Part shown: one piece after another, positions 1 through 64,000 of the stretch
Numbering within the stretch: the first letter of the stretch is position 1
How the letters are laid out: each line of letters begins with the position of its first letter
DNA from: Escherichia coli
GTDB lineage: Bacteria; Pseudomonadota; Gammaproteobacteria; Enterobacterales; Enterobacteriaceae
NCBI RefSeq assembly: GCF_041886205.1
Contig: NZ_CP169031.1
Length of the DNA stretch: 64,000 nucleotides
Strand: one strand, 5' to 3'
Made by a program: the position numbers and the translations under genes
Notes under the pieces: generated by a model
Seen by the model: the letters and a program-made list of their open reading frames with translations, nothing else
What the model was told of the DNA's origin: nothing
Database searches by the model: none

Positions 1-861
1 ATGAATCAATCTTTTATCTCCGATATTCTTTACGCAGACATTGAAAGTAAGGCAAAAGAACTAACAGTTAATTCAAACAACACTGTGCAGCCTGTAGCGT
101 TGATGCGCTTGGGGGTATTCGTGCCGAAGCCATCAAAGAGCAAAGGAGAAAGTAAAGAGATTGATGCCACCAAAGCGTTTTCCCAGCTGGAGATAGCTAA
201 AGCCGAGGGTTACGATGATATTAAAATCACCGGTCCTCGACTCGATATGGATACTGATTTCAAAACGTGGATCGGTGTCATCTACGCGTTCAGCAAATAC
301 GGCTTGTCCTCAAACACCATCCAGTTATCGTTTCAGGAATTCGCTAAAGCCTGTGGTTTCCCCTCAAAACGTCTGGATGCGAAACTGCGTTTAACCATTC
401 ATGAATCACTTGGACGCTTGCGTAACAAGGGTATCGCTTTTAAGCGCGGAAAAGATGCTAAAGGCGGCTATCAGACTGGTCTGCTGAAGGTCGGACGTTT
501 TGATGCTGACCTTGATCTGATAGAGCTGGAGGCTGATTCGAAGCTGTGGGAGCTGTTCCAGCTTGATTATCGCGTTCTGTTGCAACACCACGCCTTGCGT
601 GCCCTTCCGAAGAAAGAAGCTGCACAAGCCATTTACACTTTCATCGAAAGCCTTCCGCAGAACCCGTTGCCGCTATCGTTCGCGCGAATCCGTGAGCGCC
701 TGGCTTTGCAGTCAGCTGTTGGCGAGCAAAACCGTATCATTAAGAAAGCGATAGAACAGCTTAAAACAATCGGCTATCTCGACTGTTCAATTGAGAAGAA
801 AGGCCGGGAAAGTTTTGTAATCGTCCATTCTCGCAATCCAAAGCTGAAACTCCCCGAATAA
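1..861 (+). CDS. repA: Plasmid replication initiator RepA (P1 type)
   Basis: 286-aa ORF starting at window base 1, immediately followed by an iteron array and then parA/parB; sequence recalled as P1 RepA-like. The upstream origin lies outside the window. Confidence 0.85.
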   Translation: MNQSFISDILYADIESKAKELTVNSNNTVQPVALMRLGVFVPKPSKSKGESKEIDATKAFSQLEIAKAEGYDDIKITGPRLDMDTDFKTWIGVIYAFSKYGLSSNTIQLSFQEFAKACGFPSKRLDAKLRLTIHESLGRLRNKGIAFKRGKDAKGGYQTGLLKVGRFDADLDLIELEADSKLWELFQLDYRVLLQHHALRALPKKEAAQAIYTFIESLPQNPLPLSFARIRERLALQSAVGEQNRIIKKAIEQLKTIGYLDCSIEKKGRESFVIVHSRNPKLKLPE

Positions 862-1212
862 GTGTGTGCTGGAGGGCAGCTGCATTCAAAAAATGTGTGC
901 TGCCGGGAAGGCTTGTCCAATTTCCCGTTTTTGATGTGCGCTGGAGGGGGACGCCCCGCAGTTTGCTCAGACTTTCCCTCCAGCACACATCTGTCCATCC
1001 GTTTTTCCCTCCAGTGCACATGTAATTCTCTGTCTTTCCCTCCAGCACACATATTTGATACCAGCGATCCCTCCACAGCACATAATTCAATGCGACTTCC
1101 CTCTATCGCACATTCTGGTCCTGCATCATCCCTCCAGCACACATCTAATAGCCTCATCGCCATTTCTTTACGTGCAATAATTGACGCACGAATCAAAAAA
1201 AGTTGCACGTAG
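862..1212. repeat. incA: incA-type iteron array, nine ~19-bp repeats
   Basis: Repeats of tgtgtgctggaggg-like units: three in one orientation (about 865, 892, 931) and six in the opposite orientation as ttccctccagcacacat-like units (about 973, 1003, 1036, 1069, 1097, 1129). The ORFs overlapping this array are artefacts of the repeats. Confidence 0.8.
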
Positions 1213-1254
1213 CAGAATCAAACGTACAATTCACTCATACGAAATGATAAGGAG

Positions 1255-2466
1255 ATGATGATGAAACGCGATTACGGCGGTGTCGGCACCATAGCTCTTC
1301 GTGCAAGCGCATTACTTAAGGCCATGAGTCAGGATATTGAAGATCAGCGCAAAGAGTTCAATCAGACCGAGTATTATCAGACGTTCACTCGTAACGCTGT
1401 GGCAAAGTTGCCGAAGCTGAGCCGCCGCATTGTGGAGCAGGCCATCAAAGAGATGGAAGATGATGGGTACCAGTTCAACAAGAAACAGGTCGGTAACGTT
1501 GAACAGTACGCGCTGACCATCCAGAACGTCATTGATATCTATGCCCACCGTAAGATCCCCAAATATCGCGACATTCACAAATCGCCTTACGTTATTTTTG
1601 TCGTAAACCTGAAGGGTGGCGTATCCAAAACGGTTTCCACAGTCACGTTGGCGCACGCTCTGCGTGTGCATCAGGATTTACTGCGTCACGATCTGCGCAT
1701 TCTGGTAATTGACCTTGACCCTCAGGCATCCAGCACAATGTTCCTCGACCATACTCACAGTATTGGTTCCATCCTGGAAACCGCCGCGCAGGCGATGCTG
1801 AACGACCTGGACGCGGAGACGCTACGCAAAGAGGTGATTCGTCCGACCATCGTTCCTGGCGTAGACGTGATTCCAGCCTCTATCGACGATGGCTTTGTTG
1901 CCAGCCAATGGAAAGAGCTGGTTGAAGAGCATCTTCCCGGACAAAATCAGTACGAAATCCTTCGACGCAATATCATTGATCGTGTTGCGGATGATTATGA
2001 CTTTATCTTTATTGATACCGGTCCACACCTGGATCCGTTCCTGCTCAACGGTCTGGCGGCCAGCGATTTGCTGCTTACCCCTACCCCACCAGCCCAGGTT
2101 GACTTCCACTCAACACTGAAATATCTCACCCGTCTGCCAGAAATGCTGGAGCAACTGGAGGAGGAAGGCGTAGAACCGCGTTTGAGCGCCAGCATTGGTT
2201 TTATGTCGAAGATGACCGGCAAGCGCGATCACGAGACATCACACAGCCTTGCGCGTGAGGTTTACGCCAGCAACATTCTGGACTCTTCTCTGCCTCGTCT
2301 GGATGGCTTTGAGCGATGCGGCGAGTCTTTCGACACCGTAATCAGTGCCAACCCGCAATCGTATCCAGGCAGTGCAGAGGCGCTGAAGAAGGCACGAACC
2401 GAGGCCGAGCGTTTCACTAAGGCTGTGTTTGATCGAATTGAGTTTGTTAGGGGTGAGGCGGCATGA
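1255..2466 (+). CDS. parA: Partition ATPase ParA (type Ia, long N-terminus)
   Basis: 403-aa ORF with deviant Walker A (KGGVSKT); overlaps the parB start by 4 nt (atga). The true start may be one of the three leading Met codons. Confidence 0.85.
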   Translation: MMMKRDYGGVGTIALRASALLKAMSQDIEDQRKEFNQTEYYQTFTRNAVAKLPKLSRRIVEQAIKEMEDDGYQFNKKQVGNVEQYALTIQNVIDIYAHRKIPKYRDIHKSPYVIFVVNLKGGVSKTVSTVTLAHALRVHQDLLRHDLRILVIDLDPQASSTMFLDHTHSIGSILETAAQAMLNDLDAETLRKEVIRPTIVPGVDVIPASIDDGFVASQWKELVEEHLPGQNQYEILRRNIIDRVADDYDFIFIDTGPHLDPFLLNGLAASDLLLTPTPPAQVDFHSTLKYLTRLPEMLEQLEEEGVEPRLSASIGFMSKMTGKRDHETSHSLAREVYASNILDSSLPRLDGFERCGESFDTVISANPQSYPGSAEALKKARTEAERFTKAVFDRIEFVRGEAA

Positions 2467-3428
2467 AAAAAATAGTTTCCCGTGGACGAGTGCTGGGCAA
2501 GAATAGCTCCGAGTTTGCTCGCATGCTTGAAGGCAGTGAAGGCACCAAAACCTTTACCCTAAAATCTGGCCGCCAGGCTAAATTCTTGCTTACCGTCGTG
2601 CTGAGTGGTGAGATTGAGTCGCGCACGTTCGTTGACCCGGCAGTTAACGGCCGCGATCAGTCTCTGCTCACCCCTGAGTCGGTAAGCGATATTTCCCGCA
2701 CCATTAAATTGCAACAGTTCTTCCCGGCTATCGGTCGTATGGTTGGGGAGCGCATTGAGGTATTGGACGGATCGCGTCGCCGTGCTGCGTGTATCTTCAA
2801 TGAAACGAAATTTGAGATTCTGGTGACGAAAGATGAGATCAGCCTGGCGGATGCCCGCCAGCTGGCCATTGATATCCAGACAGCCCGCGAACACACTCTG
2901 CGCGAGCTGGGTAAACGCTTCGAGGTTATGTACGGTAAGAATATGACCAAAGAAGAGATCGCCCGAGCTGAGAACATCTCAAAGGCTAAAGTGACGCGAG
3001 CTTTCCAGGCTGCCGCGGTGCCGGATGAGATGATTGCTGTCTTCCCCGTAGCCAGCGATCTCGCCCTTCCAGATTACCAGTTACTGCTCCAGATCGCCGA
3101 GGATGCTAACGCTAAAAGCGTGCCGATTGAAGAGCTGGTTGATACGGTGCGCGAACGAATTGCAGAGACTGAGGGCGCGAAAGAGGATAAAGCGAAGATA
3201 CTGGCTATCTTCAAAGCGGAAAGCAAAAGCCTGAAGCCCGCGCCGGTTAAATCTGTGGTGGTTGAGAAGCTGCGAGACTTCTCTGACCGTCGCCAATATG
3301 CCCGAAAGAAGTCCGATCCGAAAAAACGGGTTGTCGCCTACGAGTTCTCCAGACTCCCGTCTGAAGTGCAAACTGAAATTGACGAAGCAATAAAAAAAAT
3401 CATTGGGAAAATGTCTGCTGGGGAATAA
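2463..3428 (+). CDS. parB: Partition centromere-binding protein ParB
   Basis: 321-aa ORF translationally coupled to parA and followed by an AT-rich centromere-like region. Confidence 0.8.
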   Translation: MKKIVSRGRVLGKNSSEFARMLEGSEGTKTFTLKSGRQAKFLLTVVLSGEIESRTFVDPAVNGRDQSLLTPESVSDISRTIKLQQFFPAIGRMVGERIEVLDGSRRRAACIFNETKFEILVTKDEISLADARQLAIDIQTAREHTLRELGKRFEVMYGKNMTKEEIARAENISKAKVTRAFQAAAVPDEMIAVFPVASDLALPDYQLLLQIAEDANAKSVPIEELVDTVRERIAETEGAKEDKAKILAIFKAESKSLKPAPVKSVVVEKLRDFSDRRQYARKKSDPKKRVVAYEFSRLPSEVQTEIDEAIKKIIGKMSAGE

Positions 3429-3479
3429 TCCCGCTGGTGGGAGGCGGCTTTAGCCCCCTCCCCTGTCTAAAATGTCCCG

Positions 3480-3565
3480 CGTCTATTTCATGTATAAATA
3501 TATGATATATATAGATATTCATGAAAAATTTCAGACTGAAATTCCCACGGTTTCACGCCTGTTTT
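3480..3565. promoter_or_regulatory. parS: parS-like partition site: AT-rich core flanked by ATTTCA-type heptamer repeats
   Basis: Directly downstream of parB: atttcatg, aatttcag, gaaattc and ggtttcacgcc flank an AT-rich stretch (tataaatatatgatatatatagatattcat) that could be an IHF site. The box sequences differ from my recollection of P1 parS. Confidence 0.4.
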
Positions 3566-3623
3566 ACTTGCCCCCCTCCCCCGCACAAAAAATTTAAAAA
3601 ATTACTTTTAGCGAGAAAGTCAA

Positions 3624-3643
3624 CAAGTGACTTTCAATAAAAT
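3624..3643 (+). promoter_or_regulatory. Late-promoter-like element: caagtgact, 5 nt, taaaat
   Basis: 9-mer caagtgact followed after 5 nt by a -10-like hexamer, with no -35, about 30 bp upstream of the capsid gene. The same architecture recurs at 25770, 44558, 48297 (minus) and 57477 (minus). Confidence 0.45.
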
Positions 3644-3673
3644 CTCTTCCGAAAAGGGATTCACACAAGTGCC

Positions 3674-5401
3674 TTGTGTTTAAGGAAGAGTAAATTGAGT
3701 AACTTACGCGAATACCAGAATCGTATTGCAGATATCGCAAAACGCTCTAAAGCTGTGCTTGGCTGGGCAAGCACTGCGCAGTTCGGTACTGATAACCAAT
3801 TCATTAAAGATGATGCCGCGCGTGCCGCATCTATCCTTGAAGCTGCACGTAAAGACCCGGTTTTTGCGGGTATCTCTGATAATGCCACCGCTCAAATCGC
3901 TACAGCGTGGGCAAGTGCACTGGCTGACTACGCCGCAGCACATAAATCTATGCCGCGTCCGGAAATTCTGGCCTCCTGCCACCAGACGCTGGAAAACTGC
4001 CTGATTGAGTCCACCCGCAATAGCATGGATGCCACTAATAAAGCGATGCTGGAATCCGTCGCAGCAGAGATGATGAGCGTTTCTGACGGTGTTATGCGTC
4101 TGCCTTTATTCCTCGCGATGATCCTGCCTGTTCAGTTGGGGGCCGCTACCGCTGATGCGTGTACCTTCATTCCGGTTACGCGTGACCAGTCAGACATCTA
4201 TGAAGTCTTTAACGTGGCAGGTTCCTCTTTTGGTTCTTATGCTGCTGGTGATGTTCTGGACATGCAATCCGTCGGGGTGTACAGCCAGTTACGCCGCCGC
4301 TATGTGCTGGTGGCAAGCTCCGATGGCACCAGCAAAACCGCAACCTTCAAGATGGAAGACTTCGAAGGCCAGAATGTACCAATCCGAAAAGGTCGTACTA
4401 ACATCTACGTTAACCGTATTAAGTCTGTTGTTGATAACGGTTCCGGCAGCCTACTTCACTCGTTTACTAATGCTGCTGGTGAGCAAATCACTGTTACCTG
4501 CTCTCTGAACTACAACATTGGTCAGATTGCCCTGTCGTTCTCCAAAGCGCCGGATAAAGGCACTGAGATCGCAATTGAGACGGAAATCAATATTGAAGCC
4601 GCTCCTGAGCTGATCCCGCTGATCAACCACGAAATGAAGAAATACACCCTGTTCCCAAGCCAGTTCGTTATCGCGGCTGAGCACACGGTACAGGCGGCGT
4701 ATGAAGCACAGCGTGAATTTGGTCTGGACCTGGGTTCCCTACAGTTCCGCACCCTGAAGGAATACCTGTCTCATGAACAGGATATGCTGCGTCTTCGCAT
4801 CATGATCTGGCGTACTCTTGCGACCGACACCTTTGACATCGCTCTGCCGGTTAACCAGTCCTTTGATGTATGGGCAACCATCATTCGTGGCAAATTCCAG
4901 ACTGTATATCGCGACATTATTGAGCGCGTTAAATCTTCTGGTGCGATGGGGATGTTTGCTGGTGCTGATGCAGCATCTTTCTTCAAACAGTTGCCGAAGG
5001 ATTTCTTCCAGCCAGCCGAAGACTATATCCAGACTCCGTATGTTCACTACATCGGTACCCTGTTCGGTAACGTGAAAGTGTACGAAGTACCTGCTGGTAT
5101 TTGTAAGAACTTAACGACAGAGAACATTCAGTTCAGCTCGATGGATGTGCTGTGCTACGTCCGTGATGAAAATCCGGGTAAAGCAGGCTTCGTGACTGGT
5201 GATGCTGTCCCGGCTATCCCGTTCCAGCATCCGACCACTCCGGCGCTGGTCAACCGTACCACACTGTGGGGTTCGGCTATCAACGATATGCACCCACGCA
5301 ACGGCGCTGATTACTTCACTCGTGTAACGCTGACAATGGCCAAAAAAGGCGGGCTTAACTTCATTAGCGGCGACACGATTGATGCCGGTGACTCTGAGTA
5401 A
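3674..5401 (+). CDS. Putative major head protein precursor (P1 gene 23-like)
   Basis: 575-aa ORF, first gene after parS and preceded by a late-promoter-like element. The track start is TTG; an in-frame TTG at 3695 has a better RBS (aaggaag). Confidence 0.5.
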   Translation: MCLRKSKLSNLREYQNRIADIAKRSKAVLGWASTAQFGTDNQFIKDDAARAASILEAARKDPVFAGISDNATAQIATAWASALADYAAAHKSMPRPEILASCHQTLENCLIESTRNSMDATNKAMLESVAAEMMSVSDGVMRLPLFLAMILPVQLGAATADACTFIPVTRDQSDIYEVFNVAGSSFGSYAAGDVLDMQSVGVYSQLRRRYVLVASSDGTSKTATFKMEDFEGQNVPIRKGRTNIYVNRIKSVVDNGSGSLLHSFTNAAGEQITVTCSLNYNIGQIALSFSKAPDKGTEIAIETEINIEAAPELIPLINHEMKKYTLFPSQFVIAAEHTVQAAYEAQREFGLDLGSLQFRTLKEYLSHEQDMLRLRIMIWRTLATDTFDIALPVNQSFDVWATIIRGKFQTVYRDIIERVKSSGAMGMFAGADAASFFKQLPKDFFQPAEDYIQTPYVHYIGTLFGNVKVYEVPAGICKNLTTENIQFSSMDVLCYVRDENPGKAGFVTGDAVPAIPFQHPTTPALVNRTTLWGSAINDMHPRNGADYFTRVTLTMAKKGGLNFISGDTIDAGDSE

Positions 5402-5461
5402 TCAGGGGAAGTTCTCCGTTTAACATAGCGCCCCCGTGCGGGGCGCATAACAGGGAAAGTT

Positions 5462-7051
5462 ATGTCTCAATATTCAATTCAACAGTCATTAGGTAATGCA
5501 TCCGGCGTCGCGGTTAGCCCGATCAATGCCGATGCGACGTTATCTACCGGTGTTGCATTAAATAGCAGCTTGTGGGCTGGTATTGGCGTATTTGCGCGTG
5601 GCAAGCCGTTTACTGTTCTTGCGGTTACTGAGTCCAATTACGAAGATGTTCTCGGCGAACCGCTGAAGCCGTCTTCCGGCTCACAGTTCGAACCAATTCG
5701 CCATGTATACGAAGCTATTCAGCAAACGTCAGGTTATGTTGTTCGTGCTGTTCCGGATGATGCGAAGTTCCCGATTATTATGTTCGATGAATCAGGCGAA
5801 CCGGCTTACAGTGCGTTGCCATACGGTTCTGAAATTGAACTTGATAGTGGCGAAGCCTTTGCTATCTACGTTGATGATGGTGATCCGTGTATTTCACCTA
5901 CCCGTGAGTTAACCATCGAAACGGCAACAGCGGACAGCGCGGGTAATGAACGCTTCCTCTTAAAACTGACCCAGACGACTTCGCTCGGCGTGGTAACGAC
6001 CCTGGAGACACACACTGTGTCTTTGGCGGAAGAAGCGAAAGATGACATGGGCCGCTTGTGTTATCTGCCTACGGCTCTGGAAGCCCGTTCTAAATATCTG
6101 CGCGCGGTTGTTAATGAAGAGCTGATTTCGACGGCGAAAGTAACAAATAAAAAATCGTTGGCGTTCACTGGTGGTACCAACGGTGATCAGTCGAAAATCT
6201 CAACCGCTGCGTACCTGCGTGCGGTGAAAGTGCTGAACAATGCGCCGTACATGTACACCGCTGTTCTCGGCCTGGGTTGCTATGACAATGCGGCGATCAC
6301 CGCGTTAGGTAATATTTGTTCTGATCGCCTGATTGATGGCTTCTTTGATGTCAAACCGACATTGACGTATACGGAAGCGCTCTCTGCTGTTGAAGATACC
6401 GGTTTACTTGGTACCGATTATGTAAGCTGTGCTGTCTATCACTTCCCGTTCTCCTGCAAAGACAAATGGACCCAATCCCGTGTGGTCTTCGGTCTGTCTG
6501 GCGCGGCGTATGCGGCGAAAGCTCGTGGCGTCAAGAAAAACTCTGATGTCGGCGGTTGGCATTACTCACCGGCTGGTGAAGAACGTGCCGTCATTGCTCG
6601 TGCGTCAATTCAACCGCTGTATCCGGAAGATACCCCGGACGAAGAAGCAATGGTTAAGGGCCGCCTCAATAAAGTATCTGTTGGCACCTCTGGCCAGATG
6701 ATCATCGACGATGCTTTAACTTGCTGCACGCAGGATAACTATCTGCACTTCCAGCACGTCCCATCCCTGATGAATGCAATCAGCCGTTTCTTTGTCCAGT
6801 TAGCCCGCCAGATGAAGCATAGCCCTGACGGTATTACTGCCGCTGGTCTGACTAAAGGGATGACCAAACTTTTGGATCGCTTTGTCGCCTCCGGCGCTCT
6901 GGTGGCTCCTCGTGATCCTGATGCTGACGGTACAGAACCGTATGTGCTGAAAGTTACGCAGGCGGAATTCGATAAATGGGAAGTAGTCTGGGCCTGCTGC
7001 CCGACTGGCGTAGCCCGTCGTATCCAGGGCGTACCGCTGCTTATTAAGTAA
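5462..7051 (+). CDS. Putative contractile tail sheath protein
   Basis: 529-aa ORF of sheath-like size, placed between the head gene and tube-like genes. Assigned from position and size only. Confidence 0.45.
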   Translation: MSQYSIQQSLGNASGVAVSPINADATLSTGVALNSSLWAGIGVFARGKPFTVLAVTESNYEDVLGEPLKPSSGSQFEPIRHVYEAIQQTSGYVVRAVPDDAKFPIIMFDESGEPAYSALPYGSEIELDSGEAFAIYVDDGDPCISPTRELTIETATADSAGNERFLLKLTQTTSLGVVTTLETHTVSLAEEAKDDMGRLCYLPTALEARSKYLRAVVNEELISTAKVTNKKSLAFTGGTNGDQSKISTAAYLRAVKVLNNAPYMYTAVLGLGCYDNAAITALGNICSDRLIDGFFDVKPTLTYTEALSAVEDTGLLGTDYVSCAVYHFPFSCKDKWTQSRVVFGLSGAAYAAKARGVKKNSDVGGWHYSPAGEERAVIARASIQPLYPEDTPDEEAMVKGRLNKVSVGTSGQMIIDDALTCCTQDNYLHFQHVPSLMNAISRFFVQLARQMKHSPDGITAAGLTKGMTKLLDRFVASGALVAPRDPDADGTEPYVLKVTQAEFDKWEVVWACCPTGVARRIQGVPLLIK

Positions 7052-7060
7052 GGGAATACA

Positions 7061-7876
7061 ATGAGCAAAAACTTTTTTCAATCCGGGGCATTTTTGGGGA
7101 ATGGACTGTCTCGTTTCGCTTTGAACTCTGATCCTGTGCAGCTGATGGAGTCTGCCCGAGCAAGCGCCGAACCGCCAACAGATCCGGTTATTAATAATAA
7201 TCCGGAACCGGCGGCACAGACTAACGATAACGTTCCATCTGCCCCGGCTCCTGAGCAAATCCTGGAAGGGAAAGACGGTAAAGAATGGACCGTCGAACAG
7301 GCGCACCAGATGATTCTGGAAGCTGCAAATCGAAGTGCTATGCAGAATGCGTTGAGTGATGCGGCCGACGCCGTTTTCGCCTGGGCTGATAGCGGTGATC
7401 TGACTTTCGACTCCCTTGATGGTTTCGTTCAGGCTATCGCTGGTATCTCTGATGACGACGACTCCGAAGTTACAGAAGAACAGGACGATGCCTATAACGA
7501 AGCATGGGCAAATGTTGCTGACTTCCTCGCAGCATGCGGTGTAGATGATGACCTGATCGAAGCACTGGCTGACGATGAAGACGACGACGCAGCTGCTGAT
7601 GTTGGTGCCTCTATCGCTGGTTTAGATAGCGACGACCGTGACGAACTGGAAGCGGCGTTTGTTGTTGCTGGCACTTCTGATGAAATGCTGACTGAAGCAT
7701 TTAAGAAGGTTGTTCGTAACGGTGAGATCAAACTCATCCGTAAACGCCTGCGTAAAAAACGTCTGACTGCGGCTCAAAAATCGGCGCTGAAAAAAGCGCG
7801 TCGAAAAGCCCAGACGGGTGCGGCAAAACTTGCCCGCAAAAAGTCAATGAAACTGCGCCGTAAGCGCCTTGGCTAA
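7061..7876 (+). CDS. Hypothetical virion protein with acidic core and basic C-terminal tail
   Basis: 271 aa; strongly acidic central region (D/E runs) and a Lys/Arg-rich C-terminus (KRLRKKRL...RRKRLG). Confidence 0.4.
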   Translation: MSKNFFQSGAFLGNGLSRFALNSDPVQLMESARASAEPPTDPVINNNPEPAAQTNDNVPSAPAPEQILEGKDGKEWTVEQAHQMILEAANRSAMQNALSDAADAVFAWADSGDLTFDSLDGFVQAIAGISDDDDSEVTEEQDDAYNEAWANVADFLAACGVDDDLIEALADDEDDDAAADVGASIAGLDSDDRDELEAAFVVAGTSDEMLTEAFKKVVRNGEIKLIRKRLRKKRLTAAQKSALKKARRKAQTGAAKLARKKSMKLRRKRLG

Positions 7877-7911
7877 AGGAGGAGGCCGGAGAACTCCGGC
7901 CTTTAACTTGA

Positions 7912-8493
7912 ATGGCACCTATACCTTATGGGGTTTACAGCCAGGCTGACGGTGTATCGCCATTTCTGAAAGTTACTTTAACGAACTCTCAGTACCAGGT
8001 TACCGGATATATCAGCCAGGGGGCAGCAATGAACATGGCCCAGAATTGGGAAGCGCCGTTTACCGGTATGTCCATGGGGTCTGTTGCTGGTGCCTTCAGT
8101 GGTTTTGCGCAGGTTGGTACTGAAACAACGTCGGTGGCCCGTTGGAACAGCTTAATGGTTTGGGAGGGGGGAACACCGCCAACTTTCACGCTGCCAGTAA
8201 CTTTCATCGCTTTGTTTGATCCATTCACGGAGGTTTCAGGAGCTATCGCCGCATTGTCAGCGATGATTAGCCCGGAACTTAAAGATGCCAGTATTGGTGG
8301 TCGAATCCCGGAGCGTGTGACGCTAAACATTGGTCGCCGGATCAACATCATTGATGTCGCTATCCAGGACATAAGTTTCGATCTCGATGCGCCCAGGGAC
8401 AGCAATGGGCATTTCCTGAAAAACACCGTCAACCTCCAGTTGACCGGTTCTTCGATATATAACAGCTCCGATATTGTTCGGGCGTTCCAGTAA
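7912..8493 (+). CDS. Hypothetical tail or baseplate-associated protein
   Basis: 193-aa ORF inside the structural operon, after a weak hairpin at 7883-7902. Confidence 0.4.
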   Translation: MAPIPYGVYSQADGVSPFLKVTLTNSQYQVTGYISQGAAMNMAQNWEAPFTGMSMGSVAGAFSGFAQVGTETTSVARWNSLMVWEGGTPPTFTLPVTFIALFDPFTEVSGAIAALSAMISPELKDASIGGRIPERVTLNIGRRINIIDVAIQDISFDLDAPRDSNGHFLKNTVNLQLTGSSIYNSSDIVRAFQ

Positions 8494-8504
8494 AAGGATT
8501 TTAT

Positions 8505-9014
8505 ATGGGGCACAATAACACTAAGGGAAACCGTAAATTTATTAAGGGCCGCTATACTGCCAACGCGGCCAAAGGCGAACGACTGGTATCTTCTGAATTC
8601 CAGCTCACTTTTGCAGGCCATGAAGATATCAGCGTACTGGTTCGCACGTCGCAAATTCCTGAAATGACCCGCGAGGATGTGGAGGACTATGGTCCGAATG
8701 GTGTGAAGTTCAACCAGCACGGTCCAATTCGAAACTCTGGGGAAATCCAGGTCCAGTGCGTGGAGACTATCGAAGGCGATATTCTTCAGTTCATTAAAGA
8801 TCGCATTGCGGCGAAGGACTATGTTGATATCACGATGGCTGCTACCCCTGAATCCAAATCTTCCGGGGTTAACGCTGTGACAAAAGCTGCTACAACAATT
8901 GAAATGTTGGACTGCAAAATCTACAGTGATGCAATCGACTTTAGTACCGAAGATGTGACTGCCGCTGTGCGTCCGTCACTTCGTATCGTTTACAACTGGA
9001 TTGAGTGGGATTAA
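8505..9014 (+). CDS. Putative tail tube protein (gp19-like)
   Basis: 169 aa; size and the C-terminal ...NWIEWD ending are reminiscent of myovirus tube proteins. Followed by an intrinsic terminator. Confidence 0.45.
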   Translation: MGHNNTKGNRKFIKGRYTANAAKGERLVSSEFQLTFAGHEDISVLVRTSQIPEMTREDVEDYGPNGVKFNQHGPIRNSGEIQVQCVETIEGDILQFIKDRIAAKDYVDITMAATPESKSSGVNAVTKAATTIEMLDCKIYSDAIDFSTEDVTAAVRPSLRIVYNWIEWD

Positions 9015-9033
9015 GAGTCATCCCTTGTATTTT

Positions 9034-9057
9034 AAAGCTCCTGCGGGAGCTTTTTTT
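9034..9057 (+). terminator. Rho-independent terminator
   Basis: Hairpin aaagctcc-tgcg-ggagcttt followed by a T-run. Confidence 0.55.
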
Positions 9058-9185
9058 ATAACTATTTTATATAAACATGCATCGATAACATTGTCTGGAG
9101 TTTTATGTTAGATTATTAATGTTCTAATAAACTACAATTATTGAGGTAGATGTTTGTGCCTGTACTGTTAAAGGGGGACTCTAAA

Positions 9186-9782
9186 ATGGCTGTGATTCCA
9201 ATGTCGTACTCCCCGGGTACTGTCGCTCGTCGATTTTCGATCCTGGACGGAGTTACCATCCAGGGTGTGCTTTACCAGGTTATATGGGATTCCAAAACCC
9301 CATTTGCAGCTGTAATAGAGGCTGCGCCTTCTGTTATCGATGGTGATATGCGCCATAAGGTTGTCGCTACTCTTGAACTTCAACGTCGCCCGCAGCTTGA
9401 AGGCGTACTGGTAAGGAAGTTCTGGGAGGATAGCGATGTTGCCCAGATTGAAGGTATCGTGGTTGATGGAACCGTCCGTGATGTCGGTTTAGCTACTTTT
9501 GTTTACGAAACCGTAGCCTCAAAAGCTGGTGTTGTTTTGCTTAGTGATAATGAGCAATACGAAGGTGGAAAAGCTCTTTGGCAACACATCGCCCGTCGCT
9601 CTTCCGAGCTAAAAGTGTTTATCCTCGACACCGATGCCGCTCAGTATTACCCGTTTGACGGCGAACGTGTTTGCTATGACGGGGTAAGTATTCCTGAATC
9701 TGAGATATGGAGTGAACACCCAGATCGAAGTAAGCATGGGGTTGTTCTTGTCGCTGAATCCATAACTGGAAAGGCGGCATAG
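9186..9782 (+). CDS. Hypothetical protein
   Basis: ORF track 9150..9782; the preferred start at 9186 (MAVIPMS...) has an aaggggga RBS. No recognisable motif. Confidence 0.4.
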   Translation: MAVIPMSYSPGTVARRFSILDGVTIQGVLYQVIWDSKTPFAAVIEAAPSVIDGDMRHKVVATLELQRRPQLEGVLVRKFWEDSDVAQIEGIVVDGTVRDVGLATFVYETVASKAGVVLLSDNEQYEGGKALWQHIARRSSELKVFILDTDAAQYYPFDGERVCYDGVSIPESEIWSEHPDRSKHGVVLVAESITGKAA

Positions 9783-10070
9783 CAGTAAAATTCCTTGCTC
9801 CTTAAAAGGGGAGAGGGTTAATCTAGATATGCTAAGCATGGATATGGCCTCAGATTAATGTTAAGCGTCTTGCAGGACGCGTAATGTTATCTGGGGCTTT
9901 CTTCTGTTATTTGTTTGAGTGCTAGGCAGCAAAGAGAGCTAGCATTCATCAGGCAAATCTATCAATAAATAGCGTTAGTTTTTGTTGTGTGTATGTTTCT
10001 TTATTGTTATTGTGTTGTTTGTTTTTTGGACAACGCAATTCCTATAATCTATAGAATAAAGGAAGTATAT

Positions 10071-10358
10071 ATGGCTGATGTACGCATTACTTGCATTACC
10101 CTCTCCGGCTCGCAATCAATCCATGAGCATATTACTCATGTGGGAAGTCCTCAATTTAATACTAGCAATGGGAAATGGACTGTTGAGCAGGTAATTAATG
10201 CTATTGATAATAATCTCCATACATTCTATGTAACAGATAATGCAGGTAATCGTGTAGACGTTGGGGTTGTTAATCCTGGTAATGGTGGAAGGCAGTTTAT
10301 TAGAACGTATGCAGACAATCGATGGAATAATAATTTACTATCGCTACCAGTCTGTTAA
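10071..10358 (+). CDS. Small DUF3892-like protein
   Basis: 95 aa from MADVRITCI..., with an aaggaag RBS 5 nt upstream. The pattern ITHV...W...FYVTD...V.VV...G..FIRT..D...NNLLSLPVC matches my recollection of DUF3892 proteins. AT-rich leader. Confidence 0.4.
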   Translation: MADVRITCITLSGSQSIHEHITHVGSPQFNTSNGKWTVEQVINAIDNNLHTFYVTDNAGNRVDVGVVNPGNGGRQFIRTYADNRWNNNLLSLPVC

Positions 10359-10365
10359 TGTAATT

Positions 10366-10404
10366 TTATAAAAAAGGCTGCAACCTCTGTTGCAGCCTTT
10401 TTTT
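10366..10404. terminator. Bidirectional rho-independent terminator
   Basis: A-run, then ggctgcaac-ctct-gttgcagcc, then T-run, between the convergent DUF3892-like and ParA-like genes. Confidence 0.6.
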
Positions 10405-10428
10405 AGCCATTATGAGTGAGATAAGCCA

Positions 10429-11439
10429 CTATAAACTCTGAACAAGACGTTCGATTGCTGCACCATATCTTTCTAATGGTTCATTATTGATTTGTGGCTC
10501 AGTATCATGGATCTGATATCTGCCTGGTTTTATATCAAATAGAGGTCTTCCTAGATGGGAAGATACTATAGCTACGGAATGGTTATCTGGCACAGTAAAC
10601 GTTTTTAAATTTCCGCCTTGGAACGCTGTTGGTTTATTCGTCCGCAGATTTTCAGCTCTATCCCTGATTTCGTCGAACATTGCCGAAAACGCTTTACTTG
10701 CTCGTTTGTCATACTCTGTCGAACGATTAAAAACTAGAGAATGAATGACAGGAACCGCTAGACCAAACTGTTGACACCGATCGTAAAAGTTAACAGAACG
10801 ATAATCGTTTTGTACTCCAACGCCATAAACCAACTGGCTTAGGTTATCCACTGCTCGAGCCGAAGAACCATCACTTGAGCAAGGTATTATAATTGCATTT
10901 GCTGCTATCAGTGATAGTTCGGTATAGGCAGAGAAACTGGGGTTGCAATCAATAAAGCAAATGGTTTCTTCGATACCTTGTTGTTGTGCACATGCAACAA
11001 GCAAATCTCGTAGCCACAGGTGGATGCTTTTCCATGAGTCAACTGGTAAGTTTACGCTGCTTAACTGATTGATTACTTGCGCCTGAACTTCCAGGCTTGG
11101 GTCGCCTGCAATCAAAAATACATTGTCAGGGACATGTCCGTTAATTTCAGAGACATGAATTAAGAAACTTGTTTCTGAACCGGTAAGCATGTGGGGGCTG
11201 CGAGTTCTTCTGTCAAAGTACCCACCGACAGTTTTTCGTTGTTGAATTAAGCTCGCGAGGTTAGCAGCACCAGTACCGTTACCGCCGAGCAATATTTCAG
11301 ATAAGTTAGCCTGCGGGCACATATCTGCAAAAATAATACGCTTTTCTGGATTTTGCCTTGCGTATTCACAGGCCATAGCGAAAGATAAGTAGGTCTTTCC
11401 TACGCCACCTTTATTATTCCAAATAGCATACGATTTCAT
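10429..11439 (-). CDS. Orphan ParA/MinD-family P-loop ATPase with ~90-aa C-terminal extension
   Basis: Deviant Walker A (NNKGGVGKTY) near the N-terminus; likely start MKSYAIW at 11439 (track ORF extends to 11484). No partner ParB-like gene; separate from parAB at 1255-3428. Confidence 0.6.
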   Translation of the reverse strand: MKSYAIWNNKGGVGKTYLSFAMACEYARQNPEKRIIFADMCPQANLSEILLGGNGTGAANLASLIQQRKTVGGYFDRRTRSPHMLTGSETSFLIHVSEINGHVPDNVFLIAGDPSLEVQAQVINQLSSVNLPVDSWKSIHLWLRDLLVACAQQQGIEETICFIDCNPSFSAYTELSLIAANAIIIPCSSDGSSARAVDNLSQLVYGVGVQNDYRSVNFYDRCQQFGLAVPVIHSLVFNRSTEYDKRASKAFSAMFDEIRDRAENLRTNKPTAFQGGNLKTFTVPDNHSVAIVSSHLGRPLFDIKPGRYQIHDTEPQINNEPLERYGAAIERLVQSL

Positions 11440-11747
11440 GGTATCCCCGGCGTTATCTGCTGTTTGTGTGCCAGCATAAGTCATTATGCATCTCCATTAC
11501 TATCCATGAATTAAGTCAAAAAATATGTAAAAGTAGCAATGTATCACTCTTTTACTCATTATAAACGTTACAAGTTGTGATGGTTAGCTGTGTTTTTATC
11601 AGTACAAGTTTTGATCTGGCTTTGGGTTTTTATATATGGATATGTCTCAACGATGCCCTGCAAAAAGTGATCGCTAACTGTAAAAATCAGATTGCATCTC
11701 CGACCTCAAACTGAAAATGCCAGGTGACTCCAGATTAGAGCAATCTA

Positions 11748-12593
11748 TCACCCTCTGAATCCTGCCGGTATACCCCATTTTTCGTTATCTTTATTTTTGG
11801 CGAAAACCGCATTAAGAGCTTCGTTTACCGTCATGCAATGCGGCAGATTATCGAAGTTTGATATCCCGCTAATATCAGGAGAACGCTTGTTCTTCAGGTA
11901 AGTATATTTCCGCGCTGCCGCCTCTACTTTCTGCTTGAACTCATGTTTTTGAGCGCGTTTTTTGGATAACCGCAGATTGTCAGCCTTTGCTTTTGCCTCA
12001 GCGATCCATGAAGTCAATTTTTTGAGTCTGGTCGTTCCGGCACCGCCGGAAACTGATCTTTTTGTTTTTTTAATTTGTGACTTCTTATTCTTTATTGCCA
12101 CGTCATCCTGACAGGGGGAGGGGGTATCATTTTGACATGGGGGTGTGGATAAAAAATCAAATAAAGCCAATGTCTTAGCGAGAACAGCTTTAACCTTGGT
12201 TGCGGCTGAAGAGATCTTTAATTTGCTTTCAATTAGCGCATTTTTGGCTTGTTGAGCAAAGGCTAAAAAGGATGGTGTAAACCGGTACAGGTTAGCGCGG
12301 CGTTCACGGTGATCGCCGATAACAATCTCTACCGACAGGATTCCTTTGTTTACAGCTTCACGGAATGCGCGAACGACGGTTGATTGGCTATAACCAGTTT
12401 CTGCCGCGATCAGGCGGTGAGGCTTGTGAATGAAGTATTCACTGGTTGTTGCCGCGAGATTTGCACATTGCGACAGGATATGCCCGGCGCTACGGGATAG
12501 ACCGGAGTGTGTTACAAAGCAGGCCAATTCATAGCCAGAAAAAGTAAAATCGCTCATCGTTATACAGCTCAGGAAAGTGACTTTAGCCAGCAT
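11748..12593 (-). CDS. repL: Lytic replication protein RepL
   Basis: 281-aa ORF downstream of kilA in the ant-kilA-repL arrangement; size and sequence recalled as P1 RepL. Confidence 0.75.
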   Translation of the reverse strand: MLAKVTFLSCITMSDFTFSGYELACFVTHSGLSRSAGHILSQCANLAATTSEYFIHKPHRLIAAETGYSQSTVVRAFREAVNKGILSVEIVIGDHRERRANLYRFTPSFLAFAQQAKNALIESKLKISSAATKVKAVLAKTLALFDFLSTPPCQNDTPSPCQDDVAIKNKKSQIKKTKRSVSGGAGTTRLKKLTSWIAEAKAKADNLRLSKKRAQKHEFKQKVEAAARKYTYLKNKRSPDISGISNFDNLPHCMTVNEALNAVFAKNKDNEKWGIPAGFRG

Positions 12594-12622
12594 TACAATG
12601 CTGGTGGTTCTTACTACGTCTG

Positions 12623-13423
12623 TTAGCGCGTTGCCGCGACAGGTACCAGCACACCAGCATCAAGCAATCGCTTCATCAGCCACTGCTGACCTTTGCCGGT
12701 TATACGAGTCGTGAAAGAAATCCTGCTTCCATTGCTTGTATCGATCACGGTTTCTTTAAGGGTGAAATACCCACGGGATATGTATTCTTGTTTGGGGACG
12801 TTCCTGCGTTCACCGGTTGCGATCAGAATTCCGTTATCACGCAACCAGGTGAAGAGATAGTTTTGGCCCAGGCCGAGCACTTTGGCATAGTTGCCGATTA
12901 GAACCCCGCTGGCGGTAGCAACGCGTTCGGCGAATTCGACTTTAGGTGCATCCATAAGCATTTTTTGCTCCAGCCGTTGCTTTTGCTCTGCCAGGTCGGC
13001 AGCCAAACGGAGAGCTTCAGGGAGACTCTGCGGAATAGCAGGTTGTAATCTTCCGGCTCGATAGTCGATAAATGTCTGGTTTACCTTCAGCCGAAACGCG
13101 GGAGAAATCCAGCCTGCGTACTCCACTGCGAGCAATTCATGGGCAAAAGTGCCGCCGCCACGGCCTTCGAACGAAACTATGCAATTCTGCATAGTTTCTT
13201 TTTCAAGCTCTTCGATGAGCTGTTTGGCTGACAGCGTTCTTAGCCATTGAGCTGGCGCTTTATGGGCACCGAGTCCACTCGCTTTGTGTAGAGCATTAAG
13301 GTTGTAACGGCCAGCGCGGTCGGTCGTAATTTCAACACCACAAATAACAGGCAGAGTGGTTGAAGGATCGACATTTTGATGAAGGTTTGATATATTCATA
13401 TCCGCATTGAATGTTTGTTGCAT
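12623..13423 (-). CDS. kilA: KilA (KilA-N plus shared KilA-C/ANT domain)
   Basis: 266 aa; the C-terminal ~130 aa are clearly homologous to the Ant C-terminus (IPQSLPEALRLAADLAEQK... versus IPQTLPEALRLAAELAEQK...). Confidence 0.75.
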   Translation of the reverse strand: MQQTFNADMNISNLHQNVDPSTTLPVICGVEITTDRAGRYNLNALHKASGLGAHKAPAQWLRTLSAKQLIEELEKETMQNCIVSFEGRGGGTFAHELLAVEYAGWISPAFRLKVNQTFIDYRAGRLQPAIPQSLPEALRLAADLAEQKQRLEQKMLMDAPKVEFAERVATASGVLIGNYAKVLGLGQNYLFTWLRDNGILIATGERRNVPKQEYISRGYFTLKETVIDTSNGSRISFTTRITGKGQQWLMKRLLDAGVLVPVAATR

Positions 13424-13492
13424 TTTTTCTCCAAATTTGCATCAACCTTCAATCACCAGCTCGAAATGGTGATTCTTTGCACTTAGAAAACG

Positions 13493-13509
13493 AAATTTAT
13501 TAGAGCAAA
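13493..13509. promoter_or_regulatory. C1 operator-like site (aaatttattagagcaaa)
   Basis: Match to the asymmetric 17-bp P1 C1 operator consensus ATTGCTCTAATAAATTT (reverse complement), upstream of kilA-repL. Confidence 0.6.
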
Positions 13510-13554
13510 TTTTTCTGACCCGATCCAGATCGGGTTGGACGATCTGCTCAGAAA

Positions 13555-13581
13555 CCTGCCAGTTTGCTGGCAGGTTTTTTT
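13555..13581. terminator. Hairpin with T-run between ant and kilA
   Basis: cctgccag-tttg-ctggcagg followed by ttttttt on the plus strand; a second hairpin lies at 13520-13535. Confidence 0.4.
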
Positions 13582-13587
13582 CTTTTG

Positions 13588-14634
13588 TTAACCTATTGCT
13601 ACTGGTTTTAACAAACCAGCATCAAGTAGCTTGCGAGTTAACCACTGCTGGCCTTTACCCGTTAATTGGGGCGTCAGCCGTATCTGGTAGCCATTTTCAT
13701 CATCCAGCACCACTTCTTTCACCGTGAAATACCCGGCGTTAATGTACTGCTGGCGCGGTACGTTTTTGCGCGCACCAAAAGCCATGAGAATGCCGTTCTG
13801 GCGCAACCATGAGAAAAGGGCGTTTTGCTTAAGTCCAACGACCTTTGCAAAGTTCCCGATCAGGATTCCATTAGCCGCTGATACCCGGTCGGCAAAATCG
13901 ACTTTAGGGGCTGCGGCCACCAGCTGTTGTTCCAACTGCATTTTCTGTTCTGCCAACTCGGCAGCCAGGCGTAGAGCTTCTGGTAATGTTTGGGGGATCG
14001 ATGGGGTAGGGGAGTTTGCCTGCTGCAATTCTTCCAGTTTGTCGATCAGCGAACGGCGGACCGCTTTCGATTCGCGAGCAGCAACGCGCAGGGCTTGTTT
14101 GTATGTCATTACTATAACTACCTGATCCGCTCCACCTTTTTTCTTATCCATAGGGGTTACGAAGATTTCGTAACCCTCCCCATCAAGCTCATCCTTAACT
14201 CTGGCAATGAAATCATTGTTGCGAACTGGTTTTTCGCTACATAATTTCCGTGCCTCATTGACCATCTTTAACAGTGTCAGGCTGTCGATTGTGTCTCCGG
14301 TGTTGGGGATAATATTCACGGCTGGTGCTGGCGTAGCTGACGTAACAGGTGCTGGTTTTTCAACATTCAAATTATTACCGGTCATTCTATGTGCCTCCTT
14401 TCTCATTTCTGCTGCCACTGTTGCGTAACGTAGACGTCCTTGTTCAATCAAATAATCCCTGATCTCGGCTATCAGTAGCCTGTTGATCACAGCCTTATCT
14501 GTTCGGGTATAAAAACGCCTGGTTATCATGAAATAGTTAGCAATTGCGCCGGGGATCTCCCGTGTCGGCATACAGGCAGTATGCAGGGCGATCGCTTCGG
14601 CTATGTCATTACGGGTGACGAGAGGTTTTTTCAT
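13588..14634 (-). CDS. ant1: Antirepressor Ant
   Basis: 348-aa ORF downstream of icd with the ANT/KilA-C C-terminal domain. Confidence 0.75.
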   Translation of the reverse strand: MKKPLVTRNDIAEAIALHTACMPTREIPGAIANYFMITRRFYTRTDKAVINRLLIAEIRDYLIEQGRLRYATVAAEMRKEAHRMTGNNLNVEKPAPVTSATPAPAVNIIPNTGDTIDSLTLLKMVNEARKLCSEKPVRNNDFIARVKDELDGEGYEIFVTPMDKKKGGADQVVIVMTYKQALRVAARESKAVRRSLIDKLEELQQANSPTPSIPQTLPEALRLAAELAEQKMQLEQQLVAAAPKVDFADRVSAANGILIGNFAKVVGLKQNALFSWLRQNGILMAFGARKNVPRQQYINAGYFTVKEVVLDDENGYQIRLTPQLTGKGQQWLTRKLLDAGLLKPVAIG

Positions 14635-14852
14635 AAACCCCCCTGAACGTCGGCAGAGAAGGGGAGGCTCCAGTAACTAAGTGAATTGCGCGAGTTAGTT
14701 GAAAAACGGGCAGTAAAAATGCAGGGGCCATCAGGCAATTGAGAGCGTGCTTCGTCTTCTGTTGCAGCGATAACGAAGTGATAGTGGTGTTTTTTACAGG
14801 AATAGAAACGCCAGATGAATTCTTGGCGTGCGCAAGGATTGGCATTAACCAT
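14631..14852 (-). CDS. icd: Icd (cell division interference protein)
   Basis: 73-aa ORF overlapping the ant start by 4 nt; GAGG RBS 7 nt upstream; immediately downstream of the c4 antisense region. Confidence 0.65.
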   Translation of the reverse strand: MVNANPCARQEFIWRFYSCKKHHYHFVIAATEDEARSQLPDGPCIFTARFSTNSRNSLSYWSLPFSADVQGGL

Positions 14853-14899
14853 AGTTACGGCCTCGTAAGTTGATAAACAACCTGCGACCCGCTGCTAAA

Positions 14900-14990
14900 C
14901 AGGTGGCAGGACGTGACGGGGTTAGCAGACTGGCACTTACGAAACCAGCAGGCCGAAGCCTCCCCATCACGCCCCACCATAATTCGGGCG
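14900..14990 (-). ncRNA. c4: c4-like antisense repressor RNA (approximate bounds)
   Basis: Between a C1 operator-like site (15165) and icd. The transcript would contain cugcuaaccc (14912-14921), complementary to two gguuuagcag target copies, one at 14888-14897 near the icd RBS and one at 15060-15069. Confidence 0.45.
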
Positions 14991-15164
14991 TAACGTGGTT
15001 TACGGACACAAAAATACCGCAATATCGGAAATCTGCGGTTGTCCGCGTAAGTATTCAGGCTGCTAAACCCGGTCGCAGAATTTGCTACGACGGCGGAACT
15101 ATAAGCCTGAACGATTAAAAGGTCAATATGATGCGAAAAGATAGCATTCGCGACTTAAAAATAC

Positions 15165-15181
15165 AAATTTATTAGAGCATT
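15165..15181. promoter_or_regulatory. C1 operator-like site (aaatttattagagcatt)
   Basis: Near-consensus operator at the start of the ImmI operon. Confidence 0.6.
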
Positions 15182-15277
15182 GCTTGTTTAATAAATGCAC
15201 AATTGGATCTAATAACCTCTTTTTTTTAAAGGCGAAAATATGTACCCTAAATGAGTTATAAGGCAGGTGAGGTTATA

Positions 15278-15769
15278 ATGAGAAAACTATTACTACCGTT
15301 ATTATTTATGGCTGGGACTGTTAATGCAGCATCAAGCGTGAAGGAGATTTGTACCGATTATACGAAATACCTTGGGCACGTTTACGGCTTTGCTGTCAGT
15401 CAAGACGAATCCATGCGCAAGAAGTTACTGTCAGATATGAAACGTCTTAAACTTTCTGAAGCGATGGTGCAGCAAGAACTATATAAAGTCGCAACCAACG
15501 AAAATGCTAAATATCAATATTCTCGCCTATTAAATCCCGACGCAAACGAGATCAATCGAAGCACTTTCGATTATATGGTAAAGGCATGCGAAACCGCTCC
15601 TGATTTTGCTATCCCTAGCTGGGGTGTGCTGGTGGCGAGCAATGCCGTTAATAAAGAAGATGTTGGAAGAAATGGCATTGACTCAATAAGAAATGCCCCA
15701 GGAATGCGCCATCAAAACGTACAGGGTACGCTTGAAGAACGAGCCAGGGGGCCGGGTGTAGCCCCATAA
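15278..15769 (+). CDS. Secreted hypothetical protein (Sec signal peptide)
   Basis: Start MRKLLLPLLFMAGTVNA with an AxA cleavage motif; 2 Cys in the mature part; the C-terminus shares a GMR..VQGTLEERARG motif with Sit. AT-rich gene. Confidence 0.55.
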   Translation: MRKLLLPLLFMAGTVNAASSVKEICTDYTKYLGHVYGFAVSQDESMRKKLLSDMKRLKLSEAMVQQELYKVATNENAKYQYSRLLNPDANEINRSTFDYMVKACETAPDFAIPSWGVLVASNAVNKEDVGRNGIDSIRNAPGMRHQNVQGTLEERARGPGVAP

Positions 15770-15857
15770 TTTTATAAATAATATTAAATTCTCTGGGCAT
15801 AGTGGATCTAACAATATGGACTATGCCTATAATATCTAAAAACAAAAGGATAAAAAT

Positions 15858-16364
15858 ATGAAATTGTATAAGTCATTGTATAGCTTTTTATTAATGTCCT
15901 CTTTTCTGCCATTATCAGCAATGGCAGGTTCTACCGTTTGGACGGTAGGAGGTGAGCAAGGGTGGAGAGAAATCTCTGCAACCAATGACGATGGTTACAC
16001 AATTAACTTTTCTTGTGATGCTGGAGCAAGGGAAGGTTCAGAAGATCATATCGCTGGAAGAAATTTGTATGTAAGCGGAGGAAAAGAGAATGCCGATTTT
16101 TCTACACGCGACACAATATCACGTAAAGCAGATGTAATTACTTTAATTGTTGGCCCGGATAGTTTTAATATTGGCACGCAAAACACTGCTCCTAATCGTA
16201 GGGAATGGTATTCATTTTGGAAGGCAGTGTCATCTACAAATGAAAAAAACATAGATGTATATATCGGTTCGAGTCGAATCACATCATTCACTCTGGATGG
16301 TATTTCCAGTATTTATACAGAAGCTAAAAATGACGGGTGTTTAAAACAAGATGACGGTGAATAA
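15858..16364 (+). CDS. Secreted hypothetical protein (Sec signal peptide)
   Basis: N-terminus MKLYKSLYSFLLMSSFLPLSAMA; 168 aa; AT-rich; overlaps the next gene by 14 nt. Confidence 0.55.
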   Translation: MKLYKSLYSFLLMSSFLPLSAMAGSTVWTVGGEQGWREISATNDDGYTINFSCDAGAREGSEDHIAGRNLYVSGGKENADFSTRDTISRKADVITLIVGPDSFNIGTQNTAPNRREWYSFWKAVSSTNEKNIDVYIGSSRITSFTLDGISSIYTEAKNDGCLKQDDGE

Positions 16365-17424
16365 AGTGAAGGATATTAAACACATTTCGCTTAACTCTAA
16401 TAATAAAGCTGAAGGCACTGCCTTTTATGATTATTTAAATGAAATTAAAGGAGTGAGGCATAAAAAGATAAGTGGTTTATTAAATTCAGAATATATTTAC
16501 AAGAGTTTAGTTAAACAGTTTGGAACAGTTAAAAAACAAGAATTAATTAATGATTGTTTTCGAAAAGAACTTGAGTCTTTACCAAAAGTTACGAGAATTG
16601 CACACCAGTTTCGTGAACAAATGGTATTTTTACAGAAACAGTATCAGGCGGCTTTTCCCAGTGATGCAAATGAGCATATTCAAATAATTAAAAATCAAGC
16701 TGAAATGGCTATGCCGTTACGAAAACACTCAGAAGCCATTAATAAGATAGCTGGCTTAAATAATATGGAGGAGGTATTTAAAGAATTACACTCTAATATA
16801 AATTACAAAATTAAGATAAGCAAAGATATTAAAGAAATAATAAAGCAGTATAATAAAACAAGAAGTGTATTATTAGAGCAAGTAGTAGAGCTTGGGCTTG
16901 TTACTATCGCGCAGGCTTATGCTAATGATTCTATAAAATCAGCGCATACCGAAAGTGAGCATCAAAACAAAGGATTTAATAAATCTAGTTCGACGTTTTT
17001 TGATTCATTTAAGGCGCTTCCTTCTCCTATTCAGATCTTCCTTCTGTGGATTTTTTATCAAGTGGTGCTTGGCGCTATAACTGATTATGCAAAAGAAAAG
17101 ACATTATCGCAAATTTACAAGATGGAATCATATCTTCTATCTCTAAATGAGGATAAGCCAATATCTAAGCAAAAGCTAACACAAGAAAATAAAGATATTC
17201 AGTGGGAGGATCTTAATAATTTTAGAGCTATAACAGGTGATAACGTAAGGTTGCATGTCGGCCCTTCTTTAAATAGTGAAGTGATTGAATGCATTGGCAA
17301 AAACACAATTGTTGCTATTTTAGATAAGAAAGATCGTCAATGGCTTTACGTGCAGGTTAAATCAGGGGATGAGTTTATTACTGGTTGGATTACACGAACA
17401 TACACAAAGCCTCTTAAGGCTTGA
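16351..17424 (+). CDS. Membrane protein with C-terminal SH3b-like domain
   Basis: 357 aa; predicted single TM helix (IQIFLLWIFYQVVLGAI); C-terminal RLHVGPSLNSEVI...GWITRTY resembles bacterial SH3b. Lys/Asn-rich, AT-rich codon usage. Confidence 0.55.
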   Translation: MTVNKVKDIKHISLNSNNKAEGTAFYDYLNEIKGVRHKKISGLLNSEYIYKSLVKQFGTVKKQELINDCFRKELESLPKVTRIAHQFREQMVFLQKQYQAAFPSDANEHIQIIKNQAEMAMPLRKHSEAINKIAGLNNMEEVFKELHSNINYKIKISKDIKEIIKQYNKTRSVLLEQVVELGLVTIAQAYANDSIKSAHTESEHQNKGFNKSSSTFFDSFKALPSPIQIFLLWIFYQVVLGAITDYAKEKTLSQIYKMESYLLSLNEDKPISKQKLTQENKDIQWEDLNNFRAITGDNVRLHVGPSLNSEVIECIGKNTIVAILDKKDRQWLYVQVKSGDEFITGWITRTYTKPLKA

Positions 17425-17554
17425 ATTTTATCTCCGCATCTTCGGATTGGGTGTTGATGACGATGTGCTACTTGAAGCACTTGAGTTGTTTTAACGTAGT
17501 ATCTGAAATGTGTAGACTGACCGGTAACAAATGACAACTCGTAGAATCGGTTAA

Positions 17555-18145
<591 letters not shown>

Positions 18146-18155
18146 GGGGGCTGAT

Positions 18156-18767
18156 ATGGGGCTTAATGTTGCTTCAGTAAAGTCTTATGTATCTTCGGCA
18201 TTAACGACGACATTATTTGGCTCCGGCGTTGGTGAGCGGGAAGTTGGTAAGCTGACGTCAATCATCATGAACAAAATGCTGTTCGCGCAAGGATGGCAGT
18301 TCTCTGTCGAAGTTGATGGACTGGAGGGGGCAGATTTCTTTGCCAAAGATATTACCTACCACGATTACAGCATCGAATATGAAACGATTAAAATCGGCGG
18401 AGGGAATATCCTTCAGCCAACGGAGCGTTCGCCTGGGCAGATAACGATGATGGTCAGGGATACCGTTGATGGCCTCGTTTTGGACTGGTTTAAGACGGCA
18501 AAAAGTCGGGTGATCAATCCGGACGGTACCGGGAATATACCGTCTAAATATTTGCTCAATGTGCGTATTTATCGGTTGCTGTCCTCCGGTTTAACCAAAC
18601 TGGAAAATGAGATGACGGTATTCCCGGTCACTACCGGCGATGTCACCTATGCGCGAGATCAGGTTACTGAATTTAAGTCATTCCCAATGACCTTCGCATT
18701 GCACAGCACGTTTAACCAATCCTCAAGTTCTTTGGCTTCCCTTCTGGGCTTTAGCTTTTCTCTTTGA
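18156..18767 (+). CDS. Hypothetical morphogenetic protein
   Basis: 203-aa ORF, tightly packed. Confidence 0.45.
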   Translation: MGLNVASVKSYVSSALTTTLFGSGVGEREVGKLTSIIMNKMLFAQGWQFSVEVDGLEGADFFAKDITYHDYSIEYETIKIGGGNILQPTERSPGQITMMVRDTVDGLVLDWFKTAKSRVINPDGTGNIPSKYLLNVRIYRLLSSGLTKLENEMTVFPVTTGDVTYARDQVTEFKSFPMTFALHSTFNQSSSSLASLLGFSFSL

Positions 18768-18781
18768 ATTAAGGAGCAAGG

Positions 18782-29530: not shown

Positions 29531-30064
29531 TCATTCAGGTTGTTCGGGAAATGTTACTGGCAGGCTGGAGGTGTCTGTAGATTCGACTTTCTGCGCATAG
29601 AGCATCCACTCAGTTAATTTTTGTTTATTCTCGTCGGAAATGATGCCCAGCCGTAGCTGTGAGTCCCATAGCTGGGTTTTATCCCTGACAAGTTGCAACA
29701 GGCTTTGTTTTTCATTCTCTGCCTGCTGCCTTTGTTCCTCCTCGGTATAAGTTCGCTTTATCACTACGCCATCTTTGAACATCCATTTACCCGAAATATC
29801 AGCCCGGCGATTTGCTGTAATATCAGGAACCTCAACGACGCTTGCGCCTTCTGGATTAATTGCTGAAACATCCTTTTCAATACAAATAATAACGTCGTTG
29901 TGGTCATAGACCATTTTCAACGTATCAGGCTGAAAGTTCTTTTGTTCCTCATACCAGTTTTTCCCATCCTCTGTATAAAGCCATTTGATGTTAAATTGTT
30001 TCGTTAGCTGGTATTGCTCTTTTGTTTTAGGGTTGCCAGCAGTAATGTTTTTTAAGTGCATCAT
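29531..30064 (-). CDS. U': Alternative tail fibre assembly protein U'
   Basis: 177 aa, paralogue of U in inverted orientation. Confidence 0.7.
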   Translation of the reverse strand: MMHLKNITAGNPKTKEQYQLTKQFNIKWLYTEDGKNWYEEQKNFQPDTLKMVYDHNDVIICIEKDVSAINPEGASVVEVPDITANRRADISGKWMFKDGVVIKRTYTEEEQRQQAENEKQSLLQLVRDKTQLWDSQLRLGIISDENKQKLTEWMLYAQKVESTDTSSLPVTFPEQPE

Positions 30065-30066
30065 CG

Positions 30067-31590
30067 TTAAATACTCCCCGCGTTATACCACGTCCCATTA
30101 ATGCAATACTGAATTGGCCTTGCCTGAGTTGTATCAATTAATTCATCACGGTTTCCGTTAACTGAACCTGTAACGACATAACCTGACCTGTCAGACCAGC
30201 CGGGACCATTCCATGTCTGAACAGATGACAGACCGCCCAGGCGAATACCTGTAATAAACCTTGAGTTACATTCTGCCTGCGTATATGCACCAACATCCCC
30301 CGCAGAGGGTTTGCGGGTTGTGGTGTAAAACTCTGACCAGTTAGCTTCAAAGCCATAACCATCACGCGCTGAACGATAAAAGATACCGCCGTTCTTATAA
30401 TTCACGCGGAACTGTACAGCAGGGCAACTCCCCGCATTCATATTGAAGTGGAGGATTAATGTCGATGCGCCACTGATATCTGCATCATAAACGCCGCTAT
30501 TCCAGTTCCAGCCAACAGCTTTATCATTTGCAACCCTGCTTCCTGTTTGCCCTAAAGCAAATGCAGGCTGCTGGTTTTTCGTGTTGTAGTCTCTTCGCCA
30601 GCCAGGAGCATAAGCATCACCATGATTAATATAAGTGAATTGAGCGTTAGTAATTCCGCCACCGCTGGACGTGCTCGGCGTAGTAACGCGTATGGTCATT
30701 GCGCCGCGAGTGCCAATAACTTCCACCACAGCACCTGCAAGACAAATATTTCCGCAACCTGTATCTGTAATGACCTTATTATTTGCATAAGCCCATGAGC
30801 CTTTGCACATCCAGTAAGGATGGTTAAATGCTCCCTGACTCTCCAGCCACGAAATAAATTGCGCGGTTGTCCAGACCTGACTATCGCCACCAATATTCAG
30901 CCATGCGCTATATGCGCGGCAGGCACCAATATTTTTGGTGAAGGTATCTTTTCCCGGAATATCTGCGCCGTTCTGGTTTTTCTGTAATGCTCCTGCGGCT
31001 AATTCTACAGTTTGCTCAAGATTTAAATCTGCCGCCGTTAGCTCAATATTTTTAGAACCGTCAAACGAGACACCGTTGATAGTACACGCCGTCTGCAATT
31101 TGGTCGCTGTAGCCGCATTACCAGAGGTGTCCTGATTCCCTTTGGTATTAACGCCGGGAACGGAATCTTTTGACGTATAGATCTGTGCCCATTCGGACCA
31201 TGCCGCAGCAGTGCTATCTCTTTTGGATCGAATGAAAGCTGGTGCATGAGCGCCATTTGTGCCACTCCAGCCAATGAGCAACTCGCCTTCACCAGTGGAT
31301 GCAGCTCCCTTCAGGTGAAGTACATTCCCGTAAGTCGTCGGATAACCATTGTTGTATGCCTCATACATCTGCAATCCAGTAGCAGCACCTAGCGTTGTAC
31401 CGGTAAGCGCAGTAACGCGTCCTCTAGACGTAATTGTTGGTATCGAAATGTTCGTAGAACCATCGAATCTGACGCCATTAATGTTTATGGCTGTTTTTAA
31501 TTTCGTCGCGGTGTCGGCGTTCCCTGTCAGCGCCCCGGTGATCCCGCCGTTAAAAGTCTGGCGCGCACTCCATGTGTTAGCCGTGCTCAA
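30067..31590 (-). CDS. Sv': Alternative tail fibre variable part Sv'
   Basis: 507 aa; N-terminus (STANTWSARQ.FNGGITGALTGNADTATKLKTA) matches the Sv entry region; the frame stays open through cixR, so it would fuse to Sc after inversion. Confidence 0.7.
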   Translation of the reverse strand: MSTANTWSARQTFNGGITGALTGNADTATKLKTAININGVRFDGSTNISIPTITSRGRVTALTGTTLGAATGLQMYEAYNNGYPTTYGNVLHLKGAASTGEGELLIGWSGTNGAHAPAFIRSKRDSTAAAWSEWAQIYTSKDSVPGVNTKGNQDTSGNAATATKLQTACTINGVSFDGSKNIELTAADLNLEQTVELAAGALQKNQNGADIPGKDTFTKNIGACRAYSAWLNIGGDSQVWTTAQFISWLESQGAFNHPYWMCKGSWAYANNKVITDTGCGNICLAGAVVEVIGTRGAMTIRVTTPSTSSGGGITNAQFTYINHGDAYAPGWRRDYNTKNQQPAFALGQTGSRVANDKAVGWNWNSGVYDADISGASTLILHFNMNAGSCPAVQFRVNYKNGGIFYRSARDGYGFEANWSEFYTTTRKPSAGDVGAYTQAECNSRFITGIRLGGLSSVQTWNGPGWSDRSGYVVTGSVNGNRDELIDTTQARPIQYCINGTWYNAGSI

Positions 31591-31620
31591 CAGGGGGATC
31601 TTTTCACCACTGGTACCGAG

Positions 31621-31646
31621 TTCTCTTAAACCAAGGTTTAGGATTG
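31621..31646. promoter_or_regulatory. cixR recombination site for Cin
   Basis: ttctcttaaaccaaggtttaggattg, inverted partner of cixL; overlaps the cin 3' end. Confidence 0.6.
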
Positions 31647-32198
31647 AAATGACGACGCCGGAAACTTCTTATAAAGCGTGGAAACAGCCACATCATAGAT
31701 GATTGCAACCTGCTTACGGGGGATGCCATTCTCCAGCAATCGCCGCATTTGCTGCCATGTTTCTTCTTGGTATTTAGGCCGACGTCCACCTATACGACCT
31801 TCTGCGCGAGCTGCATCAAGTCCAGCGCGTGTACGTTCAACGATAAGCTCACGTTCCATTTCTGCCAGCGCTCCCATTACGTGAAAGAAAAAGCGCCCCA
31901 TTGGTGTACTGGTGTCGATAGAGTCAGTGAGACTCCGGAAATTAATTCCTCTGTCACGCAGCTCTTCCACCAGCACAACCAAGTGACGCATGCTGCGCCC
32001 AAGACGATCTAACTTCCATACGACCAGGGTGTCACCTCTGGAAAGCATACGCAAAACCTTTTTTAGCCCAGGGCGTTCAGTCTGTTTGCCGCTCGCCTTA
32101 TCCTCAAAAATTAGCTCACATCCTGCGCTTTCAAGGGCATTTCGTTGCAAAGCAGTGTTTTGTTCATTTGTTGATACGCGTACATAGCCGATCAGCAT
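31638..32198 (-). CDS. cin: Cin DNA invertase (serine recombinase)
   Basis: 186 aa from MLIGYVRVSTNEQ (serine recombinase active-site motif); the track ORF extends further upstream but has no RBS there. Confidence 0.85.
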   Translation of the reverse strand: MLIGYVRVSTNEQNTALQRNALESAGCELIFEDKASGKQTERPGLKKVLRMLSRGDTLVVWKLDRLGRSMRHLVVLVEELRDRGINFRSLTDSIDTSTPMGRFFFHVMGALAEMERELIVERTRAGLDAARAEGRIGGRRPKYQEETWQQMRRLLENGIPRKQVAIIYDVAVSTLYKKFPASSFQS

Positions 32199-32261
32199 GA
32201 TTTTTACTCTAACCGGCTCATTTAAACCGTCTGGTCTGTTTCCTCCGGCTCTACAAAAATA

Positions 32262-32939
32262 ATGTCCATCATTTTTAATGGACACTATCGTATGAAACAC
32301 CGGACCTGGATCACTGAAGCTTTACGTCTTCACTTTGAAGAACATTTACCCCGGGTTGTGGCCGGGCGTCGCCTGGGTGTACCAAAATCAACAGTTTGTA
32401 GTATGTTCGTGCGCTTTCGGAGAGCTGGCCTTTCGTGGCCTTTGCCCGCAGGCATGTCGGAGCAGGAACTTGATGCCTGCCTTTACGGACAATTTTCCAC
32501 GGTACCAGTCGTACGTCCTGAAAGCACCGTTATATCCGAAGCCCCCGTGGTAAAAAAACGTCCCCGGCGGCCCAACTTCCCTTATGAGTTTAAAATCGCC
32601 TTAGTGGAGCAGTCACTGCAGCCCGGAGCCTGTGTGGCGCAGATCGCCCGGGAAAACGGAATCAACGATAACCTGCTCTTCAACTGGCGCCATCAATACC
32701 GGAAAGGTGGCCTGCTGCCTTCCGGAAAAAATATGCCGGCACTGCTTCCCGTGACGTTAACGCCGGAGCCGGATAATAAAATCCCGGCCCCCGCACAGGA
32801 ACCAGAGCAGATAAATACACCGTCCGACAGTCTGTGTTGTGAGCTGGTTCTGCCGGCCGGAACTCTCAGGCTTAAAGGTAAACTGACGCCGGCGTTATTA
32901 CAGACACTTATCCGCGAAATAAAAGGGAGCAGCCACTGA
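32262..32939 (+). CDS. IS66-family accessory protein (orf1/TnpA-like) with N-terminal HTH extension
   Basis: C-terminal part (RRPNFPYEFKIALVEQSLQPGACVAQIARENGINDNLLFNWRHQYRKG) is IS66 orf1-like; the ~95 aa N-terminal part carries an HTH-like segment (GRRLGVPKSTV). Confidence 0.55.
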   Translation: MSIIFNGHYRMKHRTWITEALRLHFEEHLPRVVAGRRLGVPKSTVCSMFVRFRRAGLSWPLPAGMSEQELDACLYGQFSTVPVVRPESTVISEAPVVKKRPRRPNFPYEFKIALVEQSLQPGACVAQIARENGINDNLLFNWRHQYRKGGLLPSGKNMPALLPVTLTPEPDNKIPAPAQEPEQINTPSDSLCCELVLPAGTLRLKGKLTPALLQTLIREIKGSSH

Positions 32940-33286
32940 TGATATCTCTCCCTGCAGGTTCGCGTATCTGGCTGGTTGCAGGTATCACCGATATGCGAAA
33001 TGGCTTTAACGGCCTGGCATCAAAAGTTCAGAACGTCCTGAAGGATGACCCGTTCTCCGGACACCTGTTCATCTTCCGCGGACGCCGGGGTGACCAGATA
33101 AAAGTGTTGTGGGCTGACAGTGACGGACTGTGCCTCTTCACCAAACGCCTGGAGCGGGGCCGCTTCGTCTGGCCAGTCACCCGTGACGGCAAGGTGCACC
33201 TTACTCCGGCTCAGTTATCCATGCTTCTTGAAGGTATCAACTGGAAGCACCCGAAACGAACGGAACGCGCTGGAATCCGCATATAA
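32939..33286 (+). CDS. tnpB: IS66-family TnpB (orf2)
   Basis: 115 aa; start overlaps the orf1 stop (atga), typical of IS66. Confidence 0.75.
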   Translation: MISLPAGSRIWLVAGITDMRNGFNGLASKVQNVLKDDPFSGHLFIFRGRRGDQIKVLWADSDGLCLFTKRLERGRFVWPVTRDGKVHLTPAQLSMLLEGINWKHPKRTERAGIRI

Positions 33287-33305
33287 CCCGTTGTAAAGTG
33301 AGGAT

Positions 33306-34877
33306 ATGGACACCTCACTTGCTCATGAGAACGCCCGCCTGCGGGCACTGTTGCAGACGCAACAGGACACCATCCGCCAGATGGCTGAATACAACCGCCT
33401 GCTCTCACAGCGGGTGGCGGCTTATGCTTCCGAAATCAACCGGCTGAAGGCGCTGGTTGCGAAACTGCAACGTATGCAGTTCGGTAAAAGCTCAGAAAAA
33501 CTTCGTGCAAAAACCGAACGGCAGATACAGGAAGCACAGGAGCGAATCAGCGCACTTCAGGAAGAAATGGCGGAAACGCTGGGTGAGCAATATGACCCGG
33601 TACTGCCATCCGCCCTGCGCCAGTCTTCAGCCCGTAAACCGTTACCGGCCTCACTTCCCCGTGAAACCCGGGTTATCCGGCCGGAAGAGGAATGCTGTCC
33701 TGCCTGTGGTGGTGAACTCAGTTCTCTGGGATGTGATGTGTCAGAGCAACTGGAGCTTATCAGCAGCGCCTTTAAGGTTATCGAAACACAACGTCCGAAA
33801 CAGGCCTGTTGCCGGTGCGACCATATCGTGCAGGCACCAGTACCTTCAAAACCCATTGCACGCAGTTATGCCGGAGCGGGGCTTCTGGCCCATGTTGTCA
33901 CCGGGAAATATGCAGACCATCTGCCGTTATACCGCCAGTCAGAAATATACCGTCGTCAGGGAGTGGAGCTGAGCCGTGCCACACTGGGGCGCTGGACAGG
34001 TGCTGTTGCTGAACTGCTGGAGCCGCTGTATGACGTCCTGCGCCAGTATGTGCTGATGCCCGGTAAAGTCCATGCTGATGATATCCCCGTCCCGGTCCAG
34101 GAGCCGGGCAGCGGTAAAACCCGGACAGCCCGGCTGTGGGTCTACGTCCGTGATGACCGTAACGCCGGTTCACAGATGCCCCCGGCGGTCTGGTTCGCGT
34201 ACAGTCCGGACCGGAAAGGTATCCATCCACAAAATCACCTGGCCGGTTACAGCGGTGTGCTTCAGGCCGATGCTTACGGTGGTTACCGGGCGTTATACGA
34301 ATCCGGCAGAATAACGGAAGCCGCGTGTATGGCTCATGCCCGGAGAAAAATCCACGATGTGCATGCAAGAGCGTCCACCTACATCACCACGGAAGCCCTG
34401 CAGCGTATCGGTGAACTGTATGCCATCGAGGCAGAGGTCCGGGGCTGTTCAGCAGAACAGCGTCTGGCGGCAAGAAAAGCCAGAGCCGCGCCACTGATGC
34501 AGTCACTGTATGACTGGATACAGCAACAGATGAAAACACTGTCGCGTCACTCAGATACGGCAAAAGCGTTCGCATACCTGCTGAAACAGTGGGATGCACT
34601 GAACGTGTACTGCAGTAATGGCTGGGTGGAAATCGACAACAACATCGCAGAGAACGCCTTACGGGGAGTGGCCGTAGGCCGGAAAAACTGGATGTTCGCG
34701 GGTTCCGACAGCGGTGGTGAACATGCGGCGGTGTTGTACTCGCTGATCGGCACATGCCGTCTGAACAATGTGGAGCCAGAAAAGTGGCTGCGTTACGTCA
34801 TTGAACATATCCAGGACTGGCCGGCAAACCGGGTACGCGATCTGTTGCCCTGGAAAGTTGATCTGAGCTCTCAGTAA
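33306..34877 (+). CDS. IS66-family transposase (orf3)
   Basis: 523 aa with coiled-coil N-terminus and Cys-rich zinc-binding motif (CPACGG...CCRCDH), typical of IS66 transposases. Confidence 0.8.
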
Positions 34878-35025
34878 ATATCAATACGGTTCTGACGAGT
34901 CGCTTACTTTTACTCTAATGCGTTGTTCTTATGAGTCTGCGAATTTTAAAGAACAAAGCGTTATGCACAGAAATAACAATCTGAATAGGTTCCTGCTTGA
35001 TTTTTGTTAGATCCGGGAGGAGCTT

Positions 35026-35310
35026 ATGCAGATTTTGATTTTTTTAATGTCCATTATTAGTGGAACCTATTTATTTCTTACTGGAGTTAGGCGTGGAGCT
35101 TATAAGCCATGTTTTTTACATTGGCTTGAAGCATGGCTGCTTGCCATAAAAGGTGGTTTTGTTGGTTTTTGTCTTGCAGAAGTTCAGTGGGGAAACTCAT
35201 TTTTGGATGTGGTTGCTTTTTTGATATGTAGTTGGAATAGCCATTTTGTATTAAGAATAACCAAAATATGGGTTTTTCACTTGATTTACGAATGTATTGG
35301 CAAATTATGA
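35026..35310 (+). CDS. Small hydrophobic membrane protein (possible holin-like)
   Basis: 94 aa with 2-3 predicted TM segments; strong RBS (gggaggag); just upstream of lydA. Confidence 0.35.
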   Translation: MQILIFLMSIISGTYLFLTGVRRGAYKPCFLHWLEAWLLAIKGGFVGFCLAEVQWGNSFLDVVAFLICSWNSHFVLRITKIWVFHLIYECIGKL

Positions 35311-35370
35311 ACAACCAGATGAGAAGTTACTTTGCATACCATTACCTCCTGACAACGTAGGAGGGAACTT

Positions 35371-35700
35371 GTGCTTGACACACAGGAATTAGCTCCAGTT
35401 GCTATTGCGCTCCTGCTTTCAGTAATTGGTGGGATAGGCACGTTCCTGATGGATGTCCGAGACGGTCGCCAGTCTGGCAATTTGTTGGGATTGGTTACGG
35501 AGATCTTTGTTGCAGTGACAGCTGGCGCGGTGGCGTACCTATTGGGGCAACACGAGGGCTGGGAGTTATCAATTACGTACTTAATGGTAACGATAGCCAG
35601 CAATAACGGTCATGAGGTGATTTCAGGGATGAAACGAGTGAATATCGATAGCATTCTGAATGTTCTTACAAGTTTGGTGAAAAAGGGAGGCGGGAAATGA
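35371..35700 (+). CDS. lydA: Holin LydA
   Basis: 109 aa with two TM segments and a charged C-terminus; first gene of the lyd-dar operon. Confidence 0.7.
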   Translation: MLDTQELAPVAIALLLSVIGGIGTFLMDVRDGRQSGNLLGLVTEIFVAVTAGAVAYLLGQHEGWELSITYLMVTIASNNGHEVISGMKRVNIDSILNVLTSLVKKGGGK

Positions 35701-36140
35701 TTGGCTGGGGTGTATGCGTTCTTGCGTTAGCCTTAGCCGATCGCTATTTGCTAAAACGCAAGGACATCACGCATTTAGAACTTGGTGATGTGGAAATTAA
35801 ACCGGGTTTCATCCGGGTGCCGTTCAAATACCGGTCTAAATTCCCGTTTTTGCGCGGCGCAACGGTCAGATATTGGATCCGCGATGTTCAGAAGCCAACG
35901 ACAGTGATTGAAGGCGAACAACGTTGTCTGACGTCGGCTGAACAGGGCGAAAACAGTGAATGGTTGTACATACCCACTGAATATATGGGTAAAGGAGAAC
36001 GGCTGTGGCATTTCAACGTCATGGTTACGCATGGCGACTCGTTCATTAACCCGTTGTATCGGATTTTCCCTGTTACTCAGCAAATCCGCAGAAGTTACGT
36101 AATAAATCTCGCACAGGATGTGTCAGATGACGAAAAATAA
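35697..36140 (+). CDS. lydB: Antiholin LydB
   Basis: 147 aa, overlapping the lydA stop. Confidence 0.6.
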   Translation: MIGWGVCVLALALADRYLLKRKDITHLELGDVEIKPGFIRVPFKYRSKFPFLRGATVRYWIRDVQKPTTVIEGEQRCLTSAEQGENSEWLYIPTEYMGKGERLWHFNVMVTHGDSFINPLYRIFPVTQQIRRSYVINLAQDVSDDEK

Positions 36141-36729
36141 GTATGCAACGGTCGATTTTGACCAGGTTAATGAAAAGGGGCTGAAATCCCTTATCGCGGC
36201 GATCAATAAAACCGGTGTTACGGTAATTGAGGTTGACTCCAGCAACCGCGCAACAACGAAAGATGGCGTTAAAGTTAAAACCGCAAAGCTGGTTCTTAAC
36301 GACGGACAAATTCTTGCCATACAGGTAAACGATACTGGCGATATATCGTCTGTGAGGCTGAATGGAAAAGCTATTCCTAACGCTCAGTCGCCGGATATCA
36401 AGACGCTTGGTACCGTCATGGGGCAAGCGGCCCGCAAAAACTCCGCAAAATTCCAGAAATCACTGATCGCCAAAGCGAAACGTGTTGCCAATCCGGTAGA
36501 CAAGAAACCGGCAGTAAAATCCAACTTTCAGCGCCTGCAAGAGGCAAAACAGCGGAATGCTCAGGTGGTTGCCGCTTATAAATCAGCGCAGAACTCGGTG
36601 TCTTTCAATCAACAGCAGATCACTGATTTGCGGGCGAAGCTGGATAAGGAGACAGGCCGACTCAATAACGAAAAGGCCCGAAATGGCGAACTCAAACGCC
36701 GTCTTAAGCAACTGAAAGCAGGAAATTAA
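36118..36729 (+). CDS. hdf: Hdf, homologue of a DarA fragment
   Basis: 203 aa; an internal segment (...ARKNSAKFQKS...) parallels the DarA segment (...AEKNSAKFQRA...). Confidence 0.6.
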   Translation: MCQMTKNKYATVDFDQVNEKGLKSLIAAINKTGVTVIEVDSSNRATTKDGVKVKTAKLVLNDGQILAIQVNDTGDISSVRLNGKAIPNAQSPDIKTLGTVMGQAARKNSAKFQKSLIAKAKRVANPVDKKPAVKSNFQRLQEAKQRNAQVVAAYKSAQNSVSFNQQQITDLRAKLDKETGRLNNEKARNGELKRRLKQLKAGN

Positions 36730-36730
36730 C

Positions 36731-38650
36731 ATGGAACAGTTCAATATCAATAAAGGGGTGACGATCAAACCTGGGCTTGACGTGCTTCCCCCGCCAGTGA
36801 CTGATGATGAATATCGCGCATTAATGGCCGGTGAGGACCGCTATCTGATGACGGAATCCAACACCCTGGAGGAAATCGAGGCTACGTTCTTCTATGACAC
36901 GCCGATCCACTGGTGTGCTACGGATTTACTGGAGGCGATTAGTTCTACTCGTTTGCAGCTACACCGGACCATGCAGGCATTTGTCCGGGCATTGAACCAG
37001 AAGCTGAATGGTACCGGAATCTCTGCGGGGAGTGATAAAACGGGGGATGTGGCCCAGAACGGTGCACGCGCGATCGGCGGGGCTGAAATTGGCCGGGCAC
37101 GTAACGTTAACGGGCTGCCGGTCCTGCCAGCCATTATTCCGCTCAGTGATGGTCAGACTATCAGCATTCTGTTTCATAGCCCGACAGCGGAAAACCGGAT
37201 CACCAATAGCGATACGCTGATTGCTTTCCAGTTCTTACTGAATAAAAAAGACGTTACTCATACCGTTGCTCCGATGAGTGGACGTGATATGACGCTGGCG
37301 CAGGTCACCATGAAACTTGCCAACCTTGCAGAGAAAAACTCGGCAAAATTCCAGCGTGCGCAGAAGAAGAAAAAAGCCCTGGTTGATGAAATAACCCAAC
37401 TACAGGCTGACAGTGACCAGAAAGAGGATGCCATGAGCGACCTCGCGGATCAGGTGGCAGCGGTAGAAGGGCAGAAGGTAGATCTGGAGCAGAAAATTAA
37501 CGCTGTTGCATCGGAAGCGGATTCTCTTTATGAAGAGAATGAGCGTTTGCAGACGGAGATTGATCAGCTCAATCGAACTGGTGGGCGCGAAACCATTGCT
37601 CCTGCGGGGATGACTGGTGGACACTCTCGCGCGATGACGGATCGCCTTGCAAGTATCAAAAATCGTATGCATATGAACGGGGAAGTGACGCTCAGTAATG
37701 GTGCATCAATGAAGCAATTCATTGAGGACGGTGAAGGGTATATCCAGTTAACCGATTCGGATGGCAGCGTGTACATGATCAAGGCTAAATCCATACAGGG
37801 TGTGGACATGGCAGATGCGATCGGCAAGCTGTTTAAAGCCTATAAAGCGGGTAATGTATCGGAATACCTGGTCCAACCAGAAGAACATAAACCGGAAAAC
37901 GTCGAACCTGAACCAGCGGAGGATACCGGTAGCTCTTCGCCTGAACCAGAAATCTCTGTAGGTGCATATCGATATGCCCTGCAAATGCGTCCGGCGGCCC
38001 CTGGCGCAATACCTGAAGGTAACAAAGCAATTCTGCCGCGCCCTGATGAAGGTGACCCGTATTATGAATATGCACGCTACGGCATTGCTACTTACGATAC
38101 CCCGCTTTCTGATCAGCAAATGAGTGAGTACGACCTGAAGTTATTGCCTCGCGAGGATTCTTTCGACTTCTTGGCGAAGACACTTACTAATGGTCCGTTT
38201 GGCAAATATGCACAAAAAGCTCTGGAGCTGGCCACCAGCTCACCAGACGAGTTCCGCGTAATGCTGAAAACTCAGTTTCAAAAAACTTTCCCCAATATTG
38301 CGTTTCCGGGGGGCGCTGGCACCGAGAAAATGGTGCAGAGCATGATCAATGCATTGCAGGCCGAAGTCGGTGAGATTACTCAGCCAGAACCTGCCCCGGC
38401 ACAGCCTGATGAAACGGTTAGCGAAGCAGATGCAGAGGCTAATAAAGCCATTGAATATCTCAATAACGTGATGGATATGCAAAGCACTGACATGGCGGAG
38501 ATCCGTAACGCCCGGGGTAATGTCCGGGAAGCGATTGCAGCCCTTCAGGCTGCCGGGCGTTTTGAGGAAAACGAAGAGCTGGTTAATGGCGCTGCTCGCC
38601 ACTTGGCTGATCTGCTGGTAGCAATCCAGAAAGCGGGGGTAGCGGCATGA
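36731..38650 (+). CDS. darA: DarA antirestriction head protein
   Basis: 639-aa ORF in the lydAB-hdf-darA arrangement; acidic, coiled-coil-rich. Confidence 0.7.
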   Translation: MEQFNINKGVTIKPGLDVLPPPVTDDEYRALMAGEDRYLMTESNTLEEIEATFFYDTPIHWCATDLLEAISSTRLQLHRTMQAFVRALNQKLNGTGISAGSDKTGDVAQNGARAIGGAEIGRARNVNGLPVLPAIIPLSDGQTISILFHSPTAENRITNSDTLIAFQFLLNKKDVTHTVAPMSGRDMTLAQVTMKLANLAEKNSAKFQRAQKKKKALVDEITQLQADSDQKEDAMSDLADQVAAVEGQKVDLEQKINAVASEADSLYEENERLQTEIDQLNRTGGRETIAPAGMTGGHSRAMTDRLASIKNRMHMNGEVTLSNGASMKQFIEDGEGYIQLTDSDGSVYMIKAKSIQGVDMADAIGKLFKAYKAGNVSEYLVQPEEHKPENVEPEPAEDTGSSSPEPEISVGAYRYALQMRPAAPGAIPEGNKAILPRPDEGDPYYEYARYGIATYDTPLSDQQMSEYDLKLLPREDSFDFLAKTLTNGPFGKYAQKALELATSSPDEFRVMLKTQFQKTFPNIAFPGGAGTEKMVQSMINALQAEVGEITQPEPAPAQPDETVSEADAEANKAIEYLNNVMDMQSTDMAEIRNARGNVREAIAALQAAGRFEENEELVNGAARHLADLLVAIQKAGVAA

Positions 38651-39012
38651 CACTATCAGCTATTGAGTTAATGGATCTCAGCGATAAGTTGGATGCTTTG
38701 ATGTCCAAAGCGGCTACCGCGAGTGGCATGGAGTTGCTGGATATCAGCGATGAAATTGACCAGATCATGCAACAGATGGGGTACGGTGTGTCCGGCGGCA
38801 GTAGTGGCGAGGAAAAACAACCTTCGGTACATGATGGTGTGCCAAAACTGGTTGCTGATTTCCTGGCTGATAAATTCGTCGATCAGAGCACCGATGCATT
38901 TATCGGTACCTTGCAGGATTTGAGTCAATATGTTGGCACATACATCGACCTGGACCAGGTTAAACAGCACACGGCGGCATGGATAGCCGCCAACATTAAA
39001 GAGGCAGCATAA
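38647..39012 (+). CDS. ddrA: DdrA-like small protein of the dar operon
   Basis: 121-aa acidic ORF overlapping the darA stop. Confidence 0.5.
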   Translation: MTLSAIELMDLSDKLDALMSKAATASGMELLDISDEIDQIMQQMGYGVSGGSSGEEKQPSVHDGVPKLVADFLADKFVDQSTDAFIGTLQDLSQYVGTYIDLDQVKQHTAAWIAANIKEAA

Positions 39013-39024
39013 GGCGTAACAGGG

Positions 39025-42012
39025 ATGAGCTTAAGCGATCAGGTGGTAATGGCCACCAGCATAGAAACGCTGATCGAGCTGCTAAAGAACCTGCCCGGTT
39101 ATGGGCGGGTTTCGTATGTGGTGACAGCGAAGGGAGACGAGGTAAAAACAGCGTTTGATATCGTCGATGCCTCAGCTCTTTTGGTATCCAATACTCTGGA
39201 TGGGAAAATTAATCCTGACTATCCCCAGGAACTTCAGCCGCGCGACCGGACCCGCGCATCCAGCCTTCTTCAGGTTAACCAGATATCCAAAGATTTGCGG
39301 CCTGCTCAGCTTACTGATTCCGGTTTATCCAGCCATGGTGCGCCGATAATTGGTGAGGACAATGCCGTTGAGTCAGGTAATGGACGGACCATGGGGATCA
39401 TCAAAGCCTATCAGGACGGCAATGCGGATCGGTATCGTGAGTACCTGATTGATCATGCGACCGAATTCGGCATACGACCTGAAAAGGTTGAATCAATGAC
39501 GGCTCCGGTACTGGTGCGCCGCCGGTTAACCAAGGTTGACCGCGTTCAGTTTGCCAAGGACTCAAATATTTCTGATCTTCAGGAAATGGCAGCCAGTGAA
39601 AAGGCTTTTGTTGATGCCGACAGCATAACACCGGCGATGATGGCGCTTTTTAACCCGTCAGAAAGCGGAGATCTGCTTAGCCGCAGTAATGACGCGTTTA
39701 TTCGCGGATTTATGACGCAAGTTGGTGCCACACAGGCGGCTGGCCTTGTAACTGAAGATGGGCGACCAACACGGCAACTTGTAGACCGTATACAAAACGC
39801 GATCTTTGCCAAGGCATATAAGGATGCGCGCCTGGTAAGGATGGTTGCAGAAGAACCTGATCCGGACATGCGTAATGTTCTGACGGCGCTTAATGCGGCA
39901 GCCAATGATTTTGTCCAGATGCAGGCTTTATCAGGAGAAGCGCACAAGCAGGCTGTGACAACTATTGTTGATGGCATTGAGACAGCGGATAGCCTCGATA
40001 AAAAGGCGCTGGCGGCATTGAAAGATGCGGTAGACCTGGTAAGGCAATCGAAGGAGTCAGGCCAGCATATTACCGATGTTATTGCTCAGGGGGATATGTT
40101 CAGCGAAACGGCCCCGGAAGTGAAAGCACTCGCGTTGTTCATCGTCGCGAATAACCGTAGCGCGAAGCGTATGGCCTCCGCCTTTAAGTTGATGGCTCAA
40201 CGTATCAATGATGAGTTACAGCACCAGGGCCAGGCGCTGGGGGATATGTTTGGCGGTGGTGATGTGTCGTTACAGGATATCCTTCGCCAGGTGTCTCAGG
40301 AACTGGAAAACGAAGGCATGCAAGGGATATCCGGCGGTCTTTTCGAGTCCGTTTCCGGCGGTAGTTACAATGGTGTTGCTCCATATACCAGTTTGCTATT
40401 ACATCGGGCATCCGGCATCAAAGACATTATTCATCTGATCAGGCTGCTTTCCCGTACAGATCCCCAGGATGAACAGCTTGTACAAGTGCTTGCGCATTTT
40501 GTTCGAATGCCTGTTGCCGACGTGAAAAAATGGTGCCGATTATTCGGTATCAGCAATTCGTTACTTCGCGGCTTGTTAAATCACGCATCCTCCCTTGGGC
40601 GCGATGGCTTTGACGAGATAGCGCAGGCGATAAAAAACGGAGATATGCCACCAGCTATTGACTGGTTTTCCATTCGCCCAACCAGGGTGAAAGCATTCCT
40701 TAGCGCGGCGCATTCGGCATCACCATTGGCAGAAATGGTTCAGAGGTTGTCGCTCATATTCACAGACCATACCGCGTTGGGTGATTTGACTCTGGACGAG
40801 ATGAAAGAAGCCTCCATTCAGTGGGCCGATCAACAAAATGAGGTTAACTCTGACTTCTTGCCAGCATTCAGGAAGGCCGTTAGTAAAGCTGATGATGCCC
40901 GTGGAATTCTGAGGGCATTTAAGGCATTGCAAAGTCAGGTTAATAAACATGTCGGTGATATCGATGGGGTAACGGCGGAAGGCAGGGATATCCTTAAAGA
41001 GCACGGCATAACGCCAGAGTTTATTGATGAGATCAGGACTGATATGCAGCGTGAGGTCGTATCGTCCCTGCAAATCGTAGCCAGAGCGTTGGCGGATGCT
41101 AATCCGAAGAGTGCGGCCATTGTTAACCGTGTTATTGGTGATATTGAAGCATCGGAGGGCATGGGGGCGCTGAAACTCTTCCTTTCGCGAGCGTTTAATC
41201 CTAACGGCAATATTCTCCCCGGCATTATTGGTGAGGCTAAAAAGTATGTCAGCGAAGAAGAACTTGAGCATCTTGACCAACTACTTAAGCGATTCTCATA
41301 TAACCCGCAGACACGCTGGCAAATGAATCAGCAAAGTATGGGTTCGGTCCACGAGAAAGTGTTATCTGCCATGAACAGTGCGATCGCCAACTCATCCGTA
41401 TCTGAAGAAAAAGCTCTTGAGTGGGCCGACTCTTTTATCACGGAAGAAGTGGAAGAAGCCCGCGCTGGACAGAATGGTGGGATAGACCTGCGCAAGGAAC
41501 TTGCTGATATTTATCGCCTGACCGGCGGTAAAATTTCGACCTTATCAAAGGTGGTTCACCACCAGGGAAGGGCATATGCAAATATTAATGGTGTTGTTGC
41601 TGTCAATTTGAACGATGAAAATGCAAGTGCACTGTGGCACGAGCTGGGTCATCATCTTGAGTACAGTAACCCTGGTTTGTTAGAGAAAGCCCGGTCATTC
41701 CTGAAGGCCAATGTTGAAGGGGATAAGCCATCTTTCGTTAATATCGGTGGGCGTGGCAAGCCTGAATGGTGCTTCAGATCTCGATTGAGTAATATTTATA
41801 TGGCGAAGGTATACCCGCCAGCCTCAGTAAGTAACACCGGGAAAATTCGGCAGAAATCACCGACTATTTCCAAAACGTCAGCAACGGAAGTATTCTCTAT
41901 GGCTCTTCAGTTGTATCATGACAAAGAGGCCGCTGCCGCATCACTGATGAATGGTGACGGATTGCTGGAACTGTTATTAGGTGTGGCAAAGGAGCTAAAT
42001 AATGCAGATTAA
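39025..42012 (+). CDS. ddrB: DdrB-like large protein of the dar operon
   Basis: 995-aa ORF following ddrA; assigned by position and size. Confidence 0.55.
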   Translation: MSLSDQVVMATSIETLIELLKNLPGYGRVSYVVTAKGDEVKTAFDIVDASALLVSNTLDGKINPDYPQELQPRDRTRASSLLQVNQISKDLRPAQLTDSGLSSHGAPIIGEDNAVESGNGRTMGIIKAYQDGNADRYREYLIDHATEFGIRPEKVESMTAPVLVRRRLTKVDRVQFAKDSNISDLQEMAASEKAFVDADSITPAMMALFNPSESGDLLSRSNDAFIRGFMTQVGATQAAGLVTEDGRPTRQLVDRIQNAIFAKAYKDARLVRMVAEEPDPDMRNVLTALNAAANDFVQMQALSGEAHKQAVTTIVDGIETADSLDKKALAALKDAVDLVRQSKESGQHITDVIAQGDMFSETAPEVKALALFIVANNRSAKRMASAFKLMAQRINDELQHQGQALGDMFGGGDVSLQDILRQVSQELENEGMQGISGGLFESVSGGSYNGVAPYTSLLLHRASGIKDIIHLIRLLSRTDPQDEQLVQVLAHFVRMPVADVKKWCRLFGISNSLLRGLLNHASSLGRDGFDEIAQAIKNGDMPPAIDWFSIRPTRVKAFLSAAHSASPLAEMVQRLSLIFTDHTALGDLTLDEMKEASIQWADQQNEVNSDFLPAFRKAVSKADDARGILRAFKALQSQVNKHVGDIDGVTAEGRDILKEHGITPEFIDEIRTDMQREVVSSLQIVARALADANPKSAAIVNRVIGDIEASEGMGALKLFLSRAFNPNGNILPGIIGEAKKYVSEEELEHLDQLLKRFSYNPQTRWQMNQQSMGSVHEKVLSAMNSAIANSSVSEEKALEWADSFITEEVEEARAGQNGGIDLRKELADIYRLTGGKISTLSKVVHHQGRAYANINGVVAVNLNDENASALWHELGHHLEYSNPGLLEKARSFLKANVEGDKPSFVNIGGRGKPEWCFRSRLSNIYMAKVYPPASVSNTGKIRQKSPTISKTSATEVFSMALQLYHDKEAAAASLMNGDGLLELLLGVAKELNNAD

Positions 42013-42313
42013 AATCGCAGCGCCATTAGGCGGAGATGCCATTATCGAATTTGATGATAATGAAGAAGTTTCCGGGCGTTTAAGCATTATCTCCGGTGAC
42101 ATTACCGAGGACATGATCGCTGAAGCCATAGCTGGGGCAAATCCCAATAGCTATATGGGATTCGTTAACACCCTTGATGCTCCCGCAAGTGATGTTCTCC
42201 GAACGCTGCATCTTTACGCTGGCTGGTTTGTTGATTGGCCAGCAGTAGATGGTGGCGATGAGGACGACGACGACGATGATTTTGGTGATCATGTAGACCA
42301 GATCGTATATTGA
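42002..42313 (+). CDS. Small highly acidic protein, last gene of the dar operon
   Basis: 103 aa; C-terminus DGGDEDDDDDDFGDHVDQIVY; followed by a strong terminator. Confidence 0.45.
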   Translation: MQIKIAAPLGGDAIIEFDDNEEVSGRLSIISGDITEDMIAEAIAGANPNSYMGFVNTLDAPASDVLRTLHLYAGWFVDWPAVDGGDEDDDDDDFGDHVDQIVY

Positions 42314-42316
42314 AGA

Positions 42317-42344
42317 AATCCCGCCAATCGGCGGGATTTTTTTT
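42317..42344. terminator. Bidirectional rho-independent terminator
   Basis: aatcccgcc-aatc-ggcgggatt followed by a T-run; ends the dar operon and the convergent ssb operon. Confidence 0.65.
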
Positions 42345-43125
42345 AATCGCTTTCCACTTCTTCCGTGGTGTTTTCTTGCAGTTCTGTTAATGCAGCACGA
42401 CATAGGTTCCGGGCATTGGCTATAGCCACACTTTTGACTTCATCCGTCATCGTGCAGGTAATGTACTGATCGAGTTCTTCAGCGCGGATGATGCTTTTGC
42501 CAATCAGAAACTGTATTTGCCAGAGCAGATCGGCATCCATAATCAGAATTTCTGCCGGGCCTTCAGGGCCAGCCGGGAAGGAAACATAAGACTGTTTGCC
42601 CAGGCCGACAACTCGACAACTTGCTTCAAGAATTGCGCGCTTGAGGTCTGACTTTATAACGGAAACAGGTTGATTTTCACCAGTGATTACGCCGTTGACA
42701 TGGAAAGGCATGTAGCTTGAAATACGCTCCACTTTCCACACGCCAGCAAGCGATCCTTCATGCAGCACAATGGGGGTAACCGCGAGTTTCATCTCACCAT
42801 ATAACTGCTGGCAGATAGCTGGATTGCTGAATACATCTAAAGGCTCACATTCAAACAGCGGCGCAATCTGCATGAGGTCCATCATGGTCATCCCTGGGGT
42901 ACGAGCAGTAATGAATTTGCGCATACCAGTATCCATTGCGCTCCAGATTGCTACACCATGCTTTTTGCTCACTTCTTCAGTAAAGCCAAGGTGGCACATG
43001 ATGGTTTTTTCGATAGCCAGATCAGAGATAGAAACCTTTTCGCCAGGTACTCCATCATTATTGATGGTCACTTCGACACTCTGGCCATTACGCAGGCGGT
43101 ATTGAATTGCTTTAGTATTTTCCAC
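42343..43125 (-). CDS. Hypothetical protein, third gene of the ssb operon
   Basis: 260-aa ORF, 6 bp downstream of the preceding gene. Confidence 0.45.
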   Translation of the reverse strand: MENTKAIQYRLRNGQSVEVTINNDGVPGEKVSISDLAIEKTIMCHLGFTEEVSKKHGVAIWSAMDTGMRKFITARTPGMTMMDLMQIAPLFECEPLDVFSNPAICQQLYGEMKLAVTPIVLHEGSLAGVWKVERISSYMPFHVNGVITGENQPVSVIKSDLKRAILEASCRVVGLGKQSYVSFPAGPEGPAEILIMDADLLWQIQFLIGKSIIRAEELDQYITCTMTDEVKSVAIANARNLCRAALTELQENTTEEVESD

Positions 43126-43131
43126 GTTAAA

Positions 43132-43809
43132 TCACTCCACTACAAACCAGTCACATGCCAGTAAGTCGCCTACAGAAGGAACCCACGGAACAACTACACC
43201 TTGTGCATTTTTTAAGGCGAAATAAGCACCATACGGAACGAGGTCGCCGGGGAAATATCCCTTAATGGCTTCCATTCGTGCCGGGTACTGTCCTTCAGGA
43301 ACCAGCCAGCAGAATTGGTTTTCGCCGTTCCACCCGCGTCGAGCAACTTTCTTGCCATCCTTCAGCCACATCAGCGCGTCAGAAAAGTCGGCTGCTTCAA
43401 GGTCGATTTCTTCTTGTAGAGTAGCGATACCGCCAGCAGAAATAGTTACGTCCCTGGCTGTAATGAATGTCACCCCATTGTGACCTTCAATGCTGAGCGA
43501 TACCCCATTTTCGAAGAAGTCGTTAGTCCGACTAAAGCCTTCTTCAAATGTTTTTTCTGGTGAATAGGACAGAGATCCGTCCTCATAAGCGACCAGATAT
43601 CCGCCAATTTCTGGTCGGTGTTTTTGCAAAAATATTTTATCAACATGGACTTTTACCCCTTCTGGCTCAACGACTTCGATGTTGCAAAAAAGGACCACAT
43701 CCATTAGGGCGATAATTTCGATATCTTTGATTTTTGAGGCGCGAACTGTTTTATGGCTTTTGTATTTTGGAAGTGCCGTCAAAAGCTCTTTCGTTGTCAT
43801 GTTATTCAT
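43132..43809 (-). CDS. Protein with C-terminal DUF2829/Tad2-like domain
   Basis: Likely start MNNMTTKELL at 43809 (gaggaaag RBS). C-terminal ~80 aa: FSDALMWLKDGKKVARRGWNGENQFCWLVPEG...VVPWVPSVGDLLACDWFVVE, matching the AL..LK.GKKV.R.GWNG...DW..V signature as I recall it. Confidence 0.5.
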   Translation of the reverse strand: MNNMTTKELLTALPKYKSHKTVRASKIKDIEIIALMDVVLFCNIEVVEPEGVKVHVDKIFLQKHRPEIGGYLVAYEDGSLSYSPEKTFEEGFSRTNDFFENGVSLSIEGHNGVTFITARDVTISAGGIATLQEEIDLEAADFSDALMWLKDGKKVARRGWNGENQFCWLVPEGQYPARMEAIKGYFPGDLVPYGAYFALKNAQGVVVPWVPSVGDLLACDWFVVE

Positions 43810-44006
43810 AGTCTTTCCTCTGCTTAAAACCTGATGTATTGCGCCTTCAGGTGGGTCAGGAATGTTTTCCCACCAGCGAACGCAATATCTCGGGGTGTTC
43901 TTTTCGTGAAAAGCGTGTGCCATTGCCAACTTTGGCGTTTGTTTGCGAGTTCGTGCTTTTGTCGGCGTCTGGACCACCGCTTTTCTTTCAGTCGTTTTTT
44001 ACACAT

Positions 44007-44495
44007 TCAAAACGGAATATCGTCGTCAAAGTCCATTGGAGGTTCGTTATTGGCGTTGCTCTGAGGTTTACCGCCACCACTGTATTGCTGGTGGTTTTGA
44101 GGTTGGTTTGATTGCCCCCAGCCATTTGAGGACTGTGAATCGTCACGGCGAGCGCCGATCATTTGCATGGTGCCGCCCTGGCTGACGATAATTTCCGTCG
44201 TGTAACGTTCTACACCGGCGTCATCAGTCCACTTACGGGTTTTAAGTTTCCCTTCGATGTAGACCTGAGAACCTTTTCGTAAATACTCACTCGCAATTTC
44301 AGCAAGTTTTCCGAACAAAACGACTTTATGCCATTCTGTTTGCTCTTTCTGTTGGCCCGTTTGCTTATCGCGCCATGATTCATTCGTTGCGATGCTGAGT
44401 CTTCCGACTGCGCCGCCATTTGGTATATACCTGATCTCCGGGTCTTGCCCCAGGGTACCAATCAGGATGACTTTGTTTACACCGCGTTGTGCCAC
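44007..44495 (-). CDS. ssb: Single-stranded DNA-binding protein
   Basis: 162 aa; OB-fold N-terminus, Gly/Gln-rich linker and acidic tail ending DFDDDIPF. Confidence 0.9.
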
Positions 44496-44513
44496 TTTTC
44501 TTACCTAATAAAA

Positions 44514-44530
44514 TAAATTAATTAGAGCAA
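44514..44530. promoter_or_regulatory. C1 operator-like site (aaattaattagagcaat)
   Basis: Operator consensus match immediately upstream of ssb. Confidence 0.55.
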
Positions 44531-44557
44531 TAATGTATATCTTTGAAACGTGGCTAA

Positions 44558-44577
44558 CAAGTGATTTGCATTATCCT
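44558..44577 (+). promoter_or_regulatory. Late-promoter-like element: caagtgatt, 5 nt, tatcct
   Basis: Same architecture as the 3624 element, about 90 bp upstream of lyz. Confidence 0.4.
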
Positions 44578-44664
44578 GTGCCTTCTAAAGGGATCGAGTC
44601 AGTCGGTATTGGCTGTGAATGAGTGTTTGTCCTGGAGCGTAAAAAATTCGCTTATGAGGTCTTT

Positions 44665-45222
44665 ATGAAGGGAAAAACAGCCGCAGGAGGCGGTGCAATT
44701 TGCGCTATCGCGGTGATGATTACCATCGTGATGGGTAATGGCAATGTGCGAACCAACCAGGCGGGGCTTGAGCTGATTGGTAACGCTGAAGGTTGCCGAC
44801 GTGATCCATACATGTGCCCGGCGGGGGTATGGACTGACGGGATCGGTAATACACACGGGGTAACGCCGGGTGTGCGAAAAACCGACCAGCAAATCGCCGC
44901 TGATTGGGAAAAGAATATCCTGATCGCTGAACGCTGTATTAATCAGCACTTCCGGGGCAAAGACATGCCCGATAATGCCTTCAGTGCAATGACAAGCGCG
45001 GCATTCAATATGGGATGCAATAGCTTACGGACCTACTACAGCAAAGCGCGAGGCATGCGAGTAGAAACGTCCATCCACAAGTGGGCGCAGAAAGGGGAAT
45101 GGGTGAATATGTGTAACCATCTCCCTGATTTCGTGAACAGTAACGGCGTGCCCCTGCGAGGTTTAAAGATTCGCCGTGAAAAAGAACGCCAGCTTTGCCT
45201 GACGGGGCTTGTCAATGAATAA
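44665..45222 (+). CDS. lyz: SAR endolysin (T4-lysozyme family)
   Basis: 185 aa from MKGKTAAGGGAICAIAVMITIV (Gly/Ala-rich SAR-like N-terminus) followed by a lysozyme catalytic region; gagg RBS. Confidence 0.8.
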   Translation: MKGKTAAGGGAICAIAVMITIVMGNGNVRTNQAGLELIGNAEGCRRDPYMCPAGVWTDGIGNTHGVTPGVRKTDQQIAADWEKNILIAERCINQHFRGKDMPDNAFSAMTSAAFNMGCNSLRTYYSKARGMRVETSIHKWAQKGEWVNMCNHLPDFVNSNGVPLRGLKIRREKERQLCLTGLVNE

Positions 45223-45469
45223 ACTCCGGCAGCTCCGCCGACTTTCGACAATGAAGTTATCGCTGGCGGCGATAGTTTTTGACTCGATTTTCATGGCGGT
45301 ATATGTGCTCAATGAGACGTGGCCACTGGAACCGCTATTGTATGCCGGGCTTCGGCTGTGCCTGACATTTTTGAGCATGGCTGCGAGATTGATGCAGCAG
45401 AAAGAAACCGCTTCAGATTGTCCACGCCGCGCGGTGCGCAAATATATGGCACGAAGGCGAAGGCGATAA
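45209..45469 (+). CDS. Small membrane protein downstream of lyz (possible lysis accessory)
   Basis: 86-aa ORF with a hydrophobic segment and Arg-rich C-terminus; overlaps the lyz 3' end. Weak support. Confidence 0.3.
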   Translation: MSMNKLRQLRRLSTMKLSLAAIVFDSIFMAVYVLNETWPLEPLLYAGLRLCLTFLSMAARLMQQKETASDCPRRAVRKYMARRRRR

Positions 45470-45482
45470 TAGTTAACGAGAA

Positions 45483-45508
45483 CCCCGGCAGCTGCCGGGG
45501 TTATTTTT
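45483..45508 (+). terminator. Rho-independent terminator
   Basis: ccccggcag-ctgccgggg followed by ttattttt. Confidence 0.6.
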
Positions 45509-45513
45509 GGTGG

Positions 45514-48244
<2,731 letters not shown>

Positions 48245-48277
48245 TTAATTAGAATAATTCGCATCGTGTTTGAACGG

Positions 48278-48297
48278 AATTTAACACTAGTCACTTG
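48278..48297 (-). promoter_or_regulatory. Late-promoter-like element (minus strand): caagtgact, 5 nt, taaatt
   Basis: Reverse complement of aatttaacactagtcacttg; upstream of prt. Confidence 0.4.
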
Positions 48298-48310
48298 TTA
48301 AGGATTACCA

Positions 48311-51300
48311 ATGAACAAGCTATCTATGGGGGTGTTTCGCTGTTCAAGTGTCAGCGAAATATTAAAATACATTAGGGCAATAACATCTCACCGAGCGCCG
48401 ATTAAATACGGCGTGGAAAAGGTGGAAGGCAAAAGCTATGACCGACTGCGCCGGGAGGCGAATCAGAAGGCGATAGATTTGCTTAATTCGCTGGTGGACG
48501 GCGCGACACTGACAGATGAACAGCGCCAGATCCTGGCTGGGTACACCGGTGAAGGCGGCATTGGCGGGTCCGTCTCCGAATATTACACACCAAAGCCGAT
48601 CGCTGAAGGTGTCTGGGAGATCATGAAGCTCTACGGCGCGGACGTAGGTAACACTCTGGAACCATCGGCGGGAACCGGCGTTTTTAATGAGACAAAGCCG
48701 GTTGGTACGGTGATGACCGCGACTGAGATCAGCAGTGTTTCCGGTCGTATAAACCAGTTGTTACACCCGGAAGACAGCGTACAGATTTCCCCGTTCGAAC
48801 AGCTGGCTGTAAGCACGCCTAACGATTCATTCGACCATGTTGTGGGTAACGTTCCGTTCGGCGGTCGTGATAACACACGCAACATCGATAAGCCTTACGC
48901 AGAAGAAACGGACATGGGTTCTTACTTCATGCTCCGCATGCTGGACAAGATAAAGCCTGGCGGATTCATGTGTGTGATTGTGCCGCCGTCCATTGTTTCA
49001 GGTTCAAACATGAAGCGGTTACGCCTGCGCCTATCACGGAAAGCTGAATTTCTTGGCGCTCACCGCTTGCCTACCGGTACTTTTGACGCAAACGGGACCA
49101 GTACAGTCGTTGATGTGGTGCTGATGCGCAAACATCCGGCAGAGATGGCTGAGAAAATCCCCCTGGTGGATGAAGGCACTCTTGAATCGGCAAATGTGCT
49201 TTGGCCAACGTTTATTTCTGGCAAGTGGTTTGAAAAGGATGGCCGCCGGTTTGTTCATGGCACCCAGGAAAAGGGCTTCCAGGGGCGTATTGAGGTTCGT
49301 GCCGACGGTCAGATTGATAACCAGGCTCTTAAAGCGAAGCTGATTCATCGTTTCGAAAGCCGTATCGACTGGTCTTTGCTCGATATGGCTGAACCGTCAC
49401 CGACCGCAGACGTTGTTGGTGAAGGGGAAATGCGCCTGATTAATGGTGTATGGCAAAAATATGCTGGTGGTCGCTGGATTGAAGCTGATGCCGGGAAGGA
49501 ACTTAAGATCGATGCTGCCAGTTATGGCGCGGATAGCTGGGAGGCTCTTCAGCGTAACCTGACTACAACAGAAGGCCGTCTCGGCATGACATTTACCCAG
49601 ATGGCAAATGTCCGCGATAAGTACACCACATCAATCAGCGACGATATGGTGCAGCTGGTGGACTGGATTAACAGCCAGCCTGAAAAATACCGTGAACGCT
49701 TGTATCGCGGGGCGATGATTGGCCGGATGTTAATTGAATATCAGGACATGAAGGCCGCCGGGCATAGTGCTGAACAAATCGAACAGCAGCGCCTTTCTCT
49801 GGTATCCCGTTTGCAGGCAGAGATTGACCGTTTTGGTAACCCCGGTCGCGGTCCGATAGCGAAATTGTCGGGGAGCGGTGCGCGCGCCTGGTTTGCTTTC
49901 CGTGGTGCGATTAAGCTGGATGGCACTATTTCTGACGAGCTGACAGGAAAGCTGGTTACGCATGATTCCAGCGCCAGTTATGACTACACCAGCTATCAGG
50001 ACACCCTGCGTTATCTCTATAGCGATCTCACCCGCGATCCAATCCAGCTCGATGATTTCCGCCTTGCGTTTACCGGCGAACTGCCAGCCAGTGATGAAGA
50101 GTTGCTTAATTTATTGGCCAGCACCCCTGGTATTGCGGTTTCACCGTATGGCGGGATTGTTCCGTTCGCCCGCGCCACCAGCGGCGACATTAACGAGATA
50201 GTGGCTCCAAAACAGGAATTCCTCGCCACACTCCCCGACGGTCCAGTAAAGAACAACGTCCTTAATCAGCTGGCAGCTATCGAAGAGAAGCGCATCAAGA
50301 CGCCAGCAGAGAATATCCGGTTTAAGCTCAATAGCCGTTGGTTCGACCGTTCCGTCATTCTGGAATTTTTGCAGGAAAACGGCTATCCGGATCTGCGCTA
50401 TGTGCAGTCAGTGCAGCTGGAAGGCGACGAAATGGTTTCTGACACCTATCACGGTGGTGATGGTCTGTTCGTCGGGCACCGATACGGTGTCGTCCAGCGC
50501 AAGGATAAAGAAACAGGTGAGATTCGCTACGAGTGGGACCGTAAATCAGGTGAAAACGCGACCGGGTTCCCGGCACAGCTGGAAAAGTATCTCAATGGTG
50601 CGCGTATCGGTGGCAAAGATAGCGCGACGGCGAACGGCTACCGCGAGCAGATGGCACTGCTTGAGGACCAGTTCAATAAGTGGATCAAGACGCACGATCG
50701 CTACGATGAGCTGGTTGCCAAATACAACGATGTGTTCAATAGCAATATCCCGTATGAACACTCTGGCGATCCGCTTGGGTTGAAGGGATTAAGCGGTAAG
50801 CGCCAGCCATTTGATTACCAGAATAGCGAGGTGCGCCGACTGTCCGAAGATGGGCGCGGCATCCTGGGCTTCGGCACCGGGCTGGGTAAAACCACGACCG
50901 CGCTGGCGCTTGAGGCGTTCAACTATGAGAACGGTCGCTCCACCCGTACTGCGTATGTAGTGCCTAAATCAGTGCTGGAAAACTGGTATTACGAAGCAAA
51001 AGAATTCCTGAGTGAAGAGGCATTCAGTAACTACCTGTTCGTCGGTCTTGATGTGCTGATGGATGGCGATCAGATTCGCCAGGTGCAGGTGCTCGATGAG
51101 AACGGTAAACCTGTTCTTGGTACTGATGGCACTCCAGTTATGCGCGATGCTCTTAAGCTGGCAGATGAAGCCACTATCACGGCGCGGATGAACGCGATCC
51201 CGCACTCAAATTACCGTGCAGTCGTGTTTACCAAAGAACAATACGCCCGCATTCCGCTACGTGATGACACCGTAGATGAGCATGCACAGGATATGCTTTA

Positions 51301-54300
51301 TGACTTCGTTGCCGCCGGACGCGTAGCCAGCGCAATGGACTCCGACTCCCACCGCAAAGAGGCCGCGCGTCGCCGGGTATTGTCGGAGTATTCAGATACC
51401 GGCACCGAAAAAGCAGAGAAGTATCCGTACTTTGAGGATATGGGCTTCGATAGTGTGATCGCTGACGAAGGTCACAACTACCGCAATAGCTATAAAAATG
51501 GTCGCGAAGCGTCACAACTGGCCTATCTGCCCACCAGCGCGGTGGCGCAATCGGCGCGAGATATGGCAATTAAAAACGCGTACCTGATGAAAAAGAATGG
51601 TGGGCGCGGGCCGGTTCTCCTGACTGCAACGCCAGTCGTTAACACCCCGATCGATGCATACAACATGCTTTCTCATGTTCTGCCGAAGGAATACTGGCAG
51701 AACATGGGGATCTACGGTCCTGATGACTTCGTTAAATTCTTCGGCAAGACCAGGCTGGAAACGGTACAGAAAATTAGCGGTGAAGTTGAAGAAAAAATGG
51801 CGCTGGTGGGCTTTGAAAACCTTGATGCGCTGCGCGGTATATTCCATCGCTGGGTAACGCTTAAAACGGCGGAAGACGTTAAGGATACCGTGGAGATCCC
51901 GGAGCTGGACGAACACCAGCAGGATGCACCACTTACTGAAGAACAACTGGCGGCGTATGAAGAATTGCGTCAGCAGGCGGAAGCGGCGGCCAAAGCCAAC
52001 AATGGCGTAACGACCTCGGTCAATGAAGACGGCGTGATTGAGCACGAGAAAGCCCGTCCGATCTTCTCAATAATCAGGGATATGGACCGCGTATGTACTG
52101 ACATGGACCTGTACTATCGCCGGATCACCTATCGTTTCCTGCCGGAGTACGCCGATGCGGTGCAGCAGCTGGCGGACAGTTTGCCTAAACAAGCCACCAG
52201 CGAAGACGACGACAGTGATGATTCAATCACGCAGCAATCGCAATACTCCCTGATAGATAAGGGCGAGTTTATTCAGTTGCAGGTTCCGGAAGCGTTCGAG
52301 CAGGAAGTGAATAAGCGCCTGGCCAGGTTTGGCATTGACGAACAGACCGTAACTCACCCCGTTACGCCCAAATACGCGAAGCTGATTGCCACGCTGAAGG
52401 AGTTTTTCCCGGAAGGTAAGCAAATCATCTTCACCGATGAAAAAACGCAGCACCAGAAGCTCAAGCGCATTATCTGCAATGCTCTTAACCTTGAACCTTC
52501 AAAGGTGGGGATACTGAATGCTCAGACGGTTGCCGAGGCAGGTAAAACCGGTAAGAAACTGAAAGCGGTTAAACCGCCGAAAGAGTTACCGGATGAACCA
52601 ACAGATGCACAGATAGCGAAATACAACGAGCAAATGGCTCTGTATGACGCCTATATCGCGCAGCAAAATGAAATGTCGTTGGGCGGTCTGGAAAAGATTG
52701 CAGCCGACTTCCAGGAGGGCCGGACTCCGATCATCATCTGCAACAAAAAGGCAGAGGTGGGTATCAACCTGCATCGAGGAACGACTGACATCCATCATCT
52801 GACGTTGCCATGGACTCCAGCCAGTATTGCGCAACGAAACGGTCGCGGTGCCCGAGTTGGCTCCAACCGTGCAAGCGTTCGCGTTCACTACTACTGCGGC
52901 AAGGGTTCTTTCGATGAATACCGACTGAAGACGCTGAAGCGTAAAGCAGGCTGGATCTCCGATATCCTCCGTTCAGATAAGTCAGAAATGGAGAACGCCG
53001 ACGCCAACGATATGATCGAAATGCAGATGTATGCCGCTAAGGATGATGGCGAACGTCTGGCAATGATGCAGGTTCAAATGGATAAGGCGAAAGCCGCGCA
53101 ACGCGCTCGCCAGAAAGAACAGGCTACTATCGACCTTCAGAACTACATCAAGGCGCAGCACGCAGCTGGTGAGGATGTGGAGGTGCTTACCGCTGAATTA
53201 GAGCGAAGCAAAGCGGAACTTGAAAAGACCACCGCCGAGGTAGCTAAATTCAAACAGGCGGCAATGGCCAAGGCAGCGGATAACGCAGACTGGAAGGCAC
53301 GCTGGGGGAGTGTCCATCACACAGACCGTATGTTGTTAGCACAGTATCGCGCGTCGTTGAAAAGCGCCATTCAGCGCAAGGCTAATATCTCTCAAGCCAT
53401 CTCCCGCTATGAGAAATTATTGAACCGTACTCAGAAGGCCGCGACGGATATCAAACGCCTGCGCCCGCTGGTGGAGGATGCATTAAATAAAGGCATTCTG
53501 GATGTTGATCCTGACCTGGTTAACCATGCGAGTGAGTTCCTTGTTATCGGCGATCGCTCATGGCGTGTAGGCCAATACTACGATTGTGCCGGTGATATCG
53601 TTCGCATTAAGTCGCTGGACTTCGACAGCCAGCGCGCAGACGTGGAGATCATCTTCACCTTCAAAGGCACCAAATCTGGTAACTGGGATGTGAAGACGCT
53701 GGATAAACAGGTTGATGTAACTCCCGATGAAGATGCTGTTATGCAGAAAATCAGTGGTGGCGTCTCCATCGCCGGGATTAACGACATCGTTTCCTGTGAC
53801 GATTTCTACCGTTTCCAGCAGCGCGGCATGATCAAAATCACTGACTCATACGGCGTTCAGACTACAGAGTCAGGCTATAGCATTGATTTTGTTGGTACCT
53901 ATACGGACCCACTGAAGCATGCGGTTTACCCGGATCGCCGTGACGGCGCGCTGAAGTCGTCAATTGCAAAATGGGTGCTTGGTATGATGTCGGAAGGGAA
54001 TAACCGCCAGATCCGTTCGGCAGAAGCATTCCTGGTTGAACTGTTTGGCTCCAATTATGGCGATGTAATCGCGTCATACGGAGATACGCTATCCCCTGAA
54101 GCAATTCAGGAGAAAATAGCGGATGCGATCGCCAGAATGCCGGAGAAAACAAGCCAGGGGGCTACTCGTAACGGGGATTCTGAACTTGAAGTCACCAATG
54201 CCATTTTCGGTACCAATGAGTTCCGGGCGTCAGATTATGAGATCACCACAGCACAGTTTGGCACCATTGGCATTTACAGCAATAAAGACGAGATCAAGCA

Positions 54301-55078
54301 GGCAATGGACGCAGCAAGCGCGCGCATTGCAGCAGAACGGAAAGTCAATCTGAATCATGCAGTCGCCGCGCTGACTCAATCGTGGGTAACAGCAATCAGG
54401 GAGGCCGCCACCACAGGGAAAATCACACCGGCAATTGCGGATGTCGTAAACGACGGCTCTAAATTTATGGATGCCTATCAAATGGATGCGGTGCAGTTGC
54501 CATCAGCCTATGGGCAACTCAGCTATCGCATGACCTACAACCTGGTATCAATGTTTACCGACCTTGCCATCCTTGGGCTGGTGGACCTTAACGAGGTTAC
54601 GCCGGAATTGCTCAGCATGCGCAAGAATCATGTGGAGATATTGCACAGAATTAACACGGTACTTGCCGGGCGCACCGATGAAGAGAAACAGGCAGACGCT
54701 GATCGGATAAACCTGGCCCTTGGCAACATCACGGAGGAAGAAATTGCCGCCAGAAACGAGAAACAAGAAGAGTTATCATCAATACAGGGTGATGCCACCA
54801 GCATAGCTCAGTCTCTTGGTCTGAATTATCGCGTATCCACCGCCGACCTGAAGATGATGTACGCACCAAAATTCGCCGCTGGCGAGGTATTTGGGCTTCA
54901 GGAAGCCTCCGGCATGAAAGGGGTTCTTTTCCGTGCGAAAGACGCAATCAAGGCGAAATTCGGCGCTCGCTGGTTGCCAGCGAAGGCGAAGAACAGCGAC
55001 TTCCCAGGTAACTGGTGGATTATCGAGACAAAACACAACGTGGCGGACGTTCTGGCCGTCATCCAACAATACGCATAA
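48311..55078 (+). CDS. darB: DarB antirestriction protein (N6-adenine methyltransferase plus helicase)
   Basis: 2255 aa; MTase motif I (EPSAGTGVF) and IV (NVPFGG); helicase Walker A (GTGLGKTT), DEGH box (IADEGHNY) and motif VI (QRNGRGARVG). Confidence 0.85.
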   Translation: MNKLSMGVFRCSSVSEILKYIRAITSHRAPIKYGVEKVEGKSYDRLRREANQKAIDLLNSLVDGATLTDEQRQILAGYTGEGGIGGSVSEYYTPKPIAEGVWEIMKLYGADVGNTLEPSAGTGVFNETKPVGTVMTATEISSVSGRINQLLHPEDSVQISPFEQLAVSTPNDSFDHVVGNVPFGGRDNTRNIDKPYAEETDMGSYFMLRMLDKIKPGGFMCVIVPPSIVSGSNMKRLRLRLSRKAEFLGAHRLPTGTFDANGTSTVVDVVLMRKHPAEMAEKIPLVDEGTLESANVLWPTFISGKWFEKDGRRFVHGTQEKGFQGRIEVRADGQIDNQALKAKLIHRFESRIDWSLLDMAEPSPTADVVGEGEMRLINGVWQKYAGGRWIEADAGKELKIDAASYGADSWEALQRNLTTTEGRLGMTFTQMANVRDKYTTSISDDMVQLVDWINSQPEKYRERLYRGAMIGRMLIEYQDMKAAGHSAEQIEQQRLSLVSRLQAEIDRFGNPGRGPIAKLSGSGARAWFAFRGAIKLDGTISDELTGKLVTHDSSASYDYTSYQDTLRYLYSDLTRDPIQLDDFRLAFTGELPASDEELLNLLASTPGIAVSPYGGIVPFARATSGDINEIVAPKQEFLATLPDGPVKNNVLNQLAAIEEKRIKTPAENIRFKLNSRWFDRSVILEFLQENGYPDLRYVQSVQLEGDEMVSDTYHGGDGLFVGHRYGVVQRKDKETGEIRYEWDRKSGENATGFPAQLEKYLNGARIGGKDSATANGYREQMALLEDQFNKWIKTHDRYDELVAKYNDVFNSNIPYEHSGDPLGLKGLSGKRQPFDYQNSEVRRLSEDGRGILGFGTGLGKTTTALALEAFNYENGRSTRTAYVVPKSVLENWYYEAKEFLSEEAFSNYLFVGLDVLMDGDQIRQVQVLDENGKPVLGTDGTPVMRDALKLADEATITARMNAIPHSNYRAVVFTKEQYARIPLRDDTVDEHAQDMLYDFVAAGRVASAMDSDSHRKEAARRRVLSEYSDTGTEKAEKYPYFEDMGFDSVIADEGHNYRNSYKNGREASQLAYLPTSAVAQSARDMAIKNAYLMKKNGGRGPVLLTATPVVNTPIDAYNMLSHVLPKEYWQNMGIYGPDDFVKFFGKTRLETVQKISGEVEEKMALVGFENLDALRGIFHRWVTLKTAEDVKDTVEIPELDEHQQDAPLTEEQLAAYEELRQQAEAAAKANNGVTTSVNEDGVIEHEKARPIFSIIRDMDRVCTDMDLYYRRITYRFLPEYADAVQQLADSLPKQATSEDDDSDDSITQQSQYSLIDKGEFIQLQVPEAFEQEVNKRLARFGIDEQTVTHPVTPKYAKLIATLKEFFPEGKQIIFTDEKTQHQKLKRIICNALNLEPSKVGILNAQTVAEAGKTGKKLKAVKPPKELPDEPTDAQIAKYNEQMALYDAYIAQQNEMSLGGLEKIAADFQEGRTPIIICNKKAEVGINLHRGTTDIHHLTLPWTPASIAQRNGRGARVGSNRASVRVHYYCGKGSFDEYRLKTLKRKAGWISDILRSDKSEMENADANDMIEMQMYAAKDDGERLAMMQVQMDKAKAAQRARQKEQATIDLQNYIKAQHAAGEDVEVLTAELERSKAELEKTTAEVAKFKQAAMAKAADNADWKARWGSVHHTDRMLLAQYRASLKSAIQRKANISQAISRYEKLLNRTQKAATDIKRLRPLVEDALNKGILDVDPDLVNHASEFLVIGDRSWRVGQYYDCAGDIVRIKSLDFDSQRADVEIIFTFKGTKSGNWDVKTLDKQVDVTPDEDAVMQKISGGVSIAGINDIVSCDDFYRFQQRGMIKITDSYGVQTTESGYSIDFVGTYTDPLKHAVYPDRRDGALKSSIAKWVLGMMSEGNNRQIRSAEAFLVELFGSNYGDVIASYGDTLSPEAIQEKIADAIARMPEKTSQGATRNGDSELEVTNAIFGTNEFRASDYEITTAQFGTIGIYSNKDEIKQAMDAASARIAAERKVNLNHAVAALTQSWVTAIREAATTGKITPAIADVVNDGSKFMDAYQMDAVQLPSAYGQLSYRMTYNLVSMFTDLAILGLVDLNEVTPELLSMRKNHVEILHRINTVLAGRTDEEKQADADRINLALGNITEEEIAARNEKQEELSSIQGDATSIAQSLGLNYRVSTADLKMMYAPKFAAGEVFGLQEASGMKGVLFRAKDAIKAKFGARWLPAKAKNSDFPGNWWIIETKHNVADVLAVIQQYA

Positions 55079-55111
55079 CAGGAGCGCCCGGTTCGCCGGG
55101 CGTCGCATAAT

Positions 55112-55552
55112 ATGGCCACACTATCTGATACAATAAAACCGAATAAAACATATCTTGAGGCGGTACTCCGTACAGCGTTGTTAGGAAAGACAGAAGACGA
55201 ATACGTTGATTTCTTCCTGTCAGGGCTACGCGGGCGATTACTGAAAAATCCCCGCCTGTACCGCAGCTATGGTCCATACTGGCCGGAAATTAAAAAATTA
55301 TTACTGGAGCGCGGTTATGGTAATTTCGGTCGTCTCGTTGACCGTGACGTTCGCAAAATTTACCGTTATGACCGCCCGGCGCTAACACTCATAGCCGCGA
55401 CGCTCTATAGCCAGGAGCGTTTTGATAATGGTCAGATATACTCAGCCTGGCATTTACTGCCAGTGCCTGAAGAAGTTGACGACCAGGACTATGAGTTTGA
55501 GTCTTACGATTTGGAAGTTGAAGCCTTGGCACAGGCTGGAGAGAAAACTTGA
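55112..55552 (+). CDS. ulx: Ulx-like protein
   Basis: 146-aa ORF directly upstream of and overlapping the lxc-like gene. Confidence 0.5.
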   Translation: MATLSDTIKPNKTYLEAVLRTALLGKTEDEYVDFFLSGLRGRLLKNPRLYRSYGPYWPEIKKLLLERGYGNFGRLVDRDVRKIYRYDRPALTLIAATLYSQERFDNGQIYSAWHLLPVPEEVDDQDYEFESYDLEVEALAQAGEKT

Positions 55553-55797
55553 AAAAGCGATACTACACAGTAAAGCATGGGACGCTACGAGCATTACAAG
55601 AGTTTGCTGACAAGCATAACGTTGAGGTGCGCAGGGAAGGGGGAAGTAAAGCTCTGCGCATGTACCGTCCGGACGGGAAATGGCGTACAGTCGTCGATTT
55701 CAAAACAAACAGTGTTCCCCAGGGCGTCCGCGACCGGGCATTCGAAGAATGGGAGCAGATCATCATAGATAATGCATTGCTTCTCAATGCTGATTGA
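55549..55797 (+). CDS. lxc: Lxc/Bof-like C1 corepressor
   Basis: 82-aa ORF following darB-ulx; assigned by position and size. Confidence 0.5.
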   Translation: MKKRYYTVKHGTLRALQEFADKHNVEVRREGGSKALRMYRPDGKWRTVVDFKTNSVPQGVRDRAFEEWEQIIIDNALLLNAD

Positions 55798-55879
55798 GTT
55801 TTGTTGGCCCGGTTTGCACCGGGCGTTTCACAAACAATCAACTGGTTTGTAGTTCCTGCGGCGAGATGAATTATTAATA

Positions 55880-56488
55880 TTATCGTGGTGCCGATGATGC
55901 GATAGCCTGTATGATGTTATCAATATCGTTATCGTTCAGCATGAATATAGGTACACCATTAGAGTTTGCATTTTTTTCAGTGCTCATCAAACAAAGCCCC
56001 TCATACATGCCGCGAGTTTTTTTGAAATTGGCGACTGATGGAGTGGTGTAATTTCCTTTAAAGTGCATTCCGGCTGATTCATAAAAAGGAACCAAATCAG
56101 ACTGGCAAATCAAAGCGACCTCATTTGGAAATGCAAGTATTTCTGCCAGTATATTACTTCCAAGTCCATTACCACGATATTGCTCATATACATATATTTT
56201 ATGACAGTACAACGGAAAATTTCCCGATGGATGTCCGAAGATTAAGGCGTATCCGAACAAGTTTTCTTCATTAGTAAAGCCCATAATGCGCAAATGACCG
56301 GCTCGGTAACACTCTTCAAAAACGTTAATTATGTAGCTTCTCGCTGCTTTCAGCTCCTCTTCTGTCGGGAACATCATCAACCCCATAAGCGATGGAGTAT
56401 AGGCCAGATCCTGAAGAATCCCATTAGCTTCATTTTCGAAAATTAGCGGTAAGTGCGGTACAATTTCATTTGCCGAGGTATTAGACAT
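55880..56488 (-). CDS. GNAT-family N-acetyltransferase
   Basis: 202 aa; motif A (YVYEQYRGNGLGSNILAEIL) and motif B-like (VPFYESAGMHFKG). AT-rich gene with its own AT-rich upstream region. Confidence 0.65.
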   Translation of the reverse strand: MSNTSANEIVPHLPLIFENEANGILQDLAYTPSLMGLMMFPTEEELKAARSYIINVFEECYRAGHLRIMGFTNEENLFGYALIFGHPSGNFPLYCHKIYVYEQYRGNGLGSNILAEILAFPNEVALICQSDLVPFYESAGMHFKGNYTTPSVANFKKTRGMYEGLCLMSTEKNANSNGVPIFMLNDNDIDNIIQAIASSAPR

Positions 56489-56496
56489 AGTATGGT

Positions 56497-56520
56497 GAGT
56501 CCTTTGTTTTCAAAGGACTC
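56497..56520 (-). promoter_or_regulatory. Perfect 10-bp-stem hairpin in the GNAT leader, overlapping the likely Shine-Dalgarno
   Basis: gagtcctttg-tttt-caaaggactc; on the mRNA it ends 8 nt before the ATG and contains the only SD-like aagga. Confidence 0.45.
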
Positions 56521-56686
56521 ATGTTATCAGTGATAATCGTTTGTTGTAATAGTGTTGATAAAATAATTTTCTATTATGTAAGCAAGCTCATTTTTATGAC
56601 GGGTAATGCAAAAAAAATAGAATCAAAAAACTAAAAAATAATAATTCATGGGGTTTTACACCATCAAAAGTCCCCACTATAAATTA

Positions 56687-57328
56687 TTAGAAATAATTAT
56701 GCTTGCCTGTTAATACCCCTTTCGGCACTTTTTTTTGTTCCAGTGTCTGGGTACCCAGAATTATGTTAATAAGTGGACTTAGTAACGATGGTTCCTGGCG
56801 GGCTTCAACTTCTCCAGCCATTGCCCTGATGTAGTCGGCGCTGGCAACGTTGTTGTATTCCGTCGCAAAGCAACATAGTAATGTCAGAACATGCTCTGTC
56901 GTTATTTCGCTCCAGTTGATGTTGAAAAATTCATCGCCTTTTTTATCGTGTTCGGAATCGAAGATGCTTTGGTGGAGGATGTATTTGCCGGATTCCTTGC
57001 GCGGTAACTTGATCGCTTTCTGGCGTTCCAGCTCCTTGTAAATCTGCATTGCTTCAATCAGTACCGGCCTGCCGTTCATGAAGGGATCGCGCAACCTTAC
57101 ACGCTGGCCAACTCGACCAGTAATAAAGCTGTTTTCCTCTTCCACCAGCACGATAAAACCCTTTTCCTCTTTTTCTCGCAATTCGCGCAGCAGCTGGAGT
57201 TCCATGTCGCGGCGGCGTTCAGGGTAGCTGGTCCGCTCAGCCATTATCAGCTCGTTGTTGATCCATGCAGCAGTCATTGACGCCGGTTTGCCGACGCTCA
57301 TCGAAACAACGCATATTTTCTTATCCAT
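56687..57328 (-). CDS. Hypothetical protein
   Basis: Track ORF of 222 aa (to 57355); likely start MDKKICVV at 57328. Preceded on the minus strand by a late-promoter-like element (57469-57477). Confidence 0.45.
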   Translation of the reverse strand: MDKKICVVSMSVGKPASMTAAWINNELIMAERTSYPERRRDMELQLLRELREKEEKGFIVLVEEENSFITGRVGQRVRLRDPFMNGRPVLIEAMQIYKELERQKAIKLPRKESGKYILHQSIFDSEHDKKGDEFFNINWSEITTEHVLTLLCCFATEYNNVASADYIRAMAGEVEARQEPSLLSPLINIILGTQTLEQKKVPKGVLTGKHNYF

Positions 57329-57516
57329 AGCGCCCCTACAAAAAAGAAAAGCCACCAGCGGCGGCTTAGCAATACAACTGAAGGTAGCGCCCGGTACTCA
57401 GACTGTGCCGTCCATGGAATATTTGAAAAGGGATCCATCCGTACCGGGCGTGTGATGATTCTGACTCAAGTCACTTGTCAGTTGTCAATCATTTAAGATT
57501 AAAAATAATATATTTA

Positions 57517-58077
57517 TTAGTGCATAATGTTTGCCATTTCATAGGCGTCAGCCAGCAACTCCATCTCTGACTTGTTCAACAAGGTGAATTCTTTCTTGCC
57601 TCCTACCACGCCATCGGCATGAACAGGGACCAGCCAGGGGTATTTTTCTCTTACTTCAGCCGGTGCTGCATGCTGGTGGTGCCATCTGCAAAGGGGCAAT
57701 TGCTTTTTGTGACAACCCGGCGCGGTACGACCGGAGATATGGTGCAGAGACACCTCTTCAGATATTACTCCATGCATGTAGCAGGCAATGCAGGGGAGAG
57801 TGCCAAGAGCATTGGCGATAGTCTGTTCCTCCTCCGTCGGTGTTCGCCCCTTCAAGCCACGAGATTTTATTTTTACCGCACTTTTCCGCGTTTTGCTGGC
57901 TGGTGGGCGCTCTTTCTGTTTAGCGATACGGCGGTCGATAGAATCCCGCATTTTCTGATATTGCGATTCTCGCCAGGCGGGGTCAGCCAACTTTTCCCGT
58001 TGCCGAGCGATCGCTCGTTCTCTGGCTGCCTTCTGCCACTCGCGGCGCTGTTCAAGTTTTTGTTCGATTGTTTTCAT
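57517..58077 (-). CDS. ref: Ref recombination enhancement function (HNH endonuclease)
   Basis: 186 aa from MKTIEQK; C-terminal HNH-like Cys/His cluster (CIACYMHG...HHISG...CHKKQ...CRWHH); C1 operator-like site upstream. Confidence 0.75.
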   Translation of the reverse strand: MKTIEQKLEQRREWQKAARERAIARQREKLADPAWRESQYQKMRDSIDRRIAKQKERPPASKTRKSAVKIKSRGLKGRTPTEEEQTIANALGTLPCIACYMHGVISEEVSLHHISGRTAPGCHKKQLPLCRWHHQHAAPAEVREKYPWLVPVHADGVVGGKKEFTLLNKSEMELLADAYEMANIMH

Positions 58078-58177
58078 ATGGCAAAAAAAAGGCGGCCTAA
58101 TGGCCGCCAATGATGTCAAGGAGTGAAGTAATGGCAACGTCTTCGTAGTTGACAAAAACTGCGGCCAAATTATAACA

Positions 58178-58192
58178 ATCAATTAGAGCAAT
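58178..58192. promoter_or_regulatory. C1 operator-like site (atcaattagagcaat)
   Basis: Operator core match about 100 bp upstream of ref. Confidence 0.5.
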
Positions 58193-58225
58193 GGTAGATA
58201 TTTTGTTTCTCGCGAATCACATTTT

Positions 58226-58328
58226 TTCACTTCAGTACCTGTGTGCTATACTCCTTCTTGATTGATTGGATGCGGAATACAAACCCGCTCTTTTGTGCAG
58301 CCTGGCTCCTTGCCAGGCTTTTTTTTAT
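58226..58328 (+). ncRNA. Candidate small RNA transcription unit
   Basis: Plus-strand extended -10 (tgctatact at 58244-58252) with a ttcact -35-like hexamer, then a plus-oriented intrinsic terminator (agcctggc-tcct-tgccaggct plus T9) at 58299-58328. No plausible plus-strand CDS. Confidence 0.3.
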
Positions 58329-58636
58329 TTCATCATGGAAGCTGTTAACGCTTTGGACCTTGCTGAACTGATTGAAAGGGCATTGTTTACCTTACCCAGG
58401 AGTTTGCCAAATTCCCCCATCACTCTAGTAAGCCCGCGCCGCGCTTCCTCCTCCGTTGCATTCATCACAAAATGTTCAGCACTCCGCATGCTTTTAACGG
58501 GGAACGCAACAGATATCGAGTCGATATCAGGCATCCTATCGCTCAACTTTACGGTGACAATGACAGATGGCGACAGAATATTAGTGCTTACAGACAGCAC
58601 TACATATTTTCCGTCGATGTTGAAATCCTTTCTCAT
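58325..58636 (-). CDS. cra: Cra-like small protein between cre and ref
   Basis: Minus-strand ORF (track 58325..58672) between cre and ref; a C1 operator-like site at 58656-58669 overlaps the track start, so an internal start (MRKDF, 58636) is preferred. Confidence 0.35.
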   Translation of the reverse strand: MRKDFNIDGKYVVLSVSTNILSPSVIVTVKLSDRMPDIDSISVAFPVKSMRSAEHFVMNATEEEARRGLTRVMGEFGKLLGKVNNALSISSARSKALTASMMK

Positions 58637-58686
58637 ATGCCACCATAAATACCAAAGAATTAGAGCAATCATTTACGCGTTAATGG

Positions 58687-59718
58687 CTAATTGCCATCTT
58701 CCAGCAGGCGCACCATTGCCCCTGTTTCACTATCCAGGTTACGGATATAGTTCATGACAATATTTACATTGGTCCAGCCACCAGCTTGCATGATCTCCGG
58801 TATTGAAACTCCAGCGCGGGCCATATCTCGCGCTGCTCCGACACGGGCACTGTGTCCAGACCAGGCCAGGTATCTCTGACCAGAGTCATCCTTAGCGCCG
58901 TAAATCAATCGATGAGTTGCTTCAAAAATCCCTTCCAGGGCGCGAGTTGATAGCTGGCTGGTGGCAGATGGCGCGGCAACACCATTTTTTCTGACCCGGC
59001 AAAACAGGTAGTTATTCGGATCATCAGCTACACCAGAGACAGAAATCCATCGCTCGACCAGTTTAGTTACCCCCAGGCTAAGTGCCTTCTCTACACCTGC
59101 GGTGCTAACCAGCGTTTTCGTTCTGCCAATATGGATTAACATTCTCCCACCGTCAGTACGTGAGATATCTTTAACCCTGATCCTGGCAATTTCTGCTATA
59201 CGTAGCAGGGTATTATAAGCAATCCCAAGAAATGCCAGATTACGTATATCCTGGCAGCGATCGCTATTTTCCATGAGTGAACGAACCTGGTCGAAATCAG
59301 TGCGTTCGAACGCCAATGCCTGTTTTGCACGTTCACCGGCATCAACGTTTTCTTTTCGAATCCGCCGCATGACCAGTGAAACAGCATTGCTGTCACTTGG
59401 TCGTGGCAGCCCGGACCGACGATGAAGCATGTTTAGCTGGCCCAAATGTTGCTGGATAGTTTTTACTGCCAGACCGCGCGCCTGAAGATATAGAAGATAA
59501 TCGCGAACATCTTCAGGTTCTGCGGGAAACCATTTCCGGTTATTCAACTTGCACCATGCCGCCCACGACCGGCAAACGGACAGAAGCATTTTCCAGGTAT
59601 GCTCAGAAAACGCCTGGCGATCCCTGAACATGTCCATCAGGTTCTTGCGAACCTCATCACTCGTTGCATCGACCGGTAATGCAGGCAAATTTTGGTGTAC
59701 GGTCAGTAAATTGGACAT
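58687..59718 (-). CDS. cre: Cre tyrosine recombinase
   Basis: 343 aa starting MSNLLTVHQNLPALPVD, recognised as Cre; loxP lies about 420 bp upstream. Confidence 0.95.
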   Translation of the reverse strand: MSNLLTVHQNLPALPVDATSDEVRKNLMDMFRDRQAFSEHTWKMLLSVCRSWAAWCKLNNRKWFPAEPEDVRDYLLYLQARGLAVKTIQQHLGQLNMLHRRSGLPRPSDSNAVSLVMRRIRKENVDAGERAKQALAFERTDFDQVRSLMENSDRCQDIRNLAFLGIAYNTLLRIAEIARIRVKDISRTDGGRMLIHIGRTKTLVSTAGVEKALSLGVTKLVERWISVSGVADDPNNYLFCRVRKNGVAAPSATSQLSTRALEGIFEATHRLIYGAKDDSGQRYLAWSGHSARVGAARDMARAGVSIPEIMQAGGWTNVNIVMNYIRNLDSETGAMVRLLEDGN

Positions 59719-59725
59719 TTAACAC

Positions 59726-59947
59726 TCAGATAATGGTTTTAAGTAAAGTGTACAGGATCGGCTCTGCCTTTACCTGTTTATGGTTCTCGTCATAGAAACG
59801 CCAGCGACCGCGCGTGCGTTCTATTTTCTCTTCACCGCGCGATAATGACAGTTGGCAACTATCACGATCAAACCCTTTTGCCCGCCAGTAACCACGGTTT
59901 TTCTCAAGCTCAAGATGAGTGGACACTTTAGCAGCTGAATATCCCAT
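59726..59947 (-). CDS. Small ORF in the cre leader (uncertain)
   Basis: 73-aa ORF between the TGATCA cluster and cre; no clear RBS. Confidence 0.25.
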   Translation of the reverse strand: MGYSAAKVSTHLELEKNRGYWRAKGFDRDSCQLSLSRGEEKIERTRGRWRFYDENHKQVKAEPILYTLLKTII

Positions 59948-60043
59948 TTTTCACCTCTGATTGATTGGTGGTGCTAAGTGCGCTACGCGAAATCTGGAGC
60001 ACTAACACTGCCAACTTTTCACAGATTTTACGTAGCGCAACCT

Positions 60044-60118
60044 TGATCAAATGATCAAGTGATCACTATTTGACCTGATAAGGTATTGAACTGTATGGAT
60101 TTACAGGTAAATTGATCA
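60044..60118. promoter_or_regulatory. Cluster of four TGATCA (Dam GATC) sites upstream of cre
   Basis: TGATCA at 60044, 60052 and 60060 (exact 8-bp spacing) and at 60113; consistent with the Dam-methylation-sensitive cre promoter region described for P1. Confidence 0.5.
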
Positions 60119-60136
60119 TGTTCAATAACCCTTAAG

Positions 60137-60170
60137 ATAACTTCGTATAATGTATGCTATACGAAGTTAT
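60137..60170. other. loxP: loxP site
   Basis: Exact ataacttcgtata-atgtatgc-tatacgaagttat. Confidence 0.97.
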
Positions 60171-60213
60171 TAGGTCTGAAGAGGAGTTTACGTCCAGCTG
60201 CGCATAAAAATCA

Positions 60214-60230
60214 ATAATTATTAGAGCAAT
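60214..60230. promoter_or_regulatory. C1 operator-like site (ataattattagagcaat)
   Basis: Consensus match between loxP and coi. Confidence 0.55.
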
Positions 60231-60296
60231 AAATTTTGAGAGAAAAATCCCACTCCACCAGCCAAAAACTGGATTGTTTTTCATAGTTGTTTGACA

Positions 60297-60313
60297 ATTG
60301 CTCTAATAAATTA
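60297..60313. promoter_or_regulatory. C1 operator-like site (attgctctaataaatta)
   Basis: Near-perfect consensus in the opposite orientation to the 60214 site; preceded by ttgaca. Confidence 0.6.
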
Positions 60314-60551
60314 TAGTTTTGCCGCCGTTTCGTAATACGACTTTGGATTCACTATTTAATGTGTCTTCAGCGTTGTAGAGCGGCTCAGAAGGAAATGAGC
60401 AAACAGGGAAACCTTATACAACGGCATTACAGCTATGCATTGCTCATCTTACACACAGCGCAATGTTGTTAGATTACCCCAGCATGGATCATGGGTGAAA
60501 CAGTAGGTCAGAGCTTCAGGCTCTGTGTTGTCAATACAGTGAGGCATAATT

Positions 60552-60761
60552 ATGGCTTTCATTCCACCAACCATCGACGACGTTAGACATTGCTCTAACG
60601 CTTTATCTGTAGACCCCGCCGAAACCGACGCTGCCCGCGCCATTGCTGAACACTACTCAAAGATATCCAATCAGGAGTACCGCATCACCCAAGACGACCT
60701 GGATGATCTCACTGACACAATCGAATATCTCATGGCCACTAACCAGCCAGACTCACAATAA
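60552..60761 (+). CDS. coi: Coi (C1 inactivator)
   Basis: 69-aa ORF immediately upstream of c1. Confidence 0.7.
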   Translation: MAFIPPTIDDVRHCSNALSVDPAETDAARAIAEHYSKISNQEYRITQDDLDDLTDTIEYLMATNQPDSQ

Positions 60762-60871
60762 ATGCACTAATAAATCTATTATTTTCGTTGGATCCTTCTA
60801 TAATGGTGGCCAACAACTCCCAGTGTAATCCGCTGTGAGTTGTTGGCCATGTCAATTCTGGAGGAGGATCA

Positions 60872-61723
60872 ATGATAAATTATGTCTACGGCGAACAACT
60901 GTACCAGGAGTTCGTCAGTTTCAGGGATCTCTTTCTAAAAAAAGCTGTTGCACGCGCCCAACACGTTGATGCCGCCAGCGACGGTCGTCCTGTTCGCCCG
61001 GTTGTCGTTCTGCCGTTCAAAGAAACGGACAGCATTCAGGCTGAAATTGATAAATGGACTTTAATGGCGCGGGAACTGGAACAGTACCCAGACCTCAATA
61101 TCCCAAAGACTATTTTATATCCAGTGCCTAACATCCTTCGCGGTGTGCGTAAGGTTACAACTTATCAGACAGAAGCTGTGAACAGCGTCAACATGACTGC
61201 TGGCCGCATTATTCATCTGATTGATAAGGACATTCGCATCCAGAAAAGCGCGGGGATCAATGAGCACAGTGCGAAATACATAGAGAACCTGGAAGCAACA
61301 AAAGAGCTAATGAAGCAGTACCCGGAGGATGAAAAATTCCGTATGCGCGTACACGGCTTTAGCGAAACAATGCTGCGCGTCCATTACATTTCCAGTAGCC
61401 CTAACTACAATGATGGTAAATCAGTTAGTTACCATGTGCCGCTATGTGGTGTGTTTATCTGCGATGAAACTCTCCGTGATGGAATCATCATCAACGGTGA
61501 ATTCGAGAAAGCAAAATTTAGCCTTTATGACTCTATAGAACCGATCATCTGCGACCGCTGGCCGCAGGCAAAAATATATCGCCTGGCAGATATTGAAAAT
61601 GTAAAAAAACAAATTGCCATCACTCGCGAAGAGAAAAAGGTCAAATCAGCCGCATCAGTTACGCGCAGCCGTAAAACTAAGAAGGGGCAGCCAGTAAACG
61701 ACAACCCCGAAAGCGCGCAATAG
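60872..61723 (+). CDS. c1: C1 immunity repressor
   Basis: 283 aa starting MINYVYGEQLYQEF; matching operator-like sites are spread across the window. Confidence 0.85.
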   Translation: MINYVYGEQLYQEFVSFRDLFLKKAVARAQHVDAASDGRPVRPVVVLPFKETDSIQAEIDKWTLMARELEQYPDLNIPKTILYPVPNILRGVRKVTTYQTEAVNSVNMTAGRIIHLIDKDIRIQKSAGINEHSAKYIENLEATKELMKQYPEDEKFRMRVHGFSETMLRVHYISSSPNYNDGKSVSYHVPLCGVFICDETLRDGIIINGEFEKAKFSLYDSIEPIICDRWPQAKIYRLADIENVKKQIAITREEKKVKSAASVTRSRKTKKGQPVNDNPESAQ

Positions 61724-61747
61724 TTTCTATCCGGCATGATCAATGAG

Positions 61748-63232
61748 TTATTCATTAAGCCATGCCAGAGCTTCATCAACCTGCGCTTCGTCTTCGACGC
61801 TAAGCACTTCATCCTGGGGAACATAATCCGCCAGCATAGCGAAACAATATGTATCCCAATGGTCTGGTGAGTGCAGGTTGAGTTTTTTCTTCATATCCTC
61901 CTTACTCATCACCTTCCATTGACCTGCGGAGTTAATCCCTACAGGGATTTTCGACGCTTCCTCAATAGTTTCATTACCCTTATCCAGTCTCATACGACCA
62001 GATTTTACGGCCTCTGCGGCTTGAACGTTGGCATAAGCACGTTTATCAAAGTACAGGCTCTTATCTTCACGGCTATGCATCTTTTTACCCCAGCGTATAC
62101 GCTGTACGGTAATACCATAATACTCGTACATCAGATCCGCCGTTGCTTTACCCAGGCCATCGCCGTCTATCGCTATGGTGATATTTGGGAATCGCTCAGG
62201 ATTACATTCTGCGAAAATTTTGGCGGCAAGCTGCGTTTCTGTAACGTCTGTGTATTCCAGCATTCGATAGTTGATTACACGGCGTTTATTTCGCTGGCCG
62301 GACACCATCATGATATTGATAACGGACTTATCCCGTCCCGTACCACCAGCAACGTCCACACATGCAAGCCAGCCCCATCCTTTTGCAATCTTGACTTTCC
62401 GCCTCGTTGCACGTTCAACCTCATCACGTCCAAGAAGGAAGCCATCCTGTGATTTAGGGAATAGGCCGCGTACCTTAATCATGTACATAGGGTTATCACG
62501 CCCGCCGTACTCCGCCAGCTTCATTTTGATAAATGCTGGCGTTACCAGCGGTGATTCCTCACTGTTAAGCGTGATCGCCGTATAAACGCCATCAGGGTTA
62601 CCAGGACGCTTGGCCAGTTTATGGTGAGTATCGTAGAAATAGCCGCTTGGGCGTGTAGGCTGTGACAGTAATAAGATGCGGTTATCCTGTCCGGTAAGAG
62701 CACCGGTGATGATACCGAAAGCTCTATCACTGACACCGGAGGCTTCATCGATAATATACAGAAGATGATCTGCGTGTTCACCGGCGAGAGCTTCTTCACT
62801 TCCCAGACGAAAGCCCTTCGGTACTACAGTCCATACACCTTTACCAGTAACCTCATAGAAAGCGGTTTCTGTCAGAACAAAATAATCAGCAAGCCATGGA
62901 AAACGGCTGGTGGCAGTAGCCCAGTTTATCTTGATGTACTTGAAAATACCGGTCATTACCTGCTGAATTTTGTTCGCAACGATAATGGCGCGGGCACCGG
63001 GATACATGATTATGAACAACATGATCATGATAGAAGTCATGTCTGATTTCCCGGTACCGTGACCAGACGAAACAGATGTCTTGCTACCCTGTTCCTGCAC
63101 AGACTCAATAATCAGATCCTGCTGCCAGGTAGGTGTTTTGCCGAACAAAACATCAGCGGCCGCAATCCAGTCATAACGATATAGCGCCACCAGCTCGCGC
63201 CAACGTGGATCCGTTACGCAACTTCTGGCCAT
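61748..63232 (-). CDS. pacB: Terminase (pacase) large subunit PacB
   Basis: 494-aa ORF convergent with c1 and overlapping the pacA stop. Confidence 0.7.
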
Positions 63233-64000
63233 TAATCATCATCCCCGTATAGCTTGCGGGTAACTTCTTCGTCTTCCTCCTCGTCTTCGTCCAGGTCTTG
63301 TTCCAGCCATGGGTCGTTTGATACACCTTCAGTATCAACATCTCCATAACCGCCTGTATCAACGATATCGGCGATTTCTTCCCTACGCTGCTCAATCCAC
63401 AATGCGGCATCGGCGCGGCGGTTGGCGGCCCGTTCTCGCGCAACTTTATCCAGATCTTCAAGAGAAGGACCACCGACGGCTGTTTGCCTTTCCTCATCAT
63501 CGGTATTGGTCTTAGGAGCACGCAGATCGGCTTTGATTTGCTCCAGCATCAGAGGCGGAACTTTCCCACCATGCGCCTCGATGAATTCAGCTGCTTCCAG
63601 CACTGACCAGTTATTTTCACGCTTTCGTTCGTATGCCAGCTTAACAATGCCAGCTTGCCCCATAGACAAAGCGTGCTTTTCCGCCTCCCGGCTTTCTTTT
63701 CGATAGTTATTCCGGATGCTGTAAATGGTGTTGATCAGGCTGCTTATCTGCGCGGAACAGCTGTTTAGCATGCTCGCGATACGGTATTCAGGCGGAGTAC
63801 CTTCATCATCGTCTTTTTGCTGATCGCGCATTTCCTGCACCAGGCGAATACACGTATCCCTGGCGTTCTCCAGCATAAGGAGATGAGAAAGAGACTTTTC
63901 AAGAAGAGTGGTTTCCAGAACATCGGCCCCGGACCGACGCAACATAGCGCGCGCGGCCTTCCGCGCTTCAACGTTATCTATCAGGTAATCGCCAGCTTCG
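63232..64000 (-). CDS. pacA: Pacase subunit PacA, 3' part only
   Basis: Minus-strand ORF open to the window edge; the N-terminus and pac site are expected beyond 64000. One TGATCA is visible at 63733. Confidence 0.55.

Follow-up and report, generated by a model that had tools for sequence, protein, structure and literature searches.

Sequence evidence for a P7-type parS partition site on a P1-like IncY phage-plasmid of Escherichia coli

The DNA analysed here, hereinafter the window, is a 64 kb stretch of Escherichia coli sequence that opens at the start codon (ATG) of repA on a P1-like phage-plasmid. From its first nucleotide onwards, the gene order is repA, incA iterons, parA, parB, the parS region, the predicted late promoter LP23 and gene 23 (Table 1). 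The LP23 sequence, which lies outside parS, is the same in P7, P1 and this plasmid. Plasmids related to this P1-like element (eight relatives were fetched from PLSDB) are typed as IncY. The parS site begins 46 nt past the parB stop codon and carries no annotated feature in the RefSeq/PLSDB plasmid records examined.

Table 1. Features at the replication and partition end of the window (coordinates are window positions).
Feature	Position	Strand	Basis or remark
repA	1-861		Product 286/286 identical to P1 RepA
incA iterons	about 861-1145		P7 annotation transferred
par promoter/operator, left edge of the P7-type par module	1149-1254	+	Between last incA iteron and parA
parA, type Ia partition ATPase with N-terminal HTH domain	1255-2466	+	Homology to P7 ParA
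parB, P7-type centromere-binding protein	2463-3428	+	Homology to P7 ParB
GC-rich, hairpin-forming inverted repeat immediately 3' of parB	3436-3464	+	11-nt arms, 91% complementary
Probable P7-type parS, centromere-like site, B1-A1-IHF-A2-A3-B2-A4	3474-3556	+	Annotation transferred from AF503408
Box B1, GTCCCG	3474-3479	+	P7 GenBank feature 'parS boxB(1)'
Box A1, ATTTCAT	3485-3491	+	P7 feature boxA(1)
IHF site (predicted), TAAATATATGATA	3495-3507	+	P7 GenBank 'IHF' protein_bind feature, same sequence
Box A2, ATTTCAG	3528-3534	+	P7 feature boxA(2)
Box A3, CTGAAAT on the + strand (ATTTCAG inverted)	3536-3542	-	P7 feature boxA(3)
Box B2, TTCCCA, specificity-determining hexamer	3542-3547	+	P7 feature boxB(2)
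Box A4, GTTTCAC	3550-3556	+	P7 feature boxA(4)
CT-rich block downstream of parS, GCCCCCCTCCCCCGCA, 88% GC	3570-3585	+	Repeats the hairpin's 3' arm in direct orientation
LP23, predicted late promoter, -22 box AAGTGACTT, -10 TAAAAT	3625-3643	+	P7 and P1 GenBank features
Gene 23, major capsid protein (upf57.5 in P7), downstream neighbour	3695-5401	+	Position and sequence equivalence to P1 gp23/P7 Upf57.5

Searched against phage records with blastn, the region 3380-3700 aligns over its full length with phage P7, at 98.8% identity to AF503408/NC_050152 and 98.4% to X17529. The P7 annotation was transferred with a constant offset (window position = P7 record position + 3079; box B1 occupies 395-400 in the P7 record), and all six ParB boxes annotated in P7 are identical here in sequence and spacing. 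As in P7, the elements follow each other in the order B1, A1, IHF, A2, A3, B2, A4, the site is placed between parB and LP23/gene 23, and it is accompanied by the hairpin just past parB and by the CT-rich block, whereas the backbone elsewhere is mosaic and not identical to that of P7. Only three substitutions separate the region from P7, namely, T for C at 3482 in the B1-A1 spacer, T for C at 3516 in the IHF-A2 spacer and A for G at 3535, where one base separates A2 from A3; all three fall outside the boxes and the IHF site. Across 1156-2584, comprising the par promoter region and parA, the number of substitutions relative to P7 is zero. Judging from these alignments, 3474-3556 is almost certainly a parS belonging to the P7 species of the P1par family, a family of type Ia ParABS systems, and is carried by a P1-like IncY phage-plasmid. 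The site is already known, being part of the long-characterised P7 partition system, and represents no new specificity. Experimental statements on P7 made below draw on GenBank features, PMC10999674 and general background.

The sequence-only reading, made without database searches, had pointed to ATTTCA-type heptamers and an AT-rich core downstream of parB, and both are indeed found. There are four heptamers of the form [A/G]TTTCAN, three of them on the + strand (3485, 3528, 3550) and one on the - strand (3536), and the GC content is 16% in the core (3485-3534) and 14% in 3492-3527, compared to 48% across the window. Boxes A2 and A3 form a perfect 8-bp inverted repeat. The composite core A2-A3-B2 (ATTTCAGNCTGAAATTCCCAC) occurs once in the 64 kb, with 0.01 occurrences expected by chance, and a search of the whole window for a second parS of either P7 or P1 type found none. 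The consensus for IHF binding is WATCAANNNNTTR (reverse complement, YAANNNNTTGATW), and the predicted IHF site agrees with the reverse complement at all specified positions except one. The spacer region 3486-3526 also forms a near-palindrome (TTTCATGTATAAATATAT/ATATAGATATTCATGAAA), with TA-repeat-rich, 18-nt arms that are 83% complementary, which is present in this allele and in P7 and absent from the other P7-family alleles. Inside this palindrome, CATGAAAA at 3519-3526 looks like a box A in inverted orientation, but it was not counted because other alleles do not conserve it.

The proteins encoded upstream of the site can be assigned with the same reference. ParA is identical to P7 ParA (AAQ07529) at 403 of 403 amino acids and contains the Pfam domains HTH_54 (ParA HTH; E 4e-37) and AAA_31, a Walker-type ATPase (E 8e-24). 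ParB shares 319 of its 321 residues (99.4%) with P7 ParB (AAQ07528), the two differences being N160S and A212S. It matches Pfam PF08775 (ParB; E 4e-33) and, above the cut-off, TIGR00180 (parB_part), contains a GxxRxxA-type motif, LDGSRRRA, at residues 101-108, and over residues 137-316 matches the P1 ParB(142-333)-parS structures 1zx4 and 2ntz (E 4e-30). The hallmarks of type Ia ParABS systems, a Walker-type ParA with an N-terminal HTH domain and an HTH ParB with an N-terminal motif, are thus all found here.

The same reading had failed to find the P1 box B hexamer and surmised that the partition specificity might differ from that of P1. There are zero copies of TCGCCA in 3430-3660, the closest one being located at 3290-3295, within parB; in the window as a whole, the hexamer occurs 49 times, which is at chance level (expected 38.9 +/- 6.6). 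It was not found next to the heptamers because the corresponding positions of the P7 allele read TTCCCA and GTCCCG. An intact P1-type parS, the box B hexamers of which had merely been overlooked, is extremely improbable. Although the right half of the site is P1-like (ATTTCAGACTGAAATTCCCACGGTTTCAC versus ATTTCAAGGTGAAATCGCCACGATTTCAC in P1) and the neighbouring repA is 100% P1-like, the aligned hexamers are those of P7, the left half of parS and the C-terminus of ParB lack a DNA-level alignment with P1, and ParB is only 43% identical to P1 ParB. Within 3380-3700, P1 aligns only from about 3525 on, at about 87% identity. Furthermore, of the features that would mark a P1-type parS (incB), TCGCCA is missing and ParB has Arg (R277) at the position aligned with Asp288. 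Alignment with the parS sites and ParB proteins of both phages therefore gave a match to P7 and not the intact P1-type site that would have spoken against the surmise of a different specificity; with 98.8% identity in parS, 319/321 in ParB and 100% in ParA, the alignments argue for P7-type specificity.

The P1 and P7 sites nonetheless have the same general organization. In both, box B-box A, the IHF site and box A-box A-box B-box A are located directly downstream of parB, the box A heptamers belong to a common family, a CT-rich tract follows downstream, and LP23, gene 23 and RepA are identical in P1 and in this plasmid. By contrast, P1 has TCGCCA at both box B positions, as opposed to GTCCCG and TTCCCA here, the spacers are unrelated, and P1 lacks the 41-nt hairpin-bearing segment between the parB stop codon and B1. 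At the DNA level, the parA of this plasmid is about 65% identical to that of the E. fergusonii plasmid NZ_AP028849.1, which is of P1 type. Because box B, the spacers, ParB and parA differ, cross-specificity between the P1 par system and this one is not expected. The par systems of P1 and P7 reportedly do not cross-react. The family layout is also common to pMT1 (Yersinia pestis), pWR100 (Shigella), pSLT (Salmonella) and Pantoea megaplasmids, among which box B discriminates (PMC10999674). Matches of pSLT-like sequences to the P1 parS are weak (about 76%). Unlike the alleles of pMT1, pWR100, pSLT and Pantoea, the parS of this plasmid is essentially P7's own allele.

In this family, the sites are laid out as BA...IHF...AABA, with IHF bending the centre and ParB binding the A and B boxes of each arm; A2-A3-B2 is enough for ParB binding (PMC10999674). 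Box B, especially B2, discriminates the family members and sets partition incompatibility, and an Asp residue of P1 ParB is key to reading the second base of box B2 (PMC10999674). This Asp is probably D288 in the numbering of P1 ParB. D288 aligns with R277 in both the ParB studied here and P7 ParB, and the second base of box B2 is C in TCGCCA of P1 and T in TTCCCA. The ParB segment aligned to the D288 region, FSDRRQYARKK, is invariant across the P7 family. By analogy with P1 and P7, host IHF would bind the AT-rich centre at 3495-3507 and bend the DNA, after which ParB dimers would span the bend, the HTH domains reading A1-A4 and the C-terminal dimer domain reading B1 and B2. The resulting partition complex would then stimulate the nucleoid-bound ParA ATPase, so that plasmid copies come to lie on either side of the division plane. 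In structural work and in studies of P1 and P7, box A is said to be read by the HTH and box B by the C-terminal dimer domain. Species specificity would be set by box B, and above all by B2, in combination with the discriminator region in the C-terminal part of ParB that matches it. Going by the boxes and the ParB sequence, the site should be functional with the ParB of P7 but not with that of P1, and partition-mediated incompatibility should be directed at P7-type rather than P1-type plasmids.

The P7-type site is not rare. About 234 plasmids in PLSDB have a full-length match to 3429-3590, with 91 at >=95% identity, 16 at 80-90% and 128 at 60-80%, compared to about 545 records with a P1-type parS. 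Among 5426 complete E. coli genomes, the site was found in 74, on plasmids every time, and copies 100% identical to it occur in many independent plasmids. OP279344.1, which is named 'Escherichia phage P1' (host MG1655 Z1), carries P7-type parB/parS, 99.1% identical to 3380-3700, and therefore the organism name is no guide to the par type.

To compare alleles, we considered 10 P7-family sequences, including eight divergent plasmids from the lower PLSDB identity tiers. The ParB proteins of these eight relatives are 92-99% identical to the one studied here, and the boxes are kept in all eight. Box B2 (TTCCCA) and box A3 are invariant in 10/10 sequences, and box B1 is GTCCCG in nine of them and GTCCTG in one. 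Box A1 is either ATTTCAT or ATTTCAC and box A2 conforms to [A/G]TTTCAG, whereas box A4 is variable (GTTTCAC, ATTTAAC, GTTTAAC, TTTTCAC). The IHF core TAA-N5-TGA is retained across divergent alleles, with TGAT in 9/10 sequences and ATGAAT in the remaining one (L008). Within 3467-3566, 34 of the 39 positions in ParB boxes are invariant versus 22 of the 61 other positions; the corresponding Fisher test (p = 4e-7, 10 sequences) is only indicative because phylogenetically related sequences are treated as independent. Such conservation of the boxes across otherwise divergent alleles indicates purifying selection, as far as can be told from the alignment. It also bears on whether parS could be a decayed, non-functional remnant, with the plasmid being kept by other maintenance functions, which is hardly credible: nothing direct speaks for decay beyond the presence of a second ParA-like gene at 10432-11484, whereas both par genes are intact and all but identical to the functional P7 genes, seven of the seven site elements are intact, the conservation in divergent alleles is specific to the boxes, and identical copies of the site recur in independent plasmids.

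Outside the boxes, there is considerable variation. Among P7-family plasmids (relatives L005-L012), parS (3467-3600) is a sharp local hotspot of divergence, with 70-87% identity, whereas in the same plasmids parB DNA is 96-98% and the LP23 region 98-100% identical. Even where ParB is 98-99% identical, divergence in the spacer, box A4 and the CT-rich flank reaches 30%, which corresponds to about half of the positions outside the boxes. Divergent spacers are found, for example, in CP099135, CP074002, CP025944 and CP077703. All four combinations of left-spacer and right-flank alleles are found (this allele/P7, L005, L006 and L007), a pattern suggestive of recombination inside the conserved A2-A3-B2 core and not of fast divergence in place. 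That the P7-family parS is a site of ongoing allelic diversification, with alleles reshuffled by recombination in the A2-A3-B2 core, is nevertheless unlikely. If the differences in spacer, A4 and flank tuned the geometry of the partition complex or made incompatibility sub-types, they would constitute a new layer of specificity beyond box B.

It is conceivable, but very unlikely, that the site has a third specificity, neither P1 nor P7, arising from the three parS and two ParB substitutions or from the family-wide divergence of the spacers and A4. The divergence hotspot and the variability of box A4 among relatives would fit such a specificity, and single base or residue changes can reportedly switch specificity in this family. 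However, the three DNA differences from P7 all spare the boxes and the IHF site, and box B2 and the ParB segment FSDRRQYARKK do not vary within the P7 family. N160S and A212S do sit in the region aligned with the DNA-binding fragment of P1 ParB, but both are also seen in other P7-family plasmids, the boxes of which are unchanged. Moreover, ParB binding is reported to need only A2-A3-B2 (PMC10999674). Assignment to the P7 species is thus the preferred reading.

The sequence-only reading had further noticed GC-rich GGGAGG and CCTCCC blocks on both sides of the site, and these are borne out as an inverted repeat at 3439-3462, an arm of which is found again at 3572-3590. The arms of the hairpin are GGGAGGCGGCT (3439-3449) and AGCCCCCTCCC (3452-3462); CCCCCTCCCC of the upstream block recurs at 3572-3581, downstream of parS, and the full direct repeat pairs 3454-3472 with 3572-3590. 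As RNA, the hairpin at 3436-3464 folds with -17.9 kcal/mol (z -1.8 versus shuffled sequences), which is a modest gain. It is conserved in 10/10 P7-family sequences, P1 has a gap there, and compensatory changes in the stem are absent across the 10 sequences. An intrinsic (Rho-independent) terminator was considered and rejected, given that the T-run is missing and a terminator scan made no call. Given the conserved stem and the absence of covariation, the hairpin may or may not have a structural role. A long-range interaction between 3439-3447 and 3572-3580, with parS in the loop, was likewise rejected as unsupported because the downstream block is poorly conserved (CACTTCCCC in relatives L009-L012) and the upstream arm is absent in P1. 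In P1, an analogous CT-rich stretch lies downstream of parS, where record K02380 annotates a 'CT/AT-rich region'. The GC-rich blocks do not affect the identification of parS. parS is bracketed by this P7-specific GGGAGG/CCTCCC inverted and direct repeat, and if the flanking repeats were structural, insulating parS from transcription or from ParB spreading, they too would add a layer beyond box B.

The closest overall backbones are those of E. fergusonii IncY plasmids, such as NZ_AP028849.1 (99.6% identity over 90% of 1-25000), which bear P1-type par. Homology to the E. fergusonii backbone ends at 1148, just past incA, and restarts at 3525, just before box A2. The intervening 1149-3524, running from the promoter/operator through parA and parB into the left half of parS, therefore looks like a swapped cassette, i.e. 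the par module appears to behave as an exchangeable unit with its right junction inside parS.

As for incompatibility, the sequence-only reading had held that a different partition specificity would matter for coexistence with P1-like plasmids. This is expected to hold for the partition component but not for replication control. Given that RepA is 100% identical to that of P1 and that the related plasmids are IncY, replication-control incompatibility with P1 should remain, and a P1 prophage would still be excluded via replication control, whatever the par type. Only the partition (incB-type) component depends on the par type, and P7-type par does not confer compatibility with P1, since the RepA replicon is identical. 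The assignment itself advances no open biological question; its value lies in annotation and typing, in that P1-like IncY phage-plasmids, which often carry resistance genes, have at least two partition types, and from the par type one can predict whether phage-plasmids in the same cell are incompatible through partition.

The mosaic backbone includes several segments that differ from P7. A short stretch at 21804-22411, inside sit (injection transglycosylase), has no P7 match at the megablast level. The segment 9057-11733 stands in place of P7 rapA/rapB and holds the orphan ParA-like gene mentioned above (10432-11484, - strand), which is located directly downstream of repL (11748-12593, - strand) and encodes a 351-aa ATPase (AAA_31/CbiA, phrog_164). 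An adjacent ParB partner is absent, and the gene has no counterpart in any P1-like phage of the phage collection searched; the closest phage homologue of its product is the ParA-like protein of Pseudomonas phage phi297 (70.8% amino acid identity). A second segment non-homologous to P7, at 15180-17526, occupies the place of the P7 upf50.0/upf50.5 region and codes for three proteins without assigned function, namely, one with a weak match to PTP-like phytase, below the Pfam cut-off, one belonging to phrog_3429 and a 357-aa protein with a C-terminal SH3_3 domain.

Follow-up and report, generated by a model that had tools for sequence, protein, structure and literature searches.

Does the short element that recurs upstream of structural and lysis genes in this DNA mark the late promoters of a phage, and which factor would read it? 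The stretch analyzed here, 64,000 nt of the Escherichia coli contig NZ_CP169031.1 (the window), had been scanned in a first-pass annotation that listed a 9-mer followed after exactly 5 nt by a −10-like hexamer at five places, the first ahead of the capsid gene, and proposed activator-dependent late promoters of a P1-type phage. A sequence search with the region around the first site returned P1, P7, and many P1-like elements at 97-99% identity, and the whole window matched P1 and P7 at 96-99% identity; by sequence, it is a P1/P7-like phage-plasmid, that is, a plasmid prophage. BLAST comparison with AF234173, the fully annotated P1 record, revealed a collinear map in reverse orientation, with the gene order repA, par, gene 23, tail genes, invertible C segment, lyd-dar, lyz, prt/pro, darB, mat, ref, cre/lox, c1, and pacB/pacA. 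The par region is P7-type, unlike that of P1, the interval from 9 to 17.5 kb is partly unlike P1 and carries a different module in the sim position (15251-17424), and the lydC allele is of the P7 type, so that the upstream contexts of the late promoters differ from those in P1. Further differences from P1 are an IS66-family element between cin and lydC (about 32210-34907), the absence of the IS1/isaB segment, and the replacement of the res-mod genes by a GNAT acetyltransferase gene, an arrangement common to about 20 plasmids of E. coli, E. fergusonii, and Salmonella. Rfam models also located the C4 antisense RNA and the a1/b1 target sites of the immI region, known P1/P7 features, at 14899-14984 and 15052-15104 (− strand).

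A search of the window for CAAGTGACT-N5-TANNNT with at most one mismatch retrieved exactly five sites, at 3624-3643 (+), 25770-25789 (+), 44558-44577 (+), 48278-48297 (−), and 57458-57477 (−), each precisely where it had been listed. Dinucleotide-preserving shuffles of the sequence yielded 0.20 such sites on average, with one as the maximum, which sets the enrichment of the composite pattern at 25-fold. The 9-mer alone, with the same tolerance, was barely enriched (20 observed versus 12.4 expected), indicating that the signal resides in the composite of box, fixed spacer, and −10 hexamer. This marginal excess of the bare 9-mer, together with the background matches that appear inside genes once three mismatches are allowed, is what speaks for a chance or compositional recurrence, or for ordinary sigma-70 promoters that share a sequence without any dedicated activator; the 25-fold enrichment of the composite pattern already argues against both.

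Eleven sites carry a late-promoter annotation in the P1 record (LPs/Ps, LPsit, LPdar, LPlyz, LPpro, LPmat, LP23, LP26, LPpmgL, LPhot, and LPpac), and in each of them a short spacer separates a 9-bp "−22 region" from a −10 signal. Seven of them, namely LP23, LPsit, LPs, LPdar, LPlyz, LPpro, and LPmat, are present in the window, collinear with the P1 map and identical to the P1 promoters at 34-39 of 39 nt; the other four (LP26, LPpmgL, LPhot, and LPpac) belong to parts of the genome outside it. The five sites of the initial list correspond to LP23, LPs, LPlyz, LPpro, and LPmat and differ from them at 0-2 of 39 positions, which bears out their assignment to late promoters of a P1-type phage. LPsit, directly after the sim-position module, and LPdar were both missing from that list, and the accompanying statement that the lyd-dar operon lacks a recognizable copy proved wrong. 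Comparison with the known late-promoter consensus, which we took from GenBank annotation and secondary sources, evidenced the same architecture of "−22 region" plus TANNNT.

We then scored the window with a weight matrix built from nine P1 late-promoter sites. Its top ranks were exactly the seven late-promoter sites, at 19.3-25.7 bits, followed by matches of 17.3 and 14.0 bits; first-order Markov simulations placed the chance expectation per window at 0.03 matches of at least 19 bits, 0.1 of at least 17, and 0.67 of at least 14. Removal of a site's own P1 ortholog from the matrix left leave-one-out scores of 14.3-23.1 bits. A matrix derived from the five initially listed sites alone, as had been suggested, fails to separate signal from noise: it assigns 13.0 bits to LPdar and 11.9 to LPsit, against background matches of 13.9 and 13.3, which explains why these two promoters went unnoticed. 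All seven sites fall wholly within the 6.6% of the window that a greedy set of open reading frames (coverage 93.4%) leaves free, each on the strand of the next gene and co-oriented with its operon, with 29-130 nt between the −10 hexamer and the start codon. The even distribution over coding regions that the first-pass annotation had set against its own proposal is thus not what the window contains. The genes downstream (23, pmgC, R, lydA, lyz, prt, and mat) represent late operons, and every site points toward its operon.

Weaker matches were rejected as promoters. The 17.3-bit match at 35634-35654 (+; ACGAGTGAATATCGATAGCAT) lies inside lydA, 43 nt before lydB, is identical in P1 and absent in Cronobacter phage JK004, and probably reflects chance or coding constraint. 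Those at 10082 (14.0 bits) and 15991 (13.1 bits) are located inside an open reading frame and antisense within the AT-rich module, respectively. A 12.6-bit match at 56487-56507, before the GNAT gene, has its −10 overlapping the ATG and a score at chance level (2.2 matches of at least 12 bits are expected). The earlier observation that neither the sim-position module nor the GNAT gene is preceded by a credible copy thus holds.

LP23 (3625-3643, + strand; 25.7 bits) consists of the box AAGTGACTT at 3625-3633, the spacer tcaa, and the −10 TAAAAT at 3638-3643. It heads the major capsid gene 23 (3695-5401) and the 22-21-pmgG-bplB genes, and is identical at 39/39 positions to the "predicted late promoter LP23" of P1, which carries only this "predicted" status in the P1 record. 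Within the leader of gene 23, an inverted repeat ACACAAGTGCCTTGTGT at 3663-3679 (+), just before the ribosome-binding site, resembles the −22 box; its conservation in JK004 is not obvious. LPs, the classical Ps promoter (25771-25789, + strand; box AAGTTACTT, spacer ctct, −10 TACAAT; 25.5 bits), lies upstream of the tail-fibre genes R (25820), S, and U, differs from P1 LPs by one substitution (38/39), and has an ortholog in JK004 upstream of the R gene. LPlyz (44559-44577, + strand; box AAGTGATTT, spacer gcat, −10 TATCCT; 21.6 bits) precedes the lysozyme gene lyz, with its ATG at about 44665, and lydD/lydE; it matches P1 LPlyz, recorded there as the previously identified late promoter of gene 17, at 37/39 positions. 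LPpro (48278-48296, − strand; box AAGTGACTA at 48296-48288, spacer gtgt, −10 TAAATT at 48283-48278; 24.5 bits) is located in the 75-bp divergent intergenic region between prt and darB, is directed toward prt (48235 down to 46526) and pro, and is identical to P1 LPpro at 39/39 positions.

LPsit (17529-17547, + strand; box AAATGACAA, spacer ctcg, −10 TAGAAT; 19.3 bits) lies 31 nt upstream of pmgC (17579), the first gene of the tail operon pmgC-tub-pmgB-sit-pmgA-bplA-16. The module in the sim position ends at 17424 and homology to P1 begins at 17526, only 3 nt before the box; LPsit itself differs from P1 LPsit at 5 of 39 positions, of which one lies in the box (AAATGACTA in P1). LPdar (35324-35342, + strand; box AAGTTACTT, spacer tgca, −10 TACCAT; 20.4 bits) is placed 29 nt upstream of lydA (GTG at 35371), which heads the operon lydA-lydB-hdf-darA-ddrA-ddrB-hxr, and differs from its P1 counterpart at 2 of 39 positions, both of which precede the box. 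Its two mismatches to the 9-mer of the initial list arise because a G instead of a C precedes the box and a T occupies box position 5. LPmat (57458-57476, − strand; 24.4 bits) combines the box AAGTGACTT at 57476-57468 and the spacer gagt with the −10 CAGAAT at 57463-57458, and matches the "late promoter LPmat; former LP2" of P1 at 38/39 positions. The single substitution, a G for C in the spacer, lengthens the palindrome, so that the box extends here to 11 bp (CAAGTGACTTG). Compared with the P1 promoters driven by Lpa/gp10 and SspA, the seven sites therefore share sequence (0-5 substitutions per 39 nt), position, and architecture, and the differences are only allelic.

Alignment of the seven sites further uncovered the natural register of the element. 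The canonical unit is a 9-bp palindrome, AAGTGACTT, that coincides with the "−22 region" and is separated by 4 nt from TANNNT; the C+AAGTGACT plus 5 nt described initially reads this block from one base further left. All seven sites show 0-3 departures from the palindrome and an invariant 4-nt spacing to the −10. The hexamer takes the TANNNT form at six of the seven and thus at four of the five first listed, the fifth being LPmat, whose CAGAAT also occurs in P1's own LPmat. Similarly, the claimed lack of a −35 element applies to six sites upon inspection of the 25 nt upstream of each box, the exception again being LPmat, in which a perfect TTGACA, overlapping the box, precedes the −10 by 19 nt; the P1 record annotates the sigma-70 promoter Pmat there. 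The palindrome is preceded by A, and then C, in every copy of P1, the window, and JK004 (G for C in LPdar), which indicates that the conserved block is really 11 nt long and asymmetric.

The box forms a perfect inverted repeat of 9 bp, and of 11 bp at LPmat, a shape typical of dimer-binding operators, and mosaic junctions occur just upstream of some copies, features that would also suit an operator for C1 or another dimeric regulator, or a site for recombination or packaging. We consider this reading very improbable: the C1 operators of P1 are distinct 17-bp sites with annotations at other places, the spacing between box and −10 is constant at 4 nt, the box is always oriented toward late operons, the AC is conserved on one side only, rendering the element asymmetric, and the literature assigns the box to Lpa activation. 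Inspection of the opposite strand at LPmat and LPpro disclosed no TANNNT at the right distance for divergent use of these boxes.

Comparison with relatives provided a further assessment of this element. JK004 shares about 74% DNA identity with the window in the capsid gene, and its Lpa is 67% identical to that of P1. The P1 matrix finds sites there before the orthologs of 23, R, mat, 26, prt, pacA, pmgC, and lyz, that is, at no fewer than eight operon starts. In ungapped comparison with the window, the 21-nt core retains 14-20 identities whereas the 40 nt upstream retain only 9-24, a clear footprint; the core is kept at 20/21 positions in LP23 (13/40 in the upstream flank), 19/21 in LPsit (9/40 in the flank, with the same GACAA box variant), and 20/21 in LPpro. 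Chance recurrence would not preserve a box across about 26% DNA divergence while its flanks drift, and neither chance nor plain sigma-70 promoters sharing a sequence would place all seven sites in the 6.6% of intergenic DNA, mostly without a −35, as orthologs of experimentally named P1 late promoters. We consider that possibility effectively refuted on these grounds, its residual probability being negligible.

Phage D6 is more distant, with a capsid protein 44% identical and an Lpa only 31% identical to that of P1, and the P1-type matrix gives just one strong match in its genome. D6 carries instead a different box, AAATCACAA, followed by 6 nt and a TANNNT-like hexamer, which occurs 10 times (1.65 expected), always at an operon start and immediately ahead of a gene; 23, prt, R, lydA, mat, gene 7, pmgB, and the endolysin gene are among those so preceded, and examples of the sites are MF356679 (loci L006/L007) 54124-54144, 25221-25241, 38115-38135, 31511-31531, and 72100-72120. 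D6 and D6-like plasmid prophages therefore follow the same logic as P1, with an upstream box at a fixed distance from the −10, no −35, and an Lpa homolog, at orthologous late-operon starts (23, prt, R, lydA, mat, gene 7, and others), but differ in the sequence and spacing of the box. In a third lineage, represented by locus L168 (Mat 56% identical), AAAGCACTT occupies the box at LPmat and at a second site. The box is thus kept alongside a similar Lpa, as in JK004, and changed where Lpa has diverged, as in D6, which is as predicted for an activator-specific promoter element.

The same comparison brought up an unannotated late-promoter-like site outside the window, at AF234173 76461-76481 (− strand; 20.7 bits), about 47 nt inside P1 gene 7. 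It has an orthologous copy at 36465-36485 in JK004 and another in L168 (12364-12384), where the box is changed in the same way as that of the L168 LPmat.

With the replacement of the sim module next to LPsit and the IS66-family insertion near LPdar, some copies might be inactive relics whose operons depend on read-through or on sigma-70 promoters. The LPsit box carries three mismatches to the palindrome, for which LPsit may be a weak promoter, and leave-one-out scores are only 15.7 bits for LPsit and 14.3 bits for LPdar; homology also breaks just upstream of both. The GACAA variant of LPsit is nevertheless the one found in JK004, and its spacer and −10 are intact, while the core of LPdar is identical to that of the functional P1 LPdar and the insertion sequence ends about 415 bp to its left, beyond lydC. 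The relic scenario is accordingly unlikely in our judgment, and retention of working promoters is the reading that we favor.

The homology breaks with P1 or JK004, at 17526, 35314, and 3619, map 3-10 nt upstream of the LPsit, LPdar, and LP23 boxes, respectively, and suggest that mosaic exchange respects promoter-plus-operon units. The IS66-family element itself contains three open reading frames of 225, 115, and 523 aa and has landed some 10 nt ahead of the start codon of cin (32198, − strand), which cuts this invertase gene off from its own promoters and leaves lydC (35026-35310) and LPdar intact.

Promoters that lack a −35 and depend on an activator are familiar from other phages, such as the middle promoters of T4 (MotA box, AsiA) and the late promoters of P2/P4 (Ogr/Delta) and Mu (C protein). 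In these, the host sigma-70 polymerase is redirected by a phage factor, and a good −10 is combined with a phage-specific upstream element that replaces the −35; the proteins are unrelated, the boxes differ in position and sequence, and no homology is implied. To our knowledge, the need for host SspA is unique to P1 among them.

P1 relies on the host RNA polymerase for its late genes, which are transcribed from special promoters dependent on the phage protein Lpa (PMC8198154). P1 late transcription also needs host SspA, according to PMC8201110, which cites Hansen et al. 2003, and a secondary source asserts direct DNA binding by Lpa. The protein, which is the product of gene 10 (gp10), has its own Pfam family (PF25716, BPP1_LPA), and no PDB structure is detectable for it by sequence; the P1 record annotates expression of lpa from a C1-repressed promoter. 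The window ends at P1 position 90635 and P1 lpa spans 89672-90124; by synteny, lpa and LPpac should lie just past the right end of the window, some 0.5-1 kb beyond 64000, and we infer from the same map that the element carries the gene.

The seven sites are almost certainly Lpa-dependent late promoters of this P1/P7-like plasmid prophage. Extrapolating from P1, each copy would be active and dependent on Lpa in this particular element as well. The −10 hexamer TANNNT would be read by the host sigma-70 RNA polymerase, with the palindrome AAGTGACTT, centred near −22 and preceded by AC, in place of a −35 element, and transcription would need both Lpa (gene 10) and host SspA, as the literature describes. 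Upon loss of C1 repression, Lpa would be made early and the late operons would then fire simultaneously, so that head, tail, lysis, and anti-restriction functions are switched on together, late in lytic growth. The late operons in the window (23-bplB, pmgC-16, R-S-U, lydA-hxr, lyz, prt-pro, and mat) total about 28 kb.

The 222-aa gene downstream of the fifth site, which the first-pass annotation had placed in the late class, is the maturation control gene mat, and 222 aa is the length of its mechanical GTG-to-stop open reading frame. It is thus no new late gene, its late promoter LPmat having already been annotated in P1. The P1 record, however, gives mat a late promoter with an overlapping sigma-70 promoter and a C1 operator, and the non-canonical −10 of LPmat together with that overlap implies that mat is not purely "late". 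Alignment to P1 mat places the gene at 56687-57328 (− strand), encoding 213 aa from a probable ATG at 57328. P1 annotates Mat as 250 aa from an upstream ATG (equivalent to 56687-57438 in the window), but a 1-nt deletion in a G-run puts this N-terminal extension out of frame here. Among 80 IMG/VR relatives, which were found with Mat and are all at least 90% identical, a set useful for indel polymorphism and not for covariation, the LPmat box is invariant or nearly so, and several 1-2 nt indel variants occur in the G/T runs upstream of the mat ATG. The 213-aa form (start MDKKICVV) matches PHROG 1837 over its full length (positions 1-212 of 212), and its first residue is also that of the Mat proteins of JK004 and D6. 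In P1, the mat start is therefore probably mis-annotated, the true one corresponding to ATG 57328.

The interval between lxc and mat (55798-56686) is a variable cargo slot that contains the GNAT gene in the window; P1 has res-mod there, and SJ46 and 673R5 have a RelA/SpoT-family gene. With AT-rich flanks, the GNAT gene (55880-56488, − strand) is co-oriented with mat without a clear terminator between them, which makes late read-through from LPmat possible. At loci L168, L169, and L171 (10001-15500), mat is followed directly by the orthologs of 26-25-7-24-6-5 and thus heads a baseplate/tail operon, a position that it holds in most of the relatives compared; in P1, the map places mat and these genes well away from each other.

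A leader of about 130 nt (57329-57457, − strand) separates LPmat from the mat ATG, a stretch that the P1 record annotates as coding for the Mat extension; since natural 1-2 nt indels break that extension, the leader is probably non-coding. Folding predicts a long stem in it (GCCCGGTAC...GTACCGGGC), and a terminator scan and folding revealed a terminator-like hairpin, AAGCCGCCgctGGTGGCTT and then TTCTTTTTT, at 57367-57340. The order promoter, leader, GC-rich hairpin with U-run, and ATG recurs at six of seven distinct mat loci, in P1-type, JK004-type, and D6-type elements alike: those of P1/window, JK004, and D6, and three (L168, L170, and L171) of four more distant ones, even where the box type changed; the layout was not seen in L169, the remaining one of the seven. 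Coordinates in relatives are MZ188976 39271-39410, MF356679 71964-72100, and about 9850-10000 in L168/L170/L171. Between the window and JK004, one stem position shows a compensatory change from A-T to G-C (GCCCGGTAC/GTACCGGGC versus GCCCGGTGC/GCGCCGGGC). Taken as a whole, the leader folds with an unremarkable energy (z = −1.7), and an Rfam scan of the window gave no family match in it. LPmat may not simply drive mat. The conserved hairpin tentatively suggests two possible roles for the leader, either as an attenuator that acts in the late phase and requires antitermination or as the origin of a small terminated RNA, about 110 nt long, that controls mat, although we hold this to be rather less than an even prospect.

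Knowledge of the P1 late promoters and of their activator dates back to about 1990. The motif is a correct rediscovery of that set, and it adds nothing new to a P1 GenBank record in which the late promoters are annotated base by base. Its practical value is one of annotation, in that the element has lost none of the seven late promoters to be expected over this part of the genome; the retention of LPsit and LPdar despite the replaced sim module and the IS66-family insertion indicates that expression of the late operons is probably still possible. Of more interest than the motif itself are the by-products. The series of box-activator co-variation running from P1 through L168 to D6 could serve to dissect Lpa specificity, and the terminator-like hairpin between LPmat and the mat start codon may merit follow-up, as this conserved, terminator-containing leader bears on the question of antitermination in P1.

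What the first reader, a model, noticed from the sequence alone, without database searches (positions are those of the whole stretch)
7061..7876. Two strongly charged small proteins in the structural and dar operons
The 271-aa protein has a poly-acidic core and a Lys/Arg-rich tail (KRLRKKRL...RRKRLG), a composition seen in DNA-binding internal head proteins or scaffolds. The 103-aa last gene of the dar operon (42002-42313) ends in DGGDEDDDDDDFGDHVDQIVY. Highly acidic phage proteins are sometimes DNA mimics with anti-restriction activity, which would fit the dar context.
Basis: inference. Interest (0 to 1): 0.25.

Follow-up and report, generated by a model that had tools for sequence, protein, structure and literature searches.

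The report
P1 gp21: likely missing head scaffold
The acidic 271-aa protein is phage P1 gene 21, labelled a tail part, but its conserved cleavage motifs track the capsid protein's maturation site across related phages, so it is most likely the head-scaffold protein P1 was thought to lack; the 103-aa protein is P1 Hxr, whose function stays unknown.

Summary
Both ORFs are real and are already-annotated genes of a P1-like phage: gene 21 (7061-7876, "baseplate or tail tube") and hxr (42002-42313, "possible repressor, Xre homolog"). Neither label holds up.

gp21 is absent from the published P1 virion proteome and from both cryo-EM models. It has a disordered N-terminus, a confident acidic helical core and a very conserved basic tail. 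It carries three conserved hydrophobic-hydrophobic-Glu|Ser/Ala motifs identical in type to the known P1 capsid maturation cut (MLE|S). In 7 lineages the residue before the capsid cut (E, E, E, D, D, A, S) matches the gp21-family sites; three cases were predicted before looking. In 138 diverged members the sites switch together (odds ratio 37). P1's protease is T4 gp21-like, and T4's scaffold gp22 shows the same motif signature, size and pI. The basic tail weakly resembles the C-terminus of T4 core protein gp68.

Best reading: gp21 is a protease-processed prohead core/scaffold protein, contradicting statements that P1 has no separate scaffold.

Hxr is a ddrB-coupled, small acidic alpha/beta protein. 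It shows no HTH and no known DNA-mimic fold. The anti-restriction idea is neither supported nor excluded.

The parts
7061..7876 (+). Gene 21 (gp21), 271 aa plus stop; proposed prohead core/scaffold protein
   Evidence: ORF; equals P1 gene 21; phrog_1053 of unknown function; family of 594 representative clusters
7061..7150 (+). gp21 aa 1-30: N-terminal peptide predicted to be removed (conserved FF..GA.L...FA motif, disordered)
   Evidence: AF2 pLDDT <50; alignments A1/A2
7142..7153 (+). Site 1: L28-M29-E30|S31, putative Pro cleavage site
   Evidence: Glu in 64/69 and Ser in 53/69 homologs despite variable surroundings; same type as the MCP cut MLE|S
7151..7282 (+). gp21 aa 31-74: Pro/Ala/Asn-rich variable linker, disordered
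   Evidence: Length and sequence vary across homologs; low pLDDT
7283..7675 (+). gp21 aa 75-205: acidic all-helical core (no K/R from aa 92 to 192)
7313..7324 (+). Site 2: I85-L86-E87|A88, putative cleavage site inside the first long helix
   Evidence: Glu 52/69, Ala 59/69; switches to D, S or A together with the other sites
7688..7699 (+). Site 4: L210-T211-E212|A213, putative cleavage site separating the acidic core from the basic tail
   Evidence: Glu 65/69 and Ala/Ser 69/69, in a low-pLDDT linker; present in all 138 diverged representatives as E 90, D 41, S 5, A 2
7697..7873 (+). gp21 aa 213-271: basic tail (59 aa, 6.8 kDa, net +25), the most conserved part of the family; resembles the T4 gp68 C-terminus
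   Evidence: Conservation; hhalign against T4 gp68 gave probability 72.5%, E 3.3e-5, and against the gp68 family 64.6%, E 6.3e-5; 0 of 150 column shuffles reached the real score in either direction; weak but systematic HMM signal
3695..5401 (+). Gene 23, major capsid protein; first gene of the same late operon
   Evidence: all three PhiPhiE[SA] motifs lie in the cleaved propeptide
4046..4057 (+). MCP maturation site M-L-E|S (E120|S121 in P1 numbering), the reference site for the motif
   Evidence: Edman sequence SVAAEM in Gonzales 2022; sequence in the window
5462..7051 (+). Gene 22, tail sheath (upstream neighbour)
   Evidence: phrog_1036 tail sheath
7912..9014 (+). pmgG (7912-8493) and bplB (8505-9014), the downstream essential tail genes on which knock-downs or amber mutations in gene 21 could be polar
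9034..9060 (+). Intrinsic terminator ending the 23-22-21-pmgG-bplB operon
   Evidence: 8-bp stem followed by a T run
45514..46563 (-). pro, T4 gp21-like prohead protease, the proposed enzyme acting on gp21; 6 self-motifs
   Evidence: Motif enrichment 6 against 0.55 expected; HHpred 99.4% to T4 gp21 (5JBL) reported in Gonzales 2022 Table S4
42002..42313 (+). hxr, 103 aa plus stop; ddrB-coupled small acidic protein of unknown function
42248..42310 (+). Hxr aa 83-103: disordered acidic tail with a poly-Asp run
   Evidence: pLDDT <50; run length varies from 5 to 8 Asp between strains
41989..41994 (+). Shine-Dalgarno AAGGAG of hxr, inside the 3' end of ddrB
   Evidence: Sequence
42318..42344 (.). 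Hairpin (ATCCCGCC/GGCGGGAT) plus T8: terminator of the darA operon
   Evidence: Sequence

Best explanation
gp21 is a component of the P1 prohead interior: a scaffold/core protein of the T4 type that the prohead protease Pro cuts up during head maturation. It is not a baseplate or tail-tube part.

Inferred mechanism:
1. It is made late from the same operon as the capsid protein.
2. It co-assembles inside the procapsid.
3. When Pro is activated, it cuts after the conserved Glu at E30|S31, E87|A88 and E212|A213, the same type of site as the capsid cut MLE|S.
4. This releases a 30-aa N-peptide, a strongly acidic helical core (net -42) and a 59-aa basic tail (net +25).
5. The acidic pieces leave, or are expelled by incoming DNA. 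This would explain why no gp21 is seen in virions.

The fate of the basic, gp68-like tail is unknown. It may anchor the protein to the core or shell before cleavage, or stay with the DNA afterwards.

Hxr is a separate matter. It is a small acidic alpha/beta protein translationally coupled to ddrB. It is most likely a stoichiometric partner (chaperone, adaptor or inhibitor) of the DdrB polyvalent protein, and not an Xre-type repressor. Confidence in that is low.

Shown here: the motifs, their conservation, their co-variation with the capsid site, and the T4-like signature. Inferred: actual cleavage, prohead location and the scaffolding role.
For: 1. Motif enrichment. PhiPhiE[SA] is enriched in only 2 of 47 window proteins: gp21 (4 observed, 0.25 expected) and the protease Pro (6 observed, 0.55 expected). 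The MCP is third, with all 3 occurrences in its cleaved propeptide.
2. Independent motif. A motif defined only from the MCP and DarA sites still gives gp21 3 observed against 0.17 expected, P about 0.001.
3. Other proteins fit. DarA's LLE|A is at E68|A69, and cryo-EM density begins at residue 70. Unprocessed Hdf, DarB, PmgG and BplB have none.
4. Conservation. Sites 1, 2 and 4 are conserved in 69 homologs, and sites 1 and 4 lie in disordered segments.
5. Co-variation with the MCP. The residue before the MCP cut matches the gp21-family sites in 7 lineages (E, E, E, D, D, A, S). L009, L013 and L015 were predicted before inspection.
6. Co-variation within the protein. In 138 diverged representatives, Glu-class members have 198 upstream Glu-type sites against 37 expected. 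Asp-class members have 68 Asp-type sites against 21.7 expected. Odds ratio 37.
7. T4-like head module. P1 MCP, portal and Pro are T4-like by HHpred. T4 protease cuts L/I-X-E and degrades gp22, gp67 and gp68.
8. Positive control. T4 gp22 (269 aa, pI 4.58) has 6 motifs against 0.82 expected, while T4 sheath, tube and portal are not enriched.
9. gp68 resemblance. The gp21 tail aligns to the T4 gp68 C-terminus beyond what composition explains.
10. Absence from virions. gp21 is not in the virion proteome despite four tryptic peptides of 15-22 aa (plus one of 7 aa), and not in either cryo-EM model.
11. Hxr. It overlaps ddrB in three lineages at 40-48% identity. Its predicted fold is beta-beta-beta-alpha-alpha-beta, not an HTH.
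Against: - The gene keeps the label 'baseplate or tail tube' from P1 amber-mutant electron microscopy (Walker & Walker 1983, via the P1 annotation). I could not read that paper or check how the mutants were tied to this ORF.
- In every relative the gene sits between the sheath gene and the pmgG/tube genes. T4 also interleaves sheath/tube and head-core genes.
- There is no sequence or fold homology to T4 gp22 or any known scaffold.
- The gp68 similarity is weak. The best shuffles nearly reach the real score, and no single HMM score beats the best decoy.
- The Asp class may be one clade, so the number of independent switches is small (at least 3).
- P1's MCP has its own 120-aa propeptide, which others regard as the scaffold.
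- No cleavage or prohead localisation of gp21 has been observed.
- For Hxr, nothing beyond gene linkage supports a DdrB partnership.
Confidence: 0.68

Rival explanations
1. gp21 is a non-virion tail assembly factor, for example a tape-measure or tube chaperone, or a sheath chaperone that prevents polysheath. The acidic domain would coat a basic partner and the basic tail would recruit the electronegative tube. This would fit the historical label.
For: Annotated phenotype 'baseplate or tail tube'. Conserved position between the sheath and pmgG/bplB in all relatives. Absent from virions. The tube and sheath carry charged interfaces. Size and charge polarity resemble lambda gpGT (own knowledge).
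Against: It does not explain three conserved sites that match and co-vary with the capsid maturation site, nor the resemblance to T4 head-core protein gp68. PmgB, next to the tape measure gene in both P1 and Vibrio, is already the proposed chaperone. No TAC family hit. The phenotype could come from amber mutations in, or polarity on, pmgG and bplB, which are exactly baseplate-junction and tube genes (inference; CRISPRi polarity is documented).
Confidence: 0.17
2. gp21 is mainly an internal head protein precursor. Its function lies in the 59-aa basic tail, which is released by cleavage, stays bound to packaged DNA (histone-like charge neutralisation) and may be injected. The acidic core is only a masking pro-domain.
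For: The tail is the most conserved part of the family. A conserved site lies immediately before it. Net charge +25. Its only tryptic peptide of 7 aa or more is AQTGAAK, so LC-MS/MS could not have seen it, and cryo-EM would not resolve it. The T4 RefSeq note calls gp68 a virion protein.
Against: No evidence of retention in virions. T4 reviews say gp68 is degraded to small peptides. At scaffold-like copy numbers it would neutralise only a few percent of the DNA charge (own estimate). The acidic core is a well-folded conserved domain, more than a mask.
Confidence: 0.12
3. Hxr is a DNA-mimic anti-restriction protein acting with the Dar system.
For: 23% acidic residues and only 3 basic residues; a disordered poly-Asp tail; located in the darA antirestriction operon. 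Non-essential for plaque formation, as accessory anti-defence genes are.
Confidence: 0.15
4. Hxr is an Xre-type transcriptional repressor (the current database annotation).
For: The P1 annotation note reports 28% identity over about 58 aa to a phage Xre repressor.
Against: No HTH or any Pfam/NCBIfam hit even at E<=1. The predicted fold has three beta-strands first and only two helices. Net charge of -21 is implausible for a DNA binder. PGAP now calls it 'hypothetical protein'.
Confidence: 0.03

Closest known systems
T4 gp22, major prohead scaffolding core protein
   Same: Nearly identical size and charge (269 aa, pI 4.58, against 271 aa, pI 4.55). Helical and acidic. Strongly enriched in hydrophobic-x-Glu|Ala/Ser protease sites (6 against 0.82 expected, compared with 4 against 0.29). 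Absent as an intact protein from virions. Works with a homologous protease, portal and MCP.
   Different: No detectable sequence homology (hhalign probability 0.8%). gp22 has no basic tail. The gene sits next to the protease and MCP in T4, but between the sheath and tube-junction genes in P1-like phages.
T4 gp68 (Pfam PF26830), minor prohead core protein implicated in head-size determination
   Same: The C-terminal basic domain aligns with the gp21 tail: L-x-E just before it, V..GEI, A.Q..L.KA.R, and a terminal G-L. Probability 65-72%, E about 5e-5, above composition-matched shuffles. Both are protease substrates in a T4-type core.
   Different: gp68 is 141 aa with a different N-terminal half. 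The similarity is weak and could be convergence of Lys/Arg-rich helices. Pfam PF26830 does not hit gp21. gp68 is non-essential in T4.
phiKZ/SPN3US/201phi2-1 head proteins processed by gp175-type (T4 gp21-like) proteases
   Same: Head membership has been inferred from short x-x-Glu| cleavage motifs, with redundant sites in propeptides.
   Different: Those were shown by mass spectrometry. Here cleavage is inferred from motif conservation and co-variation only.
P22 gp8 / phi29 gp7 type scaffolding proteins
   Same: Helical and acidic overall, with a basic C-terminal element that contacts the shell, and absent from virions (own knowledge).
   Different: Those exit intact and are recycled rather than proteolysed. 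No homology.
Lambda gpG/gpGT and other tail assembly chaperones
   Same: Non-virion, acidic, with the gene inside a tail gene block, and similar in length to gpGT (own knowledge).
   Different: No frameshift, no TAC family hit, not adjacent to the tape measure gene, and TACs carry no head-protease sites.
Ocr / ArdA DNA-mimic antirestriction proteins (comparison for Hxr)
   Same: Small, very acidic, phage or plasmid encoded, in an anti-restriction context.
   Different: No sequence or fold similarity. Hxr's charge is concentrated in a disordered tail rather than patterned on a rigid DNA-like surface.

Membership tests
T4-type prohead core proteins (substrates of the gp21-like prohead protease) | Encoded by a phage whose MCP, portal and protease are T4-like | tested here: met
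   HHpred 100%, 100% and 99.4% reported in Gonzales 2022 Table S4. I did not recompute this. Pfam and a PDB sequence search on Pro found nothing.
T4-type prohead core proteins (substrates of the gp21-like prohead protease) | Carries cleavage motifs of the cognate protease, above chance and conserved | tested here: met
   4 against 0.25 expected. Sites 1, 2 and 4 conserved in 69 homologs. Co-variation with the MCP site in 7 lineages and across 138 representatives.
T4-type prohead core proteins (substrates of the gp21-like prohead protease) | Physically present in proheads and cleaved during maturation | not testable with these tools
   Needs prohead proteomics or in vitro cleavage.
T4-type prohead core proteins (substrates of the gp21-like prohead protease) | Intact protein absent from mature virions | tested here: met
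   Not among the 23 LC-MS/MS proteins and not in the cryo-EM models, although four tryptic peptides of 15-22 aa (plus one of 7 aa) exist.
T4-type prohead core proteins (substrates of the gp21-like prohead protease) | Loss of function gives head, not tail, defects | not testable with these tools
   The database label says tail defect. The primary paper is not held. CRISPRi is polar. No clean deletion has been published.
T4 gp22 family | Sequence homology to gp22 | tested here: not met
   hhalign probability 0.8%.
T4 gp68 family (PF26830) | Sequence homology to gp68 | tested here: inconclusive
   C-terminal 54-68 columns align with probability 65-72%. 0 of 150 shuffles reach the real score, but the best shuffle is 35.0-35.2 against 35.7. 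The HMM signal is systematic but weak. No Pfam hit.
Tail assembly chaperones (gpG/GT-like) | TAC family domain, a programmed frameshift, or adjacency to the tape measure gene | tested here: not met
   No Pfam or PHROG TAC hit. In the Vibrio locus, five genes lie between gp21 and the Sit-like gene, and PmgB is the adjacent one.
Baseplate or tail tube structural proteins (current label of gp21) | Present in the tail/baseplate structure; tube-like beta fold | tested here: not met
   Absent from both cryo-EM tail-baseplate models and from the proteome. The predicted fold is all-helical.
Xre/Cro HTH repressors (current label of Hxr) | Helix-turn-helix DNA-binding domain | tested here: not met
DNA-mimic antirestriction proteins (Ocr, ArdA) | Homology or fold similarity to a known mimic; inhibition of type I restriction-modification enzymes | tested here: not met
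   No similarity. Inhibition is not testable here, so 'works like a mimic' remains open.

The most novel reading that the evidence does not exclude
P1-like phages, a family of at least several hundred lineages, use a previously unrecognised scaffold. It is a single polypeptide combining an acidic helical core with a gp68-like polycationic tail, held together until the prohead protease cuts between them. The charge-complementary halves would drive self-assembly of the core and help set head size (P1 makes both big and small heads). After cleavage, the 6.8-kDa polycation would stay on the packaged DNA as a histone-like internal peptide that trypsin-based proteomics and cryo-EM have both missed.
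Probability: 0.2. Interest if true: 0.7.

Novelty: new variant of a known kind. Interest (0 to 1): 0.5.

Why it matters
P1 is a classic model phage, the standard E. coli transducing phage, and a delivery chassis. Two recent structural and proteomic studies state that it has no separate scaffolding protein and assign that role to the capsid propeptide, with help from DarA/Hdf. If gp21 is the scaffold/core protein, four things follow:
- A 40-year-old gene label is wrong.
- The model for P1 head assembly and head-size choice (big against small heads, which affects transduction and payload capacity) needs a new player.
- Several hundred uncharacterised 'hypothetical' or 'tail tube' proteins in phage-plasmids and prophages get a function.
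- The co-variation approach, matching candidate sites to the capsid maturation site lineage by lineage, is a cheap general way to find prohead-protease substrates from sequence alone.

For Hxr, the practical result is that the 'Xre-like repressor' label should be dropped.

Tried and rejected
- Family searches. Pfam, NCBIfam and PADLOC gave nothing for either protein. PHROGs gave only unknown-function families.
- T4 comparisons. hhalign to T4 gp22 and gp67 found no homology.
- Unavailable papers. Lobocka 2004 and Walker & Walker 1983 are not held, so the basis of the 'gene 21' phenotype remains unchecked.
- Gonzales 2022 supplement. It contains no gene 21 or hxr deletion and no sub-threshold detection.
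- Protease autoprocessing sites in the Asp, Ser and Ala lineages. No Pro or portal gene lies within the fetched flanks.
- Short contigs. Two non-Glu lineages (P0263, P0241) sat on contigs too short to include the MCP.
- Site 3 (L165-A168) of gp21 was rejected because it is not conserved.
- CRISPRi 'essentiality' of gene 21 was rejected as evidence because of polarity.
- Hxr's 'IIE|F' (aa 14-17) was considered as a protease site and rejected. The residue after the Glu does not fit, and the segment lies in a predicted strand.
- The tape-measure-chaperone reading was considered first and demoted once the protease-site co-variation appeared.
Full report
**What is there**

The window is a P1-like phage (Punavirus), 98-99.7% identical at the nucleotide level to P1, P7, SJ46, RCS47 and relatives over both regions. 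The 271-aa ORF at 7061-7876 (+) is P1 gene 21, annotated 'baseplate or tail tube'. It lies in the order 23 (major capsid protein) - 22 (sheath) - 21 - pmgG - bplB. It starts 9 nt after the sheath stop codon, and no terminator appears until a strong hairpin after bplB at 9034-9053.

The 103-aa ORF at 42002-42313 (+) is P1 hxr, annotated 'possible repressor; homolog of Xre' on the strength of 28% identity over about 58 residues. It is the last cistron after hdf-darA-ddrA-ddrB. It has an AAGGAG Shine-Dalgarno 7 nt upstream and an 11-nt overlap with ddrB, and a hairpin plus T8 terminator follows directly.

gp21 has no Lys or Arg between residues 92 and 192, and its last 59 residues carry net +25. 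Hxr has 24 acidic against 3 basic residues.

**What was known**

- Neither protein is among the 23 proteins found by LC-MS/MS in purified P1 virions (Gonzales 2022).
- gp21 appears in neither cryo-EM model of P1. Those models assign BplB as the tube, Tub as the tube initiator and PmgG as a T4 gp48-like tube-hub adaptor.
- Both structural papers say that P1 has no separate scaffolding protein and that the 120-residue capsid propeptide does that job.
- Genome-wide CRISPRi scores gene 21 as essential and hxr as non-essential. The authors stress that a knock-down upstream of essential genes is uninformative because of polarity, and pmgG and bplB lie just downstream of gene 21.
- No clean deletion of gene 21 or hxr was made.
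- I could not obtain Walker & Walker 1983 or Lobocka 2004. So I could not check the basis for the 'baseplate or tail tube' label, or for tying the gene-21 amber mutants to this particular ORF.
- The negative proteomics is meaningful for gp21, which has four tryptic peptides of 15-22 aa plus one of 7 aa. It is not meaningful for Hxr, which has only one and could never pass the two-peptide threshold.

**Anatomy of gp21**

No Pfam, NCBIfam or PADLOC family matches it, and it falls in PHROG 1053 of unknown function. It nevertheless belongs to a large family:
- 85 clusters in a word-indexed search.
- 594 representative clusters at E<=1e-3 in an exhaustive HMM search, mostly 215-260 aa.
- Hosts range from Enterobacterales to Vibrio, Plesiomonas and Mailhella.

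The gene order MCP - (small gene) - sheath - gp21 - PmgG - tube is kept in every relative examined. In Vibrio it continues into PmgC - Tub - PmgB - tape measure.

AlphaFold2 on a 69-sequence alignment gives:
- a disordered N-terminus (residues 1-70);
- a confident all-helical acidic core (about residues 75-205, pLDDT 82-92);
- a low-confidence linker;
- a partly helical basic tail.

**The key result: protease-type sites**

Two nearly invariant glutamates stood out in the alignment: E30 in 'LME|S' and E212 in 'LTE|A'. The P1 capsid protein is known from Edman sequencing to be cut at E120|S121, and in this window that site reads 'AMLE|SVAAEM'.

*Motif counts in the window.* I counted hydrophobic-hydrophobic-Glu-Ser/Ala motifs in all 47 sizeable proteins of the window.

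| Protein | Observed | Expected from shuffles | Note |
|---|---|---|---|
| gp21 | 4 | 0.25 | strongly enriched |
| Pro (prohead protease) | 6 | 0.55 | strongly enriched |
| MCP (gp23) | 3 | 0.53 | all three in the cleaved propeptide, none in the mature 447 aa |
| DarA | 2 | 0.73 | both in the first 69 residues |
| Hdf, DarB (2255 aa), PmgG, BplB | 0 | - | Hdf is known to be unprocessed |

DarA's 'LLE|A' falls at E68|A69, and the cryo-EM density of DarA begins at residue 70. Because I had partly tuned the motif on gp21, I repeated the test with a motif defined only from the MCP and DarA sites. gp21 still has 3 against 0.17 expected (P about 0.001).

*Conservation in 69 homologs.*

| Site | Residues | Conservation | Location |
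|---|---|---|---|
| 1 | 28-31 | Glu 64/69, Ser 53/69 | disordered, otherwise variable |
| 2 | 85-88 | Glu 52/69, Ala 59/69 | inside the first long helix |
| 3 | 165-168 | not conserved, dropped | acidic core |
| 4 | 210-213 | Glu 65/69, Ala/Ser 69/69 | low-confidence linker before the tail |

**Co-variation**

The few homologs without Glu have changed it at all three sites at once: to Asp in one lineage and to Ala/Ser in the Vibrio lineage. I then compared the capsid maturation site in the same genomes.

| Lineage | MCP maturation site | gp21-family sites |
|---|---|---|
| P1-like window | MLE\|S | LME\|S, ILE\|A, LTE\|A |
| L007 | IFE\|A | ILE\|A, IFE\|A |
| Mailhella (L003) | IFE\|G | IFE\|S, VLE\|S |
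| Vibrio (L005) | LLA\|S | ILA\|S, LFA\|S, LLS\|S |
| L009 | ILD\|S | VFD\|S, ILD\|A, ILD\|A |
| L015 | VMD\|S | LFD\|S, IFD\|A |
| L013 | LLS\|S | QLS\|S, LLS\|A |

The L009, L013 and L015 results were predicted from the gp21 homolog before I looked at the capsid protein. All seven lineages and four residue states are concordant.

An alignment-free count on 138 mutually diverged family representatives shows the same rule.

| Residue at site 4 | n | Upstream sites of the same type (observed / expected) | Other type (observed / expected) |
|---|---|---|---|
| Glu | 90 | 198 / 37 | Asp type 33 / 46 |
| Asp | 41 | 68 / 21.7 | Glu type 11 / 15.4 |
| Ser | 5 | 5 / 1.5 | - |
| Ala | 2 | 4 / 1.3 | - |

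The odds ratio is 37. The nominal P of 2e-31 is inflated by shared ancestry, and the number of independent switches is at least three.

The simplest explanation is that one trans-acting factor reads all these sites and the capsid site, and that factor is the prohead protease.

**The T4 connection**

Gonzales et al. report HHpred matches of P1 gp23, Prt and Pro to the T4 capsid, portal gp20 and prohead protease gp21, at 100%, 100% and 99.4%. T4 protease cuts after Glu in L/I-X-E motifs, first seen at a Glu-Ala bond in gp22, and degrades the core proteins gp22, gp67 and gp68.

As a positive control, T4's own proteins behave as expected. The scaffold gp22 (269 aa, pI 4.58) has 6 motifs against 0.82 expected, and the protease has 2 against 0.16. 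T4 sheath, tube and portal are not enriched. P1-like gp21 (271 aa, pI 4.55) matches gp22 in size, charge and site density. It has no sequence homology to it (hhalign probability 0.8%).

Unexpectedly, the gp21 family profile does align with the C-terminal half of T4 gp68, a minor core protein linked to head-size determination. The result is probability 72.5%, E 3.3e-5, 32% identity over 68 columns. The alignment includes the L-x-E just before the basic region and the terminal Gly-Leu. Against a gp68 family profile the result is probability 64.6%, E 6.3e-5.

Controls:
- Column-shuffled controls that keep composition scored 17.2±4.4 and 21.1±4.7 against the real 35.7. None of 150 reached it in either direction, although the best came within one point.
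- A gp68 HMM scores real gp21-family members systematically above tail-shuffled decoys (Mann-Whitney P about 1e-16). No single score beats the best decoy.

I therefore regard the gp68 relationship as suggestive, not established. T4 also interleaves sheath, tube, portal, core, protease, scaffold and MCP genes in one block. So the position of gene 21 next to the sheath gene is weak evidence for a tail role.

**Interpretation of gp21**

The best-supported reading (confidence about 0.68) is that gp21 is a prohead-internal core/scaffold protein cut by Pro at E30|S31, E87|A88 and E212|A213. The predicted products are:
- a 30-aa N-peptide;
- an acidic core with net charge -42;
- a 59-aa, 6.8-kDa basic tail with net charge +25.

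This explains its absence from virions, its late co-expression with the capsid protein and the site co-variation. It contradicts the database label and the published view that P1 lacks a separate scaffold.

The main counter-evidence is the historical tail-defect phenotype. I think this may reflect amber mutations in, or polarity on, pmgG and bplB. Those two genes are a baseplate-tube junction gene and the tube gene, which is exactly what the label describes. That is inference, and I could not check it.

The chief rival, a non-virion tail chaperone (about 0.17), fits the gene's position and the label. It leaves the co-varying sites and the gp68 resemblance unexplained, and PmgB is already the positional candidate for tape-measure chaperone. 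A third reading is that the released basic tail is the functional product and stays on the DNA. Trypsin-based proteomics and cryo-EM would both have missed it.

**Hxr**

Hxr is found in 504 plasmid records, which are P1-like phage-plasmids. It is conserved at 40-48% identity in Cronobacter phage JK004 and a Leclercia plasmid. In both it again overlaps the 3' end of the ddrB-size gene, and it keeps motifs such as GW.V(D/E)WP and an acidic C-terminus. The long poly-Asp run is specific to the P1 lineage, and its length varies between near-identical strains.

DdrB is a polyvalent protein with a ParB-like domain. According to Iyer et al. it also has a C-terminal metallopeptidase. Tight translational coupling suggests that Hxr is a stoichiometric partner of DdrB, but nothing else supports this. 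The DNA-mimic idea has no positive evidence and is not excluded.

**Verdict**

- The Hxr guess remains open.
- Novelty: a new variant of a known kind (T4-type prohead core proteins).
- Interest: moderate. It re-assigns a classical P1 gene and fills a stated gap in P1 head assembly, pending one simple genetic experiment.

Noticed in passing
window 45514-46563 (-), pro: The protease has an N-terminal protease domain (about aa 20-170). Its C-terminal half gives weak coiled-coil hits and carries 4 of its 6 cleavage-type motifs, which looks like a protease fused to a self-degraded scaffold-like tail. RefSeq and PHROG 1801 label it 'tail fiber protein', which is a misannotation.
   Followed up: partly
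window 46526-48235 (-), prt (portal): There is a single cleavage-type motif, QILE|SVFKE, 12 residues from the C-terminus. C-terminal trimming of the portal is possible.
   Followed up: no
window 39025-42012 (+), ddrB, aa 439-442: DdrB has one motif, GLFE|SVSGG. DdrB is reported to be processed to about 76 kDa, but this site does not obviously give that size. An HExxH motif (WHELGHH) lies near the C-terminus.
   Followed up: no
window 36731-38650 (+), darA, aa 66-69: DLLE|AISS places a protease-type site at E68|A69. This is one residue before the first residue resolved in the published cryo-EM model (70) and at the start of the Pfam DarA_N domain. It gives a precise prediction for the so far unmapped DarA processing site.
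   Followed up: partly
window 7912-8493 and 18782-19663; L005 9921-11800: PHROGs and RefSeq call PmgG, PmgC and PmgB 'head morphogenesis' proteins. Cryo-EM and genetics place PmgG and PmgC in the tail/connector and PmgB in tail assembly.
   Followed up: no
window 9150-9782 (+): There is a 210-aa ORF (phrog_7522, unknown function) downstream of the bplB terminator, where P1 has the 98-aa pmgF. This is a cargo difference between this phage and P1.
   Followed up: no
window 42343-43125 (-): Downstream of hxr this phage has a convergent 260-aa ORF and no IS1, unlike P1, which has isaB and IS1 there.
   Followed up: no
L005 5952-6377; L009 8057-8440; L013 3567-3929; L015 3434-3829; L003 5924-6235; L007 5823-6371: Distant relatives carry an extra small gene (103-182 aa, no family hit) between the MCP and sheath genes. 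P1 lacks it.
   Followed up: no
window 42263-42280 (Hxr poly-Asp codons): The Asp-run length varies from 5 to 8 among otherwise near-identical P1-like Hxr proteins, consistent with slippage in the GAC/GAT repeat.
   Followed up: partly
window 63232-63945 (-): This 237-aa ORF has 2 cleavage-type motifs (0.27 expected, P=0.027). Its identity was not checked.
   Followed up: no

Follow-up and report, generated by a model that had tools for sequence, protein, structure and literature searches.

The segment at positions 9906-11656 of the window, by which we mean the whole 64,000-nucleotide stretch of DNA that was analyzed, is best explained as a horizontally acquired cargo cassette that occupies the rlf slot of a P1-like phage-plasmid and carries two independent, conflict-related genes. 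One encodes a ParA/MinD-like ATPase that, judged from its sequence, is a new and divergent member of the recently described GiPD474 defense family, and the other encodes a small DUF3892 protein. We consider it likely that the cassette is defense cargo, in which the GiPD474-family ATPase protects the lysogen and the DUF3892 gene is independent of it. All features listed for this region in an initial annotation were found to be present, with some coordinates refined, and are as follows:

9906-11656, unstranded: cargo cassette of 1751 bp that holds the ATPase and DUF3892 genes.
10071-10358, plus strand: gene for the DUF3892 protein of 95 aa, with an ATG start at 10071 and AGGA 7 nt upstream.
10370-10403, unstranded: bidirectional intrinsic terminator common to both convergent genes.
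10429-11484, minus strand: gene for the GiPD474-family ParA/MinD-like ATPase of 351 aa, with a conserved core of 336 aa from the ATG at 11439.
11558-11563, minus strand: TATAAT, read by eye as a candidate -10 hexamer; it would place a promoter of the ATPase gene within the cassette.
11569-11581 and 11603-11615, minus strand: two direct repeats, ATCA(C/A)AACTTGTA, 92% identical and 34 nt apart.
11728-11744, minus strand: C1 operator remnant of the backbone, 4 bp past the stop codon of repL.

The cassette site is a variable slot flanked by a pmgF-like gene and repL. In the phage vB_EcoM-673R5, both flanks (8700-9905 and 11657-13000 of the window) are found at 98% identity with just 260 bp between them. 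The GC content of the cassette is 0.34-0.46 (300-nt windows centered in the cassette), compared to 0.47-0.52 for the structural genes to its left and 0.42-0.50 for its right flank (repL). At 98-100% identity, the cassette was detected in 42 of the 377 matching PLSDB plasmids (about 11%); it was also found in 37 of 381 E. coli genomes, and thus a second ParA-like ATPase in a plasmid prophage is less unusual than the initial annotation had supposed. The remaining P1-like plasmids (about 89%) are without the cassette, as are P1 and P7. It stands in place of the classical rlfA and rlfB genes of P1, to which no similarity of the cassette was detected, and the flanks alone align with P1. This synteny comparison removes the suggestion that the ATPase gene is an rlf-type gene of the backbone; no known P1 backbone protein was matched by the ATPase over its full length, but a known protein from outside P1 was (see below). 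RlfA and RlfB of P1 match the PADLOC defense candidates PDC-M04A (E 1e-95) and PDC-M04B (E 1e-51), respectively.

The ATPase open reading frame has two start options, ATG 11484 (GGAG, 7 nt, ATG; 351 aa) and ATG 11439 (336 aa). Homologues beyond Enterobacterales begin at the MKSY/MRY position. The in-frame 15-codon N-terminal extension is kept in all enterobacterial homologues, which makes the 351-aa form (the PGAP call) plausible; the originally annotated length of 336 aa holds for ATG 11439, with the longer form plausible as well. Because long gaps precede the gene in several homologues, a conserved noncoding RNA in this position was considered; it was rejected, as nucleotide similarity between homologues begins just 1-13 nt before the MKSY codon and Rfam hits were sub-threshold.

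The deviant Walker A motif (KGGVGKT) was found as first described, within WNNKGGVGKT, which includes the signature lysine. It is followed by DMCPQANLSE, FIDCNPSFSAYTE (Walker B), PCSSDGSSARA and NRST. Across the 42 homologues compared, the catalytic motifs do not vary, K10, K15, D39 and D164 included. Foldseek searches with an AF2 model (pLDDT 89.7) returned the ParA/Soj/McdA fold (E ~1e-11, TMq 0.5-0.6). At 336 aa compared to ~250 aa for Soj, the ATPase has about 85 extra residues; this extra length is real, but it is not the simple C-terminal tail of ~90 aa originally proposed, being split in the model between helices at ~56-105 and a C-terminal segment. The protein is named 'ParA family protein' in RefSeq and matches phrog_164 (E 1.8e-41). 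Against NCBIfam ParA_partition it scores 40 bits, with the match confined to the Walker A region and the cut-off at 180, and searches of NCBIfam and Pfam gave weak matches at the level of Walker A only, below every curated family cut-off. The best sequence match in the PDB is the uncharacterized protein 3pg5. Long homologues carry low-complexity, eukaryote-like tails as their only fusion partners, with no informative domains.

The known protein with which the ATPase aligns is GiPD474, a defense protein of the Gifsy-1 prophage of Salmonella Typhimurium 4/74 that is 361 aa in length with GGVGKT at residues 29-34 (Bosma, Noireaux, Bowden, AEM 2025, PMC12724215). Deletion of GiPD474 restored plating of FO1, and its expression in E. 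coli gave ~5-log protection against T4 and Alf5; it is thus a single-gene defense that is active alone in a heterologous host (PMC12724215). The GiPD474 sequence was obtained from IMG/VR viral contigs by use of the primers given in PMC12724215. By BLASTP, residues 4-336 of the ATPase align with residues 22-361 of GiPD474 at 36% identity and 59% positives (E 2e-79). A profile of the window-ATPase family scored GiPD474 at 318 bits (E 3e-99), with 66 of the 94 invariant columns kept, including the four invariant lysine and aspartate residues noted above. Profile searches therefore identify the ATPase as a relative of GiPD474 and the small protein as a DUF3892 member, and defense is the best fit among the roles that had been put forward for the ATPase, given this full-length homology to an experimentally validated protein. 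None of the PADLOC models matches the ATPase or the DUF3892 protein; since GiPD474 is likewise without a PADLOC model, this absence says nothing on defense.

The genomic context of the ATPase relatives was compared. Of 18 non-P1 phage loci with relatives of 71-92% identity, 15 have the ATPase gene directly behind a co-oriented CI-type repressor gene, at a distance of 131-895 bp. All ten upstream open reading frames tested matched the repressor family phrog_4, with several different repressor sequences among them, and the same order of genes was seen in phi297, a Serratia prophage and another prophage contig. Most relatives sit in integrated lambdoid or Pseudomonas prophages, and the family occurs mainly in phages without repL. 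As these genes are co-oriented with and immediately downstream of a repressor gene, they are presumably expressed in the lysogen. The window gene, by comparison, is preceded not by a repressor gene but by repL and an Orlf-like C1 operator, and is stand-alone accessory cargo of a temperate phage-plasmid. Other neighbors in the family include PDC-S43 (E 2.8e-40), which adjoins the ATPase gene in other prophages, and, near the Acidiferrobacter homologue, a PD-T4-7 homologue (E 6e-102), HsdM and toxin-antitoxin genes.

The strong bidirectional terminator reported earlier between the convergent genes was confirmed by folding. It has 15-nt perfect arms (10370-10384 and 10389-10403), a 4-nt loop and flanking A and T runs, with a dG of -21.3 and -22.4 kcal/mol on the two strands and a z of about -5.9 on both; none of 200 shuffles was as stable. 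A promoter and terminator consensus scan missed this terminator and also the TATAAT hexamer, and because the hexamer was not listed by the scan, the promoter of the ATPase gene is put forward as a candidate only; its -35 element (TAACCA) is weak. One of the two direct repeats is just upstream of this candidate promoter and the other overlaps the promoter spacer. The repeats may be a site for a regulator, although a short repeat in two copies may also be due to chance.

The weak C1 operator-like core upstream of the ATPase gene proved to be real. The core, ATTGCTCTAAT at 11734-11744 on the minus strand, is perfect over its 11 nt, and six copies of such cores were found in the window compared to 0.06 expected, an enrichment of ~100-fold. 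The right half of the remnant has 6 mismatches to the 17-mer consensus, and P1's own Orlf has 5. Based on the P1 annotation and alignment, which place it at the same position 4 bp after the repL stop, the remnant is the positional homologue of P1 Orlf (formerly Op55). No terminator was found between repL and the ATPase gene.

The DUF3892 gene is a separate transcription unit. Its product matches Pfam DUF3892 (PF13031) over model positions 1-71 of 71 (E 1.9e-15), so that the family and the length of 95 aa first annotated both stand, with the start moved from GTG 9987 to ATG 10071. Residues C8, ITHVG (21-25), D82, NLL (88-90) and the C-terminal C95 are invariant positions; for ITHVG, C8 and C95 this holds in 41 sequences. 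Neither an enzymatic signature nor a solved structural relative was found for the protein. Counting from the sequence, we obtain a charge close to neutral for it, and it is therefore not a typical acidic DNA mimic. Elsewhere, prophages, satellite-like elements and an integrative element were found to carry DUF3892 genes at their ends. Repeatedly these genes are immediately followed, 24-80 bp away and in the same orientation, by PDC-S15 and PDC-S21 candidates; they are also linked to a gene for a 303-aa putative membrane protein and, in E. coli satellite-like elements, are convergent with another gene of 228-229 aa. DUF3892 operons regulated by CapH/CapP and Min-Wnt fusions have been reported in the literature, and DUF3892 conflict systems were predicted to have a defense or sensor role (Burroughs and Aravind). 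Since members of the family are repeatedly found at mobile-element edges and also immediately before candidate defense effectors of various kinds, the window protein is probably, by analogy, a small sensor or adaptor-type defense accessory.

The two genes were found together in every copy of the P1 cassette (42/42 plasmids and 10/10 IMG/VR contigs). By contrast, none of 21 other ATPase loci had a DUF3892 gene within 6 kb, and none of 28 other DUF3892 loci had an ATPase gene within the same distance. The proposal of a conserved two-gene pair is thus not upheld, as co-occurrence is limited to a single cassette of 97-100% identity, and the linkage reflects a single acquisition. That the two proteins nevertheless form one two-component system in P1, with a motor or effector function for the ATPase and a sensor, regulator or antidote function for DUF3892, is in our estimate unlikely. 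Such a system would account for the strict joint inheritance and would agree with the behavior of DUF3892 elsewhere, where tight linkage to PDC-S15, PDC-S21 and the membrane protein gene suggests a promiscuous adaptor and where a convergent arrangement recurs in the satellite-like elements. However, the partner is missing from all loci outside the cassette, each of the two convergent genes has its own start signals and a terminator separates them, GiPD474 needs no partner in a heterologous host, and the nearest relatives of the two genes are at unlike distances (87-93% identity for the ATPase and 74% for DUF3892). Still less probable is that the DUF3892 protein is an anti-defense or regulatory protein of mobile elements instead of a defense component. 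Its small size, its location at the edges of prophages and other elements, and its lack of an enzymatic signature or solved structural relative would be compatible with this role, but the recurrent, closely spaced position upstream of candidate defense effectors, the reported operons and fusions, and the near-neutral charge argue for an accessory of defense.

For the ATPase itself, nothing was found in support of a partition role or of the incompatibility role raised in the initial annotation. A role as an orphan ParA, either in positioning of the P1 plasmid or in upsetting how rival replicons are partitioned, would be in keeping with the ParA/Soj/McdA fold, the deviant Walker A, the RefSeq name and residence on a low-copy plasmid prophage, but we regard it as very improbable. 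As first noted, the gene is separate from parAB: the element has its own parA (KGGVSKT) at 1213-2466, and the neighbors of the ATPase gene are the DUF3892 gene and repL, with no parB-type gene or centromere beside it. The ParA score is below the curated cut-off, most relatives are in integrated prophages that need no partition and lie directly after a repressor gene, the great majority of P1-like plasmids do without the ATPase, and the one homologue that has been tested is a defense protein. Equally remote is a service of the cassette genes to lytic replication, by expression with kilA-repL after C1 is inactivated. The old slot name, 'replication-linked function', implies such a role, and the ATPase gene follows repL immediately in the same orientation, separated from it by an Orlf-like C1 operator but by no terminator; yet P1, P7 and most other P1-like elements have no cassette, the ATPase family is mainly in phages that lack repL, and RlfA and RlfB match defense candidates and not replication proteins.

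Taken together, we favor defense cargo, with an ATPase that most likely guards the lysogen, and hence the plasmid prophage, at a post-adsorption stage of infection by particular virulent phages. By analogy to ParA/MinD biochemistry, ATP would be bound by the deviant Walker A motif together with Walker A' and Walker B, all of them intact, and the protein would form a nucleotide-sandwich dimer of the ParA type. As it has no recognizable effector domain, this dimer would be expected to engage DNA or a phage-specific target and block phage development directly. The ATPase gene is probably transcribed in the lysogen from its own predicted promoter and, with no terminator in between, transcripts of the C1-controlled kilA-repL operon may also extend into it. 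A broader proposal, that GiPD474-like proteins jointly make up a new, effector-less class of ParA-dimer immunity in which the nucleotide switch acts directly on DNA or a phage factor to stop infection, that this class is old enough for mussels, rotifers, corals and algae to have acquired and expanded it, and that the P1 DUF3892 protein is a newly coupled promiscuous sensor or adaptor, is speculative and, as a whole, doubtful.

Defense cargo would provide a probable function for a gene that hundreds of P1-like plasmids and prophages carry under the label 'ParA family protein', with possible effects on the outcomes of phage therapy and phage typing in E. coli, Salmonella and E. fergusonii. Being very conserved, effector-less and with one validated member, the GiPD474 family is a tractable system for how a ParA-type switch may stop a phage. 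Since the P1 genome was published, the rlf slot after repL has had no assigned function; it now appears to be an exchangeable site for defense cargo, with PDC-M04 in P1 and P7 and the GiPD474-like ATPase and DUF3892 in the window.

Compared to known systems, the ATPase shares with ParA, Soj, MinD and McdA the fold, the deviant Walker A with its signature lysine and the conserved Walker A' and Walker B aspartates. It is only 12-20% identical to these proteins, is ~85 residues longer, has no partner gene of the ParB, MinE or McdB type and, unlike them, is found in phage immunity regions and defense islands. The rexAB genes of lambda are in the same position after the repressor gene as the ATPase relatives. 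These genes and remAIN of Gifsy-1 are, like the ATPase family, co-oriented with and immediately downstream of the lysogeny repressor gene, but their proteins are unrelated to the ATPase, and the window gene is not beside c1. The DUF3892 proteins linked to FRG (PDC-S15) or PDC-S21 are the same small protein at 43-74% identity, at mobile-element edges with defense candidates as neighbors; those genes are co-directional with and upstream of their partners, whereas the window gene converges on an ATPase gene, a combination seen nowhere else.

The rlfA/rlfB genes of P1 (rapA/rapB of P7) and the window cassette are alike in their slot between pmgF and repL, in the orientation of the ATPase gene, in the position of the C1 operator upstream and in being candidate defense cargo. 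However, rlfA and rlfB are co-directional, the window genes are convergent and the sequences are unrelated, consistent with replacement and not a variant. Closest is GiPD474, which like the window ATPase is encoded by a single gene on a temperate phage and has a ParA/MinD-like core, an uncharacterized, non-ParA C-terminal region that is included in the homology, and the motifs WNNKGGVGKT, D-x-CPQ-N-SE, FIDCNPSF-YTE, PC-D and NRS. In their location behind the repressor gene, close relatives of the window ATPase also agree with GiPD474. At only 36% identity the two represent separate clades, with 55-60% identity kept by members of the window clade across bacterial phyla. Unlike GiPD474, the window ATPase comes from a P1-like plasmid prophage in which its gene follows repL and an Orlf-type C1 operator and not a CI gene, and a DUF3892 gene accompanies it.

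The window belongs to a P1-like phage-plasmid, and the edges of the cassette that holds the ATPase and DUF3892 genes were defined by comparison to two references, phage vB_EcoM-673R5 and a P1 of infant-faeces origin. Backbone identity was 98% up to 9905 and resumed from 11657; thus, 9906-11656 (1751 bp) is an insert. Its GC content was 0.34-0.46 (300-nt windows) compared to 0.47-0.52 in the structural genes to the left. Two convergent ORFs were found between the pmgF-position gene and repL, as follows (window coordinates):

Up to 9782, + strand: pmgG, bplB and the pmgF-position gene (P1-like backbone)
10071 (ATG) to 10358, + strand: DUF3892 ORF, 95 aa, with AGGA 7 nt upstream of the start
10370-10403, both strands: terminator between the two stop codons, a perfect 15-bp stem with flanking A and T runs
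10429-11484, - strand: ATPase ORF, 351 aa from ATG 11484 (GGAG, 7 nt, ATG) or 336 aa from ATG 11439
11748-12593, - strand: repL, then kilA and ant, also on the - strand

Folding of the terminator stem gave a dG of -21 to -22 kcal/mol and a z-score of -5.9 on either strand, and the convergent genes and strong bidirectional terminator of the initial annotation were thus confirmed. The 351-aa form of the ATPase is that of the RefSeq annotation. Homologues from other phyla start at the equivalent of ATG 11439, where the nucleotide similarity shared among homologues also begins. Since all enterobacterial homologues retain 15 further codons in frame, of which the last encode G-x-[DE]-[DE]-T, the longer start is plausible.

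In the pmgF position, a 210-aa ORF (9150-9782) was detected that is present in vB_EcoM-673R5, absent from MH422554 and without a match in PADLOC or NCBIfam; PmgF of P1 is only 98 aa. Directly left of the cassette lies the remnant of a hok/sok-type locus (9778-9947), where 9816-9905 matches at 87-96% the region beside mokW or hok genes of P1 variants and Rac-like phages, the Rfam sok match is sub-threshold (23.7 bits vs 59), and no intact hok ORF was found. An imperfect palindrome, TTCCTATAATCTATAGAATAAAGGAA (10039-10064), overlaps the presumed -10 element of the DUF3892 gene together with its ribosome-binding site and could be an operator or RBS-sequestering hairpin.

Among 377 PLSDB plasmids with a flank match, 42 P1-like plasmids were found to carry the DUF3892 gene, and the same 42 carry the ATPase gene (complete in 40, truncated in 2); the whole cassette was present in 37/381 complete E. 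coli genomes having a match. In classical P1 and P7 this slot is occupied by rlfA/rlfB (rapA/rapB), with P1 rlfB and rlfA (2061-3229 of comparison locus L003) corresponding to window 9906-11656. The cassette has no similarity to rlfA/rlfB of either phage and replaces them, so the suggestion of an rlf-type backbone gene did not hold. RlfA and RlfB themselves match a two-gene PADLOC defence candidate, PDC-M04A/B (E 1e-95 and 1e-51), and the slot therefore seems to carry exchangeable defence-type cargo. The weak C1 operator core noted at 11734-11744 was upheld: it lies within backbone DNA, 4 bp past the repL stop, exactly at the position of Orlf (the former Op55), an annotated C1 operator of P1. 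Its 11-nt core has no mismatch (6 such cores in the window vs 0.06 expected), and the right half is divergent, with 6 mismatches to the 17-mer consensus vs 5 in P1 Orlf. With the PDC-M04 match of RlfA and RlfB, the stretch after repL looks like a site of interchangeable defence cargo under an Orlf-type C1 operator.

A partition-protein identity was rejected for the ATPase on the grounds that no ParB-like gene flanks it, the element has its own parA (KGGVSKT, 1213-2466), and the match to NCBIfam ParA_partition reached 40 bits against a cut-off of 180, in the Walker A region only. The missing ParB-like partner and the separation from parAB had been correctly recognized by the initial annotation; its incompatibility option, like the partition reading, found no support. 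Pfam matches to AAA_31 and CbiA were weak, and the AF2 model (pLDDT 89.7) displayed a ParA/Soj/McdA fold at a TMq of about 0.6 and 12-20% identity. The ATPase family is distinct and highly conserved: 4550 word-indexed homologues were found, many 55-60% identical over full length across phyla, and a profile search returned 165 clusters (50% identity) at E 1e-30 or better. The 94 invariant columns include WNNKGGVGKT, DMCPQANLSE, GDPSLE, DCNPSF-AYTE, PC-DGSS-RA, NRST and SKAF, and the C-terminal part is also conserved.

Of the readings proposed for the ATPase, defence is the best supported, through homology to GiPD474. GiPD474 is a stand-alone gene within the immunity region of Gifsy-1 in Salmonella Typhimurium 4/74, highly transcribed in exponential growth, whose expression gave about 5-log protection against T4 and Alf5 in Salmonella LT2 and E. 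coli K-12 and none against T7, SP6, S16 and others (Bosma, Noireaux and Bowden, AEM 2025, PMC12724215). With the check primer of that paper, its gene was recovered from three IMG/VR contigs. The ORF has the published length of 1086 bp, and from its fourth base onward the DNA agrees with the homology arm used for the knock-out. The window ATPase aligned with GiPD474 end to end (36% identity, 59% positives, E 2e-79), and GiPD474 scored 318 bits against the family profile, with 66/94 invariant residues kept, including all nucleotide-binding ones. On this full-length homology and the retained residues, the ATPase is a new, divergent member of the recently described GiPD474 kind, in which anti-phage activity has been validated for one protein. 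PADLOC v2 has no model for GiPD474, which accounts for the empty PADLOC result for the window ATPase. Residues C41, C165 and C187 (in DMCPQ, DCNP and PCSS) and H295 are invariant in the clade of the window ATPase and retained in GiPD474; their role may be, for example, in metal binding or redox chemistry.

A lysogeny repressor gene directly precedes, in the same orientation, the relatives of the ATPase gene in Pseudomonas phage phi297 (about 71% identity), a Serratia prophage (87%) and other prophage contigs. In IMG/VR, this arrangement was seen in 15/18 non-P1 loci at at least 71% identity (gaps of 131-895 bp), and all 10 upstream ORFs tested matched repressor family phrog_4, with several different repressor sequences among them. 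In Acidiferrobacter, the gene adjoins a PD-T4-7 homologue (E 6e-102), an HsdM fragment and toxin-antitoxin genes. In several enterobacterial prophages, a 113-114-aa ORF (MAFNDLEY...) matching defence candidate PDC-S43 (E 2.8e-40) is directly upstream (L033 5360-5701, L042 1228-1572, L044 1592-1936); in L033 it separates CI from the ATPase gene, and in L042-L044 no CI is nearby. Contexts of this kind mark out a mobile gene that is expressed in the lysogen.

The 95-aa product proved DUF3892-like, as first proposed, with matches to the whole Pfam model (E 1.9e-15) and phrog_8224 (E 1.4e-37). A defence or anti-defence pair with the ATPase had also been proposed. HMM scans of 69 IMG/VR loci found both genes in no locus other than the 97-100% identical P1 cassette (represented by 10 contigs that were fetched from both sides). 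In the other 21 ATPase loci, DUF3892 was missing within 6 kb, as was the ATPase from the other 28 DUF3892 loci. The proposed pair was not supported, and DUF3892 is not a conserved partner. GiPD474 is active alone (PMC12724215), and in the nearest non-P1 relatives the ATPase is 87-93% identical vs only 74% for DUF3892. Functional coupling of the two within P1, where they share one cassette, is improbable, and the simplest reading is that DUF3892 is a further conflict-related gene, independent of the ATPase. In L018-L020, L068-L069 and L090, DUF3892 genes precede FRG-domain PDC-S15 candidates and a PDC-S21 candidate by 24-80 bp in the same orientation, which points to modules made of DUF3892 and a variable effector; the gene of a 303-aa putative membrane protein is preceded in the same way. 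Published work describes DUF3892 as cargo in CapH/CapP-regulated operons and as a fusion to Min-Wnt effectors, and proposes an RNA- or ribosome-sensing role. The AF2 model (pLDDT 80) has no solved structural relative; invariant C8, H23 and C95 would fit a metal site or disulfide.

The closest non-P1 DUF3892 gene (74% identity; E. coli, L014-L017 and L070-L075) is at the end of a satellite-like element with D5_N primase, SSB, capsid E, head decoration and AlpA genes that abuts a truncated lambdoid capsid gene; there it is convergent with an unannotated 228-229-aa ORF. Others are at a prophage edge in Proteus and <1 kb from viral-contig ends.

Motifs, fold, homology, contexts and cassette structure are directly shown; beyond these, we infer that the ATPase would bind ATP and form a ParA-type sandwich dimer via its signature lysine, and that the dimer would engage DNA or a phage-specific factor after adsorption, blocking development. 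Expression is probably from a candidate promoter inside the cassette (TATAAT, 11558-11563), with one of two direct repeats just upstream of it and the other overlapping its spacer. Once C1 is inactivated, transcripts running on from kilA-repL may contribute as well, as no terminator intervenes. The features are real, the defence reading is best supported, and the ATPase looks to sit in a defence-cargo hotspot of P1-like plasmids. The ATPase has no effector domain.

Full-length structural homologues of the ATPase family (TMq 0.8-0.9, AFDB50) were also detected in eukaryotes, namely mussels (Mytilus, many paralogues), bdelloid and monogonont rotifers, coral, Chlorella-type green algae, Chromera and a haptophyte, several with low-complexity tails (long homologues P0279-P0378). 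Such a distribution is similar to those of other immune genes that eukaryotes have acquired from bacteria.

Follow-up and report, generated by a model that had tools for sequence, protein, structure and literature searches.

The locus considered here raises the question of how two adjacent genes, kilA and ant, came to specify proteins that end alike and begin differently, and whether the likeness was produced by duplication, by exchange of domains, or by both. The window, a 64,000-nucleotide stretch of DNA, belongs to a P1/P7-type phage-plasmid (Punavirus), the P1 genes of which have been known since 1989–2004. Over bases 11500–15200 the window agrees with phage P7 at 98.5% and with P1 at 95.6%, and the interval 12623–14634 is occupied by exactly two minus-strand open reading frames, annotated as kilA and ant1 in both phages (Table 1). 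KilA is identical to P1 KilA at 264/266 residues and to P7 KilA at 265/266, and Ant1 to P7 Ant1 at 347/348 and to P1 Ant1 at 318/351; Ant1 is the P7-type allele, departing from P1 in a mosaic patch of ~240 bp within its N-terminal domain (Ant-N), and a protein with the same sequence as this Ant1 has been recorded from an E. coli contig. Orthology of Ant1 was established by its near-identity to P7, the overlap with the icd stop codon downstream of c4-icd, and the internal ant2 start, and that of KilA by its near-identity to P1 KilA and its first position in the C1-controlled kilA-repL operon. The ATG of ant2 at 14385 has an AAGGAGG Shine-Dalgarno sequence 8 nt upstream, and its product is one residue shorter than KilA. 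The genes and their order, icd-ant-kilA-repL, are those of P1 and P7 (NC_005856, AF503408), from which the locus shows no difference of substance. The annotations of these two records describe a complex of Ant1/Ant2 with C1, and killing of the host upon expression of kilA; binding and inactivation of the C1 repressor by the Ant1/Ant2 complex is attributed to Riedel et al. 1993 as cited in PMC9043618.

The original prediction had placed the shared domain within the ImmI operon, which does not hold for kilA. ImmI consists of c4-icd-ant, and since kilA has its own promoter (PkilA/P53) and C1 operator in the P1 annotation, it would lie outside ImmI and head the kilA-repL operon, with read-through from ant being possible. 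In a 221-nt alignment (13400–13620), the window and P1 are the same throughout, variation being confined to two P7-specific columns, and because the spacer differs from P1 at no position, the P53/Op53 control region was taken to be the same as in P1. A candidate antisense promoter within kilA coincides with the annotated position of PaskilA in P1.

Table 1. Coordinates of genes, protein domains and regulatory elements at the ant-kilA locus (positions in the window; ~, approximate)
Feature	Position	Strand	Remarks
repL	11748–12593	minus	directly after kilA
kilA CDS, 266 aa	12623–13423	minus	ORF; annotated kilA in P1 and P7; first gene of kilA-repL operon
KilA copy of shared block, residues 130–266	12626–13036	minus	junction motif IPQSLPEALRLAA, long helix, then KilAC
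KilAC Pfam match in KilA, residues 152–254	12662–12970	minus	PF03374, 112.7 bits
KilA-N domain of KilA, residues 27–123	13055–13345	minus	PF04383, 76.2 bits
Antisense promoter PaskilA/P53as in 5' end of kilA	13368–13396	plus	candidate; TCGACA-17-TATATT, 10/12 matches, extended -10 TG
ant-kilA spacer, 164 bp	13424–13587	minus	three GATC (Dam) sites, with promoter, operator and hairpin
C1 operator Op53/OrepL	~13493–13509	minus	transferred from NC_005856 annotation
PkilA/P53 promoter, sigma-70	~13499–13527	minus	transferred from NC_005856 annotation
Terminator-like hairpin between ant and kilA	13550–13579	plus-strand terminator	hairpin detected here
ant1 CDS, 348 aa	13588–14634	minus	ORF; annotated ant1 in P1/P7
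ant2, 265 aa	13588–14385	minus	in-frame internal start = Met84 of Ant1; P7/P1 annotation transferred by coordinate offset
Ant copy of shared block, Ant1 residues 213–348	13591–13998	minus	IPQTLPEALRLAA, long helix, then KilAC
KilAC Pfam match in Ant1, residues 235–337	13624–13932	minus	PF03374, 107.4 bits
Ant-N domain, Ant1 residues ~111–207	14014–14304	minus	separate family, weakly Rha-like
Ant1-specific N-terminal extension, residues 1–83	14386–14634	minus	no known domain; no Pfam match
icd	14631–14852	minus	stop codon overlaps ant1 ATG by 4 nt (ATGA, 14631–14634)

BLASTP aligned 200 residues of KilA and Ant1 at 51% identity (E = 3e-66), and the last 143 and 142 residues, respectively, were identical at 89/143 positions (62%), the only gap being one residue at the very C-terminal end. 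These blocks gave a local alignment score of 481, compared with 28.9 ± 5.2 (maximum 56) in 500 shuffles, ruling out chance or compositional similarity. The close alignment of the C-termini that was originally predicted was thereby borne out, and an alignment identity below significance, the result that had been named as its refutation, was excluded by the same shuffle test. The pairwise alignment and domain annotation that had been proposed as checks agree, since both proteins score above the gathering cut-off of 25.3 bits for PF03374 (ANT / Phage antirepressor protein KilAC domain), and a KilA-N domain is present in KilA only.

The common block spans ~137–143 residues; counted from IPQ (KilA 130 / Ant1 213) to the C-terminal ends, it has ~137, somewhat more than the ~130 first estimated. 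The consensus string drawn up at that time is essentially right, except that "ER..NVP" reads G-E/A-R-R/K-NVP, and that conservation does not extend to the "L" placed before TGKGQQWL. The start of the block, marked by the motif IPQ(S/T)LPEALRLAA, precedes the Pfam envelope by ~22 residues. The shared unit is therefore this junction motif, a long helix and KilAC, and exceeds the Pfam domain in length: both C-termini match PF03374, yet the junction motif and the long helix are unmodelled by Pfam.

In AlphaFold2 (AF2) models (pLDDT 88.1 for Ant2, 84.3 for KilA), the long helix lies at about residues 134–171 of both proteins, and is followed by a helix-turn-helix, a beta-hairpin, a short helix, a long beta-hairpin and a terminal helix, the elements of the C-module falling at near-identical residue numbers (within 1 residue) in Ant2 and KilA. 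In structure comparison, a common set of MerR-type wHTH, Par, RacA and excisionase chains was matched by both models, and KilAC is predicted to be a MerR/excisionase-like winged helix-turn-helix with beta-hairpins. Sequence searches of the PDB with KilA, Ant and the Ant-N profile gave nothing useful.

Ahead of the shared block, KilA residues 1–123 and Ant1 residues 1–206 showed no sequence similarity (score 26, shuffles 26.9 ± 4.2). The threshold for KilA-N (PF04383, gathering score 23.8 bits) was passed by KilA and not by the N-terminal part of Ant1/Ant2, and Ant1 outside KilAC (the 83-residue extension and Ant-N) matched no Pfam family, even with the cut-off relaxed to E ≤ 10. Ant1 residues ~111–245 matched the PHROGs family phrog_1726, "anti-repressor" (E = 5.6e-25), and an exhaustive HMMER search with residues 108–213 produced 345 representative clusters at E ≤ 1e-3, mostly proteins of 220–260 aa with the domain at the N-terminus. 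Since only 31 of 83 sampled members of this family carry KilAC, Ant-N is itself a mobile module; most of the KilA-N proteins found with the KilA N-domain were also without KilAC. A search for defence systems with PADLOC gave a partial match of KilA-N to the candidate system protein PDC-S22, and no match for Ant.

Ant itself did not match Phage_pRha (PF09669, gathering score 29.9 bits). Sub-threshold matches to this family were found in 7 of 32 members of the Ant-N family (best E = 0.0036), no other family recurring in more than two of the 32, and the Ant-N profile was aligned by hhalign to the N-domain of the lambdoid phage protein Roi from end to end over 95 collinear columns (P = 0.0013), that N-domain being, albeit weakly, the closest relative of Ant-N in sequence. 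By the same method, comparison of Ant-N with KilA-N families was non-significant (P = 0.057 local, 0.89 global), and comparison of KilA-N with Rha gave nothing. Ant-N appears, from these profile comparisons, to be weakly Rha-like. In the AF2 models, the N-domains of Ant2 and KilA have the same predicted order of secondary-structure elements, b-a-a-b-b-a-a, and match the same APSES/KilA-N structures. The earlier statement that the N-terminal domains differ is hence correct for sequence families, and needs qualification for secondary-structure order and structure matches; the two domains, while unrelated at the sequence level, may share a common origin.

Exchange of N-modules, which had been put forward as domain shuffling, was seen directly in relatives of P1 and in Roi, with Ant-N, ORF6N, KilA-N and Rha-like modules all found ahead of the same helix and KilAC block. 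A search with full-length Ant1 returned almost only variants of >90% identity, among which there surfaced a 464-aa protein (P0080), encoded on 13 P1-like contigs with the gene order icd-ant-kilA-repL, that consists of Ant1 with ORF6N inserted immediately before IPQTLPEALRLAA. Two related contigs (L006 and L007) carry, in this order, genes for a Rha protein, a 371-aa protein and a 249-aa protein; the 371-aa protein is composed of the Ant1-type 83-residue extension, conserved in L006, followed by ORF6N and the helix and KilAC, and the 249-aa protein (P0143) of Ant-N followed by the helix and KilAC. Roi has a weak Phage_pRha domain joined to the same block at the junction motif shared with KilA and Ant, which in Roi reads IP(K/Q)TLPEALRLAA, and a Xenorhabdus KilA-N protein (P0317) has IPQSLPEALRLAADLAEQK followed by a more divergent KilAC. 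Natural variants in the P1 lineage thus document N-module exchange at one fixed junction.

In all eight genes examined (8/8), a short linker, not conserved in sequence, closes the N-module immediately ahead of the junction motif. Nucleotide identity between genes over the 60-nt junction was 62–77%, which does not exceed that of the remaining block, and a DNA-level recombination hotspot was rejected on these values. Because the motif IPQ(S/T)LPEALRLAA is kept as protein and not as DNA, it is a functional boundary rather than a hotspot.

The origin of the pair was addressed by comparing the shared block with its homologues elsewhere. A tblastn search of 50,697 phage records with the KilA block matched 973 of them, the closest matches outside P1 being Roi of HK542 and of Stx phages, with 63–67% identity over residues 7–136. 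Depending on span and homologue, the KilA block is 59–67% identical to Roi, and in the trimmed alignment the Roi block (HK022/HK542, Stx phages) is 59–62% identical to both P1 copies. Roi differs from the P1 proteins in being encoded in the nin region of lambdoid phages, in having no Ant1-type extension, and in not being annotated with an antirepressor role. Identities in the trimmed alignment were 62% for KilA and Ant, 61% for KilA and Roi, 62% for Ant and Roi, and 70% for Ant and P0143, and a neighbour-joining tree placed KilA with (Ant, P0143) at 84% bootstrap and Roi as their sister at 97%. With a bootstrap value of 84% and hardly any spread among the identities that link KilA, Ant and Roi, duplication in the lineage of P1 or in close relatives of it is the preferred origin, though not firmly so. 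In calling the domain duplicated, the original prediction was right that the blocks are homologous; that the event was local is only moderately supported, because the KilA block is about as close to Roi as to the Ant block.

The same near-tied identities, together with the matches to HK542 and Stx Roi, would also be expected had both KilAC genes entered the P1 lineage separately from an enterobacterial pool of antirepressor and Roi genes. The grouping of Ant with P0143, an Ant2-like protein that is not of P1 type, and the location of kilA and ant in different operons agree with such independent acquisition. The tree, which joins KilA to Ant and P0143 and leaves Roi outside, and the direct adjacency of ant and kilA argue against it, and we regard it as a serious contender that is nonetheless doubtful.

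A different course would be a tandem duplication of a whole gene, which would make Ant2 and KilA collinear paralogues, with N-domains that are homologous but diverged beyond recognition, and would require no shuffling for this pair. It would account for the nearly equal lengths of Ant2 and KilA, their domain boundaries at the same residue numbers and the common secondary-structure order of their N-domains, and in Foldseek, Ant2 was aligned with two-domain viral antirepressors, some of them named "KilA", over ~200–265 columns. We consider it improbable, though credible, given the non-significant comparison of Ant-N with KilA-N, the leaning of Ant-N, and not of KilA-N, to Rha and Roi, and the genuine N-module swaps in relatives. 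Unlikely, too, is a functional reading in which Ant2 and KilA would be collinear paralogues of the same length (a KilA-N/Rha-type N-domain, the long helix and KilAC) that form hetero-oligomers or compete for a single target; in that case KilA would serve as a second component of the antirepressor or host-shut-off switch, able to replace Ant2, and Ant-N would be a divergent branch of KilA-N/Rha.

The favoured reading, a duplication of the C-module in the P1 lineage or near it, would be an old event. The DNA blocks 12638–13054 and 13600–14016 are 61% identical (68%, 78% and 37% at first, second and third codon positions, respectively), with pS = 0.80, which is saturated, and pN = 0.26. Their longest exact run is 12 nt, and sliding nucleotide identity ranges over 0.52–0.72, without a conversion tract. 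Since DNA identity is only 61%, third positions agree at 37%, and pS is saturated, the copies are old, and the C-modules are, on this pattern of divergence, ancient paralogues under purifying selection. A recent duplication, or ongoing gene conversion keeping both ends alike, to which the adjacency and common orientation of kilA and ant and the repeat spacing of 962 nt might point, has practically no chance of being correct, being excluded by the codon-position identities and the saturated pS, and opposed also by the short exact run, the sliding identity, and a junction motif kept as protein at only 62–77% DNA identity.

For the function of the two modules, comparison was made with other proteins that carry the same C-terminal family behind variable N-modules, namely AriS (Listeria phi10403S), Gp07 (S. 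aureus phi11) and CreP (A. baylyi); KilAC of the Gram-positive phages is only ~35–42% identical, and CreP lay outside this comparison. In AriS, KilAC alone inhibits the SOS response, and the N-domain regulates phage genes (PMC9043618); KilAC of Gp07 alone leads to filamentation (PMC5944126); and CreP blocks cell division and makes cells filament, its interaction with FtsZ having been examined by co-immunoprecipitation (bioRxiv 10.1101/2024.01.05.574328). Because of the analogy with these three proteins, the N-modules would most likely provide specificity, and the helix with KilAC a common oligomerisation and/or host-directed activity. The genes ant1/ant2 and kilA are adjacent, separately regulated early genes, each encoding a two-module protein, and in the arrangement that we propose the N-module would set the target. 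The N-module of Ant would bind the C1 repressor, as an Ant1/Ant2 complex, and KilA-N would bind DNA; the common C-module would contribute oligomerisation through its long helix and/or a host-directed or toxic activity. The pair is part of a larger set of genes that trade N-modules ahead of a conserved helix and KilAC. Taken as a whole, this account, of a known P1 pair with old C-terminal paralogues, swapped N-modules and the roles proposed for them, is very probably the best explanation of the locus.

The sharing of a domain by KilA and Ant is real and already known, the original prediction having called such shuffling known in outline for ANT/KilA-C proteins, and this shared domain is the prototype of the KilAC/ANT family. 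The family (Iyer, Koonin & Aravind 2002), which is represented in Pfam, was defined on the C-terminus of P1 KilA and takes its name from it; it is known to be mobile, with fusions to KilA-N, Bro-N, Rha, AntA and ORF6N. The finding has little import beyond correct annotation. To the known picture are added precise limits for the unit held in common, the antiquity of its two copies, which are under purifying selection, the swapping of N-modules at a fixed junction in the P1 lineage, and a hint that Ant-N, which has no Pfam family, may be Rha-like. For KilAC in P1, the candidate roles would be C1 binding, DNA binding, or an activity directed at FtsZ or RecA.

The window's ant gene, which is of the P7 type, was 97–100% identical to that of P1 outside one patch of ~240 bp (window 14062-14300, minus strand) lying within the Ant-N domain, where identity fell to 40–77%, and the end of this patch was separated from the C-terminal block shared with KilA by ~45 bp. 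At the protein level, Ant1 and its P1 counterpart were identical at 97 of 126 residues in Ant-N, and at 81 of 83 and 140 of 142 residues in the flanking parts. As judged from these sequence comparisons, the patch is a mosaic replacement within the Ant-N domain.

Ant1 also varied in its modules among relatives. An Ant1 homologue present on 13 contigs of P1-like plasmids, P0080, carried an inserted ORF6N domain (PF10543), with Ant-N on one side and the IPQTLPEALRLAA junction on the other, in an otherwise normal gene order, icd-ant-kilA-repL. Contigs L006 and L007 carried a tandem array encoding, in this order, a Rha protein (237 aa), a protein combining an Ant1-type extension with ORF6N and KilAC (371 aa), and P0143, with Ant-N and KilAC (249 aa), followed by a PrlF/YhaV toxin-antitoxin pair; kilA and repL were absent at this position in both contigs.

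In some P1-like contigs, the Ant1 homologues P0055, P0082, and P0118-P0120 were 417–421 aa long, ~72 aa beyond Ant1, and bore the name 'Icd-like'; in the window, icd and ant1 overlap by ATGA. In the contigs with these longer proteins, icd and ant1 may be fused, or may have been merged by the gene call.

Features of the window and of related contigs
Feature	Location	Strand	Remarks
Promoter-like site	13368-13396	+	antisense to kilA 5' end
Strong hairpin with T-run	13550-13579	+	~180 nt downstream of promoter-like site
P0080 gene (464 aa)	L008-L010, 4001-5395		ORF6N-bearing Ant1
Tandem array	L006, 3005-5750; L007, 1538-4283		three antirepressor-type genes
ParA/MinD-like ATPase (351 aa)	10429-11484	-	AAA_31 and CbiA matches
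Three ORFs (172, 168 and 357 aa)	15251-17424	+	
123-aa ORF	9987-10358	+	DUF3892 domain, E=3.6e-15

Downstream of repL, the ParA/MinD-like ATPase occupied the position that rlfA/rlfB (rapA/rapB) have in P1 and P7, and the nucleotide match to P7 stopped at ~11734. The three ORFs lay at the place of simABC in P1, on the upstream side of the c4 promoter region, within DNA of low GC content (37% across 16001-18000); none of the three was matched by PADLOC, the 172-aa and 168-aa products had signal-peptide-like N-termini, and the 357-aa product ended in a bacterial SH3_3 domain.

Within KilA-N, KilA residues 63-118 (window 13070-13237) matched PDC-S22, a PADLOC candidate defence protein model (E=6.7e-10); KilA-N domains are reported in defence proteins such as BstA as well. 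The promoter-like site antisense to the 5' end of kilA and the plus-strand hairpin jointly fit the known P1 antisense RNA (P53as/PaskilA), a controller of the lytic replicon.

Follow-up and report, generated by a model that had tools for sequence, protein, structure and literature searches.

Here, we report the map of C1 operator-like sites in a 64,000-nucleotide stretch of Escherichia coli DNA (NCBI RefSeq assembly GCF_041886205.1, contig NZ_CP169031.1; the window), which by its sequence is a P1-type genome segment with immC, immI, lytic replicon, ssb, and ref/mat units. The motif matches, taken as a whole, are very probably the C1-controlled operators of these P1-type units. The map is that of the published P1 regulon in a close relative, already known and not new; the only point that goes beyond textbook knowledge is a candidate site upstream of c8, which is a modest refinement and adds no new mechanism.

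The element is a P1-like phage-plasmid, collinear with P1 (91-98% identity over the relevant blocks) and in the orientation opposite to the P1 reference. The curated map of the window held 62 genes (92.5% coding, 7.5% intergenic). Repressor, co-repressor, and antirepressor were identical to those of P1 or nearly so: Lxc and Coi were 100% identical, C1 matched P1 C1.100 at 282 of 283 residues (the sole difference being residue 193, G versus C), and identities on the antirepressor side were 90.6% (Ant1), 95.9% (Icd), and 89.6% (c4 RNA). The C1 modulators Lxc, Coi, and Ant1/2 and the c4 RNA are thus all encoded in the window. The closest plasmid record (NZ_AP028823), left aside as a gene map, was 99.9% identical to the window over positions 9000-17600 and diverged from it elsewhere, with mer and resistance transposons and a P1-type par. 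The regulator genes named below were located as follows.

60872..61723, plus strand: c1, repressor gene
55549..55797, plus strand: lxc (bof), gene of the co-repressor that tightens C1-operator binding
60552..60761, plus strand: coi, gene of the C1 inactivator

A weight matrix was trained on 19 of the 20 monovalent operators annotated in P1 (AF234172; the very weak Oc1b omitted, the strand of Omat in that record corrected), which scored 15.4 to 27.8 bits on their own matrix. The P1 operators share the 17-bp consensus of the window sites and are placed alike with respect to the corresponding genes and promoters. Out of the 11 monovalent P1 operators annotated in these blocks, 10 were kept at the orthologous position (0-1 changes per site; 0-3 mismatches per promoter block), and the operator/promoter blocks of ssb, c4, kilA, ref, mat, c1, coi, and cre were all found. 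The other P1 operators (Odmt, Oban, O26, Oppp, OpmgR, OpmgT, and Olpa) fall in genome sequence beyond the window. Positions and identities of the sites and promoter blocks, like the identities of the regulators, were observed directly.

13493..13509, minus strand: OrepL (former Op53), TTTGCTCTAATAAATTT, 24.4 bits, annotated in P1; PkilA, the promoter of kilA-repL, has its -10 (TCTAAT) in this site (35-nt PkilA/OrepL block identical to P1 49792-49826)
15165..15181, minus strand: Oc4 (former Op51), AATGCTCTAATAAATTT, 26.0 bits; adjoins P2c4/P1c4 of the c4-icd-ant operon (84-nt block identical to P1 48140-48223)
44515..44531, minus strand: Ossb (former Op21), ATTGCTCTAATTAATTT, 26.3 bits; between P2ssb and P1ssb (68-nt block, 2 mismatches to P1 20986-21053)
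57510..57526, minus strand: Omat (former Op2b), TATGCACTAATAAATAT, 19.7 bits; overlaps the ref stop codon, upstream of Pmat/LPmat (T for C at position 1 in the alignment with P1; 3 mismatches in the block)
58176..58192, minus strand: Oref (former Op1/Op2a), ATTGCTCTAATTGATTG, 20.6 bits; within P2ref (identical to the P1 operator)
60214..60230, minus strand: Oc1e (former Op99e), ATTGCTCTAATAATTAT, 25.0 bits; at the P4cre -35, facing cra and cre (A for C at position 16 relative to P1; 46-nt block, 1 mismatch to P1 94724-94769)
60297..60313, plus strand: Oc1d (former Op99d), ATTGCTCTAATAAATTA, 25.9 bits; between the -35 (TTGACA) and -10 of P1coi (30-nt block identical to P1 94634-94663)
60589..60605, plus strand: Oc1c (former Op99c), ATTGCTCTAACGCTTTA, 15.4 bits; inside coi (identical to P1 94349-94365)
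60761-60777, plus strand: Oc1a, AATGCACTAATAAATCT, 23.3 bits; half of the bivalent Oc1ab
60772-60788, minus strand: Oc1b, ACGAAAATAATAGATTT; other half of Oc1ab (60761..60788), which overlaps the -35 of Pc1 (44-nt Pc1/Oc1ab block identical to P1 94150-94193)

The first-pass annotation had read 17-bp matches as C1 operator-like sites that define the immunity regulon, which is supported here: the sites are C1-type, named P1 operators lie at the strong ones, and its assignments to kilA-repL, c4-icd-ant, ssb, ref, and coi/c1 agree with them. The sites that it placed do exist, but four starts are corrected here (44514, 58178, 58656, and 60762 to 44515, 58176, 58653, and 60761, respectively), and Oc1c and Oc1b were missing from its list. 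P7 (AF503408) annotates Op(ref), Op(c4), Op(rep), Op(rap), and a hypothetical Op(pro), which match the window sites one to one.

Searching the whole window with the consensus (up to 3 mismatches) returned 8 matches against 0.33 expected, a count reached by 0 of 100 shuffles. Matrix matches numbered 12 at 15 bits or more (0.53 expected) and 9 at 19 bits or more (0.04 expected; 300 dinucleotide-preserving shuffles in both cases), with 8 of these 9 in the 7.5% of the sequence that is intergenic (binomial P = 8e-9). The 12 sites scored 15.4-26.3 bits, within the range of the training sites, and the 17-bp sites fit the asymmetric consensus ATTGCTCTAATAAATTT with its conserved core ATTGCTCTAAT. Scored against a threshold, the sites thus exceeded shuffled expectation and were enriched between genes, where the first-pass annotation had named a lack of enrichment over shuffled sequence as the outcome that would tell against it.

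It is very improbable that the matches are, as a set, chance occurrences of an A+T-rich motif without regulatory meaning. Such a motif does recur by chance: the maximum score in whole-window shuffles was 18.4 bits at the 95th percentile, and about 1 match per window to the 11-mer core with at most 1 mismatch was expected by calculation. Chance fits one site in particular, which lies antisense within a gene in DNA of about 30% G+C.

16866..16882, minus strand: motif match CTTGCTCTAATAATACA, 17.9 bits, antisense inside the SH3-domain gene of the sim-position module

This match kept 10 of the 11 core positions (local P = 0.007), yet it occurred only in alleles 99% identical to the window and was absent from homologues of 51-62% identity, and it was rejected as a sim-position operator. 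The earlier view that the sim-position module has no operator therefore needs amending in the letter, as a 17.9-bit match is present, though probably not a functional one; the parallel view of the GNAT module holds, as it has no credible operator and only a 12.5-bit match (at 56179, inside the ORF of the GNAT gene; local P = 0.07). Neither this match nor that at 9118 (AATGTTCTAATAAACTA, 13.7 bits; upstream of ORF 9150-9782) was counted; the latter breaks the invariant C5 (local P = 0.09), and its constancy among relatives is just that of the conserved block around it. Against chance stand the 9 matches at 19 bits or more, their intergenic placement, and the ten sites orthologous to annotated P1 operators, so that chance is refuted for the strong sites and stands only for 16866, 9118, and 56179.

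Published accounts cover the asymmetric consensus and what C1, Coi, Lxc, and Ant do (PMC8546580; for Lxc, also P1 record AF234172), and ssb, kilA, dmt, ban, and ref are reported to be induced in a C1-dependent manner (PMC4713147). Because annotated operators, promoter blocks, and regulators are conserved, the regulatory features of the P1 reference can be transferred with confidence to the annotation of the window element; it is from the work on P1 that we infer actual C1 binding and repression here. C1 would bind each asymmetric 17-bp site via the conserved 5' core and, since these lie on or next to sigma-70 promoter hexamers, bound C1 would block RNA polymerase. In the plasmid prophage, it would silence kilA-repL, c4-icd-ant, the ssb operon, ref, and mat and autoregulate coi and c1; Lxc would strengthen C1 binding, and Coi and Ant1/2 would inactivate C1, opening the regulon.

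One further site, weak in the window, probably belongs to the regulon as the counterpart of the hypothetical C1 operator of P7.

48365..48381, minus strand: weak site ATTGCCCTAATGTATTT, 17.3 bits, within darB codons 19-24

LPpro follows 69 nt downstream of this site, whose position relative to the start predicted for PdarB is about +103 (P = 0.006 for the match within darB). The site is identical to P7 20923-20939, annotated as Op(pro). Four diverged darB loci carry ATTGCTCTAATAAATCT at the same position, a full consensus of 26.6 bits. Against it, the window site has a C at position 6, which is seen in 0 of the 19 training operators, and it sits in coding sequence with a conserved IRAI peptide. 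Phage D6, taken as an outgroup, showed no match at the darB site, a result that is uninformative because its weight depends on the specificity of the D6 repressor.

The ssb operon does include the gene first annotated as DUF2829-like, which is DUF2829/Tad2-like.

44007-44495: ssb
43132-43977: Tad2-like gene
42343-43125: ORF with an IsaA C-terminal match

A crude consensus scan found no minus-strand terminator within 42200-44700, and hence none between the Tad2-like gene and ssb. By its position, the Tad2-like gene is under predicted C1 control as a passenger of the ssb operon.

Repressor control had also been proposed for the ParA-like region (ParA-like gene, 10429-11484), with a weak candidate at 11734, which is the start of an 11-nt core within a longer remnant.

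11728..11744, minus strand: remnant of Orlf (former Op55), ATTGCTCTAATCTGGAG, 6.3 bits, with the exact 11-nt core and the 3' half replaced

The remnant lies 3 nt past the repL stop codon, with the ParA-like gene downstream. Orlf is full in P1, and P7 likewise has a P1-type rap/rlf module with a full Op(rap), whereas downstream of repL in the window no full 17-bp Orlf was found, its last six bases (3') being lost; just the core is kept because repL is followed by another module (ParA-like and DUF3892 genes), and homology to P1 stops right after that core. This allele was present in 60 of the 74 compared sequences. Orlf was the only case in which an operator coincided with a module boundary; operators were rejected as module-exchange junctions, the boundaries at the sim and res/mod positions not lying at operators.

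Direct C1 control of the ParA-like gene through this core-only remnant is improbable. The exact core is kept in both alleles found after repL, and Oc1c is an annotated P1 operator despite a 3' half far from consensus; nonetheless, the remnant scores 6.3 bits where every training operator scores at least 15.4, it directly adjoins the end of repL, some 290 nt away from the likely ParA-like start codon, and read-through from PkilA needs no extra site. Crude consensus scans found no terminator between repL and the ParA-like gene and no consensus promoter nearby. Most likely, C1 control extends to the ParA-like gene through transcripts that read on from PkilA, itself under OrepL, and not through the truncated Orlf, a reading that the crudeness of these terminator and promoter scans leaves weak. 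The remnant is weak evidence for the direct-operator part of the earlier proposal, and read-through from PkilA is the more economical route to repressor control.

The remaining site, previously assigned to a cra-like gene, lies in the cre-c8 intergenic spacer; cra itself is at 59726-59947.

58653..58669, minus strand: candidate "Oc8", ATTGCTCTAATTCTTTG, 19.3 bits, in the cre-c8 spacer

Between the end of cre and candidate Oc8 are 17 nt, and a further 16 nt separate it from the ATG of c8 (58636). Its core was intact in 72 of 83 relatives, and nucleotide diversity was 0.018 in the core versus 0.34 in the adjoining 17 nt. The distant P1-like Cronobacter phage JK004 (MZ188976; C1 77%, Cre 79%, and C8 50% identical to those of the window), whose record has no regulatory annotation, carries P1-consensus operators around its c1 and coi homologues. 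A further one, ATTGCTCTAATAATTTA (24.6 bits), precedes its c8 homologue by 20 nt, its strand matching that of the window site, in a spacer that cannot otherwise be aligned with the window. Conservation of the core beside a hypervariable spacer and its recurrence in JK004 support a place for the c8-proximal site in the C1 regulon, to which it probably belongs. Unlike the window, P1 and P7 have ATTGCTATAAT here, a variant with A in place of C7, a base invariant in 19 of 19 training operators. Neither the P1 nor the P7 record annotates an operator at the c8 site, and a full-text literature search with the core motif returned PMC8546580 alone, which names no operator before c8.

A bound site would make c8, a lysogeny-establishment gene, repressible by C1, either by way of an extended -10 (TGCTCTAAT) that the site overlaps or by blocking the passage of transcripts from cre or Pc8. 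The conserved element might instead be a promoter -10/extended -10 (TGCTCTAAT / TGCTATAAT) whose likeness to an operator is a by-product, which we consider rather unlikely. The P1/P7 variant, which occurs with two distinct spacer haplotypes, is a perfect extended -10; the P1 record has TCTAAT as the -10 of an established promoter, PkilA; and the missing operator annotation in P1 and P7 would fit as well. However, ATTGC is conserved besides TCTAAT, so that the entire 11-nt operator core is kept; the JK004 site fits an operator through its 3' half too, in an unrelated spacer; and relatives vary at positions 12-14, as known operators do. A further reading, somewhat less likely than not, is that P1-like phage-plasmids inherited the site as a functional C1 operator from their ancestor, in which case the C-to-A change of P1 and P7 would have destroyed the core while creating the perfect extended -10 (TGCTATAAT).

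The map reveals accessory cargo riding in operons predicted to be C1 repressed, most clearly the gene with a Tad2-type anti-Thoeris domain behind ssb, which would be expressed once repression is lifted. If C1 binds the c8-proximal site, the regulon defined in P1 and P7 would be incomplete for most natural relatives. Were the site indeed an ancestral operator lost in P1 and P7, c8 would belong to the C1 regulon of most natural relatives, a control missed by work on P1, and the shut-off of c8 after the establishment of lysogeny would differ between natural elements and P1.

C1 operators were sought by scanning both strands of the window with a weight matrix built from 19 of the extracted P1 operator sequences. 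The P1 record (AF234172) annotates 20 monovalent C1 operators and two bivalent features, which probably account for the "22 operators" given for P1, along with the asymmetric consensus ATTGCTCTAATAAATTT, in PMC8546580. Twelve sites scored at least 15.4 bits, inside the training-site range, with a clean gap below them (next, 9118 at 13.7 bits and 56179 at 12.5 bits; all others <11.5 bits). Over 300 dinucleotide-preserving shuffles, 12 sites of at least 15 bits compared with 0.53 expected and 9 of at least 19 bits with 0.04 expected; consensus matches with up to three mismatches numbered 8 (0.33 expected). Eight of the nine strongest sites were intergenic (P = 8e-9; curated 62-gene map, 92.5% coding). 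The first-pass annotation had reported C1 operator-like sites and proposed that a lack of intergenic enrichment relative to shuffled sequence would refute them; given the excess and the intergenic bias, that refutation fails, and the sites are confirmed, their coordinates needing only slight correction.

Ten of the 11 operators annotated in the corresponding segment of P1 were kept, and the remaining P1 operators fall outside the window. Positional matches to named P1 operators (former names in brackets) were as follows:

13493, OrepL (Op53)
15165, Oc4 (Op51)
44515, Ossb (Op21)
57510, Omat (Op2b)
58176, Oref (Op2a)
60214, Oc1e
60297, Oc1d
60589, Oc1c
60761, Oc1a
60772-60788, opposite strand, Oc1b

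The P1-annotated promoter blocks around the sites were all present with 0 to 3 mismatches (P2ssb/P1ssb, P2c4/P1c4, PkilA, P2ref/P1ref, Pmat/LPmat, Pc1, P1coi, P4cre, and the LexA box with P2coi). C1 matched the P1 c1.100 protein at 282 of 283 residues (sole difference, residue 193), and Coi and Lxc were identical to the P1 proteins; therefore, P1 operator specificity applies directly. By analogy with P1, C1 at sites overlapping promoter hexamers would block transcription of the lytic-replication, antirepressor, ssb, ref, and mat units and would autoregulate coi and c1, with Lxc expected to stabilise C1-operator complexes and Coi and Ant to inactivate C1. This is the textbook P1 mechanism, from which we infer C1 binding to the sites in the window. 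The map is that of the known P1 C1 regulon in a close relative; its earlier interpretation as the immunity regulon of this element was largely right but is not new, since the sites are the named P1 operators.

The c4 antisense RNA (14902-14978, minus strand) shared only 89.6% identity with its P1 counterpart and Ant1 (13588-14634, minus strand) 90.6%, whereas C1 was essentially identical; judged from this divergence, immI specificity may therefore differ from that of P1, with immC unchanged.

Local BLAST against AF234172 showed collinearity with P1, in reverse orientation, across the window:

1-1148, repA/incA region, P1 match
1148-3525, non-P1 module, different par type
3525-9056, genes 23 to bplB, P1 match
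9056-11734, non-P1 module at the rlf position, ParA-like and DUF3892 genes
11734-15417, repL, kilA, ant, icd, and c4, P1 match
15417-17526, non-P1 module at the sim position, PTP-like/simA-domain, hypothetical, and SH3-domain genes
17526-27770 and 35314-42311, tail, dar, and lysis genes, P1 match
32204-35314, non-P1 module, IS66-family element
43121-43806, non-P1 685-nt insertion in the ssb operon
43806-55795, ssb through lxc, P1 match
55795-56687, non-P1 module, GNAT gene at the res/mod position
56687-60153, mat, ref, c8, cre, and cra, P1 match
60154-64000, immC, pacB, and pacA, P1 match

The 56- to 62-kb part matched P1, P7, phiW39, SJ46, and other Punavirus records at 96 to 99%. The par genes (1255-3428) were only ~65% identical to P1 parA/parB at the DNA level, hence the different par type. 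The IS66-family set, between cin and lydC, was complete (HTH_Tnp_1 ORF, TnpB_IS66 ORF, and DDE_Tnp_IS66 transposase). The place of the sim genes (15278-17424; ~30 to 40% G+C) was taken by the PTP-like/simA-domain, hypothetical, and SH3-domain ORFs, and that of EcoP1 res/mod by a single GNAT acetyltransferase ORF (55880-56488, minus strand). Upstream of mat (57300-57440), a G run (~57335) has lost one base relative to P1, which puts the 30 initial codons of the P1 Mat annotation in another reading frame; the intact mat ORF starts at ATG 57328 (213 amino acids), and a terminator-like hairpin (57349-57367) lies just before the start.

The GNAT module held no credible operator, as had been claimed. 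At the sim position, 16866-16882 matched 10 of 11 core bases (locally improbable, P = 0.007) but was rejected as a functional operator, because it lies antisense within the SH3-domain gene, in DNA of ~30% G+C, and is confined to 99%-identical alleles, being absent from homologues at 51 to 62% identity.

At the rlf position, identity to P1 covers the repL stop codon and runs to the end of the 11-nt core ATTGCTCTAAT; the two sequences diverge completely beyond it, which leaves a truncated Orlf (ATTGCTCTAATCTGGAG, 11728-11744) whose 17-mer scored 6.3 bits. Among 74 sequences (72 IMG/VR repL loci, P1, and the window), the P1 allele (…TTATAAC) followed repL in 14 and the non-P1 allele (…CTGGAGTCACCTGGCGTTTTCAG) in 60, the window included, with at least three different modules beyond. 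The block replacing P1 Orlf sequence in those 60 (ATTGCTCTAATCTGGAGTCACCTGGCGTTTTCAG; window 11694-11747; loci L088-L164) therefore marks a module-exchange boundary. The ParA-like gene (10429-11484, minus strand) encodes a second ParA-family ATPase, an orphan, and adjoins the DUF3892 gene (10071-10358). Its suggested repressor control through the Orlf remnant is possible but unsupported: with 6.3 bits, and neither a minus-strand terminator nor a consensus promoter found between repL and the gene, cotranscription from OrepL-controlled PkilA is the simpler route to C1 control.

A further site, ATTGCCCTAATGTATTT (48365-48381), lies within the first 24 codons of darB. The same sequence is unannotated in P1 (17166), whereas the P7 record (AF503408) carries an identical feature as "hypothetical monovalent C1-controlled operator Op(pro)," predicted to control proA and proB expression. 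ATTGCACTAAT, a core variant also found in known operators, occurred in 6 of 80 darB loci, and four diverged loci (85 to 86% protein identity) had a 26.6-bit site, ATTGCTCTAATAAATCT. The peptide IRAI is conserved here, so coding constraint explains part of the conservation; a weak operator, as already predicted for P7, is plausible.

The proposed ssb operon was borne out in structure. A 281-amino-acid ORF (43132-43977, minus strand) lies 29 nt beyond ssb (44007-44495), the next ORF begins 6 nt past it, and no minus-strand terminator was found between the three. The C-terminal 89 residues of the 281-amino-acid ORF are, by homology, a Tad2-type anti-Thoeris domain (Pfam PF11195, E = 2e-22; solved structures 9eib [ModTad2, E = 9e-20] and 8v3e [Tad2], E about 1e-19). 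Its first ~57 residues are the N terminus of P1 IsaA, and the next ORF is the C-terminal 260 residues. P1 isaA (P1 21569-22531) thus corresponds to two ORFs (42343-43977) separated by the 685-nt insertion; this arrangement reflects either a deletion that produced a fused IsaA in P1 or the acquisition of the Tad2-like segment inside isaA by this element.

The site labelled cra-like in the first-pass annotation sits instead in the 50-nt cre-c8 spacer:

58653-58669, candidate c8 operator, ATTGCTCTAATTCTTTG, 16 nt upstream of the c8 ATG (58636); P1 variant, ATTGCTATAATTATTTG

Among 83 sequences (80 IMG/VR cre loci, P1, P7, and the window), diversity was 0.34 in the hypervariable 17 nt from the cre stop codon to the site vs 0.018 in the 11-nt core, which was intact in 72, a TATAAT variant in 8, and CTGAT in 3. 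In both P1 and P7 the sequence before c8 is ATTGCTATAAT, which has lost the C at position 7 that is invariant in 19 of 19 training operators. Replacement of this C by A disrupts the operator core and makes a perfect extended −10, TGCTATAAT; the change lies on two different spacer haplotypes in P1 (1485-1501, L001) and P7 (L005, L267), and L008, L018, L056, L028, L059, and L080 are listed with them. In the distant P1-like Cronobacter phage JK004 (MZ188976; C1 77%, Cre 79%, and C8 50% identical), the cre-c8 spacer is unalignable, yet ATTGCTCTAATAATTTA (24.6 bits) precedes the c8 homologue by 20 nt, in the strand orientation seen in the window. The P1 matrix found five sites of at least 24 bits in this unannotated phage (L264; 932, 1719, 1803, 4458, and 7410), all in a 9-kb region around c1, cre, and c8, so operator specificity seems to be retained at 77% C1 identity.

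These comparisons are good evidence that the c8-proximal site is a functional element. A promoter element that is not a C1 operator could also be conserved before c8, but this is less likely than a C1 operator doubling as −10 supplier, the most likely reading because the established PkilA likewise has its −10, TCTAAT, within OrepL. No operator is annotated at the site in P1 or P7, and it alone among the sites considered appears to be unannotated in the references inspected. We give somewhat less than an even chance to the wider proposal, in which most natural P1-like elements keep c8 under C1 control and the allele of P1 and P7 is a derepressing, promoter-up form.
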